Source: an uncultured Gemmatimonadales bacterium
GTDB lineage: Bacteria; Gemmatimonadota; Gemmatimonadetes; Gemmatimonadales; GWC2-71-9
Reading direction: 5' to 3'
DNA: 64,000 bases
NCBI GenBank assembly: GCA_963844035.1
Contig: CAWJMT010000003.1
Location: 32,001 to 96,000, forward strand
Shown: piece by piece, positions 1-64,000 of the stretch
Numbering within the stretch: position 1 is the first letter of the stretch
How the letters are laid out: each line of letters opens with the position of its first letter
Translations under genes and position numbers: made by a program
The notes under the pieces: generated by a model
Seen by the model: the letters and a program-made list of their open reading frames with translations, nothing else
Told to the model about the DNA's origin: nothing
The model's database searches: none

Positions 1-168
1 CGGCGGTGCACGCCGGGATGCGGGTGCTCGGCGTGTCGATCATCACCGACCACTGTCTGCCCGACGCGCTCGAGCCGGCGACGGTGGAGCGGATCATCGC
101 CGTGGCCCAGGCCGCCGAGCCGAAGCTCACGGCGCTGATTCGCGGCGTGCTCGAACGGCTGAAGCTGA
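1..168 (+). CDS. Purine-nucleoside phosphorylase, C-terminal fragment (runs off window)
   Basis: HAGMRVLGVSIITD..LPDALEP..VERIIAVAQAAEPKL resembles the PNP-I C-terminus. The exact stop is obscured by an indel. Confidence 0.8.
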
Positions 169-3100
169 TGGCCGTTCCCGCCGCTCGACGCCAAGCTGTC
201 GCGCCGACGCGCTGGAGAAGCAGCTGCTCGCCCCCTGGAAGGCCGAGGACCTGTTCGAGAGCAGCACGGAAGCCGCGCGCACGGACGCGCCGTTCGTCTT
301 CTACGAGGGCCCGCCCACCGCCAACGGCCGGCCCGGCATCCACCACGTCTTCGCGCGCACGATCAAGGACCTCGTCTGCCGCTTCCAGGTGATGCACGGC
401 CAGGCGGTGACGCGCATCGCGGGCTGGGACACGCACGGGCTGCCGGTCGAGATCGAGGTCGAGAAGCAGCTCGGCATCAGCGGCAAGAAGACAGATCGAG
501 GCGTACGGCGTCGAGGCGTTCAACCGCCTGTGCCGCGAGAGCGTGTGGACGTACAAGGCGGAGTGGGAGGCGCTCTCGGACCGCATCGGCTACTGGCTCG
601 ACTACGAGCATCCGTACGTCACCTACACGAACGACTACGTCGAGACGGTGTGGTGGCTGCTGCAGCGCCTGCACGACAAGGGGCTGCTGTACCGGGGCCA
701 CAAGGTGCTGCCGTACTGCCCGCGCTGCGGCACCGCGCTCTCGAGCTCCACGAGCTGGCGCTGGGCTACGACACCGCGCAGGACCCCTCGGTCTACGTGA
801 CTCTTCCCGCTGGTGGAGCGACGCCCGCCGCCAGCTTGATCTGGACCACCACGCCGTGGACGCTGGTGTCGAACTTCGCCGTGGCGGTGCACCCCGACCT
901 CGAGTACGGCGAGTACGAGGTGGACGGCACCGCGCTACGTCATCGCCGCCGCGCGCGCCGGGCACGTGCGCGTCGGGCGGACACTCGCTCGCCGAGGGCA
1001 CGCGGGTGCGCGCGTACCCGGGCCGGGATCTCGTCGGCCAGCGCTACCGCCGGCCGCTCGACGTGGTCCCGCAGCCCGGGAGGGCGAGCGCGGCGTGGTA
1101 GTCGGGGCCGCGTTCGTGACGGCGGAGGACGGCACGGGGCTCGTGCACATGGCGCCGCGTTCGGCGCCGACGACTACGCTCGCGGCAGCACGTACGGGCT
1201 CGCCTTCGTGAACCCGGTGGGCGTCGACGGCACGTTCCACGGACACCACGTGGGCGCGAGATCGAGGGCAGTGGTCACCGACAAGGAGACGAACCGGCGA
1301 TCATCGAGCGCCTCAAGGAGCGACGGCCGCTGGCTGCGAGACGCGCCCGCACACGCACACCTATCCGTTCTGCTGGCGCTGCGACACGCCGCTGATCTAC
1401 TACGCGCGCGCCTCGTGGTTCGTCCGCACCACGGCGATCAAGGCGCGGCTGCTCGAGGTCAACCGGCAGGTCGGATGGCACCCGCCGGAGATCGGGAGCG
1501 GGCCGGTTCGGCGAGTGGCTCGAGAACAACGTGGACTGGGCGCTGTCGCGCGACCGCTTCTGGGGCACGCCGCTCCCGGTGTGGGTGTGCGACCGGGAAA
1601 TCGAGCATCGCGAGGTGATCGGCTCCTACGCCGAGCTCGCCGAGCGGTGGGGGCAGCCGCTGCCGGCGGATTTCGATCCGCACAAGCCGTACATCGACGG
1701 CTACACGTGGGCGTGCCGGCAGTGCGGCGGCACGATGCGTCGGGTCCCCGAGGTGATCGACGCCTGGTTCGACTCGGGCGCGATGCCGTTCGCCCAGTGG
1801 CACTACCCGTTCGAGCACCAGGCGGAGTTCCAGGCGCACTTCCCGGCCGACTTCATCTGCGAGGGCGTGGACCAGACGCGCGGGTGGTTCTACTCGCTGC
1901 TGGCGATCGGCGTCGCGGTGTTCGACGAGCCGGCGTACCGCCACGTGGTCGTGAACGAGCTGGTGCTCGACGCGCAGGGCCAGAAGATGTCCAAGAGCCG
2001 CGGCAACGTGGTCAATCCATGGACGGTGATCGAGGAGTACGGGGCCGACGCGGTGCGGCTGTATCTCCTGGGCCAGAGCCAGGTGTGGCTGCCCAAGCGG
2101 TTCGACGCGCTGCAGATCCCCAGGGTCGTGGGCGGGTTTCTCAACACGCTGCGGAACACGTACGACTTCTTCGCCCGCTACGCCGAGGAGTGGCAGCCGG
2201 GCGGCGCGCGGTCCCGCCGCTCGCCGAGCGCCCCCTGGCCGACCGCTGGCTGCTGGCGCGCCTCGACGAGGTGACCACGACGGTGCGGGAGGCCTGGAAC
2301 GGGTACGACGTCACGGCCGGCGTGCGGGCGATTCTCGACTTCGTGGAGGACGACCTGTCCAACTGGTACGTGCGGGCCAATCGCGCCCGGTTCTGGGCGC
2401 CCGACCGCGCGGCCGACGAGGCGGCGCTCGCGACGCTGCACGAGGCGCTCGTGACCGTCGGCGCGGCTGCTCGCGCCGGCGGCGCCGTTCCTCGCGGACT
2501 GGCTGCACCGGGCGCTGACGGGAACCTCGGTGCACCTGGCGCCGTTCCCGGCCGACCAAGGACGCCGGGAGCCGGAGCTGGTGGCCGCGATGGACGCGGT
2601 GCGCAAGCTCGCGTCGCTGGCGCGGGCGGCGCGCGAGACCCGGGGGTCTGAGCGTGCGGCAGCCGCGTCGCCACGCTCCAGGTGGCCGTCCCGGCCGCGG
2701 TGAAGGGCAGGGCCTTTGCAGACCTGTTAGATATCCTCGCCGCCGAAGTCAATGTCAAGGGGATCGAGGTGGCGGGGTCGGACCACGAGCTGGTGCGCCT
2801 CAAGGGCAAGGCGTAGTTTCGCACTCTCGGGAAGCGGTACGGCAAGGAGACGCCCCGCGCAGCCGCGGCCGTCGCGCAGCTGACCCCGGAGCAGCTGCCA
2901 GGCGCTGGAAGGCGGCGCGCTCGCGCAGGTTGGCGAGTTCGAGTTTCGACCCGAGGACGTGACCGTGACGCGCGAGGTGGTGAGCGACTGGGCGGTGCAG
3001 GCCGACGGGCCGTACGTGGCGGCCGTCGATCCCCGGTTGACGGTGGATCTGAGACAGGAAGGGCTGGCGCGCGAGGTGGTGAACCGCGTCCAGCGACTGC

Positions 3101-3337
3101 GCAAGGATGCGGGCTACGACTTCGCGACGCGCATTGAGCTGAGCGTCGCCGGTTCGGACGAGGTCGTCGCCGCGATCGCGGCGTTCCAAAGTTTCGTCGA
3201 AGGCGAGACGCTGGCGCGCAAGACGGTGCTCGGCGGCGTGCTGGAGGAAGCCGACCTGACGCGGGAACTGGACATCGAAGGTCGCTCCGTGACCTCGCGG
3301 TGCGACGCCACGACGGACGAAAGGGCGGAACCCGATA
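168..3337 (+). CDS. ileS: Isoleucine--tRNA ligase, type 2 (IleRS2); frameshifted in this assembly
   Basis: Motifs [72 protein letters not shown] and C-terminal [16 protein letters not shown] are spread over several frames. Confidence 0.95.
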
Positions 3338-3790
3338 ATGCCGACGAAATCCTCCAAGCCCAGACCCAAGAGCAAGGGCAAGAGCAAGGCCAAGGGGAAG
3401 GGCATGAACAAGAAGCAGCTGGCGCACTTCGAGAAGCGGCTGCTGGAGGAGCGCGCCCGGGTCATGAAGGAGCTCGGGCCATTACGACGAGCGCTTCAAC
3501 GCGACGCTGCAGGCCTCCGACGGCGACCTGTCGTGCTACTCCTTCCACATGGCCGACCAGGGGACCGACGCCATGGAGCGCGAGAAGGCGTTCCTGTTGG
3601 CGTCGAAGGAGGGGCGGTACCTCTGGCACGTGAACCAGGCGCTGCGCCGGCTGTACCGCAATCCCGGCGAAGTTCGGCAAGTGCGAGCACTGCGGCGAGG
3701 ACATCAGCTTCGAGCGGCTCGACGCGCTGCCCCACGCGCGGCTGTGCATCAACTGCAAGGCGAAAGAGGAGAGATGGCAAGCGCCGCTGA
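3338..3790 (+). CDS. DksA/TraR C4-type zinc finger protein with Lys-rich N-terminal tail
   Basis: Coiled-coil tip HMADQGTDAMERE, then FGKCEHC..ISFERLDALPHARLCINCK; frameshifted. Confidence 0.88.
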   Translation: MPTKSSKPRPKSKGKSKAKGKGMNKKQLAHFEKRLLEERARVMKELGPLRRALQRDAAGLRRRPVVLLLPHGRPGDRRHGAREGVPVGVEGGAVPLAREPGAAPAVPQSRRSSASASTAARTSASSGSTRCPTRGCASTARRKRRDGKRR

Positions 3791-4296
3791 GTCGCCGGCT
3801 GTTCTGGGGGACGGCGGCGCGATCGTCGTCGCGGACATCGTCACCAAGCTGCGTCGCCGAGTCGCGTGCTGTCCCGCCGCCTGCCGGTCTCGGTGATCGG
3901 CGATTTCGTGCAGCTGCGCCTCGTGTACAACCCAGGCGCGGCGTTCGGGCTGTGCCTCGGGGCGATACTCGCGCTGGATCTTCTTCGCCCTGGCGATCGT
4001 CGCGCTCGTGGTGCTCGGCATCGATGGTGCGGGCGGCACCGCGGGGCGATCGCGCTGCGCTTGTACGCGCTCGCCGCTGGTCTGTGCCGGCGCCGTCGGC
4101 AACCTGATCGACCGGCTGCGCAGCCCGCGGCGTCGTGGACTTCCTGGACGTCGGCGTCGGCGTCCGTGCGCTGGCCCACGTTCAACGTCGCCGACACGGC
4201 CGTCACGGTGCGGCGCGATCGCCCTCGCGCTGTCGCTCTGGCTCGAAGGTCGAGCCCAGGACCGCGCGACGGAGGCTCGGGCGGCCGACGCCGTGA
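3774..4296 (+). CDS. lspA: Lipoprotein signal peptidase II
   Basis: Motifs DIVTK, YNPGAAFG, GAVGNLIDR, VVDFLD and WPTFNVAD across frames. Confidence 0.92.
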
Positions 4297-5319
4297 ACGA
4301 CGACGGCGGTCACGCTTCTCCGTCGCCGTCGCCGCAGACCGAACGCCTCGACCGCTTCCTCGCCGACCAGCTGTCCGCTCTCCCGCACCGTCGCCGCCCG
4401 CCTCATCGCCGACAGGCGCGTTTCCGCCGATGGGCGCCCGCTGCGCGCGTCCGTGCAGCTGCCGCGCGCCACCGTCGTTCGGTGTCGTTCCCTCCCGACG
4501 GCAGCACCCCGCACGTACGCCCCGGCGCATCGCGATCTCACGTTCGTGTACGAGGACGACGACCTGGCGGTGGTCGACAAGCCGGCCGGACTCGTCGTGC
4601 ATCCGGCGCCGGGGCACTGGGACGACACGCTCGTGAACGCGCTGACGCACGCGCGGCACTGCGCTGTCTCCGGGCGGCGGAGGCCGGACGCCCCGGGATC
4701 GTGCACCGGCTCGACAAGGACACCTCCGGGCTGCTGGTGGTCGCCAAGACCGATGAAGGCGCACCGGCGCCTGGCCCGCGCGATCGAGCAGCGGCGGGTG
4801 GAGCGGCGCTACGCGGCCCTCGCGTGGGGACATTCGGCGAACGACCGGGTGACGATCGACGCGCCGATCACGCGCAGTCCCGCCGACCGCAAGCGGATGG
4901 CGGTGAAGGCAGGCGGGCGCCATGCGGTCACCGTACGCGGAGGTCGTGGCCCGGTACGCCCATGTCGATCTGCTGCGCCTGCGGCTCGAGACCGGCCGCA
5001 CGCACCAGATCCGCGTGCACCTCAGTCCAGTCGGCCACCCGGTGGTGGGCGACCCGGAGTACGCGCTGGGCGGCAGCCGCCGGGTGACGCCGTCGATGCG
5101 CCGGGCGGCCGAGCGCATCGAGGAGCTCGCGCCGCGGCAGGCTGCTGCATGCCGCGGCGCTCACCTTCGAGCATCCGGTGACCGGCGCGCGCCTCGCGCT
5201 GCGGTCGGAATGGCCCGAGGACCTGCTGCCGGCGCTGGCCGAAGCGGCCGACAGATCCCAATTTGCTTGCTCAACGCAACCCCTTGCAGTATCTTGGCTT
5301 CTTCGCTTCGGATGAGTGA
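4293..5319 (+). CDS. rluD: RluA/RluD-family 23S rRNA pseudouridine synthase
   Basis: RLDRFL S4-like start, [54 protein letters not shown]. Confidence 0.9.
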
Positions 5320-5773
5320 CGGCGGACGTGGTCCGGCTGCTCTGTTCCGGTCGGCCCGCTTGCCTGCGCGGTCGCGGCGGAAACGGTGCGGGAGATCCTG
5401 CCGCGCCTCGAAACCACTCGAATTCCGGGTGCCCCGGCCGTGGTCGCCGGGGTGGTGAACGTCCGCGGGAGCTGGTGACGGTGGTGGAGGGATGGCGGGC
5501 GCTTGGCCAGCCGGCGCCGGCCGCAGACACGCCGGCCGGAGAGGCACCGGCTGGAACCACCATGGTGCTGGAGTTCGCGGGCGGCGTAAGATCGCCGGCT
5601 TCACGGTGGACGAAGTGATCGACCTCCTTTCGGTAGGCGGCGAGACGCTGGAACGCCGACAGGCGCTGCCCGGCATCGACCCGGCGCTGGTGCAGGCTGT
5701 GGGCCGCCGGAGCGGGCAGCTCTTCGTGGTCCTCGATACTGACGCCCTGCTGACCCCCTTTTTGCTGCCGTAG
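5312..5773 (+). CDS. cheW: CheW-like protein 1
   Basis: VREIL..., VPG...[25 protein letters not shown] and [11 protein letters not shown] are CheW-type patterns; frameshifted. Confidence 0.75.
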
Positions 5774-5783
5774 GGAGGACGGT

Positions 5784-6148
5784 GTGGGCCATCGAGTGCT
5801 CGTCTGCGACGACGCGATCTTCATGCGGACGATGATCAGCGACATCCTCACCGCAGGCCGGCTACGAGGTCGTCGGGCGAGGCCGAGACCGGCGTCCAGG
5901 CGATCGAGCGCTACAAGGCGCTGCGGCCCGACCTCGTCACGATGGACATCGTGATGCCCGACATGGGCGGCATCGAGGCGGTGCGCGAGATCGTGAAGGA
6001 CGATCCCGACGCCAAGATCCTGATGTGCAGCGCCATGGGCCAGCAGGCGCTGGTGGTCGAGGCGATCCAGGCCGGCGCGAAGGACTTCGTGGTCAAGCCG
6101 TTCCAGCCGTCGCGCGTGCTCGAAGCGGTGCAGCGCGTCCTCGGGTAG
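5784..6148 (+). CDS. cheY: CheY response regulator (Firmicutes/Thermotoga/DifD-like)
   Basis: VLVCDDAIFMR, TMDIVMPDMGGIEAV, MCSAMGQQALVVEAIQAGAKDFVVKPF; SD-like GGGAGG upstream. Confidence 0.93.
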
Positions 6149-6150
6149 GC

Positions 6151-8064
6151 ATGGATGTCCGGCAGTACGCGGACCTCTTCCTCACCGAGAGCCGCGAGCA
6201 TCTCACCGCGTTCAACCAGCTGCTGCTCGAGTGGGAGCGCGACCCGGCGGCCACGGGAGCCGGTGAGCGGCATCTTCCGCGCGGTCCACACCGTGAAGGG
6301 GATGGCGGCGACGATGGGGTACGCGCGCGGTCGCCGACCTGGCGCACCGGGTGGAGAACCTGCTCGACGTGGTGCGGCGCGGGGAGCGGACCGCCGTGAC
6401 CGGCGACTGTTCGAGCTGCTGTTCCGCGCCGCCGACGCGCTCGAAAGCGGTCGACCTCGCGTGGTGGGCCGCGAGGGCGAGCTGGACGTCGCCGCGGCTC
6501 GCTCGCGGAGCTGGAGGCGGCGAGCGGACGCGTCGCTCCGCGCGCCGCGCCGCGGCGCGCCGCGCCGCGGCGCCGTCCCCGCGCCGGCGCCCGTCGCCCC
6601 GGGCGCCGCGGCCGGGGAAGGGCCGCGCTGGTGCAGGTGACGCTGCGTCCCGAGGCGGCGCTCAAGGGCGCGCGCGCGCTGCTGGTGCTGCGCAAGGCGG
6701 CAGACGCTCGGCGCCGTGCACGCGGTCACGCCGGCGCCCGGCGGCGTTCGAGTCCGAGGGCTTCGACGGACGGCTGGCCTTCCGGCTCGACTCGACGGCG
6801 CCGGCGGAGGCGATCGTGGCGGCGCTGCCAGGGCGCGGGCGACGTGGAGCGGGTGGAGGTCGCGGCGGAGGATCGGAGGAGCGCCGGCGCCGAGGGCGCC
6901 GCGAAGCGCACGCGCACGCGGCACATCCGCGTGGACCTGCGCCGGCTCGACGAGCTGATGAACCTGATCGGCGAGCTGGTCATCGCGCGCGGCCGCCTGA
7001 ACGAGCTCGCGCGCGGTTCGCGCGAGCCGGACCTCGACGACGTGCGCGATCCAGATCGCGCGTCTCGCGATCGAGCTGCAGAGCGAGATCATGGCGGCGC
7101 GGATGATGCCGGTGTGGCAGGTGTTCGACCGCTTCCCGCGGATGGTGCGCGACCTCGCGCGGCAGATGGGCAAGCAGGTCGCGTTCCGGGTCGAGGGGAA
7201 GGAGATCGAGCTGGACCGCGCGATCCTCGACGAGATCGCCGATCCGCTGGTGCACCTGCTGCGCAACGCGGTGGACCACGGCATCGAGCCGCCGGAGGAG
7301 CGGCCGCAGGCCGGCAAGCCGCCGGTGGGCGAGATCGTGCTCGCGGCGGTGCGCGAGCGCTCGAGCGTCGCGATCACGGTCTCGCGACGACGGGCGCGGG
7401 ATCGACCGCGCGCAAGGTACTCGAGCGGGCGCAGGCGGGATGGGCCTCGTGGAGCCGCACGCCGACATCCTGACGCGACGATCAGCTGCTGCGGATCCTG
7501 GCGCGCCCGGGCTTCACCACGGCCGAAGCGGTGACCGACGTGTCGGGACGGGGCGTGGGCATCGACGTGGTCAACGACGCGGCTGCGGGCGCTCGGCGGC
7601 TCGCTCGAGGTCCGGTCCGAGGCGGGCAAGGGCACCACGCTTCACGCTGCGGCTGCCGGTGACGCTGGCGATCGTGCGGGCGCTGCTGGCGCGCGTGGGC
7701 GACGAGCGCTACGCGCTGCCGCTGACGCACGTGGCGGAGACGGTGGAGTTCGGCGACGAGCCGACGACGACGATCGCAGGGCCGGGAGGCGATGCTGCTG
7801 CGCGACCGGGTGGTGCCGCTGGTGCGGCTGCGCGAGCTGCTCGGCGTGCGGCGGCGCCGCACCGCCGGCCGCGCCAGCCGGTGATCGTGCTGGAGATCGG
7901 CGAGCGCCGCGCCGGGCGTGGTGGTGGACGGCATGCTCGGGCAGCAGGAGATCGTGGTGAAGAGCTTCGATGCGCCGCGCGGGACGCTGCCGGTGTTCAG
8001 CGGGGCGACGATCCTCGGCGACGGCGATCCCGGCGTTGATTCTCGACGCCGGCGGCCTGTCTAG
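6151..8064 (+). CDS. cheA: CheA histidine kinase (P1-P2-P3-P4-P5)
   Basis: P1 FRAVHTVKGM; P2-like LKGARALLVL; IRVDLRRLDELMNLIGEL; HLLRNAVDHGIE; PGFTTAEAVTDVSGRGVGIDVV; LPVTLAI; QEIVVK. Confidence 0.95.
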
Positions 8065-8075
8065 GGGAGGGGGCG

Positions 8076-8707
<632 letters not shown>

Positions 8708-8711
<4 letters not shown>

Positions 8712-11427
8712 CGGCGCCGGCGCCCTCGGAGCGCGACCTCGCCGTCCTGCGGTCGTTCGCCCGCCGGATCGATCCGTCCGACGCCGGGCGCCCACAACAA
8801 TCTCGGCGTGCTCTACTATCCGCAAGGGCTCTCACCAGGAGGCGATCGCCGAGCTTCACGCGCGCGCTCGAGCTCGACCCGCAAGATGGCGGTCGCGCAG
8901 CGCAACCTCGAGATCGTCTACCGCACACCGGGGTTCTACGACCGGCGCATCGCCGAGCTGCGGGAGCGGCTGCGCCAGCGCGCCGGACGACCGCGAGGCG
9001 CGCTGGGAGCTGGCGCGCGCCTACGCGTTCGTCGGGCAGTACGAGGAGGCGGTCGCCGAGTTCGAGGCGCTGCTCGCCGAGCGGCCCGGCGACATCGGGG
9101 CGATGCTCCAGCTCGGGCCTCGCCGAGCAGCGCCGCGGGCGCCTCGAGGCGGCCGCCGAGTGGTTCGTCCGCGCGCGCGAGCTGGATCCCTCGAGTCGTC
9201 GGTGCTCGCGTTCCACCACGGCGAGGTGCTACTACAACCGGGGACTGAACGACGACGCGCTGGCCGCGCTGGAGCGCGCGGTCGCGCTGAGCCCCGACAA
9301 CGCCGACGCCCACTACCTGCTGGCCTTCGTGCTCGGCGACCTGGGCCGCCACGCCGAGGCGCGGGCCGCGTCCAAGCGCGCCGTCCAGCTCAACCCGGCG
9401 CTCGGCGCGCGCCCAGACCAACCTGTCGCTCGAGCGCACACCGCCGACGCACGGCGCGCGAGCAGCGCGCGCCGCGAGGCTCCCGCAGCCGGCGATCGCC
9501 GAGGGCAACGCGCTCGCGCACTACAACCTCGGCCCGCGCCTTCCGCCAGAAGGGCTACTACGCCGAGGCGCTGCGCGAGTACCGGCTCGCCCTGGAGCGC
9601 GGCGAGGACCGCCGCGCTCGCGCTCGCGAGGCGATGGCCGAGGTGCACCTGCTGCGGCGCGACCTCCCGGCGGCGCTGCGAGCTGTACGAGGAGCTGGTC
9701 GGCGAGTCGCCGGACTCCGCCAAGCTGTGGAACGAGCGCGGCGTCTGCCTGCACCAGGGCGGGCCGCGCCGACGAGGCGCTCGCGTCGTACCGGCGGGCG
9801 GTCGCGGCCGACCCGAGTACGCGCCTCGCCCGCAACAACCTCGGCGTGGCTGCTCGTGCGCAGGCGCCCGACGGAGCAGGCGGTGGAGGCGTTCCGCGAC
9901 GGCCCTGCAGGCGGGCCGACGCTGATCACGCCGCGCGCCTCAACCTCGCCCTGCTGCTCGCCCAGCTCGACCGCACCAGCTGTCGCTCGAGGCGTACCGC
10001 CAGGTGCTCGAGATCGAGCCCGCACTCCGCCGCCGCGTGGAACGGCATCGGGCTCGTGCTCGTCGAGCTGCAAGCGCTACGCCGACGCGAGCAACGCCTT
10101 CGCGCGCGCGGTCGAGGCCGACCCCGAGCACGCGCGGCGCGCACTACAACCTGAGCTTCACGCTGTCGAATCTCGGCGACTTCGAGGGCGCGCTGCGCGA
10201 GATGCAAGCGGGCGCTCGAGCTCGATCCCGTACTACGTCCCGCAGAAGTTCCTGCTCGCGATCGAGCTGCAGTTCGAGGACCCGTCGCTCAGCGTCGCTC
10301 CCGAGATCTCGGCGGACGTCCGGCCGAGACCTGGGGGAGTCGTTCGCCTTCGATCCGCGCCTGCTCGACGACATCTTCAAGGAGCTTGCCCCGGCCGGCC
10401 GCCGCGGCACGCGACACGGCGCAGCGGGCCGAGGACCCTTTCGGGCTGGCGCGCGACTACCTTTCCAAGGGGCTCTTCGAGCAGGCCGCCGCGGAGGCGA
10501 CCCGCGCGGTGCAACGCGGCGCCGACCGGGTGGACGCCGCGGTGCTGCTGGGCGACGTCTTCGCGCGGCGCGGCCTGCTACGGCGAGGCGCTCGAGCGCT
10601 ACCGGGAGGCGCGGGCGCTCGACCCGACCACGTCCGCGACGCGCTGCGCGGGGAGGTGCGCGCGCTCCTGGCGCTCGACCGTGCTCGCCGAGGCGCGGCC
10701 GCTGGCGGAGCAGCTGCTCGGGCTCACACCCGACGACGTGGAGGCCGCGGTGCTCGCGGCGAAGGCGCGCGGCCGGCGGCGACCCCGCGGGCGCGCTCGA
10801 CGCGCTGCGCCAGGCGCAGACGCGCGCGCCGGCGCGGGCCGACGTCCGCAAGCTGCTGGGCGACGTGGCGCTCAGGGTCGGCGACGCCGAGCGGCGCCTT
10901 CGCCGCCTACCGGGCGGCGCTCGAGCTCGACCCGGGATACGTCCAGGTCTGGGTCGAGGTCGGGCGGCTGCACGAGCTCAAGGAGGAATCGGGGCCGGCG
11001 GAGCAGGCGTACCGCGCGGCACTCGAGCACCTCCCGAGCTTCTACGAGGCCGCGCTGGCGCTCGCCGTCTGCTGCGGCGGGTGGGGCGCGGCGCCGAGGC
11101 GCGTGGACGCGCCTGGCGACGATGCTGGAGCAGGATCCCTACGATTTCGAGGCGCTGCTGCTGCTGGCGCCGGGTGCTGCTCGACGACAAGCGCGGATGC
11201 GGCGGCGCTCGAAGCGTCCGGCGGGTCGTGCAGTTCGAGCCCGAGCACGTCGAGGCGCGGTTCCAGCTCGGCGTCGCGCTCGCGCGTGAGCGGCGCTACC
11301 GCGACGCCGTGGCGGCGTGGGAGCGGGTGACGCGCCTCGACCCGTCCGGACCGTTCGCGCAGCGCGCGCGGATCCACGCGCGCACGGCGCTCGACCTGGT
11401 GCACATCTTCGCCCCGGCGCGGCCTGA
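8708..11427 (+). CDS. Large (~900 aa) multi-TPR protein
   Basis: Many TPR-type repeats (AHNNLGVLYY, ALERAVALSPDNADAHYLL, KLWNERGVCL, AWNGIGLVL, ARFQLGVALA) over shifting frames. Confidence 0.85.
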
Positions 11428-11438
11428 CCGATGGCGAC

Positions 11439-12603
11439 ATGGCGATCGAAGGCCCGCTTCGCGAGCTCGGCCTCCACGACGTCTTCCAGCTGCTCGACCT
11501 GAGCCGGAAGACCGGCGTGCTGCGCGTCACGTCGGACCTGCGGCACAACGACGGCACCGTGTACTTCGACGGCGGGCACGATCGTGTTCGCCGAGATCCG
11601 CAGCAACCCCCACCCGCTCGGGGCGCTGCTGCTGCGGACCGGCAAGATCGCCGAGGCCGACCTCGAGCGGGCGCGCGACATGCAGACGCGCCAGGGAGAC
11701 CCGCGCCGGCTGGGCCAGATCCTGGTCGAGATGGGCGCGATCACGGCGCGCGAGCTGGAGCGCCAGGTGCGAGTTCCAGATCGAGGAGAGTCGTCTTCGA
11801 GCTGATGTCGCTGGCGCGAGGGCTTCTTCTCGTTCGCCGAGGAAGCGGTCGACCGGACTGCCCGCGGACGTGCCGTGCGGATTCCCACGGAGGCCATCCT
11901 GATGGAGGGGGCGCGCCGCATCGACGAGTGGTCGCGCATCGAGAAGCGCATCTCCGCACCTCGGCGTCGTGCCGCTCCTCGCGCCGCCGCGGGACGGGGA
12001 CGCGGGGCAAGCTCGACCTGCTGCCGGCGGAGTGGGAGCGTGCTCGCGCAGGTGGACGGAACGCGGGACGTGCGTGCCATCGCGCCGTCGCTGGGCCGCT
12101 CGGAGTTCGACGTGGCGAAGACGCTGTTCGGCCTGGAGAGCGCGGGCGTGATCGTGCTGGTGGATCCGGGAGCGGCCAAAGGCGATCGCGTGACGACGGC
12201 CGCCGAGCTCGCCGAGCTCGTGGCCCGCGCCGAAGACGCGCTCGCCGCCAAGGACCTGGGCCGCGCGCGCGCGGAAGCGGAGCAGGCCGCCGCACTGTTT
12301 CCGCACGATGCCGCGGTCCATCTGCTGCTCGGCCGCATCCAGCTCGCCGACGGCCGCCCGGGTGACGCGGCGGACGAGCTGCGGCGCGCCCTCCACCTCG
12401 ACTCGTTCCTGGTCGCGGCGCACCGCATGCTCGGGTACGCGCTCGTGGCGTCGGGCCGGTTCGCGGAGGCGGTGGAGCAGTGGGAACAGTGGGAGCGGCT
12501 CGCGTCGCGCTCGGACGCCGAGACCGCGCAGCTCGAGCAGGTGCGTCGCGCCAAGACGGCCGCGCAAACGCTCGTCGGCGCCGGGGTGCCGGGCCATGAC
12601 TGA
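11439..12603 (+). CDS. DUF4388 (PatA_N-like) protein with MshEN-like motifs, winged-helix-like segment and C-terminal TPRs
   Basis: MAIEGPLRELGLHDVFQLLDLSRKTGVL; RLGQILVEMGAIT; LMEGARRIDEW; VDGTRDV..SEFDVAKTLFGL. Confidence 0.88.
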
Positions 12604-13432
12604 AGACATCAAGTCGCTCTCCGCCCAGCTCGCCCAGGATCCCATGAGCCTCGTCTTCCTGCGCCTCGCCGAGCTGCTGCGGCAGAAGGGGCAGCTCGAC
12701 GCCGCGCACCGGGTGGCGCTGAGCGGCTGGAGCGCCACCCGCATGTGGCCGACGCGCACGACCTGTACGCGCGCATCCTCGCCGACAAGGGGGACTACGA
12801 GCGCGCATTCGACGAGTGGGACATGGCGCTGCGGATCGCTCCCGGCCACACCGGCGCGCTCAAGGGGCTTTCCTTCCTGTACTTCAAGGTGGGCGACGTG
12901 GATCAGGCGGTGGCGCACCTCGAGTCGGCGCGGCGCCATAGCCCCGACGACCCGGGGATCGAGCAGGCTCTGGCCGTCGTGCGGGGCGGCCGGCCGGTCA
13001 AACCCGCGGCGGCTCCCGCTGCGGGACGTCAGGAGCCGGCGGCGACCGCCGCCGCTGCGATGCCGCTGGAAGACGCTCGCGTCTTCGCCGGCCTCGAAGG
13101 CGCGCAGGAGGGGCTGCTACTGCTCGATGCCGCGGGGCGAGTGCTGGGCGGCGCACTCCGCAATCCCGCCGGCGACGACGTCACCGATGCGGTCGCCGCC
13201 TATCTCGCGGGCGTGTCGCGGGAAGCGGCGCGCACCGCCAAGCTGCTCGGCCTTGGGACCTGGACCGGGCTCGCGACCGAAGGGGGTCAGGGCCACGTCC
13301 ATCTTGCGCCAGCCCACGTCCGACGCCCTGCTGCTGGTGCTGCGCGACCGCGCGATGCCGATCGGACGCCTCGCCATCGTGGCGCAGCGGGCCGCGCACG
13401 CGGCACGTCGCTGGCTGGAGCGGCAGGGATGA
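12596..13432 (+). CDS. TPR + Roadblock/LC7 domain fusion protein
   Basis: N-terminal DPMSLVFLRLAELLRQKGQLD plus TPRs; C-terminal LLLLDAAGRVL..AVAAYLAG..LLGLG..LLLVL..IGRL roadblock pattern. Confidence 0.78.
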   Translation: MTEDIKSLSAQLAQDPMSLVFLRLAELLRQKGQLDAAHRVALSGWSATRMWPTRTTCTRASSPTRGTTSAHSTSGTWRCGSLPATPARSRGFPSCTSRWATWIRRWRTSSRRGAIAPTTRGSSRLWPSCGAAGRSNPRRLPLRDVRSRRRPPPLRCRWKTLASSPASKARRRGCYCSMPRGECWAAHSAIPPATTSPMRSPPISRACRGKRRAPPSCSALGPGPGSRPKGVRATSILRQPTSDALLLVLRDRAMPIGRLAIVAQRAAHAARRWLERQG

Positions 13433-13779
13433 CGGCCGCCCCGTTCGAGCGCGCCCTCGACCGGATCTCGCGGGTCCGCGGTGTCCGCGGCTCGATGTTC
13501 GTCTCCGCCGACGACGGCCTGGTGGTGGCGGAGCTCCTGATGGAGGGCGTCAACGGCGGCGGTCGCCGCGCTCGCCGCCTGCCTCGCCACCGGCTGGGGC
13601 GGGCGATGGAAGCGGCGGGGATCGGCCGCAGCGTGTTCTGGCACCTCCAGGGGACCGACGGCACGCTGCTCGTCGTCCCGGCGGCGCCGGGATCCTCGTG
13701 GTCGCGGTCACCGAACCGCGACGTGAACGTCGGGCTGTGCGGCTCGAGATGCTGCGCGCCGCGGAGGCGGTGGCGATGA
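13429..13779 (+). CDS. Roadblock/LC7 protein (MglC-like)
   Basis: VRGVRGSMFVSADDGLVV...AVAALAA...LVVAV..DVNVGL.RLEM. Confidence 0.82.
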   Translation: MTAAPFERALDRISRVRGVRGSMFVSADDGLVVAELLMEGVNGGGRRARRLPRHRLGRAMEAAGIGRSVFWHLQGTDGTLLVVPAAPGSSWSRSPNRDVNVGLCGSRCCAPRRRWR

Positions 13780-14251
13780 CGACCACGGTCGTCGAGCCCT
13801 GGACGCACGAGCCGCTGCAGCGGTTCGTGGGCGCAGGCGAGCGCGCGGCTGGTGGTGCGTCATGACGCCGGCGGGGCAGGTGCTGGCCCAGCACGGCTTC
13901 GCGCGGGCGGTGGACCTGATGTCGGCGTGCGGCGCTCGGCGCGGCGATCATGGCGTCGTCGGCGGCGCTCGCGCGAGCTGCTGGGCGAGCCGCCGTTCGG
14001 CGCCCTGTTCCACGCGGGCGAGCGCCACGGCATCCATCTCGGCGCGGTGCCCACGACCCCGCGGGACCGGCTGGTCGCGCTGACGGTGTTCGGCCGGGAG
14101 ACGTCGATCGGGCTGGTGCAGCTCTTCTTCGAGCGAGTTCGCCGCGGCGCTCAAGGCCGCGGCGCCCGCGGAGCGGCGTCGCGGCCCGGTCCTCGCCGCG
14201 GACTTCGAGGCGGAGCTGAGCCGCAGTCTCGACTCGCTCTTCGGCAGGTGA
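13776..14251 (+). CDS. mglB: MglB-like Roadblock GAP with acidic C-terminal helix
   Basis: AGQVLAQHG..ALGAAIMASS..LLGEPPFGALFHAGE..VFGRETSIGLV..DFEAELSRSLDSLFGR; lies immediately upstream of mglA. Confidence 0.83.
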
Positions 14252-14255
14252 GCCC

Positions 14256-14873
14256 ATGTCGCTCGTGAACTTCACGACGCGCGAGATCACCTGCAAGATC
14301 GTCTACTACGGGCCGGGGCGGTCGGGGAAGACGACCAACCTGCAGTACATCTACGGCCAGGTCCCGGACGACGCGCCGCGGGCGCATGGTGTCGCTCGCC
14401 ACCCAGACCGACCGCACGCTGTTCTTCGACTTCCTGCCGCTCGATCTCGGCGTCGATCTCGGGGTTCACGACCAAGTTCCAGCTGTACACGGTGCCCGGG
14501 CCAGGTCTACTACAACGCCACCCGCAAGCTGGTGCTGCAGGGCGCCGACGGCGTGGTGTTCGTGGCCGACAGCCAGGCGCGCCAGCTCGACGAGAACATC
14601 GAGAGCCTGCAGAACCTCCAGCGAGAACCTGCTCGAGCACGGGCGTCGACATCCGCACGCTGCCGATGGTGCTGCAGTACAACAAGCAGGACCTGCCCGC
14701 GCGACCTCATCCTCGCGCCCGGCGGAGCTCGACGACGCGCTCAACTTCCGCGCGCTGCCCGAGCTTCCCGGCCGACGCCCTGCACGGGCGCGGGCGTGTT
14801 CGAGACGCTGAAGGCGATCAGCGCCGAGGTGCTGCGCAAGCTGAGCCAGCGCGCGCCGGGGCGGCACGGCTGA
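14256..14873 (+). CDS. mglA: MglA small Ras-like GTPase (Myxococcus/Thermus group 1 type)
   Basis: [74 protein letters not shown]. Confidence 0.95.
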
Positions 14874-14874
14874 C

Positions 14875-16842
14875 GTGGACCTGAACCCGCGCTTCCAGTT
14901 CGAGACCTTCGTCGTCGGCGCGAGCAACCGGCTCGCCGCGACGGCGGCGCGCGCGTCGCCGAGTCGCCGGGCGACGGCCTACAACCCGCTGTTCATCTAC
15001 GGCGGGTCGGGGCTGGGCAAGACGCACCTGCTGCAGGCCATCGGCCACGCGGCGCTCGAGCAGCAGCCCGGCGCTCCGCGTCGAGTACGTGACGCTCGAG
15101 GAGTTCGTCGAGCAGTTCCACGCCGCGGTCGCCGCGGGGCAGGGCGACGCCTTCCGCCGCAGCGTCGCAGGAGTCGGACGTGCTCCTCCTCGACGACGTG
15201 CAGTTCCTCGACGAACGCAACGCGAGATGCAGGCGGAGCTGCTCCGGCTCACCGAGGCGCTGCAGGCGGCCGGCCGGCAGATCGTGCTGACCAGCGACCG
15301 CCCGCCGGCCGAGATCGCGCGACCTCGACGAGCGGCTGATCTCGCGGCTCTCCGGCGGCCTCGCTGGTGGACATCGCGGCGCCCGACTACGAGACGCGCG
15401 TCGCCATCCTGCGGCGCAAGGCGGAGGAGCGCGGCGTCGACGTTCCCGCCGGGCGTGCTCGAGGCGGTGGCGGGCGGCGCGATCCAGAACGTGCGCGAGC
15501 TGATGGGCGCGCTGAACCGGCTCGATCGCCTTCCAGGCGGTGAGCGAGGCGCCGCTCACGCCGAGGGCGCGCCGCGCTGCTCGGCCTGTCGCTGCCCGCG
15601 AGCACGGCGGCCGCGCGCGGCGGCCGCCGCGCGCCGCGCCAGGCGGACGAGTTCGCCGCGTTCCTGCAGGACGTGACCGCCACCGTGGCGCAGAGCGGTC
15701 GAAGCGTGGCGCGCGCGCGTCGGCGAGGCGGTCGTGCGCTGGCAGGGCGAGGGCTACCGCACGCGCCGGCTGGAGGCGCTCCTCGAGCGACGACACCCCC
15801 GGCGCGGTGGACGACGTGATCGCGGCGTTCGCAGGCGGACGTCGAGCGGCTGCGCGCGCTCGGGCCGAGGTCGCCGCGCTCGACCCGCCAGGCCGCGGGG
15901 CACGCCATGTTCCGCGACCCGGACCGCCTGGCGGAGGCGCGAGGCCGCGGCGGCCACCGTGCAGGCGGGCGTCGGCGCCGCCCCCCGGCCCCTCGGAGGC
16001 GTTTACGCTTCGCGGCGTTCATCGTGGGGGCGGCGAACCAGGTGGCCGTGCGCGCGGCGCACGCGGTGCTCGACGCAGCCCGGCAGCGCTACAACCCGCT
16101 CGTCATCGACCGGGCCGAGCGGCGTCGGCAAGACGCACCTGCTTGCACGCGATCGGCAACGAGCTCGCCGAAGGCGCGGCCGGCGCCGTCGTCGCCTGCT
16201 TCTCCACCCAGGCGTTCATCGACGAGCTCATCGCCGCCATCGACGGCGACCGGGTCGATTGGTGGCGCGCGCGCTACCGGCGGCGCCGACCGCGCTGCTG
16301 CTCGACGACGTGCAGCTGCTCGCCGGGAAGGAGCGGACGCAGGAGGAGCTGTTCAACCTGTTCAACCTGCTGCACGACGGGGAGCGCCAGCTGGTGTTCA
16401 CGCCGCCGGCCCATCCCAGCACGCTCGTGGGCGTGGAGCAGCGCCTCGGCTCGCGGCTCGAGGGCGGCCTCGTGGTGGAGCTGGCGGCGCCGGACCGCGA
16501 CGTGCGGCGCGCGGTGCTCGACCGCCTGCTCGCGCAGCACGAGCGTCGAGTCCCGACGCCGCGCTGCGCGACTACCTCGCCGACCGCCCGGTGGATTCGG
16601 TCCGCAGCCGTGCGGCGTGGTGCAGCGCGTGATGAACGCCGCGGCGGACGCCGGATCGAGCCGCTCAGCGTCGCCGCTCGCGCGCGAAGTCCTGGAGGGA
16701 CGGCCCGCCGCGTCCGGGCGCGCAACGGGCGGCCTCCGCACCAGCGGTCCGATCGTGTCGAGCCGGGCGGCTCCGCAGCCGCGAGAAGGTCGTGTGGGAC
16801 TGGCCCGACGTCGCCGACCGGCTGATCGAGGAGCTGCGCTGA
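14875..16842 (+). CDS. Tandem DnaA-like AAA+ protein (two domain-III modules; no domain I or IV)
   Basis: Module 1: [59 protein letters not shown]. Module 2: [61 protein letters not shown]. Ends [15 protein letters not shown]. Confidence 0.85.
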
Positions 16843-18482
16843 TGGCCATCAAGGGCAGCCTCAAGGAGGCGCAGCCTCCCCGACGTGCTCCAGCTGCTGG
16901 CGATGGGCCAGAAGACCGGCTGCCTGTCGGTCGCCGACCGCAGCAACTTCGGCTACATCTACTTCGAGAAGGGCCGCATCACCTACGCGTCGATCGTCAA
17001 CCGGCGCGACCGGCTCGGCGACATCCTGGTCAAGAACGGCCGCATCACCCAGGAGCAGCTCGAGGCGGCGGTGCGACCGCCAGGCGCACGACCGCGACAA
17101 GCGCTCGGCGAGATCCTGCTGGTCGAGCATGGGTGCATCACGCGGCCGGACCTCGAGCGCTACATGCGCGTGCAGATCGAGGAGGCCGTCTACTACCTGT
17201 TCACCTGGACGCAGCGGCACGTTCAACTTCGAGGCGGACGTCCGGCCCGAGCGCGCAGGACTTCCTCGTGTCGCATCAGCCCCGAGTCGCTGCTGCTCGA
17301 GGGGGCGCGGCGGGTGGACGAGTGGAGCCTCATCGAGAAGAAGATCCCGACGTTCGACCTGATCTTCGTCGTGGAGCGCGACCGGCTGGCGATCGTCCGG
17401 GCGTCACGCTCAACGCCGGAGCAGGAGCGCATCCTGCCGCTGCTCGACGGCACGCGCGACGTGAACGCAGGTCATCGAGGACTCGGGGCTGCTCGAGTTC
17501 GACGTCGGCAAGGCGCTGTACGGCCTGATCACCGCCGGCTTCGCGCACCGGCTCGGGCCGCACCGCGTCGACCGGTGGACGCGCCTGTCGACGGACGCCC
17601 GCGTCGAGGAGCACCGCAATCTCGGGCGTCGCCTTCTACAAGACGGCGATGTTCGACGAGGCCGCGCGCGAGTTCCGCCGGGTGGTGGAGCTGCGGCCCG
17701 GCGACAGCGAGCGCGCACTTCTTCCTCGGGCTCGTGGCGCTGCGCCAGGCCCGCTGGCGCGAGGCGGTGGACGCGCTGCGGCACGCGGCGGAGCAGGGCG
17801 GCAGCCGGCCCGCGGTGCTGCACAACCTGGCCGTGGCCTGGAGCAGATGGGCCGGCTCGCCGAGGCGGAGGCGGCGTACGCCGAGGCGGCCGCCGCGCGC
17901 CACGACCGACGCGCGCATCTCCCTCGGCTGGGGCATCGTCGCGCTCAAGCAGGGCGACTTCGCGAGCGCCGCCGGACGCGCTCGACCGCGCCAAGGAGCT
18001 GTTCGGCGACGATCCCGCCCGCCGACGTGGTACTGGGCGCGCGACCCTCGCCGCGGCGTCGGCGCGGCGAGTTCGAGCTGGCGGACGCGCTCGCCGACGA
18101 AGGGGTCGGAGCGCGTATCCCTCGCACGCGGTCGCTGCGCAACAACCTCGCCGTGCTGAGCGAGCTCGGGGGCGACCTCGCGCGGGCGGAGGAGCTGATG
18201 CGCGGCGCCCGCAGGAGGACCCGTCGCTGCCGCAGCTCTCGAAGAACCTCGGCGACCTCGCCTACCGGGCGGCGCGCTACGACGAGGCGCAGGAGGCGTA
18301 CGACCGGGCGATCAAGCTCGCCCCGCGCCTCGGCGACGACGTGTACTTCAAGCTCGGCAACATCGCCTTCAAGCGCAGGCGACCGCGAGCGGCGGCGCAG
18401 CTGCTGGCGCGAGGCGCTCGCGCTCAATCCGAAGCACGAGCTCGCCAAGGCCAACCTCGACACCTTGAGCGCGTTGTCGTGA
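16842..18482 (+). CDS. DUF4388 + MshEN-like + winged-helix-like + TPR protein (paralog of 11439)
   Basis: [73 protein letters not shown]; several TPRs. Confidence 0.88.
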
Positions 18483-19309
18483 CGAGCGACCACCGGATGA
18501 GCCGCGCTGCAGGCGCTCACCGAGAAGATCTCCCGGGCGCGCGGCGTCGCTGCGGAGCTACAAGGACAAGTGCCTGCGGCGCCGCCTCGCGGTGCGGATG
18601 CGGGCGCGCGGCGTGCACACCTTCGACGAGTACGCGACGGTGCTCGACGCGCGACGCCGAGGAGTACGACCGGCTGCTCGACAGCGCTCACGATCAACGT
18701 CACCAAGTTCTTCCGCAACCCCGAGACGTTCGCGGTGCTGCGCGCCCGTGTGGTGCCGGCGCTGTGGCGCGCGCGGCACGGACGCATGCGCGTCTGGTCG
18801 GCCGGCTGCGCGTCGGGCGAGGAGCCCTACACCCTCGCGGTCGCGCTGGCGGAGACGGCGCGCGGCCTCCACGAGATGACTGCTGGCGCGCGTCCGCATC
18901 GACGCGACCGACCTCGATCGCGGCGAGCCTGGAGCGCACGCGCGCGGGCCAGTTCCCCGCAGAGCACCTTCAGCGAGATGCCGGCGGAGCTCGCGCGAGC
19001 GGTACTTCACCGCCGGGCCGCCGTACCGCGCCGGCCGCTGCCGGCGCTGGAGCGGATCGTGCGCGTGCGCCGCCACGACCTCACGCGCGAGCCGCCCCCC
19101 GAACCGCCCTACGACCTGATCGTCTGCCGCAACGTGGTGATCTACTTCGACCGGCCGATGCAGGAGCGGCTGTTCCAGACGCTTCGTCGAGGCGCTCGTG
19201 CCCGGCGGCATCCTGCTGCTCGGCAAGGTCGAGACGCTGCGTCGGGCCCGCGCGCGAGCGCCTCAAGCTCGAGGACCCGCGCGAGCGGATCTACCGCCGG
19301 CCCGCATGA
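18479..19309 (+). CDS. cheR: CheR methyltransferase
   Basis: LTINVTKFFRN, RVWSAGCASGEEPYTLA, HDL, DLIVCRNVVIYFD, GGILLLGKVE. Confidence 0.94.
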   Translation: MTSDHRMSRAAGAHREDLPGARRRCGATRTSACGAASRCGCGRAACTPSTSTRRCSTRDAEEYDRLLDSAHDQRHQVLPQPRDVRGAARPCGAGAVARAARTHARLVGRLRVGRGALHPRGRAGGDGARPPRDDCWRASASTRPTSIAASLERTRAGQFPAEHLQRDAGGARASGTSPPGRRTAPAAAGAGADRARAPPRPHARAAPRTALRPDRLPQRGDLLRPADAGAAVPDASSRRSCPAASCCSARSRRCVGPARERLKLEDPRERIYRRPA

Positions 19310-19808
19310 CCACGCCGGCCGCCAAGGAAACGATCGTGCGCGTGGCGGACTGGGCCGCGAAGCGCGGCGACGAGGCGCTCGTGACCCTCGGCCTGGGCTC
19401 GTGCGTCGCCATCGTGCTGCACGACCCGCAGACGTGGGTCGGCGGCCTGGCGCACATTCTGCTGCCCTCCCGCAGCCTCGCCCGCGACACGCACCAACCC
19501 GGCGAAGTTCCCGGAGACCGCGCGTGCCGTTCCTGGTCGAGCAGCTGCGAGGCGCTGGGCGCCGATCCGCGCCGCATCGTGGCCAAGCTCGCGGGCGGCG
19601 CGAGCATGTTCGCGCAGCTGATGACGCCCGGGTCGATGCAGATGGGCGAGCGCAATCTGGCCGCCACCCGCAGCGCGCTGCGCGGCGGCGCGCGATCCCG
19701 CTCGCGGGCGAAGCGGTCGGGGGCGAGGCCGGCCGCTCGGTGCGCTTCTTCGTCGCCGACGGCCGGGTCGAGGTCCGCTCCGTGGGAGCCGGTGTCGTCT
19801 GCATCTGA
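19306..19808 (+). CDS. cheD: CheD receptor glutamine deamidase
   Basis: TLGLGSCVAIVLHD..GGLAHILLP (catalytic Cys/His), AKLAGGASMF, MGERN, VGGEAGRSV. Confidence 0.93.
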
Positions 19809-20892
19809 CGCGCGCCCCACCGTCCTGGTCGTGGACGACAGCGCGCTGATGCGCCGCGTGCTGTCGGACATCTGGGCGGTCGGCGGCCGCCGGGGAGTTC
19901 CGCGTGGTGGCGACGGCGCGCAACGGCCTCGACGCGCTGCGCAAGGTGCACGCAGCTACGAGCCCGACCTCGTGACGATGGACATCGAGATGCCGGAGCT
20001 CGACGGCCTCGGCGCCATCGGCTACATCATGCGCGAGGCGCCGCGGCCGATCGTCGTGGTGAGCGCGCACGGGCGGGCCCGGAACCGCCGAGGCGATCCG
20101 CGCCCTCGAGCTCGGCGCGGTGGACCTGGTCGCCAAGCCGGAGGAGGCCGACGCGCACGGCGCTGGAGCGCTCGGGCCGCGGCTCCTCGGCGCGGTGCGG
20201 CGCGCGCTCGCGGCCGACGGTCCCGCGTGCCGATGCTGGCGCGCCCGCCGGCCCGCCGTGCGGCACGCGCTCGAGACGGGCCTGCGGCCGCGCGCCCGCG
20301 TCGTGGCCCGATCGCCGCGTCGACCGGCGGGCCCCGCGCGCTCGCGGAGGTGGTGCCCGCGCATGCCCCGCGGGCCGGCACGCGCGGTGCTCGTCGTGCA
20401 GCACATGCCGCCCGGGTTCACGCGCAGCCTCGCCGAGCGTCTCGACCGCATGAGCCCGCTGCGCGTCGTCGAGGCGGAGCACGGCGCGCCGGTGGTCGAG
20501 GACACAGCGTACGTCGCGCCGGGCGACTATCACATGCGGGTGACGGCCGCGCACGACGGTCCGCAGATCGCGCTCGACCAGGGCCCGCCCATCTGGGGCG
20601 TGCGTCCCGCCGCCGACCCGCTCTTCCGCTCCGTGGCCGCAGCTGTTCGGCGCCCGCGGCCTGGGCGTCGTGCTCACCGGGATGGGCCGCGACGGCGCCG
20701 AGGGGCTGCGCGCGATTCACGACGCGGGCGGCACGCGGCCTCGCGCAGGACCGCGAAACCTCGATCATCTACGGGATGCCGCACGGCGGCGGTGCAGGCC
20801 GGCGGGCGCGGACGCGGTGCTGCCCCTCGGACAGGTCGCCGATCGCATTGCGTCCGAGCTGCTGCGCCGCGACCCGGTGGCCCGCGCGATGA
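19792..20892 (+). CDS. cheB: CheB methylesterase with receiver domain
   Basis: [59 protein letters not shown]. Confidence 0.94.
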
Positions 20893-21306
20893 GCCGCGGG
20901 CTACCTGCTGGTGCAGGTCGGACGGCGCGCGCTACGGCCTCGCCGCTCGAGCGCGTGCTGCAGGTGGACGACCTGGGCGAGGTGCTGGAGGTGCCGCGCG
21001 TGCTGCCCGCGATGCGCGGGGTCACGCCGCTGCAACGGCACGTCTGGTGCCGCTGATCCACCTGGGCGCGCTGCTCGGCAACCGCCGCCGCCGGCCCGGC
21101 GCGGGACGGCCACCGTGCTCGTGGACCTGGGCGGCCGGGCGCGCTGGTCGCCCTCGAGGTGGACGACGCCGACGAGGTCGTGCGCGAGGCGGTGCTGCCC
21201 GCGCCGCCCGGCGAGTCGCCTGCCGTGGGCGTCCGGGGTGGCGCGGCGCGAGGGGACCCTCGTGCCGATCCTGGACTGGGACGTTCTGGAGGAGCGCATC
21301 AAGTGA
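20889..21306 (+). CDS. cheW: CheW-like protein 2
   Basis: [47 protein letters not shown]. Confidence 0.78.
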
Positions 21307-21781
21307 CCACCAGGGGACGACGTCCAGGTCGTCGTCTTCCGGCTGGCCGGCCAGGAGTTCGCCTTCAACATCTTCCAGGTGGAGCGGATCCTCCGCTACG
21401 AGGCGGCGGCACCGCTCCCCAAGGCACCGCGAGTTCCTCGAGGGGGTGCTCCAGTACAGGGCGCGCGTCGTCCCGCTCATCGACCTGCGCAAGCGCCTCA
21501 GCGTGGCGGCGCCGATCGAGGAGGAGACGCGCACGGTGATCCTCGAGTCGGAGGGCGCGAAGATCGGGGTGGTGGTGGACGCGGTCACCGAGGTGCTCCA
21601 GGTCGCGGCGTCCGAGATCACGCCGCCGTCCAAGGTCGTCCACGGACTGGCGGCGGAGTACATCAGCGGGCTCGTGGTGAAGGACGGGCGCACGATCATC
21701 GTGCTCCAGACCGGCCAGCTCCTGAACGCCAAGGAGAACATGGCGCTCGAGGCAGTGCTCCCCAAGGCCAAGGCATCATGA
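21303..21781 (+). CDS. cheW: CheW protein 3
   Basis: [55 protein letters not shown]. Confidence 0.9.
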
Positions 21782-22643
21782 GCGAGTCCCCGATCGGGGC
21801 GCTGCGCGGCGGAGTACGACGCGATCGCCCGCCGGCTCGACAGCGCGACCGCCGCGGCCGAGCGCGACGTCGTCAAGCGCGACATCATCGCGCTACTTCA
21901 AGCAGGTGGACACGCTCATCACCGAGCTGGCGGAGCTGAAGGAGGACATCCGCAAGCTCGTCGAGCGCTACAAGCAGATCGCGGCGTCGACGGCGGAGGC
22001 CTCGGCGCCGGAGTTCACGAGCGCCCGGCCGGCGATTCACGCCGACCACATCGGCGCCTCGACCTTCATCGAGAAGGGCTGGAGCCTCATCTCGCTCGGC
22101 GATCACGCCGGCGCGGTGCAGGCGCTCCAGAAGGCGCTGAAGCTGTCGCCCGGCGAGACGCAGGCGGAGTCGCTGCTCGGCTGGGCGCAGATGCTGCACG
22201 AGGACTACGACGACGCGCTCCAGACCTTCCAGCGCGTGCTGCTGAAAGAGCCCGCCAATTCGCTCGCGCGCATCAACGTCGGGTACATCTGCCTCAAGAA
22301 GCGGATCTTCGGCGAGGCGATCGAGCACCTCTCGAAGGCGATCCGGCTCGACAACGACAAGAAGGCGACCCTGTACGCGCATTTCTACCTCGGGCTGGTG
22401 TACCTGCAGCGCGAGATGTACGAGGACGCTCAGACGTTTTTCGAGAAGACGCTGAAGCTCGGTCCGAACCTGATCGAGGCGTACTACGAGCTGGGGCGCG
22501 CGCGCTGGTTCGGGGGCGACCGCGAGGGCGCGCAGCGCACGTGGGAGGACGGCGCCAAGGCGAACAAATTCAATCCCTGGGGCAAGAAGTGTCAGGAGAC
22601 GCTGGACGCCATTCATAAGGGACAGGAGCCCCCGCGCATCTAG
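21778..22643 (+). CDS. Coiled-coil + TPR protein
   Basis: N-terminal heptads ([23 protein letters not shown]) followed by about 5 TPRs; last gene of the cluster. Confidence 0.82.
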
Positions 22644-22657
22644 TACTAGCGCTTCTG

Positions 22658-23511
22658 TTGCTGCTGCAGGTGCCCCCTCCCCAGGCGGTGACCGTCGGTC
22701 GCGTCACGGCGGTTGCCTGGCCGGGTCACGAGCCGCTCGCCGCGAGCCTGGCCACCGCCGCCGACCGCACGCCGCCGTTCCCCGGCATCGGCCCGCTGCC
22801 CGACCGCCCGATCCGGCTGATTCTCGCCCCGACGCGCGCCGTGTTCGATTCGCTCACCCACGGCCGCCTCCCCAAGTGGACCGAAGGAGCCGCGTTTCCG
22901 GATGCGGGCACGATCGTGCTGCTCACCGGTCGGCCCGCCCGACCGCCTGTCCGGCCCTCTGCGCCACGAGCTGGCGCATCTGGCGCTGCGCTGGCGGTTG
23001 AACCATCCGCCGCCGTTGTGGCTCGACGAAGGGTACGCCGCGTTCGCGGCCGGCGAATGGGGCCGGCTCGAAGCGCTGCGGCTCAACTGGCAGATCGCGC
23101 GCGGCGCGCGCATGAGCCTCGCCGACGTGGATCGCGCGCTCCGCTCCGACGCGGCCGACGCGCAGACGGCGTACGCACTCGCGACGACCGCGGTGCTGCT
23201 GCTCAACCGCTGGGGCGGCCCGCAGGGCCTGGCGCCGTTGATCGACCGGCTCGCCGAGCAGCCGACGTTCGACGCCGCGCTGCGCGCCACGTATCACGTC
23301 ACCGAGGGGGACTTCGAGACACGGTGGAGCGCGCGAGGTGGCCTCGCGGTACGGCTGGCTCTCGTGGGCGGGGGCGGTGGGGCTGTTCTGGGCGCTCCTG
23401 GCCCTGTTGCTCGTGTCGCTCGTGGTGATGCGGCGACGCCGCGATCGCGCCCGCAAGGCGCTGCTCGACGAGGGGTGGACGGTGCCGGAGGACGAGGGCC
23501 CAAGTGCTTGA
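22658..23511 (+). CDS. Peptidase MA/gluzincin-like membrane-anchored protein
   Basis: LRHELAHLAL (HExxH) with downstream WLDEGYA; C-terminal TM followed by RRRR; frameshifted. Confidence 0.72.
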
Positions 23512-23536
23512 CGAGTCTCGCATTGCGCGATAGACT
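23508..23536 (+). promoter_or_regulatory. Sigma70-like promoter TTGACG-17-TAGACT for the small gene and tRNA-Val
   Basis: Direct match with a 17-nt spacer, 9 nt before ATG 23546. Confidence 0.65.
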
Positions 23537-23545
23537 CCCCGCGCC

Positions 23546-23731
23546 ATGTCGGACTCGGGACTGCCGCACTCGCGGCTGCATTTCGGCAGGAAAAACTCCA
23601 TCGCGCTCGCAGCGGCCGCCGTGTCGCTGGCTGCGGGGTACTGGCTCTTATCGCGCGGCTCCACCACCGCGGCGCCGATCCTGCTCGTCCTGGGTTACTG
23701 CGTTTTCTTCCCGGTAGGCTTGGCCCGCTAA
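23546..23731 (+). CDS. Small two-TM membrane protein (DUF3098-like)
   Basis: FGRKNSIALAAA..AGYWLLSRGSTTAAPILLVLGYCVFFPVGL. Confidence 0.7.
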   Translation: MSDSGLPHSRLHFGRKNSIALAAAAVSLAAGYWLLSRGSTTAAPILLVLGYCVFFPVGLAR

Positions 23732-23749
23732 CGCGACACGCTGTGGGAC

Positions 23750-23824
23750 GGGCGAATAGCTCAGCTGGTTCAGAGCGCCTGCCTTACACGCAGGATGTCG
23801 GGGGTTCGAATCCCTCTTCGCCCA
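23750..23824 (+). tRNA. tRNA-Val(TAC)
   Basis: GGGCGAA/TTCGCCC acceptor stem; CCTGC-CTTACAC-GCAGG anticodon arm; GTTCGAATCC T-loop; CCA not encoded. Confidence 0.96.
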
Positions 23825-23859
23825 CTGGGACAAACCGGGTGCAACGGAGGATTGCCGGC

Positions 23860-25662
23860 GTGAGCAAGTGTGCGCCTGCGTCATCGCCCTGATGCTCGGG
23901 TGCGCGGGTGCGGCCCGGGCGCAGCTGGCCGTCACGCAGCCCACCACCAAGCTGCTGCTCCTGCCACTCGGCGTGAGCGCGCCCGCCGACACGCGCCGCC
24001 AGCATCGCCACGATGGACGCCGCCCGGGACCGGCTCAACGCGCTCGCGCGCTACAAGGTCATCGTCGTTCCCAAGGCCAAGCTGTGCGAGGCCCTCAAGG
24101 CGTCCGGGTTCCCCTGCGACCTGGTGCTCGACGAGGGACAGTCGCGCGAGCTCGCCCGATTCCTCAACGTGCACGCCTTCACGACGGGCACGCTGCTGCA
24201 GCATAGCGGCGCCGCGCTCGGCGCGCGCGTGCGGGTGGTGGACATCGGGTCGTCGGGGTTTCCGTTCCTGTTCGACGTCGCCAGCGACGCCGCCGACGCC
24301 GGCGGCGCTCGGCGAAGCGATTGCGCAGCGCCTGAAGAAAATCGTCGGCGCGGGCGAGAGCGCGCGCGATTGCAACGACAAGCGCATGAAGGGGCAGATT
24401 CCAGCGGCCACGGACGCGGCGAAGAAGGCCCTGTCGACTGAGCCGAACCTGCCGGCGGCGCATCTCTGCCTGGCGCACCGATGTACGAGACCCAGCGGTT
24501 CCCCCCCGACAGCCTGATCGCCGCCGCCACGCGGGCCACGCGCGGCGATTCGCTCAACCCGACGGCGTGGGAGACGGTCGCCCGGGCGAACCTCATGAAG
24601 GGCGACACGGTCAAGGCGGTGGACGCGTTTCAGCGCGAGCTGCGGGGCGAGCCTATGAACACGCCGCTGCGGCTGGGGATCGCCGAGCTGCTGTGGCACC
24701 AGCAGCAGTACCCGCTCGCCGTCGAGCTGCTCGACGAAGGCCTGGCCCGCCGGCCGGGCGACGCGAAGATGCTCGATCTCAAGTCCCGGATCTGCATCGA
24801 GGGACAGCTCGGGCGCTGCACGCTGGAAGGCTACGTGCAGCGGGCGACGGCGGACTCGGGGCTGCTGCGCGACTCGACATTCCTGAGGGGTGCGCTCGGC
24901 GCCGCGCAGCAGGCGGGGGATACGCAGCAATTGGTGTTTTTCAGCCGGGCCGCCGTGCGCAATTTTCCCTCATCGCCCGCGTTCTGGAAGGCGATGGGCC
25001 AGGTGTTTGCGTTGCGGGGCATGGCCGACTCGACGCGCGCAGCGTACTGCAAGTCGGCGGAGCTGAGCCCGACCGACATGAAGGCCGCGCTGCTCTGTGC
25101 CAAGGCCATCGTGGATCAGGCGACGTATGACACCGTCGCGGCCGGCCGCCTGAAGAGCGACACGGCGCGGCTGCGTGCGTTCCGGGCGGCGTTCGCCCAG
25201 GGGCTCGACACGGCGCACACGTACCTGGTCCGGGCGCGCGCATCCGCCGACTCGAGCGAGCGGCTCACCGCCGCCGTCGTCCTGCTCACCGGCGGGTCGA
25301 AACTGGCGCAGGCGGCCGCCTACGATCCCGCGTACATCTGGCTCGATGATGCGCTCCACACGGTACCGCTGCGATCGAAGGCGGACACCATCGGTCCCCG
25401 CCAGCAGGTGCGCGTGCAGGCGAGCTTCTGGTTCGGCATCGCCTCGGTGGCCTCGCTGCAGGAGCCCTACAAGCAGATGGTCGCGTCCAAGAGCTGTGGC
25501 GATGCGAAGGCGATCAACGAACGCCTGGTGCGGACTCACGAGGCGCTGGTGCTGGGCGGCCGGGTGTCGCCCAAGTTCGCGAACACGATGCTGCAAAACC
25601 TCGCGAAGTTCGAAGCGGTCATGCCGCAGGTGAAGAAGCAATTCAAGTGCAGCAACTTCTGA
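23860..25662 (+). CDS. Secreted TPR-like protein of unknown function
   Basis: GGAGG SD, signal-peptide-like N-terminus (ALMLGCAGAARAQ), helical repeats and several Cys; about 2 frameshifts. Confidence 0.68.
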
Positions 25663-25663
25663 G

Positions 25664-25692
25664 TTGAATTGACCTCCCCCCGGGTCTATATT
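25664..25692 (+). promoter_or_regulatory. Sigma70-like promoter TTGAAT-17-TATATT for tRNA-Asp (and possibly dcw)
   Basis: Direct match, followed by a GC-rich discriminator, 16 nt before the tRNA. Confidence 0.62.
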
Positions 25693-25708
25693 GCGGCGTC
25701 CGTCGCCC

Positions 25709-25783
25709 GGGGTTGTAGCTCAGCTTGGTTAGAGCGCCGGTCTGTCACACCGGAGGTCGCGGGTTCGAGCCCCGTCAGCCCCG
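25709..25783 (+). tRNA. tRNA-Asp(GTC)
   Basis: GGGGTTG/CAGCCCC acceptor stem; CCGGT-CTGTCAC-ACCGG anticodon arm; GGTTCGAGCC T arm; CCA not encoded. Confidence 0.96.
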
Positions 25784-25802
25784 CCTGAACCCGCGTCGCG
25801 GG

Positions 25803-26785
25803 ATGAGAGAACCGGCCCCGTCTGCCACGGCAGGCGGGGCTTTCGTTTTCACCGGGAGCGCTCGAACGTCCACCTATCATGTTCCCGTTCTCGCCGACAC
25901 CGTGCGCGCCTGGGCGGAAGGAAGCCACCGCGCGGTGGATGCCACGGTCGGCGGAGGCGGTCACGCGGCGCTGCTCCGCGCGGCCGGCGCCGAGGTGCTT
26001 GCGGCCGATCGCGATCCCGCGGCGATCGCCGCCGCGCGCGCCGCCCTGGGCGAGTCCGGCTACCGGTACGCGACGGGCGCGTTCGGGTCGGCCGAAGTGC
26101 TGGGCGCGATCGCGGCGTTCCGTCCCGATCGCATCCTGCTCGATCTCGGCGTCTCGTCACACCAACTCGACTCGTTCGACCGCGGGTTTAGCTTTCGGCC
26201 TGGGGCGCCGCTCGACATGCGTATGGGCGCCGAAGGGCGTCACCGCGGCCGACGTGCTGAACACGTGGCCGGCCGACCGCCTCGCCGCGAGCTTCGCGGA
26301 CCTGGCGGACGAACGACCGGCGGCGGCACGGCGCCTGGGGCGGGTCATCGTGCGGCGCCGCGCCCGCGAGCCGCTGCTCACGAGCGACGATTTCGTCAAC
26401 GCGATCCGCGAGACACTGGGTCCCCGGTCTGGTCCGGGGGATTTCGCCCGGCTGTTTCAGGCGCTGCGGATCGTGGTGAACGAGGAGCTGGAGCAGCTGG
26501 AGCTGGCGCTGCCCGAGCTGCGGGCCGCTCTGCGTACCCGGCGGGCGGCTCGCCGTCATCAGCTATCACTCGGGTGAGGATCGGATCGTCAAGCACACGT
26601 TTCGCGAATGGGCCAGGCGCTGCGTGTGCCCGCCGGGGCAGCCGGTCTGCACCTGCCGGGGCCGGCCGCTCGGCCGCTGCTGACGCGCCGCGCCACGCGG
26701 CCCGAGCCGTCGAGATCGCGGCCAACCCGCGCGCCCGCTCGGCGCGGTTCCGCGCGTTCGAGGCCCGGATGCCCGGTGTGAATGA
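25803..26785 (+). CDS. rsmH: 16S rRNA m4C1402 methyltransferase
   Basis: [66 protein letters not shown]; start and end uncertain. Confidence 0.93.
25814..25850 (+). terminator. Intrinsic-terminator-like hairpin after tRNA-Asp
   Basis: GCCCCGTCTGC-CACG-GCAGGCGGGGC followed by TTTCGTTTT. Confidence 0.75.
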
Positions 26786-27071
26786 TGGCCCTCAAGGGCC
26801 GCCACTGGGTCGCAGTGTGGCTGGCCGCCTTCCTCGCGGTGGCCTGGATCGTCATCGGCCGGCAGACGTCCGCCATCGCGCTCGCGCGCGCGCTCACCGC
26901 GCTGCGCGCGGAGCACGCCAACCTCGCGGGACACGGGGCGGACCTCGAGCGCCGGATTCGCGCGGCGACGAGCCGCAGCAACCTGATGCGGCGCGCGCGC
27001 GTGAGCGGGCTGCGCCTCCCGGCGGACACCGAGATCGTCCTGCTGCCGGCGCCGACGGGGAGCCGCGCTGA
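26785..27071 (+). CDS. ftsL: FtsL-like cell division protein
   Basis: Single TM followed by a coiled coil, between rsmH and ftsI. Confidence 0.65.
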
Positions 27072-27076
27072 CCGGC

Positions 27077-29000
27077 ATGGCGAAGCTCCCGGTCGCGGCT
27101 TCACGGTGATCGAGGGCGCGTTGCTGCTCGGCCTGATCGCGCTCGTCGGACGGGCGGCGTAGGTGCAGCTCATCCAGGGCAACCGCTGGTCCACCGAAGC
27201 GCGCGTGCAGCGCACCGACCAGATCGTGCTCGCGGCGCGGCGCGGCGCACTCTCCGACCGGCACGGGAAGCCGCTCGCGCTCACGCAGGAGACCTATCAC
27301 GTCGGCGTGGCGCCCAAGGAGGTGCGCGATCCCGAGCGCGATGCGGAGATGCTCGCCCGCCAGCTCCGTGGGCCCCTCACCGACATCCGGGTCGCGCTCC
27401 GCAAGCGCTACGCGTACTTCGCGGGCCCGTTCACCACGGTGCAGGTGCGGCCGCTGCGCGCGCTGCGCGGCGTGTACCTGGAGCCGGTCGTGAAGCGCTT
27501 CTACCCGCAGCCGGACCTCGGCGCGCGGTCATCGGCCGGGTGGAGGACGACGGGCACGGCGCCACCGGCCTCGAGCGGGCGCTCGACACGCTCCTCGCCG
27601 GGCAGCCCGGCACCGCGGTGATGCTCGGACCGCGACGGGCGGGAATACCTGTCTCCCGGCCCGCGTCGTCAGGACCCCGGACCCGGGCGCCGACGTCTAC
27701 CTCACGCTCGACGCCGACCTGCAGGAGATCGCCGAGCGCGCGCTGGCCGACGCGGTGCAGCGACGCAGGCCGACGGCGGCGACGTCGTGATCCTCCAGCC
27801 GGAGACGGGCGAGGTGCTGGCGCTCGCGCGCGGCGCCGCCGGGGTGGCGCGGCCCGGCCCGTGAGCGACACGTTCGAGCCGGGCTCGACGGCCAAGGTGT
27901 TCACCGCGGCGGCGCTGCTGGCGCGGGAGCGCGCAACCCGACGAGCGCGTGTCGGGCGAAGGCGGCCGCTACCGGCTCGGCAAGCGGACCATCGCGACGA
28001 CGACCCGCCGGCGTCGCTCACGCTCGCCGACGTGATCCGGGTCTCGAGCAACATCGGCATCGCGAAGTTCGGCCCGCGCCTCAGCAACGTCGAGCTGTAC
28101 GAGGCGTTCCGGGACTTCGGCTTCGGCTCGATGACGGGGGTGGACCTGCCGGCGGAGGCGGCGGGGCGGTTGCGGCAATCCGCGGGGGTGGACGGACGAG
28201 AGCGCGGCGAGCCTCGCGATGGGCTACGAGCTGGCGGTGACGCCGCTGCAGCTGGCCGCCGCCTACGGGGCGCTGGCCAACGGCGGCGTGCTGCTCGAGC
28301 CGACGCTGGTGCGCGAGGTGCGCGGGCCCGACGGCGCGGTGGCCTGGCGCGCGACGCCGCGGCCGGTCCGGCGCGCGGTCCCGCGGACCGTCGCGTCGCA
28401 GCTGGTGCACATGATGACGGGTGTGGTGGAGGAGGGCACGGCGCGGCGGGCGGCGCTGGGCACGTACAACGTGGCGGGCAAGACCGGCACGGCGCGGCGC
28501 AACGTCGGCGGCCACTATCTTGAGGGGCACTACTGGGCCAGCTTCGTGGGGCTGTTCCCGGCCGACGACCCGCAGCTGGTGCTGGTGGTGAAGATCGACG
28601 ACCCGCAGGGCGAGTACTTCGGCGGGACCACGGCGGCGCCGGTGGTGCGCACGATCCTCGAGGCGGCCCTGGCGACGCCGGCGGTGGCGCTCGATCGCGG
28701 GCGGCTGACGCGGCGCCGCGCTCCCGACGCGGCGGCGCCGGCGGCGGCGCCGGCGGACGGCGCGCCGATCGTGGTGGCGTGGCCGCCGGCCGCCGCGCCG
28801 ACTCGACGCGGCGCCCCCGGGCGGGCCGTGCCGGACGTCGACGGGCCTCGGGCTGCGGGCGGCGGCGCGGACGCTGCACCGGAGCGGGTTCGAGGTGCGG
28901 ATCGAAGGGTGGGGACGCGTGATCTCCACGACCCCGGCGGCGGGCGCGAGCGCGCGCCGGGGCACGACGATCGTCAGTCCATGCGGAGCGGCGGGATGCG
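27077..29000 (+). CDS. ftsI: Class B penicillin-binding protein with C-terminal PASTA domain
   Basis: ARRGALSDRHG; FEPGSTAK (SxxK); SSNIG (SxN); GKTGTA; VPDV.GL PASTA; in-frame TAG at 27160 plus indels. Confidence 0.9.
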
Positions 29001-30466
29001 GGCTGAGGCGCTAGGGAACGGCTGGCGGGCGCCGGCCTCCTGGAGCGGTGGCCGGACGGCGTCGTGGTCCCCGAGTCGCGGGCGGTCACCACCGACAGTC
29101 GTCGCGTGACGCCGGGCGCGCTCTTCGCCGCCTATCCGCGGCGCGGCGAGCGACGGGCACCGGCTCGCCGCCGCCGCGGTGCGGGGCGGGGCGGTGGCCG
29201 CGATGGTGAGCGCGCGCTGCCGGACGCTCGGGGTGCCCCAGATCGTGGTGCGCGACGGCCGGCCGCGCCGCGGCGGCGCCGCCGCCCTCTGCCACGGCGA
29301 CCCGGCCGACCGCCGCTCGAGCTGCTCGCCGTGACCGGGACCAACGGCAAGACGACGACGGTCGCGCTGCTCCGCCACCTCTCGGCGACACGGCGCCGGC
29401 GGGGTCCATCGGCACCCTCGGGCGCCATCGACGGGGCCGGGCACGTGCTGCCGGGCACGGCGGCTCCCTCACGACGCCGGGGCCGGTCGAGCTGCAGGCG
29501 GCGCTCGCGGCGCTGCGCGACGGCGGCGTGCGCACGGTGGCGATGGAGACCTCGTCGCACGCCCTCGACCAGGACCGCGTCGCCGGCCTCCGCGTTCCGC
29601 GCGGCGGTGTTCACCAACCTCACGCGCGACCACCTCGACTATCACGGCGACGAGGCACGTACCTGGCGGCGAAGCTGAAGCTGCATCGTACCTCGCGCCG
29701 GACGGCGTCGCGGTCAGCAACGCCGCGGACCCGGCGTGGCGCGCCCTGGCGCCGCGGCCGGGGAACCTCACCTTCGGCGTCGAGGTGGACGCCGACGTCA
29801 CGGCCCGCGACGTGGAGGGCGACGCGACCGGGATGCGCTTCACGCTGGGCTTCCGCGGCGGCCGCGTTCCCGGTGGCCCTGCCGCTCCTCGGCCGCTTCA
29901 ACGTCGAGAACGCCCTCGGCGCCGCGGCGGCGGCCCTCGCGCTCGGGCGGCCGCCGCGCACGTGGCGGAGCAGCTCGGCGCGGCGCCGCAGGTCCCCGGC
30001 CGGATGGAGCGCCTCACCGACACGCCGTGCGTCGTGCTGCGGGACTACGCCCACACCCCCGACGCGCTCGAGCGCGCGCTGGCGGCGCTCCGGCCGCTCA
30101 CCCGGGGGCGCCTCATCGTGGTGTTCGGCGCCGGCGGCGACCGCGACCGCGGCAAGCGGCCGGTGATGGGCGGCATCGCCGTGCGCGACGCCGACCTGCC
30201 GATCGTGACGTCCGACAATCCGCGCACCGAGGACCCGGAGCGCATCCTCGACGACATCGAGGCGGGGATGGGGGACGCGGCCCGCACCTGCGCATCGTGG
30301 ACCGCACCGTCGCCATCGCCCGCGCCGTCGAGCATCGCGCGGCCGGACGACACGGTGCTCCTCGCGGGGAAGGGCCACGAGACCTACCAGGTGGTGGGCA
30401 CGGAGAAGCTGCCGCTCGACGAGCGGGTGATCGTGCAGGGGGATCGTCGGGGGCGGGACGGCGTGA
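28996..30466 (+). CDS. murE: UDP-MurNAc-tripeptide ligase (mDAP-type)
   Basis: DSRRV, VTGTNGKTT, METSSHALDQ, FTNLTRDHLDYH, DYAHTPDAL, SDNPRTEDP, AGKGHETYQ. Confidence 0.92.
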
Positions 30467-31780
30467 CGCCCAGTGGTCCGGTGCGGGCCGGTGGCGGCCG
30501 ACGCGCTCGGCCCCCCGCGCGGCGCCCGCGACCGCGGCTACGCCGGCGTGTGCACCGACACCCGCGCGCGGGCCGGGCGATCTGTACGTCGCGCTCGGGG
30601 CGAGCGGTTCGACGGCCACGACTTCCTCGGAGACGCGCGCGCGCCGGGGCGGGGCGGTCGTCCGCCACCACACGCCGGCGTGGCCGGCTGACGTGGTTCG
30701 AGGTCGACGACACGCTCGTGGCGTACGGCCGCCTGGCGCGGGCGCGGCGCGCGATGCCTTCGGGCGCCCGTGGTCGCGGTGACCGGCACCAACGGCAAGA
30801 CCAGCACCAAGGAGCTCGGCGGCCGCGGCCGCGGCGCGCTGCGCGTGCACCACGGCGGCCAGAACCTCAACAACCTCGTCGGCGTGCCGCGGACGCTCCT
30901 GGGCGCGCCGGAGGACAGCGGCGTGGTGTCGAGTGCGGCGCCAACCAGCGCGGCGAGCTGGCGCAGATGCGGGAGATGGTGCGCCCACGTCGTCGTCGTC
31001 ACCAACGTGGGCGACGCGCACCTCGAGGGGTTCGGCGCGCTCGAGCCGGTGCTGCAGGAGAAGCTGTCGCTCGTCCCGGGGGCGCCGCTGGCGGTCGTCG
31101 GCCCGGCCCGCCGCTCTGGCCGACGCCGCGCCGCCGCGCCCGGCGCTCGTAGCGCGGGACCGACCCCGCGGCGACTGCACCCCGAAGACGTCGGCTGGTC
31201 GACGCCGGGCGCCGCGTTCCGTGGGGGGGGTCGCGGTCGCGCTCCCGGTGCCGGGACGCCACCAGGTGGTGAACGCCGCGTCGCCCTCGCCGTCGCGCGC
31301 GAGGCGGGCGCTGACGCCGCCCGCGCGCTCGCGGCGCGGGCGTGCGCTGCCGCCGGGGCCGGCGGCGTGTCGACGGTGCGCGGGCTCACCGTGCTCGACG
31401 ACACCTACAACGCCAATCCCGCCTCGATGGCGGGGCGGCGGCTCGAGCAGCTGCAGGCGGCGCGCCGGCGCCGCCGCACGCGGTCGTCGTCGGCACGATG
31501 CGCGAGTTGGGACCGCGAGTGGCCGATTCCACGCGGCTGGCGGAGCGGATCCTGGCGCTGCGGCCGGACGTCGTCGCGGCGGTCGGGGACTTCGCCCCGG
31601 CGTTCGCCGGGTTGGCCGGCCGGCAGCGGGGGCGCGCTGGTGACGGGCCCGACGCCGCGGCCTGGCCCCGGCTCGGGAGGCGCTGCGGGGCGACGATCGC
31701 GCTCTTCAAGGCGTCGCGCGGTGCGGCGCTCGAGCAGCTTTCCCCCTTCTGGCTGGCCCTCCGGGGGCGAGGCGCACTAG
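30463..31780 (+). CDS. murF: UDP-MurNAc-pentapeptide ligase (heavily frameshifted)
   Basis: GERFDGHDF, VTGTNGKTSTKEL, NLNNLVGVP, AHLEGFG, DDTYNANPASM, GTMRELG, KASRG. Confidence 0.88.
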
Positions 31781-32896
31781 TGCTCTTCTGGCTGCTCTGG
31801 CCGCACGCGCGGCACACCGTCTTCAACCTGGTCAGCTACATCTCGTTCCGCGCGGCGGCGGCATGGTCACGGCGCTGCTCATCGCCTTCGTCTGGGCCCC
31901 GATCATCGGGCGGCTGCGGGCCCACAAGGTCGGCCAGATCGTGCGGGCCGACGGACCGGCCACCCACCTGGGCAAGCGCGGCACGCCGACCATGGGCGGG
32001 CTCATCGTGCTGCTGGCGACCGTGGTGCCGACGGTGCTGTGGGCGCGGCTCGACAACCGCTTCGTGCTCGTCGCGCTCTTCGCCACCTGTGGATGGGCGC
32101 GATCGGCTTCGTGGACGACTACCTCAAGATCGTGCAGCGGCGCCGCGGGCCTCGTGGCCCGGTACAAGATGGCCGGGCAGGTCTCCTTCGGGCTCGCGCT
32201 CGGGCTGGCCTGCTGCTCGTTCCCCTGGACGGCACGGTCCTGCGCCGTCGGCGACCACCGTGCCGTTCTTCAAGTACGTGTACGTGGTGAGGTTCTGGCC
32301 GTCCCTTACGTCGTGTGGGTGACGTTCATCGTGACCGGCAGCTCCAACGCGGTGAACCTGACCGACGGCCTCGACGGCCTGGCGGCCGGCCTGTCCGCGA
32401 TCGCCGCGGATCACCTTCGCGGCCTTCGCGTACCTCTTCGGCCGCGTGGACGCGTCGGAGTACCTCAAGGTCTTCTACCTGCCCGGCGCGGGCGAGCTGG
32501 CGATCTTCTGCGCGAGCCTGATGGGGGCCTGCATCGGCTTCCTGTGGTTCAACGCCCACCCGGCGCAGGTGTTCATGGGCGACACCGGCTCGCTCGCCAT
32601 CGGCGGCGCGCTCGGGACCGTCGCCATCCTCCTCAAGGCCGAGTTCCTGCTGGCTCATCGGGGCGGCGTGTTCGTGGCGGAAGCCGTCTCGGTGATGCTC
32701 CAGACCAGCGTGTTCAGGTACCGCCGCCGGCGCTTCGGGCTGGAGTACGCGACAGCAGCACCGGTTGTTCCGGATGGCGCCGCTGCACCACCACTTCGAG
32801 AAGCTCGGGTGGCCCGAGCCGACGGTGGTGACGCGGTTCTACATCCTCGGCCTGCTGTGCGCGCTCGTGGCGCTCTCCACGTTGAAGGTCCGGTGA
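31780..32896 (+). CDS. mraY: Phospho-MurNAc-pentapeptide transferase
   Basis: [59 protein letters not shown]. Confidence 0.95.
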
Positions 32897-34234
32897 TCCC
32901 CGACGCCTGGCGGAGCGGGGAAGCCGCGGTCGTCGGCCTGGCGCGGAGCGGCCGCGCCGCGGCGCGGCTGCTGGTCCCGCGGGGTTCGCGTGTACGCGTG
33001 CGATGCGTCGGGCGACCCCGGACTCGAAGCGCACGCGCACGAGCTGCGGGAGGCCGGCGTGCGAGGCCGCGCTGGGGGCCACGACCTCGAGCGCATCCGC
33101 GCGCGCGGCGGTGGTCGTGCTCTCGCCCGGCGTGCCGCCCGACGCGCCGCCCGTCGGGCCGCGGCGGACGCCGGCGTCCCCATCGTCTCCGAGCTGGACC
33201 TCGGCGCGCGGCTCCTGCCCGCACGCGGCTCATCTGCGTCACCGGCAGCAACGGCAAGACGACGACGACGGCGCTCGTCGCGCACCTGCTGCGCGCGGCG
33301 GGGCTGAGCGACGCGCCGCCGCCGGCAACATCGGCAACCCCGTGTGCGCCGGCGCGCTGCGCGCGGCCCCGGCGTGGCTCGCGGTGGAGTGCAGCTCGTT
33401 CCAGCTGCACGACGTCGCCGTCGCTCCACCCGGCGGCGGCGTCGTCACCAACCTCTCGCCCAACCACCTGGACCGGTACGCGAGCCTCGACGCCTACTAC
33501 GGCGACAAGCGGCTCCTCTTCCGGAACGCGCGACGACGCGAGCCGCTGGGTGGTGAACGGGGACGATGACGCGGTCCTGGACCTGGCCGGGGCGCGCGGG
33601 CAGGTCGAGCCGTTCTCCCTGTGACGCCGCCGGCGCCGGGTACTTCGACCGCGCCGCCGGGTGGCTGGTGCTGCGGGGCACGCCGCTCCTGCGCCGCGCC
33701 GAGTTCCCGCTCGCCGGCGACCACAACGTGCAGAACGCCCTCGCCGCGGCCGTCGCGATGCCGCCCGAGGCCGGACCGGCGCGGCGCCTCGCCGAGGGGC
33801 TGCGCACCTTCCGGCGCTGCGAGCACCGCCTCGAGCCGGTCCGCGAGGTGGGCGGCGTGCGGTGGATCAACGACTCCAAGTCCACCAGCGTGGCGGCCAC
33901 GGTCGTCGCGGTGCGCTCGATGGACCGGCCCGTTCGTGCTCCTGCTGGGCGGCCGGCACAAGGGCGCGCCCTACACCGACCTCCGGCCGCTGCTCGCCGG
34001 GGCGCGCGCGGTCGTGGTCGCGTACGGCGACGCGGCCCCCATCGTCGCCGCGGACCTCGCCGGCGCGGCGCCGCTCGAGCGGGGCGGGGACTTCGCGGAC
34101 GTGGTCGCGCGGGCGCGGCGCCCGGCCCGGCCGGGCGACGCCGTGCTCCTCTCCCCGGCCTGCTCGAGCTACGACATGTTCGACGACTACGAGGAGCGCG
34201 GCCGCTCTTCAAGCAGCTGGTCGAGGCCCTCTGA
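32893..34234 (+). CDS. murD: UDP-MurNAc-L-Ala--D-Glu ligase
   Basis: [58 protein letters not shown]. Confidence 0.93.
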
Positions 34235-35367
34235 TGGCGAAGCGCGAGTGGCTCTGGGCTGGGAGTCGCGCCTCCTCATCCTCATCGCCGCGATCCTCGT
34301 CGTGTTCGGCCTCGCCTCCATCTATGCGGCGTCGTCCACGCTGGTCGGAGCGCGGCGGCGAGGTCGGAACGGGGTTCGTGCTGCACCAGGTCGTCGGGGC
34401 GCTGGTCGGCGCCGTGCTGCTCCTGGTGCCGGCGCGATCGGACTACCTCGAGTGGCAGCGCGCCGCCTGGCCGCTCCTCGCGGTGACGGCGCTGATGCTG
34501 CTCATGCCGCTGCTGCCGTTCACCCACGGCGATCGCGCCGCCGATCAACGGCTCGCGGCGCTGGCTCAAGCTCGACGGCGTCTCGATGCAGGTCTCCGAG
34601 CTCGCCAAGCTCGCGGTCGTCCTCTGGACCGCGATGCTCTGCGCGAAGAAGGGCGACGAGGTCCGCCGGTTCCGGCGCGGCCTGCTGCCGATCCTCACGG
34701 TGCTGGCGCCGCTGCTCGCGCTCATCTTCCTCGAGCCGGACCTCTCGACGGCGGTGGAGGTCGGCTGCTCGCGATGGTGGTGCTCTTCGCCGCCGGGGCG
34801 CGGATCGGCCACTTCATCGTCCTCGCCGTCGGTGGCGCTCCGCTCCTCTGGCGCGGTCGAGGACGTGCAGTACCAGCTCGCGCGCGTGGTCACCTTCCTC
34901 GATCCGGGCGCGGACCGGCTCGAAGCGACCTATCAGGTGGACCAGTCGCTCATCGGGCTGGGCGCGGGCCGGTTGTTCGGCGTCGGCTTCGGCCAGGGGC
35001 AGCAGAAGCTCGGCTTCCTGCCGTATCCGTACAGCGACTTCATCTTCAGCACCATCGGCGAGGAGTGGGGCTTCATCGGCATCAGCGTGATCCTGCTGCT
35101 GTTCGCGACCTTCGTGTGGCTCGGCTTCCGCATCGCCCGCTCGGCCTCGGACCGGTTCGGCCAGCTGCTCGCGGTGGGGCTCACCGCGTTGATCGGGATC
35201 TCCGCGCTGCTGCACGTGGGGGTGACACTGGCGCTGCTGCCGGCGACCGGCGTGACGCTGCCGTTCATTTCGTTCGGGCGCTCGAGTCTGTTCATCTCGC
35301 TCGTGGTGACCGGCGTGCTGGTGAGCATCGCGCGCGGACGCGGGGCCCGCGGCGGGCGACCGTGTGA
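34234..35367 (+). CDS. ftsW: SEDS peptidoglycan polymerase
   Basis: NGSRRW, QVSELAKL, EPDLST, YQVDQS..G.G.GQGQQK..LP.PYSDFIF..GEEWG, TGVTLPFISFG. Confidence 0.93.
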   Translation: MAKREWLWAGSRASSSSSPRSSSCSASPPSMRRRPRWSERGGEVGTGFVLHQVVGALVGAVLLLVPARSDYLEWQRAAWPLLAVTALMLLMPLLPFTHGDRAADQRLAALAQARRRLDAGLRARQARGRPLDRDALREEGRRGPPVPARPAADPHGAGAAARAHLPRAGPLDGGGGRLLAMVVLFAAGARIGHFIVLAVGGAPLLWRGRGRAVPARARGHLPRSGRGPARSDLSGGPVAHRAGRGPVVRRRLRPGAAEARLPAVSVQRLHLQHHRRGVGLHRHQRDPAAVRDLRVARLPHRPLGLGPVRPAARGGAHRVDRDLRAAARGGDTGAAAGDRRDAAVHFVRALESVHLARGDRRAGEHRARTRGPRRATV

Positions 35368-36452
35368 AGGTCGTGATCGCCGGCGGCGGCACCGGCGGCC
35401 ACCTCATGCCCGCCCTGGCGCTGGCGCAGGCGTTGCGCGACACGCGGGCCGACGTCGAGATCCTGCTCGTCGGCGCCGAACGCGGGCTCGAATCGCAAAT
35501 CCTCCCGCGCTACTCCGTATCCGTTCCGCCTGCTGCCGATGGAACCGCTGTACCGCCGCACGTGGTGGCGCAACGCGCGCCTGCCGCTGGTCGCGTGGCG
35601 CGTGTGGCGTGCGGTGGACCGGCTGCTCGACGCCGAACAGCCGGCGATCGTCGTCGGCACCGGGGGATACGCGGCGGGACCGACGGTGTGGCGCGCGCAG
35701 CGGCGCGGTGTGCCGACGGCGCTCCAGGAGCAGAATGCGTTTCCCGGGCTCGCCACCCGCTGGCTCGCGAAAGGCGCGCGCCAGATCCACCTGGGATTCC
35801 CCGAAGCGCGTGAGCGGCTCACGCTGGGGCGCGCCACCGAGGTGTTCACCTTCGGCAATCCGATCCGTCCACCCGAGCCCGGCGATCGCGCCGCCGCGCT
35901 GCGCGCGCTCGAGCTCGATCCGGGCGCGCCCGTGCGTGCTGGTGTTCGGCGGCAGTCAGGGCGCGCGGGCCGTCAACAACGCGCTCGCGGGCGCGCTCGA
36001 GCGCGACCTGCTGCCCACGACGAACGTGCTGTGGGGAACCGGAGCCGCATCCGCGGCGGCGCTGGCGCGCCACGCCCAGCCCGGCCGTGTGGTGGTGCGG
36101 GGATTTTTCGATCCCATGACGCCTGCGTATCGGGCCGCCGACCTCGTGGTGTGCCGCGCGGGCGCGATGACCGTGGCGGAGCTGTGCGCCTGGGGGAAGG
36201 CGAGCGTCCTCGTGCCGCTCCCCACCGCGGCCGCCGACCACCAGACGTACAACGCGCGGGCGCTCGCCGACGTCGGTGCCGCCGTGCTGCTTCCCGAGAG
36301 CGAGCTGAGTCCGGAGTCGCTCGCTGACGCTCGTGTCGCAGGTGATCGCGGATCGGGTCCGACTCGCGTCGCTGGGCGCCCTCGCCCGCGACCGGGGACA
36401 CCCCGACGCAGCCCGGGAAATAGCGTCAACAATCTTGACACTTACCCCGTGA
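35364..36452 (+). CDS. murG: Lipid II GlcNAc transferase
   Basis: GGGTGGHLMP, GTGGY, EQNAFPG, GNPIR, FGGSQGA, RAGAMT, HQTYNA. Confidence 0.95.
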
Positions 36453-36497
36453 CCTCTTTCGCAAGTTTCGTAGATTCTATATATTAGCCCTCCACTA

Positions 36498-37892
36498 ATG
36501 ACCTTGTTTGGAATGGGTGATCCCCGCCCGATTCACTTCATGGGTATTGGAGGCGCGGGGATGAGTGGCTTGGCGCAGCTGGCCAAGCATCAGGGTGTAC
36601 CGATTACCGGATGTGACAACGACCCATCGGGCGCCGCCGATTTGGCAGCCTCGGGGGTGGAGATCTGGCGGGGCCACGATCCTGGGCACGTGGCGGGAGC
36701 TCGTGCCGTAGTGGTGACCGCTGCAGTCGCGGGGCAGCACCCAGAACTAGAACGAGCGCGCGCCCAAGGGATTCCCGTGGTGCGCCGGGCCGACGCCCTC
36801 GGCCAGGCCGTCGCTGGGGGGACCGTGGTGGCGGTGGCCGGGACACACGGCAAGACGACCACCACGGTGATGATTACGGAAGCATTGGCGGCCGCCAGGC
36901 GAAATCCCACGGGACTCGCCGGCGGCCGCGTCGCTCAATGGGGCGGAAACGCCCGGATCGGCGGGCACGATCTCTACGTCGTGGAAGCGGACGAATACGA
37001 CCGCGCGTTCCTGTCGCTCGCGCCGGCGGTAGCGGTGATCAACAACGTGGAGGCGGACCATCTCGAGTGTTACGGATCGCTGGAGGCGCTCGAGCAGGCG
37101 TTCGCCGAGTTCGCGGGGCGGGCGACGCGCGTGATCGTGGGCGCGGACGACGCGGGCGCCCTGCGGGTCGCGGCGGTCCTGAAGGCTCCGGTGTGGCGGG
37201 TCGGCCTCGCGGATGACGCGGAGATCCGGATCAGCGCGGTGGAGCTCGCGCCCCAGGAATCCCGCGCGCAGGTGCGGCTGCCGGACGGCGCGGAGGTGAC
37301 GCTGCGGCTGCGCGTGCCCGGGCTGCACAATGTGCGCAATGCGGCGGCGGCGCTCGCGGTGACTCACGCGCTACAGGCGGACCGCGCGGCGGCGCTCACC
37401 GCGCTGGAGCGGTTCGGCGGCGTGGGGCGGCGGTTCGAGCGGTTGGGAGAGGCGGGCGGCGTGATGATCGTGGACGACTACGCGCACCACCCGACCGAAG
37501 TGCGCGCGACGCTCGCGGCGGCACGGCAAGCGTTCCCACGGCGCCGGCTCGTGGCGGTGTTTCAGCCGCACCTGTTTTCCCGTACCGCGTCGCACGGGGA
37601 AGCGTTGGGCCAGGCGCTGGCGGCGGCCGACGTCGTCGTGGTCGCGCCGATCTACGCGTCACGCGAGCAGCCGATGCCCGGCGTGACAGCGGAGATCGTC
37701 GCGCGCGGTGCGATCCGCGCCGGCGCCGCGACGACCGCGGTGCGCGAGCGCGCGAACGTGACCGACCGGGTGGCGCGGCTGGTGCAGCCGGGCGATGTAG
37801 TGTTCACGCTGGGCGCGGGCGACATCACGCGAGTCGGGCCGGAGCTGATCGAAAGACTGGGCAAGCGGGAAGGGGGAAGAGGGAAGCGTTGA
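36498..37892 (+). CDS. murC: UDP-MurNAc--L-Ala ligase
   Basis: Intact ORF: HFMGIGGAGMSG, AGTHGKTTT, EADEYD, DDYAHHPTEV, FQPH, GAGDI. Confidence 0.97.
   Translation: MTLFGMGDPRPIHFMGIGGAGMSGLAQLAKHQGVPITGCDNDPSGAADLAASGVEIWRGHDPGHVAGARAVVVTAAVAGQHPELERARAQGIPVVRRADALGQAVAGGTVVAVAGTHGKTTTTVMITEALAAARRNPTGLAGGRVAQWGGNARIGGHDLYVVEADEYDRAFLSLAPAVAVINNVEADHLECYGSLEALEQAFAEFAGRATRVIVGADDAGALRVAAVLKAPVWRVGLADDAEIRISAVELAPQESRAQVRLPDGAEVTLRLRVPGLHNVRNAAAALAVTHALQADRAAALTALERFGGVGRRFERLGEAGGVMIVDDYAHHPTEVRATLAAARQAFPRRRLVAVFQPHLFSRTASHGEALGQALAAADVVVVAPIYASREQPMPGVTAEIVARGAIRAGAATTAVRERANVTDRVARLVQPGDVVFTLGAGDITRVGPELIERLGKREGGRGKR
37859..37887 (+). repeat. GGGAAGN heptamer array in the murC tail
   Basis: ACTGGGCAAGC GGGAAGG GGGAAGA GGGAAGC encodes GKREGGRGKR. 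Confidence 0.75.
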
Positions 37893-38632
37893 AGAAGAAG
37901 CGCCAGAGCCGACGCGCGCGACGGAGCGCGGGAGTGGTCGCGGCCGCGGTATTGACCGCGGGGTTGCTGTATGTCGGTGTGCCGCGCGTGCTCGAGCGCA
38001 TCCCGTTCTTCCGCGTGCGGCAGATCGATCTCGTCGGCGTGAAGTACCTGGCGCCCGACGCGCTGATCGCGGCGTTGCGGCTGCCGGCCGGCGCGAGCGT
38101 GTTTGGTGATACGCAGCTGCTGGCCGACCGGCTGAAAGGCGTTACCGGCGTGGCCGACGCCGCCGTGGTCCGGCGGCTGCCCGCGACGCTCGAGGTGAGG
38201 GTGAACGAAGTGGAGCCGGCCGCGTTCGTCCCCGCGACGCGCGGCGGCCGGCTGGTCGCGGTCGATGCCGCGGCGCGCCCGCTGCCCTTTGATCCCGAGC
38301 GTACCGGCCTGGATCTCCCGGTGGTCGCCAGTGCGGATGCCGGCGTGGTGGGGGTGCTCGCGGTGGTGCAGGCGGTGGACCCGGCGCTGTTTCAGCGCAT
38401 CACCGGTGCCCGCGGCTCGAAGCGCGGCGACGTCCTGCTCGAGCTCGACGCCCATCGCGTGCTGCTGCGGCCCGATGCGGGGCCGGACGTGATCCGCGCG
38501 GTGGCGCTCGTGGGACAGGATCTGACCTCCGTGGGACGCCCCTATGCGGAGCTCGACGCGCGTTTCGCCGGACAGGTCGTGGTGCGGCAGCGTGCGGTGC
38601 GGACCGCGGTGCGGACCAAGGGAGGGGTGTGA
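37889..38632 (+). CDS. ftsQ: Cell division protein FtsQ/DivIB
   Basis: TM + POTRA (FFRVRQIDLVG..VVRRLP) and C-terminal LDARF..QVVV; directly upstream of ftsA. Confidence 0.88.
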   Translation: MKKKRQSRRARRSAGVVAAAVLTAGLLYVGVPRVLERIPFFRVRQIDLVGVKYLAPDALIAALRLPAGASVFGDTQLLADRLKGVTGVADAAVVRRLPATLEVRVNEVEPAAFVPATRGGRLVAVDAAARPLPFDPERTGLDLPVVASADAGVVGVLAVVQAVDPALFQRITGARGSKRGDVLLELDAHRVLLRPDAGPDVIRAVALVGQDLTSVGRPYAELDARFAGQVVVRQRAVRTAVRTKGGV

Positions 38633-39885
38633 CGCGGGAGCGGCGGATCGTCGCGGGGCTGGACTTCGGAAGCACCAAGACGTGCGCCGTGATCGCCGAA
38701 GTGGTGGGCGATTGGCCGCGCGCGCCGATCGCCAAGATACTCGGCGTGGGGCTCGCGAAGAACGGCGGTGTGCGGCGCGGCATGGTGCGCGACATCGACG
38801 AAACGACGCGCTCGGTGGTGGCGGCGATGCGCGACGCCGAACGCATGGCGGGCGTCAAAGTCTCCGGGCTGACGTGCGGCGTGGCGGGTGAGCATGTGGC
38901 TGCCCAGCCTTCGACCGGTGTCGTGGCCGTCGGAAGCGACGAGATCACCGCGACGGACGTCGCGCGGGTGAACGAAGTGGCCCGCGCGGTTTCCTTGGCG
39001 AAGGACAGCGAGCTGCTGCACGACATCCCGCAGGAGTACCAGGTCGATCAGCAGCGGGGGATCTCCGATCCGATCGGCATGATGGGCACCCGGCTCGAGG
39101 TGGAGATGTACCTCGTGACGGTGCAGGCGACGGCCGCGCAGAACGTGCGCAAGAGCGTGCAGCGGGCGGGGTACCGCGTGGCGGACCTGGTGCTCGAGCC
39201 GCTCGCGGCTTCATACGCGGTGCTGACGGACGACGAGACGGAGCTGGGCGTCGGGCTGGTGGACGTGGGCGGCGGATCCACGGGGGTCGCGGTCTTTCAT
39301 GACGGAAAGATCCGGCACATCGCGACGATCCAGTATGCCGGGACGCAGGTCACCACCGACCTGGTGCAGGTGCTGGGCGTGACGCAGACCGACGGCGAGC
39401 GTCTCAAGGAGCGGCAGGGCGTGGCGTATGCGCCGCTCGTGGATTCGTCGGAGATGATCGACCTGCCGTCCACGCCCGGGCAGGGTCCGCGCCAGGTGGC
39501 GCGCGAGATGTTGTCGACCATTATCCACGACCGGCTCCACGAGATCTTCGACCTCGTGGGGCGCGAGTTCGAGCGGGCGGGGTTCGGCGGCCAGCGGCTG
39601 CCGGCCGGTGTGGTGTTGACCGGCGGCACGACCCACATGCCGGGCATGGTCGAGCTGGCCCGCGAGTCGTTCGCACTGCCGGTGCGGGCCGGAGTTCCCG
39701 AGCAAGGCATCTCGGGGTTGGTGGACAGCGTGCAGGCGCCCCGCTATGCGGTGGCGACGGGTTTGGTGCTGTATGCGGCGCATCAGCTGGCGCAGGGCGG
39801 CCCGGTGAGCGGGCCGGTGACAGGAAGCGGCGGCGTAGATAAAGTGTTCGGACCGCTCAAACGGTGGCTCCAGGACTTCTTCTGA
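38629..39885 (+). CDS. ftsA: Cell division protein FtsA
   Basis: GLDFGSTK, DVGGGST, GVVLTGG, C-terminal amphipathic helix LKRWLQDFF. Confidence 0.97.
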   Translation: MTRERRIVAGLDFGSTKTCAVIAEVVGDWPRAPIAKILGVGLAKNGGVRRGMVRDIDETTRSVVAAMRDAERMAGVKVSGLTCGVAGEHVAAQPSTGVVAVGSDEITATDVARVNEVARAVSLAKDSELLHDIPQEYQVDQQRGISDPIGMMGTRLEVEMYLVTVQATAAQNVRKSVQRAGYRVADLVLEPLAASYAVLTDDETELGVGLVDVGGGSTGVAVFHDGKIRHIATIQYAGTQVTTDLVQVLGVTQTDGERLKERQGVAYAPLVDSSEMIDLPSTPGQGPRQVAREMLSTIIHDRLHEIFDLVGREFERAGFGGQRLPAGVVLTGGTTHMPGMVELARESFALPVRAGVPEQGISGLVDSVQAPRYAVATGLVLYAAHQLAQGGPVSGPVTGSGGVDKVFGPLKRWLQDFF

Positions 39886-39901
39886 TCGACCCGAGGGAAC
39901 C

Positions 39902-41068
39902 ATGATCTTCGAACTCGAAGAAAGCGTCTCGCAGAACGCGCGCATGAAGGTCGTCGGCATCGGCGGAGGCGGGGGCAACGCGCTCAACCGCATGGTCGAT
40001 GAGGGGCTCCCTGGCGTCGAGTTCATTTCCGTCAACACCGACGCGCAGGCGTTGCTCACCAACAAGTCGGACGTGAAGGTGCAGATCGGCAAGAAGCTCA
40101 CGCGCGGCCTGGGCGCCGGCGCCCGGCCCGAGATCGGCCGCCAGGCGATCGAGGAGAACCGCGACGAGGTGCTGCACGCGCTGCACGGCGCCGATCTGGT
40201 GTTCGTCACTTGCGGGATGGGCGGCGGTACCGGCACGGGCGCGTCGCCGATCATTGCGCAGCTGGCCCGCGATATCGGCGCGCTCACCATCGGCATCGTT
40301 ACCAAGCCGTTCCTGTTCGAGGGACGCAAGCGGATGCGCCAGGCCGAAATGGGCATCGCCGAGATGAAGAAGCACGTGGACACGATGGTGGTGGTGCCGA
40401 ACGAGCGGCTGCTGGCCGTGGTCGGGAAGGGGATCCCGTTCCAGGATGCCCTGAAGAAGGCCGACGACGTGCTGCTGCACGCCACCCAGGGGATCGCCAC
40501 ACTCATCTCCGTCACCGGAATCGTGAACGTCGACTTCGCGGACGTCCGCACGGTAATGCAGAGCGGCGGGTCGGCGATCATGGGGACGGGGACCGGGCGC
40601 GGCGAGAACCGGGCCATGGAAGCGGTGCAGCAGGCGATTTCGAGCCCGCTGCTCGACAACGTCTCCATCACGGGCGCCACGGGAGTGCTGATCAACATCA
40701 CCGGCGGCGAAGATCTCACCCTGGGCGAGGTGACGCAGATCTCCGACGTCGTCAAGGACGCCGCGGGCGAAGAGGCGGAAATCATCTTCGGGACCGTGAG
40801 CGATCCCGCCATGCACGGCGAGATCCGCGTCACCGTGATCGCCACGGGCTTCGACAAGCTGCCCGCGACCACGGATGCGAGCGGCCGGGCGGCGCCCGGC
40901 GTGCTGCCGTTCCGCGAGCGCGCGGCGCGGCCGACGCCCGGCCCCGTGCCCGGGTACGTGAAGCCGGCCGAGACAGGCGGAGTCACCAAGCGTCCGGTGG
41001 CGCAGCCGCCGGTCGCCGACGTCAACGAGCTCGAGATTCCCACCTTCATCCGGCGCCAGATGGACTGA
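39902..41068 (+). CDS. ftsZ: Cell division protein FtsZ
   Basis: GGGGGNA, GMGGGTGTG, NVDFADV, C-terminal peptide LEIPTFIRRQMD. Confidence 0.99.
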   Translation: MIFELEESVSQNARMKVVGIGGGGGNALNRMVDEGLPGVEFISVNTDAQALLTNKSDVKVQIGKKLTRGLGAGARPEIGRQAIEENRDEVLHALHGADLVFVTCGMGGGTGTGASPIIAQLARDIGALTIGIVTKPFLFEGRKRMRQAEMGIAEMKKHVDTMVVVPNERLLAVVGKGIPFQDALKKADDVLLHATQGIATLISVTGIVNVDFADVRTVMQSGGSAIMGTGTGRGENRAMEAVQQAISSPLLDNVSITGATGVLINITGGEDLTLGEVTQISDVVKDAAGEEAEIIFGTVSDPAMHGEIRVTVIATGFDKLPATTDASGRAAPGVLPFRERAARPTPGPVPGYVKPAETGGVTKRPVAQPPVADVNELEIPTFIRRQMD

Positions 41069-42345
41069 TGGCCTGGCGACCCAGCCACTACGTGGCGACC
41101 GCAGCGCTGGCCGCCGCCGGATTGGTCTGGGCCGCGCGGGACGCGTGGCCCGGGCGGCGTCCCCTCGTGGCGCCGCCGATTCGCGTGGCCAACGCCTACG
41201 TCGAGTACGAGCGGGCGTTGGGGCGCTCTGAGACGTTCTCCGATCTCCTGGCGCATGGCGGCATCGTGGGGCACGATCGCAACGCGCTGCTCGCCGCGGC
41301 CACCGACCTTCCGGTGCGCCGGCTGCGCCCGGGCCTCGTTTTCCATTTCCGGCGGTTGCACACCGACAGCGTGGCGGACCGGGTGACCGTACGCGTTTCC
41401 CCGGAGCGGCGGGTGCGTCTCTCCCGTGACGACCCCGGCTGGCGCCAGGTAACCGAAGCGATCCCGTGGTCGCTCACGCGCATGCGGGTGACGGGAACGA
41501 TCGGGACGTCGCTGTACGATGCGTTGGACAAGGCCGTGCCCGACGCCGTGCTGCCGCTGGGCGAGCGGCGCAGCCTCGCGTGGGCGATCGCCGAGGTATA
41601 CGACTGGCAGGTGGACTTCACGCGCGACGTCCACCCGGGCGACCGGTTCCGCGTGTTGTTCGAGCGGCTCGAGTCACCCGAGGGCGAATACCGCTTCGGC
41701 CGCGTGCTCGCCGCCGAGGTGCACGTGGCTCGGGTGCCGGCGTACGCGTTCTCCTTCGCCGCCGACGCGTCGGAGCCCGCGAGCTTCTACGACGAGCGCG
41801 GCCGCTCGCTCAAACGCGCGTTCCTCCGGGCGCCGCTCCAGTTTCGCCGTGTCTCGAGCGGTTTCGGAGCGCGCTACCACCCGCTGCTGCACGTGTGGCG
41901 CACGCATGAAGGCATCGACTTCGCCGCCCCGTATGGCGCGCCGGTGCGTGCCACGGCGGACGGCAGTGTGGCGACGCTGGGGCGCGGCGACCCCGGGTAC
42001 GGCAACCTGATCGAGCTGCGCCACGCGAACGGCATCCGCACGCGCTACGGCCACCTGTCGGGGTTCGCGCGCGGCCTGCGAGTGGGCGACCGGGTGCAGC
42101 AGGGCGAGACGATCGGCTACGTCGGCTCGACCGGGTTATCCACCGGGCCTCATCTCCATTACGAGTTTCTCGTGAACGGCCGGCCGGCCAATCCGCGGCG
42201 CAAGGACATGGGTGCGGGTACGCCCGTCCCCAAGAGTCTCAGCGCCGCCTACGACTCTGTGCGGTTCCACCTGCTCGCCGATCTCGAGACACAGTCTACG
42301 GTCACGCCCACCGCGTCTCCGACCGTCGCCGCGCGCGACGACTAA
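41068..42345 (+). CDS. M23 family peptidoglycan endopeptidase (MepM/Csd3-like)
   Basis: FLRAPL..SSGF..RYHP..HEGIDFAAP..GYGN..YGHL..STGPHLHYE; TGATG overlap with ftsZ. Confidence 0.92.
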   Translation: MAWRPSHYVATAALAAAGLVWAARDAWPGRRPLVAPPIRVANAYVEYERALGRSETFSDLLAHGGIVGHDRNALLAAATDLPVRRLRPGLVFHFRRLHTDSVADRVTVRVSPERRVRLSRDDPGWRQVTEAIPWSLTRMRVTGTIGTSLYDALDKAVPDAVLPLGERRSLAWAIAEVYDWQVDFTRDVHPGDRFRVLFERLESPEGEYRFGRVLAAEVHVARVPAYAFSFAADASEPASFYDERGRSLKRAFLRAPLQFRRVSSGFGARYHPLLHVWRTHEGIDFAAPYGAPVRATADGSVATLGRGDPGYGNLIELRHANGIRTRYGHLSGFARGLRVGDRVQQGETIGYVGSTGLSTGPHLHYEFLVNGRPANPRRKDMGAGTPVPKSLSAAYDSVRFHLLADLETQSTVTPTASPTVAARDD

Positions 42346-42416
42346 TGCCGTTCCAACCTCGTCCGTCTCGGCCTACGGTTGCCCACCTCGTAGGGTTGGA
42401 ACGGCACTAGCTTTTT
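42346..42416 (+). terminator. Long-stem hairpin with T-tract ending the dcw/M23 unit
   Basis: 13-bp perfect stem TGCCGTTCCAACC/GGTTGGAACGGCA, inner CCTACG/CGTAGG pairing, then CTTTTT. Confidence 0.55.
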
Positions 42417-42423
42417 CACCGGT

Positions 42424-43137
42424 ATGGATCTGTATCCCGCCGTCGACGTGCAGGGCGGGCGCGTCGTGCGCTTGCGCCAGGGCGTCGCGGACCAGTCGAC
42501 CGCCTACGCCGACGACCCCGTCGCCGTGGCACAGCAGTTCGGGCGCGACGGGGCTCGCTGGGTTCACTTTGTGGACCTGGACCGCGCCTTCGGGCGCGGC
42601 GACAACCGCGCGGTCGCGCGCGCCTTCCTGGCCGGCATCACCGTGCCGGTGCAGGTCGGGGGCGGCCTCCGCAGCGCCGAGGCCATCGAAGAGATGCTCG
42701 ACTGGGGCGCCACCCGCGTCGTGATCGGCACCAAAGCGGCGACCGATCCCGCGCTGGTAGGGGAACTGCTCGCGCGCCACGGGCCCGACCGCCTCGCCGT
42801 CGGCATCGACGCCAAGGAGGGCCAAGTCGCCGTGCGCGGCTGGACCGAAGTGTTTGATCTCACCGCCCTGCAGCTCGCCGAGCGGGTGTTCGCCCAGGGG
42901 GCGCGCACGGTCATCTACACTGATGTGGCGCGCGACGGGATGCTCACGGGCCCGGATGTCGCGGGGGCGCGGGCCCTCGCGGACCTGGGGTTGAGCGTTA
43001 TCGCGTCGGGCGGGGTCTCGTCGCTCGACGATCTCCGCGCGGTGCGCGCGGCCGGGCTCGCGGGTGCGATCATCGGCCGGGCGCTGTACGAAGGCCGGTT
43101 CACGCTCCCCGAAGCACTGGCATGCGTCGCCACCTGA
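42424..43137 (+). CDS. hisA: ProFAR isomerase
   Basis: YPAVDVQGGRVVRL.QG, HFVDLD.A, QVGGGLR, YTDVARDGMLTG, IASGG, GRALYEG. Confidence 0.95.
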   Translation: MDLYPAVDVQGGRVVRLRQGVADQSTAYADDPVAVAQQFGRDGARWVHFVDLDRAFGRGDNRAVARAFLAGITVPVQVGGGLRSAEAIEEMLDWGATRVVIGTKAATDPALVGELLARHGPDRLAVGIDAKEGQVAVRGWTEVFDLTALQLAERVFAQGARTVIYTDVARDGMLTGPDVAGARALADLGLSVIASGGVSSLDDLRAVRAAGLAGAIIGRALYEGRFTLPEALACVAT

Positions 43138-44910
43138 CGTGGGGACTCGCATTACTGCGAATCACGGGGTGCGCTGCGCTGCTGGTCCTGCTGTGGAATC
43201 CGATTGCCTCCCGCCTGCTCCCCGGCACCGACCCGCCGCTCGTGCTGCTCGACGCTTCGCTCAGCATGGCCGGGCATGGGGGCCGGTGGCGTGAGGCGCT
43301 GGACAGCGCTCGCTCCCTCGCGGGCGGAGGGCGGGGTGGAGTGATCTGGCGGTTCGGCGACCAGGTCGCCGCCTTCGATTCGGGCGCCCCCTCAGATGGA
43401 TCCAGCCGGCTCGGTCCGGCAATCGCGGCGGCCGCCGCCCGCGGCGGACCGATCGCGGTGGTCACGGACGGTGATGTCAGTGACATCGAGACCATCGCTC
43501 CGGACTTGCTGCGCTCGCTACGTATCGTCACCCTCGAACGTCCGGCGTTTTACGATGCCTTCATTGCGACGGTGGAGGGAACGCACCGGATCGCCGCAAC
43601 GGATACGCTGCTCCTGAAGGTCTCGTACGGAGCTACTGGGAAGAGGGAAGAGGGAAGAGGGAAGGGTAAGGCGTTGCTCGTGGTGACATCGGAGGGGCGG
43701 CGACTAGCCTTCCGCGAGGTGTCTCTCCCCGACAGCGGTATCGTTGCCACCGAGATCACGCTTCCCGCTTCCCGCTTCCCTCTTCCCGGTTGGCACGTTC
43801 TCGATGTTCGCTTGCAAGCCGCTCCCGACCCCGAACCGCGAGATGACGGGCGCCTATTCCTGGTGGAAGTGAACCCGACGCCGTCGGTGGTCGTGCTCGC
43901 GAGCCCGCCCGACTGGGACCTGCGCTTCTTCGCGCGCACCCTGGCAGACGTGGCGCGGGTGCCGGTGACGGTGTTCGTCGAGACCGAGCCAGGGAATCCG
44001 GCGCGCGGCCACTGGCGGGACGCGGCCTCGTTGACCGCGGCACCAGCGGGCGCCGTCGAGCGCGCGGTAGCGGGGGCGCGGCTCATCGTCGAGGGCGGTG
44101 ATCCCGCGGGATTCGGGCGGGTGGCCGCGGCGGCCGATCGGGCGCGCCTGCGCTGGCCGACCGTGGGCGGGCTCGCCGGGGAGTGGTACGTGGACCCGCC
44201 GCCGCCTTCGCCCTTCGCCGCCGGGCTCGGCGGATTGGCGTGGGATTCCCTGCCGCCGGCGGTGGGAGTGATCCCGACGGTCGCCGGACAGCACCACGCT
44301 CGTCGCGTTGACGGCGCGGCTCGCGCGGCGCGGGGCCGCGCGCCCGGTGGTGCTCTTGTCGGAGCGCGGGGGCTCGCGTCACGCGCAGGTCGCGGCGGTG
44401 GGGCTGTACCGCTGGGCGTTTCGCGGCGGCGCGAGCGCGGAAGCCTATCGGGCGCTGGTGGCAGAGATCGCGAATTGGCTCTTGGGGGAAGAGGGAAGAG
44501 GGAAGAGGGAAGGGGTGACGCCGGTGGCGCGTGTGGTTGCGAACGGGCTGCCCGTGGTGTGGCGCTGGACCGGTGCGGGTCCGCCGCACGACTTGACGCT
44601 GACCCTACGCTCGAGCGGCGGCGAACGGCGCGACACGCTGCGGTTCGACGCCGCGGGCGAGGCGGCGCTCGTCGTGCCGCCCGCCGTCTATCACTACACA
44701 ATTGACGGAGGACCGGAACGCGGCATGATCGCGGTCGAGACCTACTCCGATGAGTGGCGCCCTGCCGCAGCCGCGCTCGCGCCGCAGGCCGGAGTGCCGG
44801 CGGGACGCTTCGCGACGGTGAGCATGCGGGACCATTGGTGGCTGTTCGCGCTCGCGATCGCCGCATTCGTGGCGGAGTGGGTGTGGCGCCGCCGGCTGGG
44901 GTTGCCCTGA
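43122..44910 (+). CDS. vWA-like (MIDAS) membrane protein
   Basis: N-terminal TM, LLDASLSM (DxSxS) and VVTDG; C-terminal TM ending AEWVWRRRLGLP; one frameshift near 44290. Confidence 0.7.
43638..43670 (+). repeat. (GGGAAGA)3-GGGAAGGGTAAG array inside the vWA gene
   Basis: Encodes GKREEGRGKGK. Confidence 0.85.
43760..43787 (-). repeat. Inverted GGGAAGN x4 array inside the vWA gene
   Basis: (G/T)CTTCCC x4 encodes LPASRFPLP. Confidence 0.85.
44486..44513 (+). repeat. GGGAAGA x4 array inside the vWA gene
   Basis: Encodes GEEGRGKREG. Confidence 0.85.
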
Positions 44911-45777
44911 TGTCGCTGTGGAAAAAGCTCGCGCGCGTATTCGGAGGAGGGCGGAGCGCCGCCGCACGCGGCGAGGCGGAGCAGCTCCTGATCGAAGCCG
45001 ATTTCGGGGTTGCCGCGACCGCCGAGCTGCTCGACCAGGTCGCGGGGACGAGCGAAGCTGAGCTGGCCGGGGCGCTCGAGCGGTGCGGTGGCCGCGATGC
45101 TGGCCCCGGCTCCTGGCGCGCCCGGTGCCCTCGCGCGCGCCGACACCCCGCCGACGGTGATCCTGGTGTGCGGCGTGAACGGGACCGGGAAGACCACCAC
45201 GGTCGCGAAGCTCGCGCGGCGGTTGCAGCGCGAGGGACGCAGCCCGCTGCTCGCCGCCGCCGATACGTTTCGGGCCGGCGCGGTGGATCAGCTGAGGATC
45301 TGGGCGGACCGGCTGGCGGTGCCGTGCGTGGGCGCGCCGGTCGCCGGCAAGGGCGATCCCGCCGCGGTGGCGTTCGACGCGATCGCCGCGGCCCGCGCGC
45401 GCGGGCTCGACACGGTGCTCGTGGACACGGCCGGACGGCTGCACACCGACGACCGGCTGCTCGAAGAGCTGAAGAAGATCGCGCGCGTGGCGGCCAAGGC
45501 CCATCCGGGGAGCGGCGCGCCGCACGAGGCGCTGCTCGTGCTCGACGGCACCACCGGGCAGAACGCGGTGCAGCAGGGCAAGATGTTCGCGGCCGCGATT
45601 CCGCTCACCGGGCTCATCGTCACCAAGCTCGACGGGACCGCGAAGGGCGGCAGCGTGGTGGCACTGCGCCGCGAGCTGGCGCTGCCGATACGGTTCGTCG
45701 GGACGGGAGAGGGGATCGACGACCTCGAACCGTTTGATGCGGGAGAGTATGCACAGCAGGCTCGTGACCGGAGCTAA
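44910..45777 (+). CDS. ftsY: SRP receptor FtsY (short, NG domain only)
   Basis: LIEADFGV, GVNGTGKTTT, DTFRAGA, DTAGR, TKLDGTAKGG, GTGE.IDDL.PF. Confidence 0.96.
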
Positions 45778-45811
45778 GGGGACGAGGGACGGGGGAAGGG
45801 GGACGGGTACG
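45778..45811 (+). repeat. GGGGACG-type heptamer x4 in the ftsY-recG spacer
   Basis: GGGGACG AGGGACG GGGGAAG GGGGACG GGTACG. Confidence 0.8.
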
Positions 45812-45817
45812 TGCCTA

Positions 45818-47885
45818 GTGCCGCTGACACTGACCACGTCCGTGAAGTACCTGAAGGGCGTCGGCCCCAAGCGCGCCGAGTCGCTCGCGCGGCTCGGCAT
45901 CCGCAGCGTCGGCGACCTGCTGTACCACGCCCCGCATCGCTATCTCGACGCCACCACCGTGACGCCGTTCGCGCGCGCTGCGGTGGACGCGGAGGTGACG
46001 TGCGTCGGCCGCGTGGTGAGCACCGGGCATTCTCCCCACGCGGCGCGGCCTGCGCGTGTTCCGCGCCGTGCTGCAGGACGCGAGCGGCTCGCTCGAGTGC
46101 GCCTGGCCAGGCCAGCCGTTTCTCGAGCGGCAGATCAAGGCCGGGCAGCTGCTGCTCGTCACCGGTCCGGTGCGCTACTACCACGGCCGCCAGCTCGTGC
46201 CGCGGGAGTTCATCGTGCTCGGCGGACGCGGCCGAGGACGACGACCGGGGCATGGTGCTGCCGGTCTATCCGGCCACCGAGGGCCTCAGCCACCGGCAGA
46301 TCCGCGCGCTCATTCACCAGCACCTGGACGCGCTGCTGGCGCTCGTGGTGGATCCGCATCCTCAGGCGCTGCGCGCGGCGCACGATCTGCCCGACCTGCG
46401 CAGCGCGCTCGCCGCCGTGCACCGGCCGGCGAGCGTGGACGAGGCGGAACGGGGCCGGCGGCGCCTCGCCTTCGACGAGCTGTTCGATCAGCAGCTGGTG
46501 CAGGCGCGGGCCCGGATGCTGGCCAAGCGGGCGCGCGCCGGCATCCGCTTCGAGCTCAAGAAGGAGTTGACGACGCAGCTCAAGGAGCACCTGCCGTTCG
46601 AGCTGACCGCCGACCAGCGGCAGGCGGTGCGCGAGGTGGCGCGACGACATGACCGCGCCGCTGCGCATGCACCGCCTGCTCATGGGCGACGTCGGGACCG
46701 GGAAGACGGTGGTGGCGCTGTTCGCGATGCTGCTCGCGGCCGAGAACGACTACCAGGCCGCGATCATGGCGCCGACCGAGCTGCTCGCCGAGCAGCACCA
46801 CGCCACGCTCACCCGCCTGCTGGCGCCGCTCGAGATCCAGCCCGACCTGTTGAGCGGCCGGCTCGCCGGCGGCGCCAAGGCGGCGGCGCGGCGCCGCCTC
46901 GCCTCGGGGGCGTCGCGCATCGTGGTGGGGACGCACGCGCTGATCCAGGAATCCGTCACGTTCCACCGCCTCGGCCTCGCGGTGATCGACGAGCAACACC
47001 GCTTCGGGGTGGAGCAGCGGGCGGCGCTCGTCGAGAAGGGTGACGCCCCCGACGTGCTGCTGCTCTCGGCGACGCCGATTCCGCGCTCGCTCGCGCTCAC
47101 GCTGTACGGCGACCTGGACGTCACGGAGCTGCACGAGCGGCCGGCCGACCGCGCAGCCGGTGAAGACGGCGCTTCGCACCGAGAGCGGCGCGCGCCAAGA
47201 TCTACGAGTTCCTGCGCCAGCGAGGCCGCGGCCGGCCATCAGGCCTACGTCGTGTATCCCGTGATCGAGGAATCGGAGAAGACCGACCTGAAGGCCGCGA
47301 CGACGATGGCGGAGCGGCTCCAGAAGGCGCTCCCCGAGCTCCGCGTGGGCCTGGTGCACGGCCGCATGCCGGCCGAGGCGCGCGAGCGCACGATGCGCGC
47401 GTTCCGCGACAACGAGATCCAGATCCTGGTCGCGACCACGGTCATCGAGGTCGGTATCGACGTGGCCAATGCGACGGTGATGCTGATCGAGCACGCCGAG
47501 CGCTTCGGTCTGGCGCAGCTGCACCAGCTGCGCGGCCGCGTGGGCCGCGGCGCGGCGCCGAGCCACTGCATCCTGCTCTCGGACGCGCCGCAGGCGGTGC
47601 CGCGCCTCACCGCCTTCACCGCGACGAACGACGGCTTCGCGATCGCGGAGCTGGACCTGAAGGAGCGCGGCATGGGGGAGCTGGCGGGTGCGCGGCAGTC
47701 GGGAGGCATGGCGCTGCGGTTCGCCAACTTCGCGACCGACCTGCCGCTGCTCGAGGCGGCCCGGCGCGCCGCGGGAGAGATTATCGCCCGCGATCCGGCG
47801 CTCGTCCCGCCCGCAGCACGCGGCGTATCGGGAGCGGATTGTGGCGACGATATGAGAGGGGGTTTGAACTGTTCGGGTGGGATAA
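45818..47885 (+). CDS. recG: ATP-dependent DNA helicase RecG
   Basis: YLKGVGPKRA, LMGDVGTGKT, MAPTELLAEQH, DEQHRFGV.QR, SATPIPR, VIEVGIDV, QLHQLRGRVGRG. Confidence 0.96.
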
Positions 47886-47889
47886 GAGC

Positions 47890-47948
47890 GGTGTCAGGTG
47901 TCAGGTGTCGAGTGCAGCTCTGACACCTGGCACCTGACACCTGACACC
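47890..47948. repeat. Inverted pair of GGTGTCA heptamer arrays (hairpin) after recG
   Basis: GGTGTCA GGTGTCA GGTGTCG - loop - TGACACC TGGCACC TGACACC TGACACC. Confidence 0.85.
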
Positions 47949-47958
47949 TGCGCTCTCG

Positions 47959-47987
47959 TTGACAGTCCCCACCACCGCCCGTAGAAT
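47959..47987 (+). promoter_or_regulatory. Near-consensus sigma70 promoter TTGACA-17-TAGAAT for asnS
   Basis: Direct match, 9 nt before ATG 47997. Confidence 0.78.
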
Positions 47988-47996
47988 GCCGCCCCT

Positions 47997-49297
47997 ATGC
48001 CGAAAGCTCAGCGGATCGAAGCCCTGTCGCAGTGCGTCGGGGAAACGGTGGCGGTGCGCGCGTGGGTGATGACCACGCGGTCGAGCGGGAAGATCGCGTT
48101 CGCCGCGCTGCGCGACGGCACGGGGCAGGTGCAGGCCGTCCTCTCCAAGGCCGACGCGCCCGCCGCGTGGGAGACGTTCGGGCAGCTCACGCAGGAGACG
48201 TCGGTCGAGGTGACCGGCGTCGTGCGCGCCGACGCGCGCGCGCCCGAGCGGCGTGGAGCTGCAGGTCACCGAGCTCAAGATCATCGGGCCCAGCGTCGAC
48301 TTCCCGGTCTCTCCCAAAGAGCACGGCACCGCGTACCTGTTCGAGCACCGCCACCTGTGGCTGCGCAGCCGGCGCCAGGTGGCGATCGCGCGGGTGCGCC
48401 ATGAAGTGATCCAGGCGATCCGCGACTTCTTCTACACGCACAACTTTACCCTGGTGGACACGCCGATCCTCACCGGCGTCCATCGGCGAAGCGGCGGGAA
48501 ATCTCTTCGCCACCGAGTACTTCGACCTGGGGCAGGCCTACCTCGCCCAGACGGGGCAGCTCTACGTGGAGGCCGCGGCGGCGGCGCTCGGCAAGGTGTA
48601 TTGCTTTGGACCCACGTTCCGCGCCGAGAAGTCGAAGACGCGCCGCCACCTCACCGAGTTCTGGATGGTCGAGCCCGAGGTGGCGTGGAACGATTCCAAC
48701 GCCAACATGGCAGCTGCAGGAGGAGTTCGTCGCCTACATCGTGGCGCGCTGCCTCGAGCGGCGGAAGGCCGAGCTCACCGAGCTGGAGCGCGACATCGCG
48801 CCGCTCCAGAAGGTGCAGCACGCCGTTTCCCAGGATTTCGTACACGCGAGGCCGTGGAGAAACTCCGCAGCCTGGGGAGCGACATGGAGTGGGGACGGGA
48901 CCTGGGCGGGGACGACGAAACCCTGCTCGCCAAGCAGTACGACCGGCCGGTGATGGTCTACAACTATCCGAAGCAGGTCAAAGCCTTCTATATGAAGGAA
49001 AACCCCGCCGATCCCCGCACGGTGCTGAACAACGACATGTTGGCGCCCGAGGGGTACGGCGAGATCATCGGCGGCAGCCAGCGTGAGGACGACTACGACA
49101 AGCTGCTGCACCGCATCAAAGAGGAAGGCCTGCCGGTCGAGTCCTACAGCTGGTATCTGGATCTGCGAAAGTACGGCACGTTCGTGCACGCGGGCTTCGG
49201 CCTGGGCGTCGAGCGGACGGTCGCCTGGATCTGCGGCATCGCGCACATCCGGGAAGCGATCGCGTTTCCGAGGACGTTGTACAAGCTGTGGCCGTGA
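47997..49297 (+). CDS. asnS: Asparagine--tRNA ligase
   Basis: LRDGTG OB fold, [62 protein letters not shown]. Confidence 0.96.
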
Positions 49298-49339
49298 GAA
49301 CCGCCTTCCCCCGTCCGTTCCTTTGCTGCACTATCCCCA

Positions 49340-50551
49340 ATGATGGGTGAGCCTCACATCTTCGGCCAGCACGAGCCCAACACGCTCGAACAGCTGCGCG
49401 ACGTGGCGAGCCGCGCCGACCGAGCCGCCCTCATGGCCGACGGCCATCTGGGCTACGTGATGCCGATCGGCGGCGTCGCGGCGTATCGGGACAAGGTCTC
49501 GGTCGTCGGGGTGGGCTTCGACATCGCGTGCGGCAACGCCGCGATTCGCACGGACCTCACCACGTCGCAGCTTGCCGGCCGCCTGGGCCAGCTCGCGGAC
49601 GAGATTCAGACCACCATTTCGTTCGGGGTGGGCCGGAAGAATCGGGCGGACGACGCGCCGACCGACGATCCCCTGTTCGACGATGCCGCGTGGGACGCAG
49701 TCCCCGGCCGGCACGAGCGGGACCAGCTGCGGAGCAAGGCACGCGCCCAGCTCGGCACGGTGGGCAGCGGGAATCACTACGTCGACGTGTTCGCCGACGA
49801 AGCGGACCGGATCTGGGTGGGCGTGCATTTCGGCTCGCGCGGGTTCGGCTTCGGCGTGGCGCGGGGCTTCCTCGCGCTGAGCCAGAACATGGCGTGGGGT
49901 CAGCGCGCGCCCGAGCGCGAGACCCTGCTGGACGTGCGGCAGCCGCTGGGCGACGCCTATTGGCAGCTGATGACGCTGGCCGGACGGTACGCGTACGCCG
50001 GCCGCGAGTGGGTCGCGCGCAAGGTGGTCGACCTGCTCGGCGGTCGAGAGATCGAGCTGGTGCACAACCACCACAACTTCGCGTGGGTCGAGCAGCACGG
50101 CGGTGAGTCGCTCTACGTCGTCCGCAAGGGAGCGACGCCGGCGTTCCCGGGCCAGAAGGGGTTTGTGGGCGGCTCGATGGGCGACGACGCGGTCATCATT
50201 CGGGGTGCTGAGTCGCCGGATGCTGCGGTGCGGGAGCTGCAAGCGCGCGCCCTGTTCTCCACGGTGCACGGCGCAGGGCGGGTGATGAGCCGCACGCAGG
50301 CGGCGGGGAAGCGCACGCGGCGCGGGAAGGTGATCAGCCCGGGGATCATCTCTGCGGACATGATGCACGACTGGGTGCGGGAGAAGAACGTCGTGTTGCG
50401 GGGCGGCGGCACCGACGAAAGTCCCCACGTCTATCGCCGGTTACCGGACGTCCTCGCCGCTCAAGGCCCGACGATCGAGGTGCTGCATACGCTGCGTCCG
50501 CTGATCGTCGTGATGGCGGGGGCGGAGGAAGTGGATCCGTACAAGGATTGA
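49340..50551 (+). CDS. rtcB: RtcB RNA ligase
   Basis: MADGH.GY, DIACG, LGTVGSGNHY, HFGSRG, HNH, RKGATP, GSMG, HGAGR. Confidence 0.95.
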   Translation: MMGEPHIFGQHEPNTLEQLRDVASRADRAALMADGHLGYVMPIGGVAAYRDKVSVVGVGFDIACGNAAIRTDLTTSQLAGRLGQLADEIQTTISFGVGRKNRADDAPTDDPLFDDAAWDAVPGRHERDQLRSKARAQLGTVGSGNHYVDVFADEADRIWVGVHFGSRGFGFGVARGFLALSQNMAWGQRAPERETLLDVRQPLGDAYWQLMTLAGRYAYAGREWVARKVVDLLGGREIELVHNHHNFAWVEQHGGESLYVVRKGATPAFPGQKGFVGGSMGDDAVIIRGAESPDAAVRELQARALFSTVHGAGRVMSRTQAAGKRTRRGKVISPGIISADMMHDWVREKNVVLRGGGTDESPHVYRRLPDVLAAQGPTIEVLHTLRPLIVVMAGAEEVDPYKD

Positions 50552-50598
50552 CGGGAAGGCGGGTGGGCGGGCAGGCGGGTAGCAGGTTGACCAGCCGC

Positions 50599-51353
50599 CT
50601 ACCTGTCTCCTTTCACCTCATCCCACAACGCATCCAGCTCCGCCAGGCTCGCCCGTCCCAGCTCCAGCCCGCGCTCCTGCGCCAGGCGTCTCCACCTCCT
50701 CAAACCGTCCTCTGAACTTCTCGTTCGCCCGCTCGAGCGCGGCGCCGGGGTTGATCGAGAGTTTGCGAGCAAGATTCACCACGGCGAACAGCAGATCGCC
50801 GATCTCATCCTCGATCGCGTCATGTTGTCCGTTGCCCGTTGCCACTTCGACCTCAGCGATCTCTTCCTTCACCTTGTCCAGCGGTCCCTTGCGCGTCGGG
50901 CCAGTCGAATCCCACACCAGCGGCGCGCTCTTGAAGTCGGTAGGCCATGAGCAGCGGGGGCAGGGTGGGAGGTAGCCCCGCGAGCGTCTTACCCTTCCCG
51001 CTTCCCTCTTCCCGCTTCCCCAGTTCCCAGGATGCAGGTTTCTCCCCGCCCCCGAACAGGTGGGGATGGCGCCGCCACATCTTCGTCTCGAGCGCGTGCG
51101 TGACCGCCTCGGCGTCGAGCGTGCCGCGCTCCTCGCCGATCACGATCTGAAACGCGAGGTGCAGCAGCAGGTCGCCGAGCTCGTCGCGCACCTCGCCGGG
51201 ATCGTCTCGACGGATCGCCTGATCGAGCTCGAGCACCTCTTCGACGAGGTAGGGGCGCAGGGTCGCAGGGGTCTGCGCGCCGTCCCACGGGCACCGCGCG
51301 CGCAGGTCGCGCACGAGTGCGACGGCACGTCCAAGCGCTGAATCGCCTTGCAT
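50599..51353 (-). CDS. mazG: MazG nucleoside triphosphate pyrophosphohydrolase
   Basis: LRARCPWD..QT..LRPYLVEE, ELGDLLL, RRHPHLF, VGFDWP, EDEIGDLLFAVVN, ANEKF..RF; frameshifted. Confidence 0.94.
50988..51024 (-). repeat. GGGAAGN x4 array inside mazG
   Basis: Minus strand ACTGGGGAAGCGGGAAGAGGGAAGCGGGAAGGGTAAG encodes LGKREEGSGKGK. Confidence 0.85.
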
Positions 51354-51399
51354 TTAGCCTCCGGGCCGGGTATCATACGCGCGCCTGTGAACGTGTCAA
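51348..51399. promoter_or_regulatory. Overlapping divergent sigma70 promoters for alr (+) and mazG (-)
   Basis: + strand TTGCAT(51348)-17-TATCAT(51371-76); - strand TTGACA(51399-94)-16-TATGAT(51377-72); GGAGG SD before mazG. Confidence 0.65.
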
Positions 51400-52477
51400 T
51401 GATCAGCGGGCGCACCAGCCGTGCGTGGGTCGAACGTCGACCTGGCTGCCGTAGTCGAGAACGCCCGCACCGTAGCACGAGTCGCCGGCACGCGGCTCCT
51501 CCCGGTGGTGAAGGCGAACGCCTACGGGGTAGGAGCCGTCGCTGTGTCTAGGGCCCTCGAAGCGCTCGACCCCTGGGGCTACGGCGTCGCGACGGTGGAC
51601 GAGGGGACCGAGCTGCGGGCCGCCGGGGTCACGCGCCCCGTGGTGGTATTCATGCCGGGGCAGCCGGCATTGTTCGACCAGTTCGAGCGCTTCCAGCTGA
51701 CACCGGTTCTCGGAGATGCCGACGCGATCGCACAGTGGACCGCCCGCGGGACGCGGGGCTTCCATTTGGAGATCGACACCGGGATGGGGCGGTCGGGGGT
51801 TCGCTGGGACGAGATGGCGCGGATCCGCGACGTCACCGGCACCCCCTCCCTCGAAGGCTGTTACACGCAGTTCCATTCGGCCGAACGGTCCGACGGCTCG
51901 CTCGAGCGACAAGCCGAGCGGTTCCTGCAGGCCGTCAGCCAGCTGCCGCGGCGGCCGGCCCTGCTGCACGTGGCCAATAGCGCGGCGGCGATGCGCGGCC
52001 CGCGACTACGGGTTCGATCTGATCCGCCCCGGCGTGTTCCTGTACGGCGGCTCGGCCGGGCCAGGACTGGCGGCACCCCGGCCGGTGGTCAGCGTGCGGG
52101 CGCGAGTGCTGGCGGTGCGGCGTGTGGCGGCCGGCGAAAGCGTGAGCTACGGTGCCCTCTGGACGGCCCGGGCGGCGACGCGGGTGGCGACACTCGGGAT
52201 CGGGTACGCGGACGGCGTGCGGCGGTCGCTCGGCATTTCGGGGCGCGGGTCTGTGCTGTTGAGCGGAGCGCGCTGCCCGATCGTCGGGGCGGTGACGATG
52301 GACCTGACGATGGTCGAGATCGGCGACCGGCCCGTGAAGGTGGGCGATGTCGCCACGCTGATCGGCGAGGCCGACGGCGACCGCATCAGTCTCGAGGAAT
52401 ACGCGGCCTGGGGAGACGAGCTGCACCGCGAGGTTCTCACGTCGCTCGGGCCGCGGCTGCCGCGAGTGTACGACTAG
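51387..52477 (+). CDS. alr: Alanine racemase
   Basis: RAWVE.DLAA..N, VVKANAYG, DTGMGRSG, HVANSAA, RPGVFLYG, VSYG, GYADG, VTMD. Confidence 0.95.
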
Positions 52478-52508
52478 CAGGCGGGCAGGCGGCAGGCGGG
52501 TAGGCGGC
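52478..52508 (+). repeat. CAGGCGG(G) short tandem array after alr (similar array at 50557-50582 after rtcB)
   Basis: CAGGCGGG CAGGCGG CAGGCGGG TAGGCGG. Confidence 0.65.
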
Positions 52509-52601
52509 ACAGCGAGGCGGCAGCGGGGTTCTAGGAGTGGCTCGGGAAGGGCAGGTCGATCTTGCGGGGGATCCGGACATGAGCGCGGAGCAAGCGAGCG
52601 G

Positions 52602-53901
52602 GTGCGGGATTTGACGGGCCGGGCGAGGCGCGCGATACGCGGCGCTGAGCCTCGTGCTCGTCCTGACGGCGTGCGCGGAGAAGTTGACCGCTCCGGGGTA
52701 CTGCCCCGATTTCTGCACCAGCAGCTCGCTCACCATGACCGACACCATCCTCCCCGGCGCGATCACCGAGGACTCCGCCTTCAGCCGGCCGAACGGGTAT
52801 GTGAATCCGGACGACGCCGGCTACCTGCTCGCGGTATCCACTCCGGAGCGGGAAAGCCGCCCGATTTTCCGGTTCCCCGCGGTCTCGAATCGACTCGGCA
52901 TTGGCACGGACACGACGACCGCGGTGCTCGTCGGCGCCGACTCCGCGCGCTTGGCGATTACCATCACGCGCCGCGACACGGCCGTCGACCTGACCGTGTC
53001 GCTGTACGCGCTGCCGCTCACCATCGACACGACGACCGCGTTCCACGACCTGGATGGCGCCTTCGCCGGCCCCGCCGTGCGCACCGTGAATCTGGACTCC
53101 CTGCTGGCCAAATCGGCCGCCCCGTGTGCGGGTTTTCCCTGCTACTTCGACCCGGTCACCCACGATAGCGCGTTCTTGGATAAGGCGAACGACCGGGTGT
53201 TCCTGAGGATGGCGCTCGACACCCTCCAGGTGCCCCTCGTGCTGGGGGACACGGGCAAAGTCGCCTTCGGGATTCGCGTCAGCGGGAACGGCCCGACGAG
53301 CACCGCGATCGGCGCCCGGGAGCGCCAAGGCCTGGGTCCATTGTTCACGTGGTACGTGCGGATGGACTCGGCCAGCCAGAAGATCATCCACGTCTCGCGG
53401 CCGGCGGCCCTATCCTCCTTCGACAGCTTCGTGTTCGACCCGCCGAGCCTGCCGATCGGCTCCGACCTGGTGATCGGAGGGGTGCCCTCCGTCCGCACGA
53501 TCATGCGGATTGCGCTGCCCCGCGCCATCCGCGACTCGTCGCGCATCGTGCGCGCCACCCTCGAGTTCATCGCCGCCGCCCAGCTCGTGGGCACCGCCGC
53601 CGACGCGTTTCCGGTCATCGCGGCGCCGGTGCTCGCGGACTTCGGGGCCAAATCGCCGCTCGCGCCCGCGTTCAACGACACGACCCAGTTCGCCATCGCG
53701 CCGATCGACACGGTGCTCATCGACGTGACCAGCGTGCTCACCTACTGGACACTCGATAACCGGCGGCCCACCACGCTCGTGCTGCAGCAGATTCCCGAGG
53801 GAACGAACTTCGCGGAGCTGCGGTTGCACAGCTCCGCCAGCGTGGGCCAGGGTCCCCGGCTGCGCATCACGTACGCGCCGCGCTACCCGATCTCGCCGTG
53901 A
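52602..53901 (+). CDS. Lipoprotein of unknown function (beta-rich)
   Basis: Lipobox VLVLTA-C; long intact ORF ending GPRLRITY; start approximate. Confidence 0.7.
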
Positions 53902-55004
53902 TGCCGTTCCGCCGCGTCACCTTGATCGCCGCCTTCCTGCTCGCCGGGGCGCGCGCCGTCCAGGCGCAGGATTCGCAGTTCGGCATCCGCGGGGGCGGAA
54001 CGCCCGGGCGGCCTGAGAGCGTGCGCGCCCGCTCGACCGGGGGCGCGTTCGCGGCGTTCGACGCCGCGTCGGCCGTCGCGGACGTCTCGATCGCCGAGGC
54101 GCGGGTGCTCACGGCGACGACGATGGGCGCGTCCTATTTCCGCCAGGTGACCCTGCCGAACGCCACGACCGACCTGACCAGCACGCGGTTTCCGCTCCTG
54201 ACCCTGGTCGGGGCGGCGTCGAGCCGCGTGCGGATCGCCGGCGGGTACAGCACCTACCTGGAGGACAGCTACGTCATCACCACGCTCGACAGTGCGGTGG
54301 TGCGCGGCGACATGGTCCGGTTTATCGACCAGTCCGCGAGCGACGGCGGGAGCAGCGATCTGCGGATCTCGACCGCGGTGCGGGTCACCCCGACGTTCAC
54401 GCTCGGCGTCGGTCTGCACGCGATCACCGGCTCCGCACGCATCAGCATGACGCGCACCTTCTTCAATCCGGACTACGCCACCGTGCAGGATTCGCAGACG
54501 GTGCGCCAATCCGGGTTCGGTGTGTCGGCGAGCGCCCTGTTCCGCATGTCCCCGGCTCTCACGATCGTCGCGTTCGGCCGCGCGGACGGTCACACGAAGA
54601 AGAAGATCGACGAAGTCCGGGTGGCTGATACCGACCTCCCGAACATGGTCGGCGGTGCGGTACGGCTGATCCTGGGTCCGCTGGTGCGCGCGGCCGGATC
54701 GGTCGCATGGCGCGAGTGGACCAGCGTGAACGCCCCCGACACCTACAACACCCTCAACTACACGGCCGGCCTGGAGCTCGGGTCGGAGGGAAACGGGCTC
54801 CGCATCGGCGGGCGCTATGGCCAGCTGCCGTTCGGCCCGGGAGGGAGCGCGCCCACGGAATGGGGAGTGGCTGCCGGTTTCGGGCGCGTCATCGCGCGCG
54901 GGCATGCCGTCCTCGACTTCGGGGCCGAGCGGGTGGTCCGCGAAGGCACGACGCTGCACGAAGGGATCTGGACCCTGCTGTTCGGCCTCAGCATCCGGCA
55001 ATGA
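53898..55004 (+). CDS. Predicted outer-membrane beta-barrel
   Basis: Signal peptide (AVQA-Q), RARSTGG.., alternating amphipathic strands, C-terminal LLFGLSIRQ. Confidence 0.7.
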   Translation: MMPFRRVTLIAAFLLAGARAVQAQDSQFGIRGGGTPGRPESVRARSTGGAFAAFDAASAVADVSIAEARVLTATTMGASYFRQVTLPNATTDLTSTRFPLLTLVGAASSRVRIAGGYSTYLEDSYVITTLDSAVVRGDMVRFIDQSASDGGSSDLRISTAVRVTPTFTLGVGLHAITGSARISMTRTFFNPDYATVQDSQTVRQSGFGVSASALFRMSPALTIVAFGRADGHTKKKIDEVRVADTDLPNMVGGAVRLILGPLVRAAGSVAWREWTSVNAPDTYNTLNYTAGLELGSEGNGLRIGGRYGQLPFGPGGSAPTEWGVAAGFGRVIARGHAVLDFGAERVVREGTTLHEGIWTLLFGLSIRQ

Positions 55005-56235
55005 ACGTTTTCTTCCATACCTTCGGCTGCCGGGCGAACCAGTACGATACGGAAGTGGTACGGCAGGCCCTCGCGGACCGCGGGGCGGCGGTGGTGGACG
55101 ATCCGGCCGCGGCCGATGTCGCGGTGGTCAACTCCTGCACCGTCACCGAGGAGAGCGAGATCAAGCTGCGGCGCTTCGTGCGCCGGCTGGCGCGCCGCGC
55201 CGACGGCCGGCCGCTCGAGACCGTCGTCATGGGCTGCGCCGCGGCGCGCGATGACGGCACGCTGCGCGCCCTCCCTTCCGTACGGGCCGTGGTTGCGGGT
55301 GCCGACACGGCGGCGGTGCTCTCGGCGGTCGGGTTCGCCGTGCCGCGCGTGGACCCGGTGCTGCGGCGCTTCGGTTCGAACCACCGCGGCTGGCTCAAGA
55401 TCCAGGACGGTTGCGACGAGCACTGCAGCTTCTGCGCGACCACGCTCGCCCGCGGCGCGAACCGGTCGCGCCCGATCGCGGAGCTGGTGCAAGAGGCAAA
55501 GGCACTCGCGCAGCATCATGCAGAGATCGTGCTGACGGGAGTCCATATCGGGACGTATGGCCAAGACGGGAAGGGGGAAGAGGGAAGGGGGAAGGGTACT
55601 CCCTCGGCGAGCTGCTCGAAGCCCTCATTTCTGCCGTGCCCGATGTTCGGTTCCGCCTTTCATCCATCGAAGCCACCGAGATCGACGACCGCATTGCGCA
55701 CCTCTTGATCGAAGAGCCACGGCGGCTCGCGCCCTACCTGCACGCGCCGCTGCAATCGGGATCGAACCGGGTGCTGCGCCGCATGGGGCGGCACTGGTAC
55801 ACGGCCGAGTCGTACCGCGCGCGGCTGGAATGGCTCGCGGCGCGGCTTCCGGTGTTCGGGCTCGGCGCCGATGTGATCGCGGGATTCCCCGGTGAGACCG
55901 ATGCCGACCACCAGGACACGATGATGCTCCTCCGGGCGCTGCCGTTCACCGCGCTGCACGTGTTTCCCTATAGCCCGCGGCCCGACACGGCTGCGACCCG
56001 CTTGGGGGACGACGTGCCGCCGGGGGCGATCCGGGTGCGGGCGGCGGAGCTGCGGACGCTCGGGGACGCCAAGGCGCGGGCCTATCGGGCCAGCCGCGTG
56101 GGCGCGATGGCCGACGGCGTCGCGAGCGGCCGCGTGGCGGGGCGGGTGGACGTGCTCACCGAGGACTATCTCTCGGTGTACATTCCCGTCGAGCACTGGG
56201 ATGGCGCGCCCCGATTCCCGGTGAAGGTGGCCTAG
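55001..56235 (+). CDS. mtaB: tRNA t6A37 methylthiotransferase (radical SAM)
   Basis: TFGCRANQYD, NSCTVT, KIQDGCDEHCSFC, LTGVHIG.YG, SSIE, HVFPYSPR; frameshift at the heptamer insert. Confidence 0.9.
55568..55599 (+). repeat. GGGAAGN x4 array inside mtaB
   Basis: GGGAAGG GGGAAGA GGGAAGG GGGAAG GGTAC. Confidence 0.85.
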
Positions 56236-56236
56236 T

Positions 56237-57554
56237 ATGCCCCGCGTGTACATCGAGACCTACGGCTGTCAGATGAACGTCGCCGACTCCGAGCTGATGC
56301 TCGGGTTGCTCGGCGCGAACGGGTACGAGCGCATCGACGATCCCGCCCTCGCGGACGTGATGCTCGTGAACACCTGCGCGGTGCGCGACCACGCGGAGCA
56401 GCGCGTGCTCGGCCGGGTGGGCGAGCTGAAGCGCCACAAGCGCGCCGGCGACGTGCTGGGCGTGGTGGGATGCATGGCGCAGCGGCTCGGCCCCAAGCTG
56501 CTCGAGCGCGTGCCGCAGGTGGATCTCGTCATCGGCCCCGACGGCTACCGCAACCTCCCCGAATTGATCGCCCGTGCGCAGAGCGGCACCCGGGCCGCGG
56601 ACGTGGAGTTCCGCGGCTGGGAGCACTACGAGGACGTGCCCGCGGCGCGCGGCGACGCGGCCTCCGCGTTCGTCACGGTGCAGCGCGGCTGCGATTATCG
56701 GTGCACCTTCTGCATTGTTCCGATGACGCGCGGGCCGGAGCGGAGCCGCATGTTGGCCGACGTGGTGCGCGAGGTGACCTCCGTCGCCGCGCGCGGTGCG
56801 ACGGAGGTGACGCTCCTTGGGCAGACGGTCAATAGTTATCACGACGGCACGCACGATTTCGCCGATCTGCTGCGCGCCGTCGGTGCCGTGGCGGGGATCC
56901 GGCGCGTGCGCTTCACATCGCCGTACCCCACCGACTTCACCGCCCGGGTGCTGGCCGCCATGGCCGAGACGCCCACCGTGTGCGAGCACGTCCACCTGCC
57001 GGTCCAGAGCGGCTCGAACCGCACCCTCAAGCGGATGCTGCGTCGCTACACGCGCGAGCGCTATCTCGAGGTGGTCGCGGAGCTGCGGGCGGCCATCCCG
57101 GCGATCGCGTTCTCGACCGATCTCATCGTGGGGTTCCCCGGCGAGACCGAGGACGACTTCGCGGAGACGATGTCGCTCGTCGAAGCCGCAGGGTTCGACG
57201 ACGCGTACACATTCAAGTTCTCGCCCCGCGACGGCACCCCGGCGCTGCGACTCCCGGACACCGTGCCGGACGACGTGGCCTCCGAGCGCCTCGCGCGGCT
57301 CATCGCGGTGGTGCGCGGCGTGGGGCGCGTCAAGAACGCGGCGCTCGTCGGCACCACGCACGAGGTGCTGGTCGAAGGACCGGCGAAGCGCGGCGAGCTG
57401 CTGCAGTCGCGCACCCGCACCAACAAGATCGCGCTGCTCGCGGGGCCGGTGGAGTGGATCGGGACCTACCGCACGCGTGCGGTTCAGCGGCACGACCGGC
57501 TCGACGTTCACCGCCGTACCGCTCGAAACGCCACAGGAGGTTGCCGCATGGTGA
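56237..57554 (+). CDS. miaB: tRNA i6A37 methylthiotransferase
   Basis: TYGCQMNVADSE, NTCAVR..AE, GCMAQ, GCDYRCTFCIVP.TRG.ERSR, HLPVQSG, TRAM domain. Confidence 0.95.
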
Positions 57555-57832
57555 CGAACGTGACGCTCGAGGTGGTGCAGCGCGAGTACCTCCAGCTGCG
57601 CGAGCGGCTCCCGAAGTTCTGCGGCTGCGCGACCTGCCACGGCGACGTGACGGTGTACGCGCTGAACCGCCTGGCGCCGCACTACGTGTCCACGCGGGAA
57701 GGCGAAGTGTTGACCGAGCTGTCGCTCGGCAGCGACCAGGAGAAGGCCAAGCTCGACGTGGCATTGCTCGAAGCGTTCCGCAAAGTGGGTCTCGCGCCCC
57801 GCTGCGGCGCCAAGCCGGTGCAGCTCCTCTAG
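57548..57832 (+). CDS. ComFB-family protein (candidate cyclic dinucleotide receptor)
   Basis: MVTNVTLEVV..FCGCATCHGDV..YALNRLAPHYVS..GE; own SD AGGAGG. The ORF track fuses it to miaB only through an indel. Confidence 0.85.
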   Translation: MVTNVTLEVVQREYLQLRERLPKFCGCATCHGDVTVYALNRLAPHYVSTREGEVLTELSLGSDQEKAKLDVALLEAFRKVGLAPRCGAKPVQLL

Positions 57833-57849
57833 ACCGCTAAGGCGGCCCG

Positions 57850-60093
57850 GTGCGGCCGCCGATCCTGTTCCTCACAATTGGTTTTGCGCTAGGCCTCGCC
57901 CTTGGGGAAGGGGGACGGGGGATGGGGGACGGGTACGTCGTAGGGCCCGTCCTGCTTACCGCGGCGCTTCTATTTCGGCGCGCGCCGGTGGGCGCGGGCG
58001 TGGGGATCATGGGGGTGGCGGGCGTCCTGTGGGGATCGGCAGCGGTCAGCGCTCGCGCGGCGACCTGCGCCGGCCGCTGGAAGGACGGTAGCACCCGCGC
58101 TGCCATCGTACGCCTGTTGGATCCGGCGTCGGAGGGCGGCACAGTGGTGGAGGCGGAGGTCGTCCGCGGGAAAGAGTGCGGCGGCGGATTGCGGGTTCGT
58201 TGGCCGGACCATCCGGCGGCTGCTGGCGGCACGACATGGGTGGTGGCGGGACGCTGGGCGGCGCTCGGGGAAGGGCGGGGCGTGCTGGTCGCGCGGCGGG
58301 TGAAGCTGCTCGACCCCGTGCCGCGCGGGCGCGGTGCGCTTGCGCGGCCGGGTGATGACGCGCGCCACGGAGTTGTTCGGAAGCCGCGCGCGGCTGGTGC
58401 AAGCCCTCGTGATCGCCCCGGGTGTGGCGCTCGAGCCTGACGTGCGGGAGCGGTACGCGCGCTCGGGACTTGCCCACCTCCTCTCTATCTCCGGGTCTCC
58501 ACGTGGGGTTTCTCGCCGTGTGGCTGGGCGCCGCGCTCGGCCTGATGGGCGCACGCGGGCCGGCGCGTCTGTGGGCTACGTCCGCGGTCGTGATCGGCTA
58601 CATCTGGCTGCTCGGGTTTCCGGCGCCGGCCACGCGCTCGGGAGTGATGCTGGTGCTCGACGCGGTGGCACGCTGGCGCGAGCGGGTGGTCGCACCCCGC
58701 GGCGTGCTCAGCGTGACCGCCCTGTTGCTGTTACTTGCGGACCCCTGGGCGCTGCAATCGGTGGGTGCGTGGCTGTCACTCGGCGCCGTCGCCGCGGTGA
58801 TCTGGGGCGCGCGCGCCGCTGCGGACACTGCCGCGCTTCGCGCGGGTGGTCGTCCCGTCGCATCGCCGCGACGCTGTTCACGGCGCCGATCACCGCGCTC
58901 GCGTTCGGCACGGTCGCGCCGATCGGCGTGGCCGCCAACCTGGTCGCCATCCCAATCGCCGGGATCGCCGTGCCGGGGCTCGTGGTTGCGCTCGTCACAT
59001 CGTGGTTCGCACCACCGCTCGCGGGCTGCTCGCGGCGGGCTCGGGTCTCGGGCTTGCGCTGCTCGACGTGGTGGCGCGCGCCGCCGCCGCCGTTCCGGGC
59101 GGGCACGTGGTGACGGTGGCAGGCTGGAGTGCGGCTGGGGTCTGGCTCGCCGTCGCGTTGGTGGCATGGTGGCTGTGGCATTCGCCGCGGCGCCGCTGGG
59201 TGATCGTGGGACGCGTGGCTTTTGTGGCATGCGGCGTGGCATGGCTCTCGGTCGCGGGCGCTAGCGGCTCCGTCCCTCGACGCATGTCGCTGTGTCACAG
59301 TACATTTTCTCGACGTCGGCCAGGGAGACGCCGGGCTGCTGCGCACGCCCGCGGGCCGGTGGATCGTGATCGACGGGGGGCCGCTGACCCCTCAGGGTGA
59401 TGCGGGAACGCGCGTGGTCGTGCCGTTCCTGCGTCGCATGGGGGTCGAGCGGGTGGCGGTGGTGGTCGCGACCCACGGCGACGCCGATCACCTGGGGGGC
59501 ATTCCGGCGGTCGTGACGGCGTTCGCGCCCGACCTGGTGCTCGAGCCGGGCGAGCCGCTGGGCCGGCCGCACTATCTGCGGTTCCTGGCAACCGTCGAGG
59601 CGTCGCGAGCGCGCTACCGCGCGGCGCGCGCCGGCGACCGGATCGTGCTCGACGGCGTGACGCTCGAGGTCTTGAGTCCGGACAGCGCGCTGTTCGCGCT
59701 TCCCCTCGACGTGAACGAGCATGGCGTGGTGCTGCGCGTGACCTACGGCGACGTGCGGCTGCTGTTTCAGGCCGACGCCGGGTTGCCGGTGGAGCAGCAT
59801 CTCGCGGGCCAGGTGGGGCGGGTGGAGCTGCTCAAGGTGGGGCACCATGGCTCCCGCACCGCCACCTCGGACGCGTGGCTCGTCGGAGCTCGCGCCGCGC
59901 CAGGCGGTGATCAGCGTGGGGCGGCACAACAACTACGGACACCCCGCGCCCGAAGTCGTGGCGCGGTTGGCGCGGCACAGGATCGCGATATTGGAGAACC
60001 GATCGCGACGGAACTGTCACCTTTACCACGAACGGACAACGTGAACAGACAGACATCAGAGGTCAGACATCAGGTGTCAGGCGTCAGAACTGA
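57850..60093 (+). CDS. comEC: DNA uptake channel ComEC/Rec2 with metallo-beta-lactamase domain
   Basis: GLAHLLSISG.HV, RSGVM, ANLVAIP, FLDVGQGDA, IDGG, THGDADHLGG, KVGHHGS, SVGRHNNYGHP. Confidence 0.93.
57904..57937 (+). repeat. GGGGANG heptamer x4 inside the comEC 5' end
   Basis: GGGGAAG GGGGACG GGGGATG GGGGACG GGTACG encodes GEGGRGMGDGY. Confidence 0.8.
60050..60091 (+). repeat. CAGNNNT heptamer x6 in the comEC C-terminus
   Basis: CAGACAT CAGAGGT CAGACAT CAGGTGT CAGGCGT CAGAACT. Confidence 0.78.
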
Positions 60094-60101
60094 GGTTCGG
60101 G

Positions 60102-61367
60102 ATGCCGCGTAACGCCTTCTACGCGCAGTCGGGCGGGGTCACCGCCGTCATCAACGTCTCCGCGCAGGGCGTGATCGAGACGGCGCGGCGTCATCGCGAC
60201 ACGATCGGCAACGTCTACGCCGGCCGCAACGGCATCATCGGCGCGTTGACGGAAGACCTGATCGACACGTCGCAGGAATCGGATGCCGCGATCGCCGCGC
60301 TGCACCACACGCCGGCCGGTGCGTTCGGGTCGTGCCGCCACAAGCTCAAGCCGTTCGACAAGAACCCCGCCGAGTACGAGCGCCTCATGGAGGTGTTCAA
60401 GGCGCACGACATCGGGTACTTCTTCTACAACGGCGGCGGCGACTCGGCGGACACCTGTCTCAAGGTGTCGCAGCTCGCGGCCGAGCGGAAACTGCCGATT
60501 CAGGCGATCCACGTCCCGAAGACCATGGACAACGATCTGCCGCTCACCGACACCTGCCCGGGCTTCGGGTCGGTCGCGAAGTACGTGGCGATCTCGATCC
60601 GCGAAGCGGGGTTCGATCTGGCCTCGATGGCCAAGACGTCCACCAAGGTGTTCATCCTGGAAGTGATGGGGCGCCACGCCGGCTGGACCGCGGCGGCGGG
60701 CGGTCTCGCGGCCGAAAAGGCGGGCGATGCGCCGCAGGTAATCCTGTTTCCGGAGGTCGTGTTCGACGAGGCGAAGTTTCTCGCCGCGGTGGACACCTCG
60801 GTCAAGAAGTACGGCTCGTGCTCGATCGTGGCGAGCGAGGGACTCAAGTTGCCCTCGGGGGAGTTTCTCGCCGAAGCAGGCGGCAAGGATGCGTTTGGCC
60901 ACTCGCAGCTGGGCGGGCTGGCGCCGCTGCTGGCGCGGATCGTCAACGAGAAGCTCAAGTACAAGTATCACTTCGCCATTGCCGACTACCTGATGCGCGC
61001 GGCGCGTCACATCGCCTCCCGGACCGACGTCGAGCAGGCGTATGCGGTGGGCAAGGCGGCGGTGGAGCTGGCGTTGCTGGGCAAGTCGAGCGTGATGGCG
61101 ACGATCGAGCGTAAGTCGGAATCGCCCTACGTATGGGAGACCGGCAGCGCGCCGCTCGACAAGGTCGCCAATGTCGAGAAGAAGATGCCGCGTGATTACA
61201 TCACGGACGACGGCTTTCACATCACCGACAAGTGCCGCCGCTATCTCTCGCCGCTGATTCAGGGCGAGGATTACCCGCCGTACTCGAACGGGCTGCCGAG
61301 GTACGTGGTGCTCAAGAACGCGGCGGTTCCCAAGAAGCTCGCGACCACGTTCGAGCTGAAAAAATGA
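60102..61367 (+). CDS. 6-phosphofructokinase, PPi-dependent type
   Basis: QSGGVTAVIN, FGSCR, NGGGDS (Asp) and PKTMDND (Lys) PPi signature, EVMGRHAGW. Confidence 0.92.
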   Translation: MPRNAFYAQSGGVTAVINVSAQGVIETARRHRDTIGNVYAGRNGIIGALTEDLIDTSQESDAAIAALHHTPAGAFGSCRHKLKPFDKNPAEYERLMEVFKAHDIGYFFYNGGGDSADTCLKVSQLAAERKLPIQAIHVPKTMDNDLPLTDTCPGFGSVAKYVAISIREAGFDLASMAKTSTKVFILEVMGRHAGWTAAAGGLAAEKAGDAPQVILFPEVVFDEAKFLAAVDTSVKKYGSCSIVASEGLKLPSGEFLAEAGGKDAFGHSQLGGLAPLLARIVNEKLKYKYHFAIADYLMRAARHIASRTDVEQAYAVGKAAVELALLGKSSVMATIERKSESPYVWETGSAPLDKVANVEKKMPRDYITDDGFHITDKCRRYLSPLIQGEDYPPYSNGLPRYVVLKNAAVPKKLATTFELKK

Positions 61368-61371
61368 ACGG

Positions 61372-62922
61372 GTGAGCGAGCGCAAGCCGTTCTACGAACC
61401 GTCTGACTGGCCGGGGGATCCCGAGCGCGAGCTGGGGGCCCCCGGTTCGTTTCCCTACACCCGCGGCGTGCACCCCACGATGTACCGCGGCAAGCTGTGG
61501 ACGATGCGCCAGTACGCCGGGTTCGGCACCCCGGAAGAGACCAACGCGCGGTTCCGCCACCTCCTCGCCGCCGGTCAGACCGGCCTCTCGGTCGCGTTCG
61601 ATCTCCCCACCCAGATGGGCTACGACTCCGATCATCCCAAGGCGCTGGGCGAAGTGGGCCGGGCAGGGGTTGCCATCTCGACCGTGGACGACCTCGGCCG
61701 GTTGCTGGACGAGATTCCGCTCGACCGCGTGTCCACCTCCATGACCATCAACGCAACCGCACCGATTCTGCTGGCGATGTACGTCGTGCTGGGGGAGGAG
61801 CGCGGGGTGCCGCGGGCCAAGCTCTCGGGCACGGTGCAGAACGACATCTTGAAGGAGTTCATCGCGCGCGGCACGTACATCTATCCACTCGAGCCGTCGC
61901 TGCGCCTGGTGACCGACCTGCTGCGGTTCGTCACCGAGCAGCGCATGGGGTTCAATCCGATTTCGATTTCGGGCTATCACATGCGCGAGGCGGGGGCGAC
62001 GGCGGTGCAGGAGCTGGCGTACACCTTTGCGGACGGGCTCGAGTATCTGCGGCGCGCGGTGGGGGCGGGGATTGCGATCGGCGACCTGGCGCCGCGGCTG
62101 TCGTTTTTCTTCGCCGCCTTCACCGATCTGTTCGAGGAGGTCGCCAAGTTCCGCGCGGCGCGGCGGCTCTGGGCTCGCCTCATGAAGGAACAGTTCAGGG
62201 CGGACGATGCGGCGTGCCGGCTGCGGTTTCACGTCCAGACCGGCGGCTCGACGCTCACGGCGCAGCAGCCCCAGAACAACGTGGTGCGGGTCGCGATCCA
62301 GGCGCTCGCCGCGGTGCTGGGCGGGACGCAGTCGCTGCACACCAACGCGTACGATGAGGCGCTGGCGTTACCGACCGAGCAGAACGCCACCCTCGCGCTG
62401 CGCACCCAGCAGCTGCTCGCCCACGAGACCGGCGTGGCCAGTGTGGTCGACCCACTCGGCGGGAGCTGGTACGTCGAAGCACTCACCGACAAGGTGGAGC
62501 GCGAGGCGCGGGCGTTGCTTGACGACATCGAGCGGGCTGGCGGCGCGGCGCGGGCGATCGAGCGCGGCACCATTCAGCAGGCGATCGCGGCAAGCGCGTA
62601 CGCGCAGCAGCAGGCGATCGAGTCGGGGGCGGTGGAGGTGGTGGGGGTGAATCTCCACGCCGAGGATCAGGTCGTGCCGTCGGTGGCGGCGCCGGATTAT
62701 CAGGCGTTGGCGGCGCAGCAGGTGCGGCGGCTCGCCGAGGCGCGCGGCAAACGCGACGCGGGGCGGGTGGCGGGGGCGCTGGCGGCGTTGAAGGCGGCGG
62801 CGAACAAGGCCGAAGCGCCGTTGATGCCGGTGATTGTCGATGCCGTCCGTGTACGGGCCACCGTGGGGGAAATCAGCGATGCGTTGCGGGGCGTGTGGGG
62901 GGAATACCGCGAGGGCACCTAG
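61372..62922 (+). CDS. Methylmalonyl-CoA mutase family, substrate-binding (large) subunit
   Basis: PG.FPYTRG..PTMYRG..WTMRQYAGFG, AFDLPTQMGYDSD, QNDILKEFIARG, SGYHMREAG, QSLHTN; no DxHxxG B12 domain. Confidence 0.94.
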   Translation: MSERKPFYEPSDWPGDPERELGAPGSFPYTRGVHPTMYRGKLWTMRQYAGFGTPEETNARFRHLLAAGQTGLSVAFDLPTQMGYDSDHPKALGEVGRAGVAISTVDDLGRLLDEIPLDRVSTSMTINATAPILLAMYVVLGEERGVPRAKLSGTVQNDILKEFIARGTYIYPLEPSLRLVTDLLRFVTEQRMGFNPISISGYHMREAGATAVQELAYTFADGLEYLRRAVGAGIAIGDLAPRLSFFFAAFTDLFEEVAKFRAARRLWARLMKEQFRADDAACRLRFHVQTGGSTLTAQQPQNNVVRVAIQALAAVLGGTQSLHTNAYDEALALPTEQNATLALRTQQLLAHETGVASVVDPLGGSWYVEALTDKVEREARALLDDIERAGGAARAIERGTIQQAIAASAYAQQQAIESGAVEVVGVNLHAEDQVVPSVAAPDYQALAAQQVRRLAEARGKRDAGRVAGALAALKAAANKAEAPLMPVIVDAVRVRATVGEISDALRGVWGEYREGT

Positions 62923-63012
62923 GGATCCGCCTTGCTTGCGGGTTGGTGTCCGTCACGCGATTCTCCCTATCTCGACGCGCCGCAATAGTAGACGGGCCAA
63001 CCAGGAGAGAGC

Positions 63013-63981
63013 ATGCCAGGCACCAAGGTGAGGTCGACCGCGAAGCCGGCAGGTCACGTGGAGGTCGAGTCGACCAAGTCATGGGCCGGCAGAGTCCCGC
63101 AGATCAAGCAGGGCACCTACGCCGACGGCCTTCCGTTCGACGAGCTCCACTATCTCTGCTGCAAGCTGGTGCTGAAGCCCAATCGGTTTACCTCCCGGGA
63201 GAGCCTGTTCGAGTTCGGTGACGTGTTGCGTACGCCCGCCGAGGAGCACGGCGTGGTCTTCAAGACCAAGAAATTCCACGGCGTGCCGCTCCAGATCCGC
63301 GAAGTGTTGTTCGTGGACACGGCGGACTTTCGCCTCTACAACAACGCCTTCATCCTCCGGCGGCGGATTCCCTATACGGACGGGTTTCCGAGCGGCGATC
63401 CCGAGATCGTGTTCAAGTTCCGCCACTCGGACGTTCAGCAGGCAGCCGAAACGGACGTGCGGCCGCAGATCCGCGGGACCCACCGGGTCAAGTTCAAGTG
63501 CCAGGCGTTGCCGCTCAAGGATCGGCTGGGCGGGATTCGGCTGCTCTTCTCCCACAACGTGCAGTTTCCCCGGTCGCAAATGGGGGACGGTGGAGTCATG
63601 TCGATGGACGCGATGACGCGAATCTTCCCCGTACTCGAGCGACTGCGAAAGGAGCCGGGCGAGAACATCACACTGGTTAGCGACACCATCATTGAGGAGG
63701 TACTCCAGGACATCGGAGAGCTCGATTTCGGGGAGGGCATGCGGGCGACGACCAACGTCTCGCTGTGGCGCACCCGGGGCGAACATCGCCCACTGATCGG
63801 GGAGTTCTCATTCCAAATTCGGTTCGAGAACCGCAAAGACCTCGCGCGGGCCGCGCTGCAGCGGGCGGAGGCGTTCTTCGTGGCATTGCAGTTCGCGGCC
63901 AGCGACTGGATTTCGCTCAACGCCACGAAGACCGGGGTCGTGTACCGGCTGCACGGCAATCCTCCCAAGGCGCACGAGTGA
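63013..63981 (+). CDS. Conserved hypothetical protein, CYTH/triphosphate-tunnel-like
   Basis: SD AGGAG; FVDTADFRLYNNAFILRRR, VFKFR, EFSF and C-terminal TKT resemble the CYTH fold; N-terminal ExExK appears as LCCKL. Confidence 0.55.
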   Translation: MPGTKVRSTAKPAGHVEVESTKSWAGRVPQIKQGTYADGLPFDELHYLCCKLVLKPNRFTSRESLFEFGDVLRTPAEEHGVVFKTKKFHGVPLQIREVLFVDTADFRLYNNAFILRRRIPYTDGFPSGDPEIVFKFRHSDVQQAAETDVRPQIRGTHRVKFKCQALPLKDRLGGIRLLFSHNVQFPRSQMGDGGVMSMDAMTRIFPVLERLRKEPGENITLVSDTIIEEVLQDIGELDFGEGMRATTNVSLWRTRGEHRPLIGEFSFQIRFENRKDLARAALQRAEAFFVALQFAASDWISLNATKTGVVYRLHGNPPKAHE

Positions 63982-64000
63982 GTGGGCTGAGCCACGAGCG

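Follow-up and report, generated by a model that had tools for sequence, protein, structure and literature searches.

Eighteen genes, all on the plus strand, occupy positions 5312..22643 of the window, i.e., the whole stretch of 64,000 nucleotides that was analyzed. Their content and order match the original prediction when domains are called with Pfam and NCBIfam on an intact copy of the locus (L027), only the terminal TPR gene having been taken from the window itself. The intact copy lies on contig C35 of genome G000, where positions 300756-322763 align with window positions 1-22154 at 84.7%. Across the 18 genes, the window copy carries 292 frameshifting indels, and its substitutions fall mainly at third codon positions; thus, we regard it as a copy rich in errors that stems from a diverged strain and was co-assembled with the intact one. 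Repair of the frameshifts had been suggested as a check, and the genes are indeed readable on the C35 copy, whereas the window copy is not cleanly readable. The tight joining noted earlier was also borne out, since the intact copy, for which 16 junctions were computed, shows overlaps at 10 of them and a maximum gap of 11 nt. Because rluA overlaps the start of the first cheW and a HEXXH gene lies downstream in many relatives, the operon limits are probably wider than 5312..22643. The features, in window positions, are as follows.

5312..5773, plus strand: first cheW (PF01584, called on the intact copy and mapped to the window)
5784..6148, plus strand: cheY, a single receiver with D9, D10, D54 and K104 kept; the closest solved protein is the Thermotoga-type CheY 1tmy
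6151..8064, plus strand: cheA, with Hpt (HTVKG), P2, dimer, HATPase and CheW domains; the window copy has 38 frameshifting indels here
8076..8703, plus strand: cheC phosphatase with two ExxN sites
8708..11427, plus strand: TPR protein of 897 amino acids
11439..12603, plus strand: DUF4388/PATAN protein a (PF14332) with an MshEN-like insert and TPRs; NF053729 at 41.8 bits, cut-off 38
12596..13432, plus strand: TPR and Roadblock/LC7 protein
13429..13779, plus strand: small Roadblock/LC7 protein
13776..14252, plus strand: divergent MglB-like Roadblock protein
14256..14873, plus strand: MglA paralogue with G1, R53, Q82 and NKQD kept
14875..16842, plus strand: DnaA-derived ATPase, consisting of AAA+ 1, the EFxxFxxD motif, a helical linker, AAA+ 2 and a C-terminal peptide
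15646..15715 (end approximate), plus strand: EFxxFxxD motif, the first half of the remnant in reduced genomes
16780..16842, plus strand: C-terminal EKxxxxWP...R.IEE.. peptide, the second half of the remnant; its stop overlaps the next start (TGATG)
16842..18482, plus strand: DUF4388/PATAN protein b, the proposed hub, with an MshEN-like insert and a TPR superhelix
18479..19309, plus strand: cheR
19306..19808, plus strand: cheD
19792..20892, plus strand: cheB, receiver and methylesterase, above the NCBIfam cut-off
20888..21306, plus strand: second cheW
21303..21781, plus strand: third cheW
21781..22643, plus strand: terminal TPR protein, strongly conserved

On the intact copy, CheA, CheY, CheB, CheC, CheD and CheR retain their catalytic residues, as judged by a motif check. 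Pfam found no MCP family in the 18 operon proteins; six orphan receptors are located outside the array in G000, and receptors above cut-off numbered two to five in each of five genomes with che genes and none in the five genomes that have lost or are losing them. The operon CheA sequences (n = 28) formed a single group (support 99/96), apart from Myxococcota and flagella-linked CheA, in an unrooted tree that does not settle their ancestry. The array is the main chemosensory pathway in most sampled genomes of the class, mostly without flagella. It is highly improbable that it serves ordinary flagellar chemotaxis in which the additional genes would put the motor or arrays at a pole. CheY is indeed close to Thermotoga-type CheY, and the operon CheA was the sole CheA found in four of five flagellated genomes checked; however, FliG occurs in only 42 of the 147 genomes with the hub gene and is missing from 105, including G000 (84% complete). 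Moreover, some flagellated genomes carry a separate cheA-cheW-receptor-cheB-cheR cluster, and the FliM N-terminal LSQ-type segment, presumably the CheY site, is absent in two single-CheA genomes, and present in two multi-CheA genomes, FliM itself being broken in the fifth.

The cheW-cheY-cheA-cheC order is shared with another type of system, and the array could in principle be Dif-like, sensing the surface or pilus state and using c-di-GMP-binding PATAN proteins to regulate exopolysaccharide or biofilm instead of steering a pilus motor. The same four genes stand behind a receptor in six of eight loci from the phylum to which a MAG titled Myxococcales belongs, in which CheY is 56-65% identical to that of the operon, and both DUF4388 proteins pass NF053729. 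We nevertheless consider this unlikely, since the Myxococcota CheA group is separate from the operon CheA, the operon is missing the receptor, the eight Myxococcota loci have no mglA, DUF4388 or DnaA-like gene, and MglA is, to our knowledge, not a component of Dif. The DifD specificity residues F13, M14, M17, D20 and I21, as listed in PMC4671073, are identical here, but they also occur in Thermotoga-type CheY and are therefore not Dif-specific.

The array is present in most genomes sampled from one Gemmatimonadota class. The hub gene was found in 147 of 201 genomes surveyed, with gene order kept across Gemmatimonadota; the array is not a chance juxtaposition or a misassembly. Among 80 loci of close relatives, each of 15 genes was in place wherever the locus was long enough (47/47 up to 74/74), cheW1, cheY and cheA being outside the reach of the flanks. 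In 44 genomes with parts of the operon, hand-picked for spread and apparent losses and hence non-random, the remaining genes keep their order; three were flagged as unsorted, namely G191, where only a CheW label differed and the genes are in order, and G170 and G130, which have an unrelated downstream response regulator. In our reading, the operon is inherited vertically in Gemmatimonadota.

Within this conserved order, three parts go missing, each in some lineage: the che genes, the MglA block, and the pair of AAA+ domains. G123 and G161 have lost the che genes cleanly, G061 has lost the downstream ones, and in G084 and G057 the che genes are decaying, the MglA block being intact in all of these; conversely, the MglA block is gone in G086, G088 and G195, which keep the che genes. 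Since each block can be lost alone, the two are not mutually required, and the module is not 'self-contained' as had been claimed, its receptors also being encoded elsewhere. These separate losses, together with the housekeeping rluA that abuts the array as well, would fit loosely coupled chemosensory and MglA/PATAN cassettes that have a promoter, and perhaps the hub, in common but send no signal from CheY to MglA. This is, in our estimation, a fairly improbable arrangement, given that the interleaved order is held in seven families and that both partial forms keep the same hub and the ATPase or its remnant. The second DUF4388-TPR gene, encoding protein b, was in fact the only gene found in all variants for which the retrieved sequence extended that far, and beside it there was always either the ATPase or, in eight genomes, a remnant of 60-73 residues.

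Both Bac_DnaA domains of the ATPase fold like DnaA domain III (8bv3; TM 0.94, normalized by target length). Domain 1 shares 39-50% identity with the DnaA of the same genome and keeps Walker A (33/33), Walker B (33/33), the arginine finger (26/33) and sensor II (30/33); in domain 2, the sensor I Asp is missing in 21 of 29. By fold and by its Walker, sensor and arginine-finger motifs, the protein belongs to the DnaA-clade AAA+ ATPases. Its score exceeds the NCBIfam cut-off for DnaA and comes near that for Hda, and its AAA+ domain is tandem in some genomes and single in others. Such conservation could suggest that the ATPase co-assembles with true DnaA or inhibits it in the manner of Hda, tying polarity and chemosensing to replication initiation or asymmetric division. 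We judge this improbable. Both AAA+ domains are deleted in eight genomes in which the flanking EFxxFxxD and C-terminal motifs remain, and the motif QL[SDPA]L[FPL], which we take to be the sliding-clamp-binding pattern, was found in 0/33 ATPases, although variants could escape it. Pfam detected no DnaA domain I or IV family, PF08299 included, in the ATPase, while a true dnaA with domain IV was found elsewhere in five of five genomes. Asn187, Ile190 and Lys222, the residues that hold single-stranded origin DNA according to PMC10721633, are each kept in at most two of 33 domain-1 copies, in contrast to five of five true DnaA proteins (one with Val190). Arg202 and Glu228 are often kept in domain 1, so that the protein may make some contact with DNA. 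The annotation name 'chromosomal replication initiator', often given to this protein, is not supported by these results.

The remnant is an in-frame ORF with the two short motifs, seen in all eight genomes that have the hub but lack the ATPase; it arose at least twice, and between G088 and G086 all seven changes (7/7) are synonymous. A GAGGAG ribosome site for the hub gene is embedded in the sequence that codes for the last part of the C-terminal peptide, which accounts for some of the peptide's conservation. Thus, of the 'novel AAA+ protein' foreseen earlier, a DnaA-derived ATPase is indeed present, but its AAA+ domains are dispensable and the two short motifs are what evolution keeps. The helical linker of the ATPase has no library match; the same linker occurs elsewhere as 7-11 tandem repeats in giant proteins, one with a DnaA domain, so that, on the bolder version given below, the reuse of the DnaA core would extend past Gemmatimonadota.

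The operon MglA is of the Group 1 type, aligning to 5ymx/6h17 (E 2e-72) with the G1 loop, Arg53, Gln82 and NKxD; these key residues are conserved in 33 of 34 rows, the copy in G121 being degenerate. Its MglB-like neighbor matches solved MglB at E 3.6e-7, under the NCBIfam cut-off. A canonical mglBA pair sits elsewhere in the genome, after recR, and the MglB of that pair matches solved MglB at 4e-32. The 'mglB-mglA' of the original prediction thus stands as an MglA GTPase with an MglB-like neighbor, but it is a paralogous pair and not the canonical one. No SgmX orthologue was recognized (NF052243 at 33.8 bits versus a cut-off of 1800).

No pilus gene lies in the operon. PilM and PilT were found in 144 and 146 of the 147 hub genomes, respectively, and in 47 and 49 of the 54 genomes without the hub, and so the presence of pili does not by itself discriminate. 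At least three PilT-family copies were found in 130/147 hub genomes versus 1/54 without the hub. One PilT/PilU clade (support 1.0) was represented in 8/8 genomes whose operon is full or nearly so and in the two family-f7 genomes that keep only the ATPase and hub; it was missing from 7/7 heavily reduced genomes and from four of five without the hub, the exception being G099, which has the clade without the hub. A control PilT clade was present in 5/8, 1/7 and 2/5 of the full or nearly full, reduced and hub-less genomes, respectively. It is to be noted that co-loss of the paralogue is confounded by genome streamlining and kinship. On analogy and this co-occurrence, the array likely directs where and when the type IV pili of the cell work; nothing was found that points to the asymmetric division also suggested originally.

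We propose, with a probability of roughly 55%, that DUF4388-TPR protein b is a hub that joins three separable inputs, namely the chemosensory kinase pathway, the paralogous MglA switch, and the DnaA-derived ATPase, predicted to dock by its two short motifs, and relays them to the motor of the type IV pili. The orphan receptors would drive CheA, tuned by CheR, CheB, CheD and CheC, and phosphorylated CheY would act on either the hub or the TPR scaffolds. In Myxococcus Dif, the CheY homologue serves only as a phosphate sink (PMC4671073), and for this reason the output of the present pathway may not be CheY. The three Roadblock proteins would position MglA-GTP, to be read by the TPR and PATAN proteins, much as Myxococcus MglA recruits the TPR protein SgmX, which brings PilB to the pole (PMC11580455). 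EFxxFxxD and the C-terminal peptide are predicted to bind the hub, the AAA+ domains acting as an optional ATP-dependent oligomer or scaffold that would not start replication. The MshEN c-di-GMP receptor consists of two tandem 24-residue motifs (PMC5013675); the motif is weak in this operon, a relaxed form of it having been found in 21/33 hub proteins (tandem in 7/33) and 15/27 copies of protein a (tandem in none). Protein a of this locus has one such motif, and the G000 hub fails it. The MshEN-like inserts may add c-di-GMP control. The output would be the assembly or the retraction of pili, in which one orphan PilT/PilU paralogue possibly takes part; PATAN (DUF4388) binds PilB1/PilC in Synechocystis (10.1101/2021.06.11.447907).

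A bolder version, which we consider less likely than not, is a signaling machine of a wholly new category: a DnaA ATPase core would serve as an optional, ATP-switched scaffold that a 60-residue two-motif adaptor tethers to a c-di-GMP-sensing PATAN-TPR hub, and this hub would directly join CheY phosphorylation and a dedicated Ras-like GTPase so as to switch a specific pilus retraction motor. The natural deletions point to a minimal pair, the hub protein and the 60-residue peptide. Gemmatimonadota are common soil bacteria, and we know of almost no cell biology on them.

As originally predicted, the searched literature describes no characterized system of this composition, although one supplement tabulates part of it. 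In file 3 of the PMC4316618 supplement, the entry 'PATAN>MglA>-PATAN>' at GAU_1409 of Gemmatimonas aurantiaca corresponds to the reduced type without Roadblocks, and the same genome has a further entry, GAU_1115, for an MglB>MglA pair that stands apart; these two rows are tabulated only, with the che genes and ATPase unnamed, and the main text gave no match for chemotaxis, DUF4388 or TPR. The cyanobacterial PatA-type (Tax) regulators, which bind PilB1 and PilC, likewise have PF14332 within a chemosensory array; here, however, PATAN is fused to TPRs and not to a receiver, has an MshEN-like insert, and comes in two copies that flank a GTPase. Myxococcus Dif and the Geobacter Dif-like systems (receptor, CheW, CheY, CheA and CheC, with or without CheR and CheD) share the cheW-cheY-cheA-cheC order, a close CheY, the CheC phosphatase and non-flagellar use. 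They differ in having a receptor in the cluster, in Dif one with a small periplasmic domain, whereas the present array has none, has a separate CheA group, adds CheB and two more CheW, and contains an inserted eight-gene GTPase/ATPase/PATAN block that is absent from the eight Myxococcota loci; the dif gene identities are those of PMC4671073. The ATPase resembles DnaA domain III and Hda in fold and ATPase motifs, but has no domain I or IV family, a tandem or single AAA+, an unmatched linker, eroded origin residues and no clamp motif, and can be reduced to 60-73 residues; it would be a clear case of a DnaA ATPase core used outside replication.

Another close system is Myxococcus xanthus Frz - MglA/MglB/MglC - SgmX, which controls type IVa pili and shares a Group 1-type MglA with R53 and Q82, several Roadblocks, large TPR proteins, a chemosensory input and co-occurrence with pili. 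The operon MglA, unlike that of Myxococcus, is a paralogue of a canonical mglBA, CheA lacks a receiver and is accompanied by CheC and CheD, a DnaA-derived ATPase is present, and no GltG gliding gene scored above cut-off in five genomes. Myxococcus mglA is not near its partners, according to PMC4316618, whereas here all lie in one array. Even for Myxococcus, with its scattered genes, the link between a chemosensory kinase and MglA has been worked out only in part; in Gemmatimonadota, the candidates for it stand together in a single array.

All 18 genes of the original prediction were borne out in the claimed order, with Pfam and NCBIfam supporting every label; 10 of the 16 junctions overlapped, and the biggest gap was only 11 nt. 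The operon and its flanks are laid out in the window as follows.

Window 1-5320: upstream string of ileS, a DksA/TraR-like gene, lspA and rluA (identified from translations), leading into cheW
Window 5312-22643: the operon, cheW-cheY-cheA-cheC-TPR-DUF4388 a-TPR/Roadblock-Roadblock-mglB-like-mglA-DnaA-like ATPase-DUF4388 b-cheR-cheD-cheB-cheW-cheW-TPR
Window 22658-23428: HEXXH-motif gene without a Pfam match, starting 14 nt past the last operon stop
Window 23750-23825: tRNA-Val
Window 25709-25785: tRNA-Asp; after the two tRNAs, genes whose translations read as an mraW/ftsI/murE division cluster

The start of cheW is overlapped by rluA, which in reduced genomes lies immediately upstream of whichever operon gene comes first. 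The HEXXH gene is found downstream in many relatives, including those with just two or three operon genes left, and may belong to the array.

Window positions 1-22154 aligned at 84.7% identity to the end of another contig of the same assembly (C35), in an overlap that spans about 54 kb of the window's own contig, C3. Because the window's operon copy carries 292 frameshifting indels inside genes, and its substitutions fall mainly at third codon positions, we read it as the sequence of a diverged strain, recovered with many errors. The reading frames of the C35 copy are whole, and this copy was used in all protein analyses, save for the last TPR gene, which is truncated at the C35 contig end. 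An artefact or misassembly was ruled out by the C35 overlap, the codon-position pattern of the window copy, and synteny at 80 loci of close relatives. The doubled stretch itself (C3:1-54154 against C35:271142-322763 of the source genome, G000) accounts for about 54 kb present in duplicate (about 85% identity), and several further contig pairs of G000 overlap as well, at 82-99% identity; this strain mixture raises the apparent gene copy numbers in the assembly.

Conservation of the gene order was then confirmed in related genomes. At the 80 close-relative loci, no gene within reach was missing or out of place (47/47 to 74/74), and the remaining genes hold their order in 44 genomes selected for spread and apparent losses. 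The second DUF4388/PATAN-TPR protein, DUF4388 b, hereafter the hub, was encoded in 147 of 201 sampled genomes of the phylum, a tally that includes one unpublished genome (G168), on which no claim depends solely. By family, it was found in 96/97, 37/40, 3/3, 4/4, 1/1 and 3/3 genomes of six families, 2/24 of a seventh and 0/28 across the other five, G000 being counted additionally. A scan of genome contigs returned close relatives only; the few matches titled as other taxa look like mis-binned contigs (CheC 86-87% identical in two of three). Four genomes (G061, G107, G020 and G104) have a third DUF4388 gene away from the operon, 55-62% identical to the hub. In the literature searched, which covered few subscription journals, no paper describing the system was found.

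Natural deletions revealed how the array comes apart. All che genes are gone and the middle block around mglA is kept in G123 and G161, the che genes are being lost in G084 and G057, and the downstream ones are missing in G061, where the contig ends upstream. Conversely, the middle block is gone and the che genes are kept in G086, G088 and G195. The three Roadblock genes and cheR have disappeared from G082, G117, G149 and G206, and just the ATPase and the hub are left in G170 and G130. The hub is the sole gene present in all variants whose fetched stretch reached it. Overall, the operon is real, class-wide and modular.

The ATPase gene itself shrinks stepwise, its second AAA+ domain being lost in G065 (which leaves a protein of 392 aa), G120 and G098, and both this domain and the inter-domain linker in G215. 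An early impression that the gene is wholly absent from genomes without AAA+ domains proved wrong, since a remnant stays: all eight genomes without any AAA+ domain have a 60-73-codon frame in the ATPase slot, in which an EFxxFxxD motif is fused in frame to a C-terminal tryptophan peptide, with coding-type base usage. Between the remnants of G088 and G086, all seven differences are synonymous. Those of G025 and G029 differ by 22 replacements, which places the constraint on the motifs rather than the spacer. In the tree of RluA and DUF4388 b, seven of the eight remnant genomes form one clade (100%) and G128 stands apart; on this topology, the remnant arose at least twice. The last remnant residues also specify the ribosome site for the gene that follows; this accounts for conservation of the peptide tail, but not of the tryptophan and the motif upstream of it. 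In the single-chain model, confidence is low across the EFxxFxxD stretch, as might fit a docking motif, and we infer that the motifs of remnant and ATPase bind the hub. Repeated joint loss of the ATPase and the MshEN-like insert of the hub was also considered; this was weakened because the seven genomes without the insert group in a single clade (100%), and in G128 the insert is still present alongside an ATPase reduced to the remnant alone, so that insert loss is a single event.

The tandem DnaA-like AAA+ gene of the original prediction held up in the predicted structure, which consists of two DnaA domain III folds linked by a helical bundle (mean pLDDT 88.6); the ATPase is DnaA-derived. In domain 1, Walker A and B are retained in 33/33 copies, the arginine finger in 26/33 and sensor II in 30/33; domain 2 is more worn, with the sensor I Asp in 8/29. 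A role as initiator or Hda would nonetheless be unlikely, because the family scan found no DnaA domain I or IV in the ATPase, a clamp-like motif occurs in 0/33, a true dnaA with domain IV is present in all five genomes checked, and the origin-contact residues are eroded. Of the latter, Asn187, Ile190 and Lys222, described in PMC10721633 as contacts to origin DNA, are each retained in at most 2 of 33 domain-1 copies; Arg202 and Glu228 are retained in 21/33 and 23/33. No usable match for the linker was found in the ESM Atlas. A profile of linker plus C-terminal peptide retrieved 380 representatives (E ≤ 0.001), with scores that are inflated by repeats; among the best 150 of the 380, at least some measure about 850-1580 aa and contain 7-11 repeats similar to the linker (e.g., P0203, P0222, P0132). 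Of six large ones scanned, a DnaA domain together with zinc ribbons occurs in one, and DUF835, an archaeal domain, in another; these giant linker-repeat proteins offer a possible lead beyond the phylum. No ATPase-hub fusion was found among longer proteins, which is weak evidence; one candidate, P0025, apparently joined at a short stretch of shared sequence, was left uncounted.

Regarding the hub, both DUF4388 proteins scored over the cut-off of the NCBIfam MshE-related model. A relaxed version of the 24-residue c-di-GMP motif, as described in PMC5013675, was found as one copy in 21/33 and in tandem in 7/33 DUF4388 b sequences, against 15/27 and 0/27 for DUF4388 a; it was not found in the G000 hub, and the MshEN-like insert is deleted from DUF4388 b in the seven-genome clade. 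The DUF4388 proteins may bind c-di-GMP. The ESM Atlas returned generic PatA_N clusters only, and solved-structure and fold searches just generic TPR proteins among the matches listed.

On the chemosensory side, the catalytic motifs of the che proteins are intact in the C35 copy, CheY is nearest to a Thermotoga-type CheY among solved structures, and the 28 CheA sequences taken from operon copies cluster with support, separately from six CheA of Myxococcota and seven further CheA of Gemmatimonadota. The module had been proposed to be self-contained, a view that did not survive: the operon receives input from outside, because no receptor gene was found in the array, all six G000 receptors lie elsewhere, and receptors over cut-off were found in 0/5 genomes with che genes lost or being lost, against 2-5 in each of five that keep them. 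Two genomes without FliG (G016 and G064; loci L182:1511-9146 and L183) have a second, separate cluster, cheY-cheD-cheA-receptor-cheW-cheR-cheB-cheY-cheC.

The predicted mglB and mglA genes are present, although not as the canonical polarity pair, which lies elsewhere on C35 (L052:9157-10329), preceded by dnaX-ybaB-recR and followed by a pgsA-like gene. The canonical MglB matched solved MglB at 4e-32, versus 3.6e-7 for the operon protein. By these comparisons the operon MglA, which keeps R53, Q82 and the nucleotide loops, is a paralogue; MglA matches occur in G000 and all 30 relatives, two in nearly all. The supplement of PMC4316618 tabulates an MglA of each type for Gemmatimonas aurantiaca, the operon-like one (GAU_1409, a reduced locus) as 'PATAN>MglA>-PATAN>', and the main text places some MglA genes near PATAN genes, with no mention there of chemotaxis, DUF4388 or TPR. 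About 5.5 kb separates the canonical pair on C35 from a Cache-HAMP-GGDEF cyclase. In G121 (genus g27; L069:9165-10553), the operon MglA lacks the G1, R53 and Q82 features and is likely a pseudo-GTPase version; its neighbours for the TPR protein and DUF4388 a are shortened.

As for output, flagella were weighed against type IV pili. FliG occurs in 42 of the 147 hub genomes and not in G000. A separate che cluster exists in some flagellated genomes; in four of five flagellated genomes checked, no CheA other than the operon one was found. The FliM N-terminal segment, presumably the CheY site, is missing in two single-CheA genomes and kept in two with more than one CheA. In the single-contig, fliG-bearing genome G141 (L177; C1:2008212-2011550), fliM is apparently truncated at the 5' end and lies in a different frame from the preceding gene. 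The gliding marker GltG of Myxococcus type exceeded its cut-off in 0/5 genomes. PilM and PilT are compatible with pilus output but not diagnostic, because they are nearly universal also in genomes without the operon. More informatively, at least three PilT-family genes occur in 130/147 hub genomes versus 1/54 others. Across 22 genomes, one PilT/PilU clade tracks the operon (8/8 full or nearly full, 2/2 ATPase plus hub, 0/7 heavily reduced, 1/5 without hub), a pattern confounded by kinship and streamlining, and a control PilT clade also thins (5/8 full or nearly full, 1/7 heavily reduced, 2/5 without hub). G000:C35:41031-42044 is an orphan PilT/PilU paralogue belonging to the tracking clade, with no adjoining pilus genes. 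By analogy, binding of PATAN domains to PilB1 and PilC (10.1101/2021.06.11.447907) and the use of SgmX, a TPR protein, by MglA to position PilB (PMC11580455) also point to pili. Our best reading, at slightly better than even odds (about 0.55), is control of pilus polarity or activity via the PATAN-TPR hub.

By membership tests, the operon belongs to neither the Dif nor the DnaA/Hda family. It shares the cheW-cheY-cheA-cheC order with Dif and with six of eight Myxococcota loci, where the order stands behind a receptor, in agreement with the Dif-like clusters of PMC2577667 and PMC4671073; however, it adds mglA, DUF4388 and DnaA-like genes, found in 0/8 of those loci. Although not a member of the Myxococcus Frz-MglA-SgmX circuit, the operon would work most like it.

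Follow-up and report, generated by a model that had tools for sequence, protein, structure and literature searches.

Gene content of the locus and the window copy

The window, by which we mean the whole stretch of 64,000 nucleotides from an uncultured Gemmatimonadales bacterium that was analysed in this study, carries on its plus strand an operon of Mgl, PATAN and chemosensory genes, and within this operon lies a gene for a tandem DnaA-domain-III protein (14875..16842). Upstream of this gene are found cheY, cheA and cheC (5796..8711, with a cheW just upstream), a gene for a large TPR protein (8708..11424), the upstream DUF4388-TPR paralog (11439..12603), a TPR-roadblock gene (12517..13432) and a second roadblock gene (13429..13779), the starts of both of which are approximate, an MglB-like roadblock gene (13776..14251) and the operon paralog of mglA, which encodes a small Ras-like GTPase (14256..14873). 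The ATPase gene starts with a GTG at 14875, directly behind the mglA stop codon (14871-14873), and its own stop at 16842 is overlapped by the ATG of the next gene (16842..18482), which encodes a PATAN (DUF4388) protein with an MshEN-type insert and TPRs and is its most constant partner. The genes cheR, cheD, cheB, cheW and cheW follow (18405..21777).

The predicted DnaA motifs are present at 14875-16842, including NVRE in module 1 and SVRS in module 2, and a C-terminal motif ends at 16842, but they are scattered over three alternating reading frames, and no single ORF covers the ATPase gene within the window. An intact copy exists in the same genome (G000) as one 653-aa ORF on contig C35 (L071:12733-14694; protein P0001), the PATAN-TPR partner of which measures 538 aa. 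Compared with this copy, the window gene shows 45 indels that shift the frame within 1959 nt (23 per kb), and its substitutions fall mostly on third codon positions (11.9/9.5/28.5%). Frameshifts were seen in all 19 genes compared with C35, ileS included, at 4-26 per kb; for the second roadblock gene, one of these 19, the reference was in the wrong frame, so that its rows are void, and this gene was confirmed separately. The end of contig C35, from the same assembly, shares 84.7% identity with positions 1-22154 of the window, and the overlap with C35 comprises the initial 54 kb of contig C3. We infer that the window sequence is most readily explained as a related strain's consensus with many errors. 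A pseudogene was considered as well and was rejected, because all neighbouring genes are frameshifted too and because the intact copy is present on C35. Among the sequencing runs searched, none contained more than 8% of the window's words and no RNA dataset was among the matches; in four runs aligned at 82% likeness, the stretch was covered only by short pieces of other organisms, none of them spanning it. Twelve listed single-base indels in these run pieces differ from the window and were not used as support.

Architecture of the protein and its two ATPase modules

Two DnaA domain III modules without a domain IV had been proposed in an earlier note made from the window sequence alone, and the intact ORF agrees with this on both points: P0001 has two PF00308 matches (E 7.8e-100) in a single frame, as do 35 of 40 relatives, and PF08299, the domain IV helix–turn–helix, gives no match in P0001 and matches the canonical DnaA of the same genome at E 2e-27. 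Neither two separate genes nor a domain IV, either of which would have spoken against the proposal, was found, and a canonical dnaA carrying both PF00308 and PF08299 is encoded elsewhere, on contig C9. The N-terminal domains I and II are absent, with PF00308 beginning at residue 5 and the start codon abutting the mglA stop; the Pfam test for domain I is weak, in that the canonical DnaA of the same genome also has no match. Using Foldseek, the best match was domain III of Bacillus subtilis DnaA (8bv3; rmsd 1.4 Å over 232 columns), and the fold, the Walker A and B (DD) motifs, the sensors and the arginine finger are shared with this domain as represented by PF00308 and by structures from B. subtilis (8bv3/8btg), T. 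maritima (2z4r) and A. aeolicus (1l8q/2hcb/3r8f). The modules are 45% and 36% identical to domain III of Escherichia coli DnaA and 31% identical to each other. In contrast to DnaA, the tandem protein has two modules per chain, lacks domains I/II and IV, contains an extra helical repeat and a C-terminal motif, evolves faster and is encoded in a signalling operon, with the canonical dnaA elsewhere in the genome.

An AlphaFold model of P0001, built with 33 homologs (mean pLDDT 85), lays the chain out as module 1 (residues ~5-238), a disordered stretch (241-260), a helical unit (262-367), module 2 (372-607), further disorder and a last helix (644-652), the C-terminus being of low confidence apart from this one short helix; the pTM is 0.47 and the relative orientation of the two modules is therefore not fixed by the model. 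In the window, module 1 (residues 5-238) spans 14881..15586, with Walker A at ~15001, Walker B at ~15192, sensor 1 at ~15296, the arginine finger at ~15345 and sensor 2 at ~15494, and module 2 (residues 372-607) spans 15984..16701. The linker between them is helical, as the earlier note had it, but measures ~133 aa (residues 239-371) rather than ~150 aa and is mostly a folded unit; it contains an 'EF..FL.D' helix (residues 262-281; 15649..15709) followed by one copy of a helical repeat (W..EGY..RLE..L...F..DV..L...DP; 15710..15968). The C-terminal motif (EK.VW.WP...R.IEE.R; 16774..16842) is kept in all forms of the protein, and its EE codons double as the Shine-Dalgarno-like GAGGAG of the next gene.

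Conserved positions were counted over 36 homologs, with the numbering of B. subtilis DnaA transferred through an ungapped alignment. For DnaA, the accessible part of one study lists R202, R206, F218, H231, R264, L269, G317 and R321 as filament residues and I190 and K222 as ssDNA residues (PMC6669920), and the accessible part of a second names R264 as the arginine finger and I190, K222 and T225 as ssDNA contacts (bioRxiv 10.1101/2022.03.18.484894); our sorting into an ATP side and an arginine-finger side follows a figure legend of the latter together with what is known of the filament. In module 1 the ATP-site face is conserved: Walker A and B are kept in 36/36 homologs, sensor 1 D248 in 35, sensor 2 R313 in 35 and E314 in 33, as are F218 (32/36), G317 (34/36), R321 (32/36) and the module's own arginine finger R264 (34/36). 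Its ssDNA residues are replaced (I190 by His in 26/36 and T225 by Met in 24/36), H231 is Arg in 34/36, and R206 is mostly lost. In module 2, by contrast, the arginine-finger face is conserved (R202 in 33/36, R206 in 35/36, R264 in 35/36 and L269 in 36/36) together with the ssDNA positions (Ile/Val at I190 in 30/36, Lys/Arg at K222 in 29/36 and Thr/Ser at T225 in 29/36). E314 is present in only 6/36 and F218 is Leu in 26/36; sensor 1 is degenerate in the window protein, as the earlier note had observed, but variable in the family, D248 being retained in 12 of the 36 homologs. The module 2 profile match stops before the lid in four distant loci (L113, L114, L116 and L120), and in L113 and L120, whose module 2 sequences were printed in full, the arginine finger is kept; some loci (L118, L122) have a degenerate module 1. 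The simplest reading of this pattern suggests one composite active site, in which the ATP site of module 1 would be completed in trans by module 2.

Both modules evolve much faster than DnaA, with a within-group identity of 58% and 49% as compared with 81%. In a 76-row tree, module 1, module 2, an archaeal set and the Gemmatimonadota DnaAs each form one clade (98-100); a sister relationship of modules 1 and 2 (support 31) is neither demonstrated nor rejected. When the linker profile was searched against 1.84 billion representatives, 435 proteins were matched at E<=0.001, and among the best 150 of these 23 are arrays of 4-24 matches, scoring 98-200 bits in forward direction and at most 6 bits when reversed or locally shuffled. 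In the reverse search, the linker was recovered with 45 bits by a profile made from 78 repeat units, and the hhalign value is 98.6% (E 5e-16). Judged by these profile comparisons, the linker of P0001 is one copy of a helical repeat that also occurs in array proteins, which are mostly archaeal (Thermoplasmata); its fold has no PDB match at E<=0.001 and no Atlas match. Array members with names belong to Thermoplasmata, Bathyarchaeia/Thermoproteota and two bacterial bins. A DnaA domain (E ~1e-70) without a domain IV match is present in five of the 23 arrays, four of which also have zinc ribbons, and one cluster of such repeat–DnaA fusions (P0284/P0290) has a member named Thermoplasmata archaeon. 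Two of the 23 arrays contain DUF835, which is labelled iKaiC in the accessible part of PMC5847659. The equivalents of I190, K222 and T225 are all kept in 9/9 archaeal DnaA-like domains. Homology of the archaeal N-terminal domain to PATAN was considered and dropped (probability 0.2%, no Pfam match), there being a likeness only.

In the same tree, the archaeal set lies among ordinary bacterial DnaAs and is not grouped with the modules, the base being unresolved, and a joint clade of the archaeal and Gemmatimonadota ATPases is not rejected (p-AU 0.30). The 22 bacterial rows of this tree were chosen for diversity from 80 metagenome loci and are biased toward archaeal sequences because they were found by likeness to an archaeal protein. 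In this metagenome scan for archaeal fusions, which was dominated by ordinary DnaA genes, the repeat was found in 0/80 loci.

Distribution, partner genes and reduced natural forms

The usual gene order is cheW cheY cheA cheC, TPR, DUF4388-TPR, TPR-roadblock, two roadblocks, mglA, the ATPase gene, DUF4388-TPR and cheR cheD cheB cheW cheW. Among 36 close loci, 35 have mglA directly upstream, with a gap of 0-38 nt between alignment ends, and 35 have the PATAN-TPR gene directly downstream; where one of them is missing, the contig ends. Twenty more loci were picked as distant or exceptional and 16 of them contain the ATPase gene; an adjacent mglA is absent in five of these 16, whereas the PATAN-TPR gene is next in 16/16. 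The emphasis that the earlier note placed on mglA thus holds for the close loci but only in part for the distant or exceptional ones. In three genomes (G303, G240 and G265) the locus consists of ileS..rluA, the ATPase gene and the PATAN-TPR gene, the che and mgl genes being gone from it, and the single mglA of these genomes groups with the other paralog (100% branch).

Across 301 Gemmatimonadota genomes sampled over the phylum, the linker profile matches 201 (121/125 in family f1, 55/70 in f2, 12/48 in f7 and none in f6 and f9-f12), and a PATAN N-terminal query, the threshold of which also lets in the upstream DUF4388-TPR paralog, matches 216 of the same genomes, including all 201 linker-positive ones. 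In family f7, both queries match the same 12 genomes. These tallies include the unpublished genome G174 as a single positive row, on which no conclusion depends by itself, and all genome counts are descriptive only, since related genomes are not independent. The constant partner of the ATPase gene is the downstream PATAN-TPR gene (201/201), not mglA. Database names place the family in Gemmatimonadota, and a scan of a genome collection with a single-protein query, which finds close relatives only, returned six loci, all titled Gemmatimonadota or Gemmatimonadales.

Fifteen genomes are PATAN-positive and linker-negative. Ten of them have an ATPase-less remnant directly upstream of the PATAN-TPR gene; the remaining five comprise one single ATPase with the C-terminal motif, two cuts at contig ends, one diverged gene and one that is unassigned. 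The remnant is an ORF of ~60-75 aa made only of the EF helix and the C-terminal motif, both ATPase modules and the repeat having been lost. In L109, the remnant measures 73 aa (L109:10427-10645) and lies before its PATAN-TPR neighbour (L109:10648-11937). A profile from seven remnants matches both ends of 31/36 full-length proteins, and in the six-frame set of G000 only the two copies of the ATPase gene score above threshold. The 53-aa MshEN-type insert of the partner protein (identified by NF053729) is lost in nine of the ten remnant genomes. These genomes belong to four genera of one family and may reflect few independent events. Forms with a single module, consisting of module 1, the repeat and the motif, make up 17 of 160 proteins classified. 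Nature provides a reduction series of two modules, module 2 without its lid, module 1 only, and motifs only.

In the C-terminal motif, Trp -13 is present in 35/35 sequences and synonymous variation is seen at Glu -19, Lys -18, Pro -12 and Arg -7, and the motif is, as judged from its codons, conserved at the protein level; the Glu -4 codon is GAG in 34/35 and is possibly fixed by the ribosome-binding site of the next gene. Translational coupling alone can lead to co-retention of adjacent genes. The remnant series points to the two short motifs and the PATAN-TPR neighbour as the constant core of the system, with the ATPases as a putative regulatory load.

Proposed function and rival readings

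On balance we lean, if only slightly, towards the view that the tandem protein is an ATP-switched adaptor, which would be tethered to the PATAN-TPR protein by two short motifs in an Mgl/chemosensory module controlling type IV pili or polarity; this view draws on sequence comparison and on analogy. The EF helix and the C-terminal W-P..R.IEE motif would form the docking unit for the PATAN-TPR protein, a role we assign to them because they remain when both ATPases and the repeat are lost. Module 1 would bind and hydrolyse ATP, and module 2 would mainly lend its arginine-finger face to the site of module 1, head to tail as in a DnaA filament, either within or between chains. The nucleotide state may then change how the PATAN-TPR partner assembles or how active it is, possibly via its MshEN-type insert, which is gone from nine of the ten remnant genomes. 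The adaptor model leaves the ssDNA-binding positions kept in module 2 unexplained. The idea of the earlier note that an initiator ATPase has been repurposed as a switch or scaffold is in agreement with the lack of domain IV and of a clamp motif, the canonical dnaA elsewhere and the fixed place in an Mgl/PATAN/chemosensory operon.

The output of such a module would be the pilus motor or polar localisation and, in most carriers, not the flagellum. FlhA is present in just 74/301 genomes, with 24/125 in f1 and none in G000, and a flagellar output can therefore not apply in general. PilT occurs in almost every genome of the phylum (118/121), and at least three PilT matches were found in 84/91 PATAN-positive as compared with 1/30 PATAN-negative genomes, a contrast that is confounded by kinship; G000 has three PilT matches over the cut-off and six MCP matches. 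According to the accessible parts of two studies, PilB1 and PilC are binding partners of PATAN domains in Synechocystis (bioRxiv 10.1101/2021.06.11.447907), and MglA-GTP drives pilus formation in Myxococcus xanthus through the TPR protein SgmX (PMC7519303). By analogy with these characterised PATAN and MglA-TPR systems, control of type IV pili or polarity is our best guess for the output. With the MglA-MglB-SgmX system of M. xanthus and the PatA-type PATAN regulators, the locus shares MglA, roadblock, TPR and PATAN proteins as neighbours, and in the literature searched no DnaA-type ATPase associated with MglA/PATAN systems was found.

The close spacing of mglA and the ATPase gene in 35/36 close and 11/16 further loci would also be consistent with a protein that mainly serves the operon MglA as effector or regulator, either by binding MglA-GTP or by acting together with the roadblock proteins on the MglA cycle, and whose link to PATAN-TPR is secondary. 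Genomes without a linker or PATAN-TPR match, such as G071, G278, G107, G111 and G113, point in the same direction, as they have only a weak-scoring single mglA match, the paralog identity of which was checked for G071 only. We nevertheless consider this reading unlikely. The ATPase gene persists without an adjacent mglA in the five distant or exceptional loci described above, an obligate co-occurrence fails in the three genomes in which the gene is accompanied by the other mglA paralog alone, the operon mglA of genus g34 is strongly diverged (L123) next to an intact ATPase gene, and six loci either retain mglA beside the remnant only, as observed directly in L108, L109 and L111, or belong to such genomes. 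More improbable still is a passive role, in which the protein is mostly a structural scaffold or polymer, with nucleotide binding stabilizing its fold or assembly and hydrolysis carrying no signal. This would fit with the dispensability of the ATPase modules in ten genomes, the degenerate module 1 at L118 and L122 and the long helical arrays that the repeat forms in archaeal proteins, but Walker A, Walker B, sensor 1, sensor 2 and the arginine finger of module 1 are kept in 34-36/36 homologs, which is beyond the need of a passive protein.

Hda is a regulator of DnaA that consists of domain III only, and it thereby sets a precedent for a tandem protein that binds DnaA, provides an arginine finger for the canonical DnaA or caps its filament, and so links polarity signalling to replication initiation, as the earlier note had also considered. 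The likeness lies in a DnaA-type AAA+ domain without domains I and IV and in the arginine-finger role in trans proposed for module 2, which keeps the filament-interface residues R202, R206, R264 and L269 besides the ssDNA positions. However, both modules are only 22-26% identical to E. coli Hda, there are two of them per chain, and the TIGR03420 (Hda) score of 185.6 bits lies under the cut-off of 194.8 even though both modules contribute. A beta-clamp-binding motif is found in 0/36 homologs with a pattern that does find it in E. coli Hda, and the gene context is a different one, with no replication genes among the neighbours in any locus mapped. In addition, the linker profile has no match in 100/301 genomes, ten genomes have dropped both ATPases, and the modules evolve faster than DnaA. 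A link to replication initiation has gained no positive support, and we give it as small a chance as the passive scaffold. The conservation of the I190, K222 and T225 equivalents in module 2 and not in module 1, and in the archaeal domains, together with the presence of PilT, could finally be taken to mean that module 2 binds ssDNA, such as that taken up through type IV pili, without recognising an origin, and passes the information on to the signalling module. This we regard as the least probable reading, as the loci were not found to contain genes for competence or recombination and module 2 is absent from the single-module forms.

Returning to the adaptor, a wider scheme may be drawn, which we put forward tentatively and would not ourselves bet on. 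According to this scheme, a DnaA ATPase class that is independent of DNA and crosses domains would, combined with the helical repeat, serve as an ATP switch in PATAN/roadblock/GTPase/KaiC-type networks of Gemmatimonadota and Thermoplasmata. In Gemmatimonadota a duplication would have given rise to one catalytic module and one that donates the arginine finger, resulting in a covalent two-subunit DnaA filament on the PATAN-TPR protein, docked by a unit of 60-75 residues that is able to exist alone. The uncharacterised Thermoplasmata repeat-array proteins (P0134, P0167, P0177, P0203, P0262 and P0282-P0285) share the helical repeat and a DnaA domain III without a domain IV match. They differ in that the repeat is matched 6-8 times rather than once, in having only one ATPase, which is close to canonical DnaA, as well as zinc ribbons and another N-terminal domain, and in that the EF and C-terminal motifs were not detected in them. 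The repeat link suggests that the pairing of repeat and ATPase either crossed domains or arose twice. Type II AAA+ proteins such as p97/Cdc48 and Rix7 likewise combine two AAA+ modules in a chain, of which one seems to be the more catalytic, but belong to a different clade (14-15% identity, TM 0.27-0.30 and rmsd >20 Å over the whole model).

The DnaA ATPase is known from replication control, in DnaA and Hda. Its reuse across a phylum in a signalling operon would, if true, be a clear example of the engine of an initiator being put to a different use, and the covalent two-module layout would provide a defined system, free of DNA, in which to model the head-to-tail interface of DnaA. The naturally reduced variants point to residues worth testing, and Gemmatimonas has cultured members. 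Database entries for these genes read 'chromosomal replication initiator DnaA' or 'DnaA/Hda family', which fits with the TIGR00362 (DnaA) cut-off being passed because the scores of the two modules add up; such names mislead origin prediction and dnaA counts. A literature search, largely outside of subscription journals, returned no title or abstract describing a tandem DnaA ATPase protein, and the protein, which is real, conserved and wrongly named in databases, appears to be undescribed. In the accessible part of PMC4316618, Group 1 MglA is reported in Gemmatimonadetes and MglA near PATAN genes; three of its supplement files contain no DnaA entry, and one neighbourhood, that of Gemmatimonas aurantiaca, is listed there as 'PATAN>MglA>-PATAN>', in which the unnamed dash between MglA and PATAN would correspond to the tandem ATPase gene.

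Remnant and variant forms of the ATPase gene

In ten Gemmatimonadota genomes, the place upstream of the PATAN-TPR gene, the DUF4388 partner usually found directly downstream of the double-module ATPase gene, is taken by a short ORF of about 60–75 aa, in which nothing but the EF helix and the C-terminal motif is left. These remnant ORFs lie at L109:10427-10645, L108:10278-10484 and L111:9697-9912, with further remnant loci at L211, L212, L216, L219, L220, L237 and L238. The one remnant that was tested gave no Pfam match. ORFs of this kind are easily overlooked by gene callers. In nine of the ten remnant-bearing genomes, the MshEN-type insert of about 53 aa within the PATAN domain has been cleanly deleted (PATAN-TPR genes at L109, L111, L211, L212, L216, L219, L220, L237 and L238).

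Another reduced form is present in genome G220 (L239:2199-3047), where the repeat is missing and one DnaA-type module runs straight into the C-terminal motif; this gene stands upstream of a full-length PATAN-TPR gene. In P0140, a 654-aa record, the linker, a partial module 2 and DUF4388 share one frame, which might be a genuine fusion or else an artefact of a frameshift.

Sequence quality and chemosensory operon

The initial 54 kb of the window's contig (G000:C3:1-54154) duplicate the final 51 kb of a second contig of the same assembly (C35:271142-322763) at about 85% identity, with numerous single-base indels and mostly third-position substitutions. It is likely that this segment is a low-coverage consensus from a related strain that was joined to the contig, and findings within window 1-22154, the part of the segment that falls inside the window, need checking on C35. 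Among the mapped genes of the chemosensory operon (window 5796-21777) there is no chemoreceptor gene; six MCP-domain matches are located on other contigs.

mglA paralogs and linker-type repeats

A second mglA paralog adjoins an mglB-like gene (L234, G000:C35:95657-96083; also L229-L236), and the two mglA paralogs fall into distinct branches. A long insertion after residue 149 is present in several mglA copies (L229-L236). At the loci of genus g34 (L123-L127), the genes for the ATPase and the PATAN-TPR protein remain intact, while strong divergence or shortening affects the operon mglA, the large TPR gene and the DUF4388 gene upstream, and no cheR, cheD or cheB was detected.

Very long arrays of the linker-type repeat, with up to 24 matches, are found in P0122 (3090 aa), P0229 (3143 aa), P0147, P0193 and P0191. 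DUF835 is fused to the array in two of these five proteins; the source record of one gives it the name KaiC/RAD55-family ATPase, and one originates from Candidatus Wallbacteria.

Follow-up and report, generated by a model that had tools for sequence, protein, structure and literature searches.

How do arrays of four similar heptamers come to lie in unrelated genes of one bacterium? The window, a 64,000-nucleotide stretch of DNA from an uncultured Gemmatimonadales soil bacterium, had been read in a first-pass annotation as carrying eight copies of a templated, spreading mini-element inserted into non-homologous proteins. All eight arrays were present in the window, each with four units in register, and the flanks quoted for them are in the sequence. 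Seven of the eight copies are coding. The arrays are listed below; the first coordinates include the terminal GT where units are given separately in brackets.

37860..37889 (units 37860-37887), plus strand: murC tail array, four units
43638..43667 (units 43638-43665), plus strand: vWA-like gene, left arm of a convergent pair, four units
43758..43787 (units 43760-43787), minus strand: vWA-like gene, right arm of the pair, four units
44486..44513, plus strand: vWA-like gene, C-terminal part, four units, peptide GEEGRGKREG
45779..45808 (units 45779-45806), plus strand: ftsY-recG spacer, intergenic, four units
50991..51020 (units 50993-51020), minus strand: mazG, four units, peptide WELGKREEGSGKGK
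55568..55597 (units 55568-55595), plus strand: mtaB, loop after HIGTYG, four units
57905..57934 (units 57905-57932), plus strand: comEC near the N-terminus, four units, peptide LGEGGRGMGDGY

A genome-wide family of four-unit modules

The eight window arrays are part of a genome-wide family in this Gemmatimonadales genome. We counted 81 arrays of at least three units, on both strands, whereas two trinucleotide shuffles gave 0 and 2. The unit consensus was GGGA(A/C)G(A/G/C), with GGGA fixed and positions 5 and 7 free. Exactly four units were found in 61/81 arrays and six or more in 0/81, and 74/81 arrays were distinct in sequence. Within single arrays the units were homogenised, as position 5 concordance was 0.63 vs 0.46. 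The shared ends claimed for the window copies held on the 3′ side, where GT ended 55/78 arrays against 3.9 expected (57 of the full 81-array set). They did not hold on the 5′ side: ACT preceded 7 of the 78 arrays (0.9 expected), CTT preceded 3 (0.8 expected) and 68 had neither, so a conserved 5′ flank was dropped as a feature of the family. The near-identical peptides arise because the same repeat is translated in few tolerated registers.

Pairs of GGGA arrays within 400 bp were 11 convergent, 2 tandem and 0 divergent among the 81 arrays. Across eight families with 258 arrays, 50 of the 53 close neighbours were convergent (46 of the same family), 3 were tandem and 0 divergent. The two arms of a pair matched each other unit by unit no better than random arrays did (10/41 vs 0.19, p = 0.22). 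GGGA, GGTGTCA and GGCGGTYR pairs showed no in-register excess, and exact copying of one arm from the other was rejected for these families. Pairs of the GGCGGGAA family showed a modest in-register excess (13/45, p = 0.013).

Such arrays might be produced by host slippage and fold-back copying, possibly favoured by G-quadruplexes or hairpins, while the four-helix-bundle genes described below play no part and simply collect arms as other loci do. As a sequence motif only, the canonical G4 pattern was matched by 70/78 arrays, and Rehm et al. 2015 (PMC4692102) reported a four-unit preference together with G4 folding for GGGAATC. The homogenised units, the three-unit gains and losses that occur in one relative (G004) and the absence of the cognate gene from this assembly would also fit. 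However, the four-unit mode was shared by families without GGG tracts, GGTGTCA (31/42) and GGCGGTYR (32/54), and G4 was thus rejected as the cause of the four units. Local slippage would also leave unexplained why the families found in swapped arms are ones that occur genome-wide and why protein clade and arm unit are paired within one genome, and we consider this origin unlikely.

Array sites in the window and in relatives

Array positions were loops, tails and gene junctions; most sites were common to relatives, and the coding ones were mostly in register. The murC array encodes the C-terminal tail GKREGGRGKR and continues into the stop codon, and murC tail arrays were also seen by eye in 3/20 relatives (G006, G009 and G017). 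The comEC array had an identical register in G002 and G006. The mazG array overlaps the conserved W-E-x-x-K-x-x-E stretch, and its W-to-LP segment was 20 aa long vs 17-21 aa in array-free relatives.

The gene annotated as vWA had no Pfam or NCBIfam match, which leaves that identity without a counterpart in either database; its paired arrays fall within a predicted beta-sandwich domain. In the modelled fragment the left arm would form a beta-hairpin loop (residues 78-85), and this loop was 20 aa long vs 15-16 aa in 9 distant relatives. The right arm, 95 bp away and read LPASRFPLPG on the coding strand, lies in a segment of 17 aa vs 15-16 aa in array-free relatives and overwrites an ancestral loop. 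The sequence separating the two arms is ancestral coding DNA; a hairpin is predicted for the vWA-like transcript, as it is for that of ksgA. For the third array of this gene, the segment was 18 aa vs 16-17 aa in array-free relatives.

At mtaB, an assembly frameshift lies at the 5′ edge of the array. The peptide GKGEEGRGKG first assigned to it is probably off-frame, as the site reads ..E(G/E)GxGxGEG.. in G001, G002 and G005; among 29 relatives, 6 had GGGA-type arrays here and 1 had a reversed array of another family. The assembly contains many frameshifts, which also made a Markov-model classifier noisy: it placed 10/81 arrays confidently in frame and left most unplaced. Such errors could suggest that the arrays were produced by basecalling or assembly mistakes in error-prone long-read work; the annotation itself had considered basecalling. 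Separately assembled relatives, however, have the arrays in register at the same sites with open frames, and 16/61 genomes carry at least six modules, which excludes this explanation for all practical purposes.

A classical MITE or an element of the Rickettsia palindromic type, inserted cleanly by a transposase from one template, would explain the defined length and 3′ end. It would also suit the ftsY-recG spacer, where the junction without an array is a TGATG overlap in 8/16 relatives matched, G002 has a clean gain of 31 bp without duplication, and short-read contigs about 90% identical lack the net 27 bp. The short-read contigs compared, which all come from a single study, belong to relatives with 85-96% similarity (approximate values) and thus reflect differences between relatives, not within a strain. 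The rest of the family argues against it. Net length gain at coding sites was about 0-7 residues, far under 28 nt, and the arrays have no unique internal sequence. Target duplications of at least 4 bp occurred at 5/81 arrays vs 5.4 in shuffles, and the DNA enclosed by paired arms is ancestral host sequence. None of the 4 Y1 (HuH) transposase/RAYT loci had an array within 700 bp, and no reverse transcriptase (PF00078) was found in this assembly (84% complete) or in 5/5 array-rich relatives that were 94-100% complete; of the linked genes that the annotation had proposed to look for, neither a Y1 transposase beside arrays nor a reverse transcriptase in the six genomes was seen.

Together with the 74 distinct sequences, the lack of a 5′ flank motif and the in-register sharing of sites, these results showed that the arrays are not clean transposon insertions and gave no support to a single template. 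For coding sites this reading is largely refuted, and as a whole it is very improbable. In genes, as comparison with relatives shows, the module has mostly taken the place of a loop that was already there.

Families are swapped in place at ksgA

This assembly has two homologous ksgA copies that share an 87% identical segment, and the same two loops carry a GGTGTCA pair in one and a GGGAAG pair in the other. Among 30 ksgA loci, 20 had both arms, and the arm units differed by at most one base in 20/20 (permutation mean 8.6). The starred sister pairs in the ksgA tree carry different families, and both arms switch together. We used this concordance count and the starred pairs rather than the 18 "changes" on the tree (from which G017 was dropped at a contig end), because many of its forks are open and G016 was mislabelled by nearest-reference assignment. 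Since the paired arms switch family together, the arrays are rewritten in place, with the unit specified from elsewhere.

One four-helix-bundle gene clade has the module as its arms

A search for a four-helix-bundle gene, also suggested by the annotation, was productive. The genes of one TIGR02436/PF05635 four-helix-bundle clade lie between inverted arms made up of the GGGA module. In a tree of 86 such proteins, one clade of 23 (SH-aLRT 94) had strict GGGA arms at 18/23 loci and degenerate arms, judged by eye, at 3 more, compared with 2/63 outside the clade. At two clade loci (L193 and L205) the arms end GGGAAG-GGTA, like the window arrays. The clade cassettes of relatives consist of a PF05635 ORF inside inverted ends and are situated between protein genes. 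The clade gene was present in 9/61 genomes, all of them among the 16 genomes with at least six full modules, and in 0/45 module-poor genomes, an association that comes from few independent cases because most clade-positive genomes are close kin.

Examined by eye, the dispersed unit equalled the arm unit in G016 (22/36 non-arm matches), G033 (35/42), G004 and G025. The unit in the vWA-like gene differed from the genome's own cassette-arm unit in G016 and G006, and no exact arm copy was seen by eye among the modules listed for G006 and G017 (150 of 198). The base after GT showed no association with unit subtype (p = 0.75), and a flank co-copied from cassette arms was rejected accordingly. Besides this assembly, four module-rich genomes are without the clade gene, among them G014 (97% complete), which had no four-helix-bundle gene of any clade. 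The genome G003 (100% complete), which nests within genomes that bear arrays, has no modules and array-free ksgA loops, and no four-helix-bundle gene was found in it. In this assembly (G000), searches with TIGR02436, tblastn and two custom profiles did not find the clade gene, its usual site is empty, and no PF05635 ORF lies between GGGA arms; these searches returned only 7 other four-helix-bundle loci, which have arrays of four or five further dispersed families on either side.

By structure, the four-helix-bundle protein matched 2GSC (TM 0.86) and the Avd fold (4DWL, TM 0.73; 8UB7, TM 0.76). To our knowledge, no function has been assigned to PF05635 proteins, although structures are solved, and we know of no catalytic activity of the four-helix-bundle protein. 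An S23p family protein is a homopentamer according to PMC4990558.

The arrays could instead be sites on DNA or RNA to which the four-helix-bundle protein, or some other protein of the host, binds; mutation and slippage would supply sequence that selection keeps and retunes for binding and pairing. The degenerate consensus and the distinct arrays are consistent with this, a ring protein such as the homopentamer would go well with some four units, and sites persist across a clade of genomes and arrays vanish in G003. However, the GGTGTCA/GGGAAG switch in both ksgA arms needs tens of changes while the downstream protein is 96% identical, a host benefit is not evident for sites in ksgA, mazG and murC, and several families coexist and replace one another. 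We regard binding sites as a rather unlikely explanation.

Discussion

Our preferred reading, to which we give a probability of about one half, is that the eight arrays represent scattered copies of a polar module, some 30 nt long (four GGGAnGn units plus GT) and matching the inverted arms of the four-helix-bundle clade, and that they were likely written into the chromosome by a process that the clade gene or its arms specify. What stands of the templated, spreading element is a defined, polar module that takes its unit from elsewhere and not from independent slippage, as indicated by the four-unit mode, the GT end, the convergent pairs, the in-place family swaps and the four-helix-bundle link. 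We infer the mechanism of writing as follows. New modules would be written across the sequence present at a site, in many cases where a chance seed or an earlier array exists, and probably when a nick is repaired or leads to template switching. Unit and length would be fixed by the protein (pentameric in solved relatives) or by the arm DNA, and a second, inverted arm would then tend to arise just past the GT end. Purifying selection may retain only copies with a tolerated translation, which would also account for the near-identical peptides; slippage may gain or lose three units in frame, and arrays may decay after loss of the cassettes. For the host, the copies are most probably not an adaptation but a selfish by-product.

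Heptamer repeats comparable to these are the cyanobacterial STRR. In REP/RAYT systems, too, a small gene lies between copies of its own repeat family, which is also dispersed, and the Avd protein of DGRs has the fold seen here; unlike them, our arrays adjoin no RAYT or other Y1 transposase, and the six genomes yielded no reverse transcriptase. The G-rich heptamers GGGAATC of Xanthomonas and GGGGA(C/T)T of Nostoc, described by Rehm et al. 2015 (PMC4692102), share the 7-nt unit, four-unit preference, occurrence on both strands, convergent pairs and G4 compatibility, and the G016 unit GGGATT(C/G) is near-identical to this type. Those heptamers are mostly intergenic (7-11% intragenic in Xanthomonas) and explained by G4, whereas the window copies are mostly coding; a defined 3′ end, non-GGG four-unit families and a unit that tracks the four-helix-bundle clade also set the present arrays apart. 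The TAACTGA repeats of Beggiatoaceae (MacGregor 2015, PMC4679880) form heptamer sets of 2-6 copies, partly in ORFs, at termini or in an RNA polymerase beta-prime-like surface loop; the passages searched mention no four-helix-bundle link, and no in-place family replacement is described.

The 23S rRNA intervening sequence of Coxiella burnetii (PMC4990558) carries S23p and resembles the cassettes in having a PF05635/TIGR02436 protein (2GSC, 2RLD), inverted ends and heptamer repeats upstream of the ORF. That element sits in 23S rRNA, whereas the cassettes lie between protein genes and the window arrays are modules that contain no gene and mostly lie in coding DNA, where cutting of an essential mRNA by RNase III would presumably be costly. 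Rickettsia palindromic elements, reviewed with prokaryotic MITEs in PMC10969869, are likewise dispersed in frame in unrelated housekeeping proteins with a recurring peptide. They are palindromic insertions of about 150 bp that add peptide, whereas the tandem modules here are 30 nt long, have no target duplication, mostly overwrite loops and swap family in place. Unlike MITEs, most arrays are single, and paired arms do not enclose element-specific DNA.

Four-unit heptamers are thus already known from Xanthomonas and Nostoc, and what is added here is a unit specific to a gene clade and the swapping of families in place; a literature search of openly accessible main texts found no description of either. 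In many bacteria, heptamers are the most frequent class of long simple repeat, and where they come from is an open question (reviewed in PMC4679880 and PMC4692102). A clade-to-unit code makes both this origin and PF05635 function testable. The ksgA swaps show a non-triplet DNA repeat repeatedly dictating loop residues of conserved enzymes, and in-place swaps matter for reading protein alignments from these lineages. A bolder proposal, which we put forward tentatively and think improbable as it stands, is that S23p/IVP proteins are specificity factors of an undescribed DNA-rewriting system, in which a word of 7 or 8 bases is set by each clade and about four copies of it are written over the chromosome, singly or paired, without transposase or reverse transcriptase. 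If this is true, bacterial heptamer repeats would originate from this system, which would also repeatedly create new loop peptides in enzymes that are essential.

Heptamer arrays in the window and across the genome

The window spans C3:32001-96000 of the source assembly. All eight arrays reported in it by the first-pass annotation were found, each with four units; their host genes are murC, a vWA-like gene that carries no annotation, ftsY/recG, mazG, mtaB and comEC. When an array was defined as at least three units of GGGA(A/C/T)G(A/C/G), the source assembly (G000; 3.47 Mb, 84% complete, frequent frameshifts) contained 81 arrays, compared with 0 and 2 in two shuffled controls. Four units were present in 61, three in 15, five in 5 and more than five in none, and 74 of the 81 arrays were distinct in sequence. 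The arrays are real, and an artefact has a negligible probability. Array loci were unusually crowded in the window (seven in one 20-kb stretch, where the mean is 0.42); array density climbed with GC content. Long homologous segments, 85-97% identical, were observed between contigs C1/C17, C3/C35, C12/C23, C13/C32 and C9/C30. The assembly mixes strains or species beyond its 3% contamination estimate.

The module, about 30 nt long, is polar. In 55 of 78 arrays (81 minus three duplicated C17 copies; 3.9 expected by chance) the final unit ran directly into GT, and in 28 into GTA. The recurrent 5' flanks noticed in the window did not generalize, with ACT preceding 7 and CTT 3 of the 78 arrays genome-wide. 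Among 53 neighbours less than 300 bp apart, counted over arrays of eight repeat families, 50 were convergent and none divergent. G000 also holds seven further 7- and 8-mer repeat families, as we defined them, and two loci lie in the window:

Window 47890-47948, recG-asnS junction: convergent GGTGTCA pair of 3 and 4 units, 11 bp apart
Window 50550-50581, immediately past a gene presumed RtcB-like from its translated ORF: single GGCGGG-type octamer array, four units

The four-helix-bundle gene cognate to the GGTGTCA family lies at G000 C27:104682-104955.

Orthologous sites in relatives

The majority of array sites are common, in register, to a 14-genome clade of the tree. Ancestral presence in orthologs, proposed earlier as evidence against a spreading element, therefore held by half: inside the clade many sites are ancestral, but outside it they are absent. 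Inside genes, the module mainly substitutes for existing sequence. Array segments in the vWA-like gene measure 20, 17 and 18 aa, whereas distant relatives have 15-16, 15-16 and 16-17 aa there. The paired arrays both map to loops in what is predicted to be a beta-sandwich, and at the second site ancestral x-L-P codons already supply one unit-like seed in several outgroups. The MazG segment (20 aa versus 17-21 aa in array-free relatives) keeps coding for W-E-x-x-K-x-x-E. Across 29 relatives the mtaB site took at least four distinct forms, among them a reversed array of another family. That arrays are selected binding sites is unlikely.

The ftsY-recG overlap is empty in 8 of 16 relatives, and one relative (G002) had 31 bp added cleanly. 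Gains and losses of three units were seen in another (G004). The recG junction is a recurrent hotspot: on the upstream side of recG, distant relatives G021 (L165) and G013 (L166) carry unrelated heptamer families. The array site at the murC tail and ftsQ start (window 37847-37962) is hypervariable, since a contig that matches the window at about 96% to either side differs from it there in 116 letters.

In-place rewriting at ksgA

G000 contains homologous segments that are 85-91% identical, and two of them hold ksgA copies that differ in the two loops flanking a conserved GDAL-x-x-x-W strand. One copy has a GGTGTCA pair in these loops and its counterpart a GGGAAG pair:

G000 C12:1056-1160 (L301): convergent ksgA loop arrays
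G000 C23:48872-48985 (L300): convergent ksgA loop arrays, of a family unlike that of L301

Two more sites in homologous segments exchange octamer families, and one array has position 7 changed in all four units with its flanks conserved. We scored 30 ksgA loci: the 30 best found in 121 genomes and, in addition, the second G000 copy, less one locus that was dropped. Both arms were present in 20 of 30, and their units matched in 20/20 (permutation mean 8.6). There were about seven unit types, and starred sister pairs were unlike; some types are only one or two bases apart, but GGTGTCA and GGGAAG are not. Within the genus alone, the site holds GGTGTCA, GGGAAG, GGAATGC, GGAACGC or no array.

Units inside one array resemble each other beyond chance, as host slippage or a G4 process might produce. 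The four-unit mode is common to the three largest additional families, two of which lack GGG tracts. We consider such a process improbable, even more so than binding sites: the replacement unit is always a genome-wide family, which local slippage does not explain, and a source of units in trans would thus be required.

Linkage to four-helix-bundle genes

A four-helix-bundle gene had been suggested as a partner to look for, and the link was found in relatives, in one clade (motif EGYxLG/A) with GGGA arms. These arms were strict in 18/23 and degenerate in 3/23 clade members, versus 2/63 outside. The clade gene is present in 9/61 genomes, all nine among the 16 with at least six full modules, and in 0/45 module-poor genomes; two more of the 16 carry a different four-helix-bundle gene with GGGA arms. 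The dispersed unit tracks the arm unit: GGGAAGC (G004), GGGATG(C/G) (G025), GGGATT(C/G) (G016) and GGGAG(A/G)C (G033). In G003, neither arrays nor any member of the gene family was found.

Several points stand against the link. The clade gene was not found in G000 or four other module-rich genomes; the associated genomes are kin; and vWA-like sites in G006 and G016 retain a unit other than that of the cassette arms. The orthologous cassette site is empty in G000 (C31:75087-75110, beside what we take from translations to be aminotransferase-like and Xaa-Pro-peptidase-like genes), whereas G002, G006, G017 and G026 hold a GGGA-armed cassette there. G000 has seven TIGR02436 loci, each between inverted arms of other dispersed families and none with GGGA arms; relatives of its four-helix-bundle sequences came from Gemmatimonadales records.

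The clade protein fold resembles 2GSC (TM 0.86) and, more distantly, DGR Avd (TM 0.73-0.77). Arms with a 9-base period flank four-helix-bundle genes at L249 and L250 (Anaerolineales), L079 and L083. Very long arms of more than 10 units flank those at cyanobacterial L240, L255 and L261, which shows that a limit of four units does not apply everywhere.

Known systems and proposed mechanism

Earlier papers describe four-unit heptamers with convergent pairs (PMC4692102), heptamers inside ORFs (PMC4679880) and a single intervening sequence in which heptamers adjoin an S23p ORF (PMC4990558). The additions here are that the unit is specific to a clade, that it agrees with the arrays dispersed in each genome, and that paired arms change family in place; none of these was found in the openly accessible literature searched. 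The layout is similar to REP/RAYT, yet the modules do not classify as REP/RAYT, nor as RPE or DGR, and searches for a reverse transcriptase and for a Y1 transposase with flanking repeats found neither. A classical MITE is very improbable; the modules do not classify as MITEs, and no target duplication was found around the 81 G000 arrays.

We favour, at a probability of about 0.5, modules written over local DNA as a four-helix-bundle cassette specifies. The sequence donor could be the protein or the arm DNA; neither exact arm copies nor arm flank carried along was found among the arrays. Selection would leave modules in loops, tails and junctions, and these would decay once the cassette is lost.
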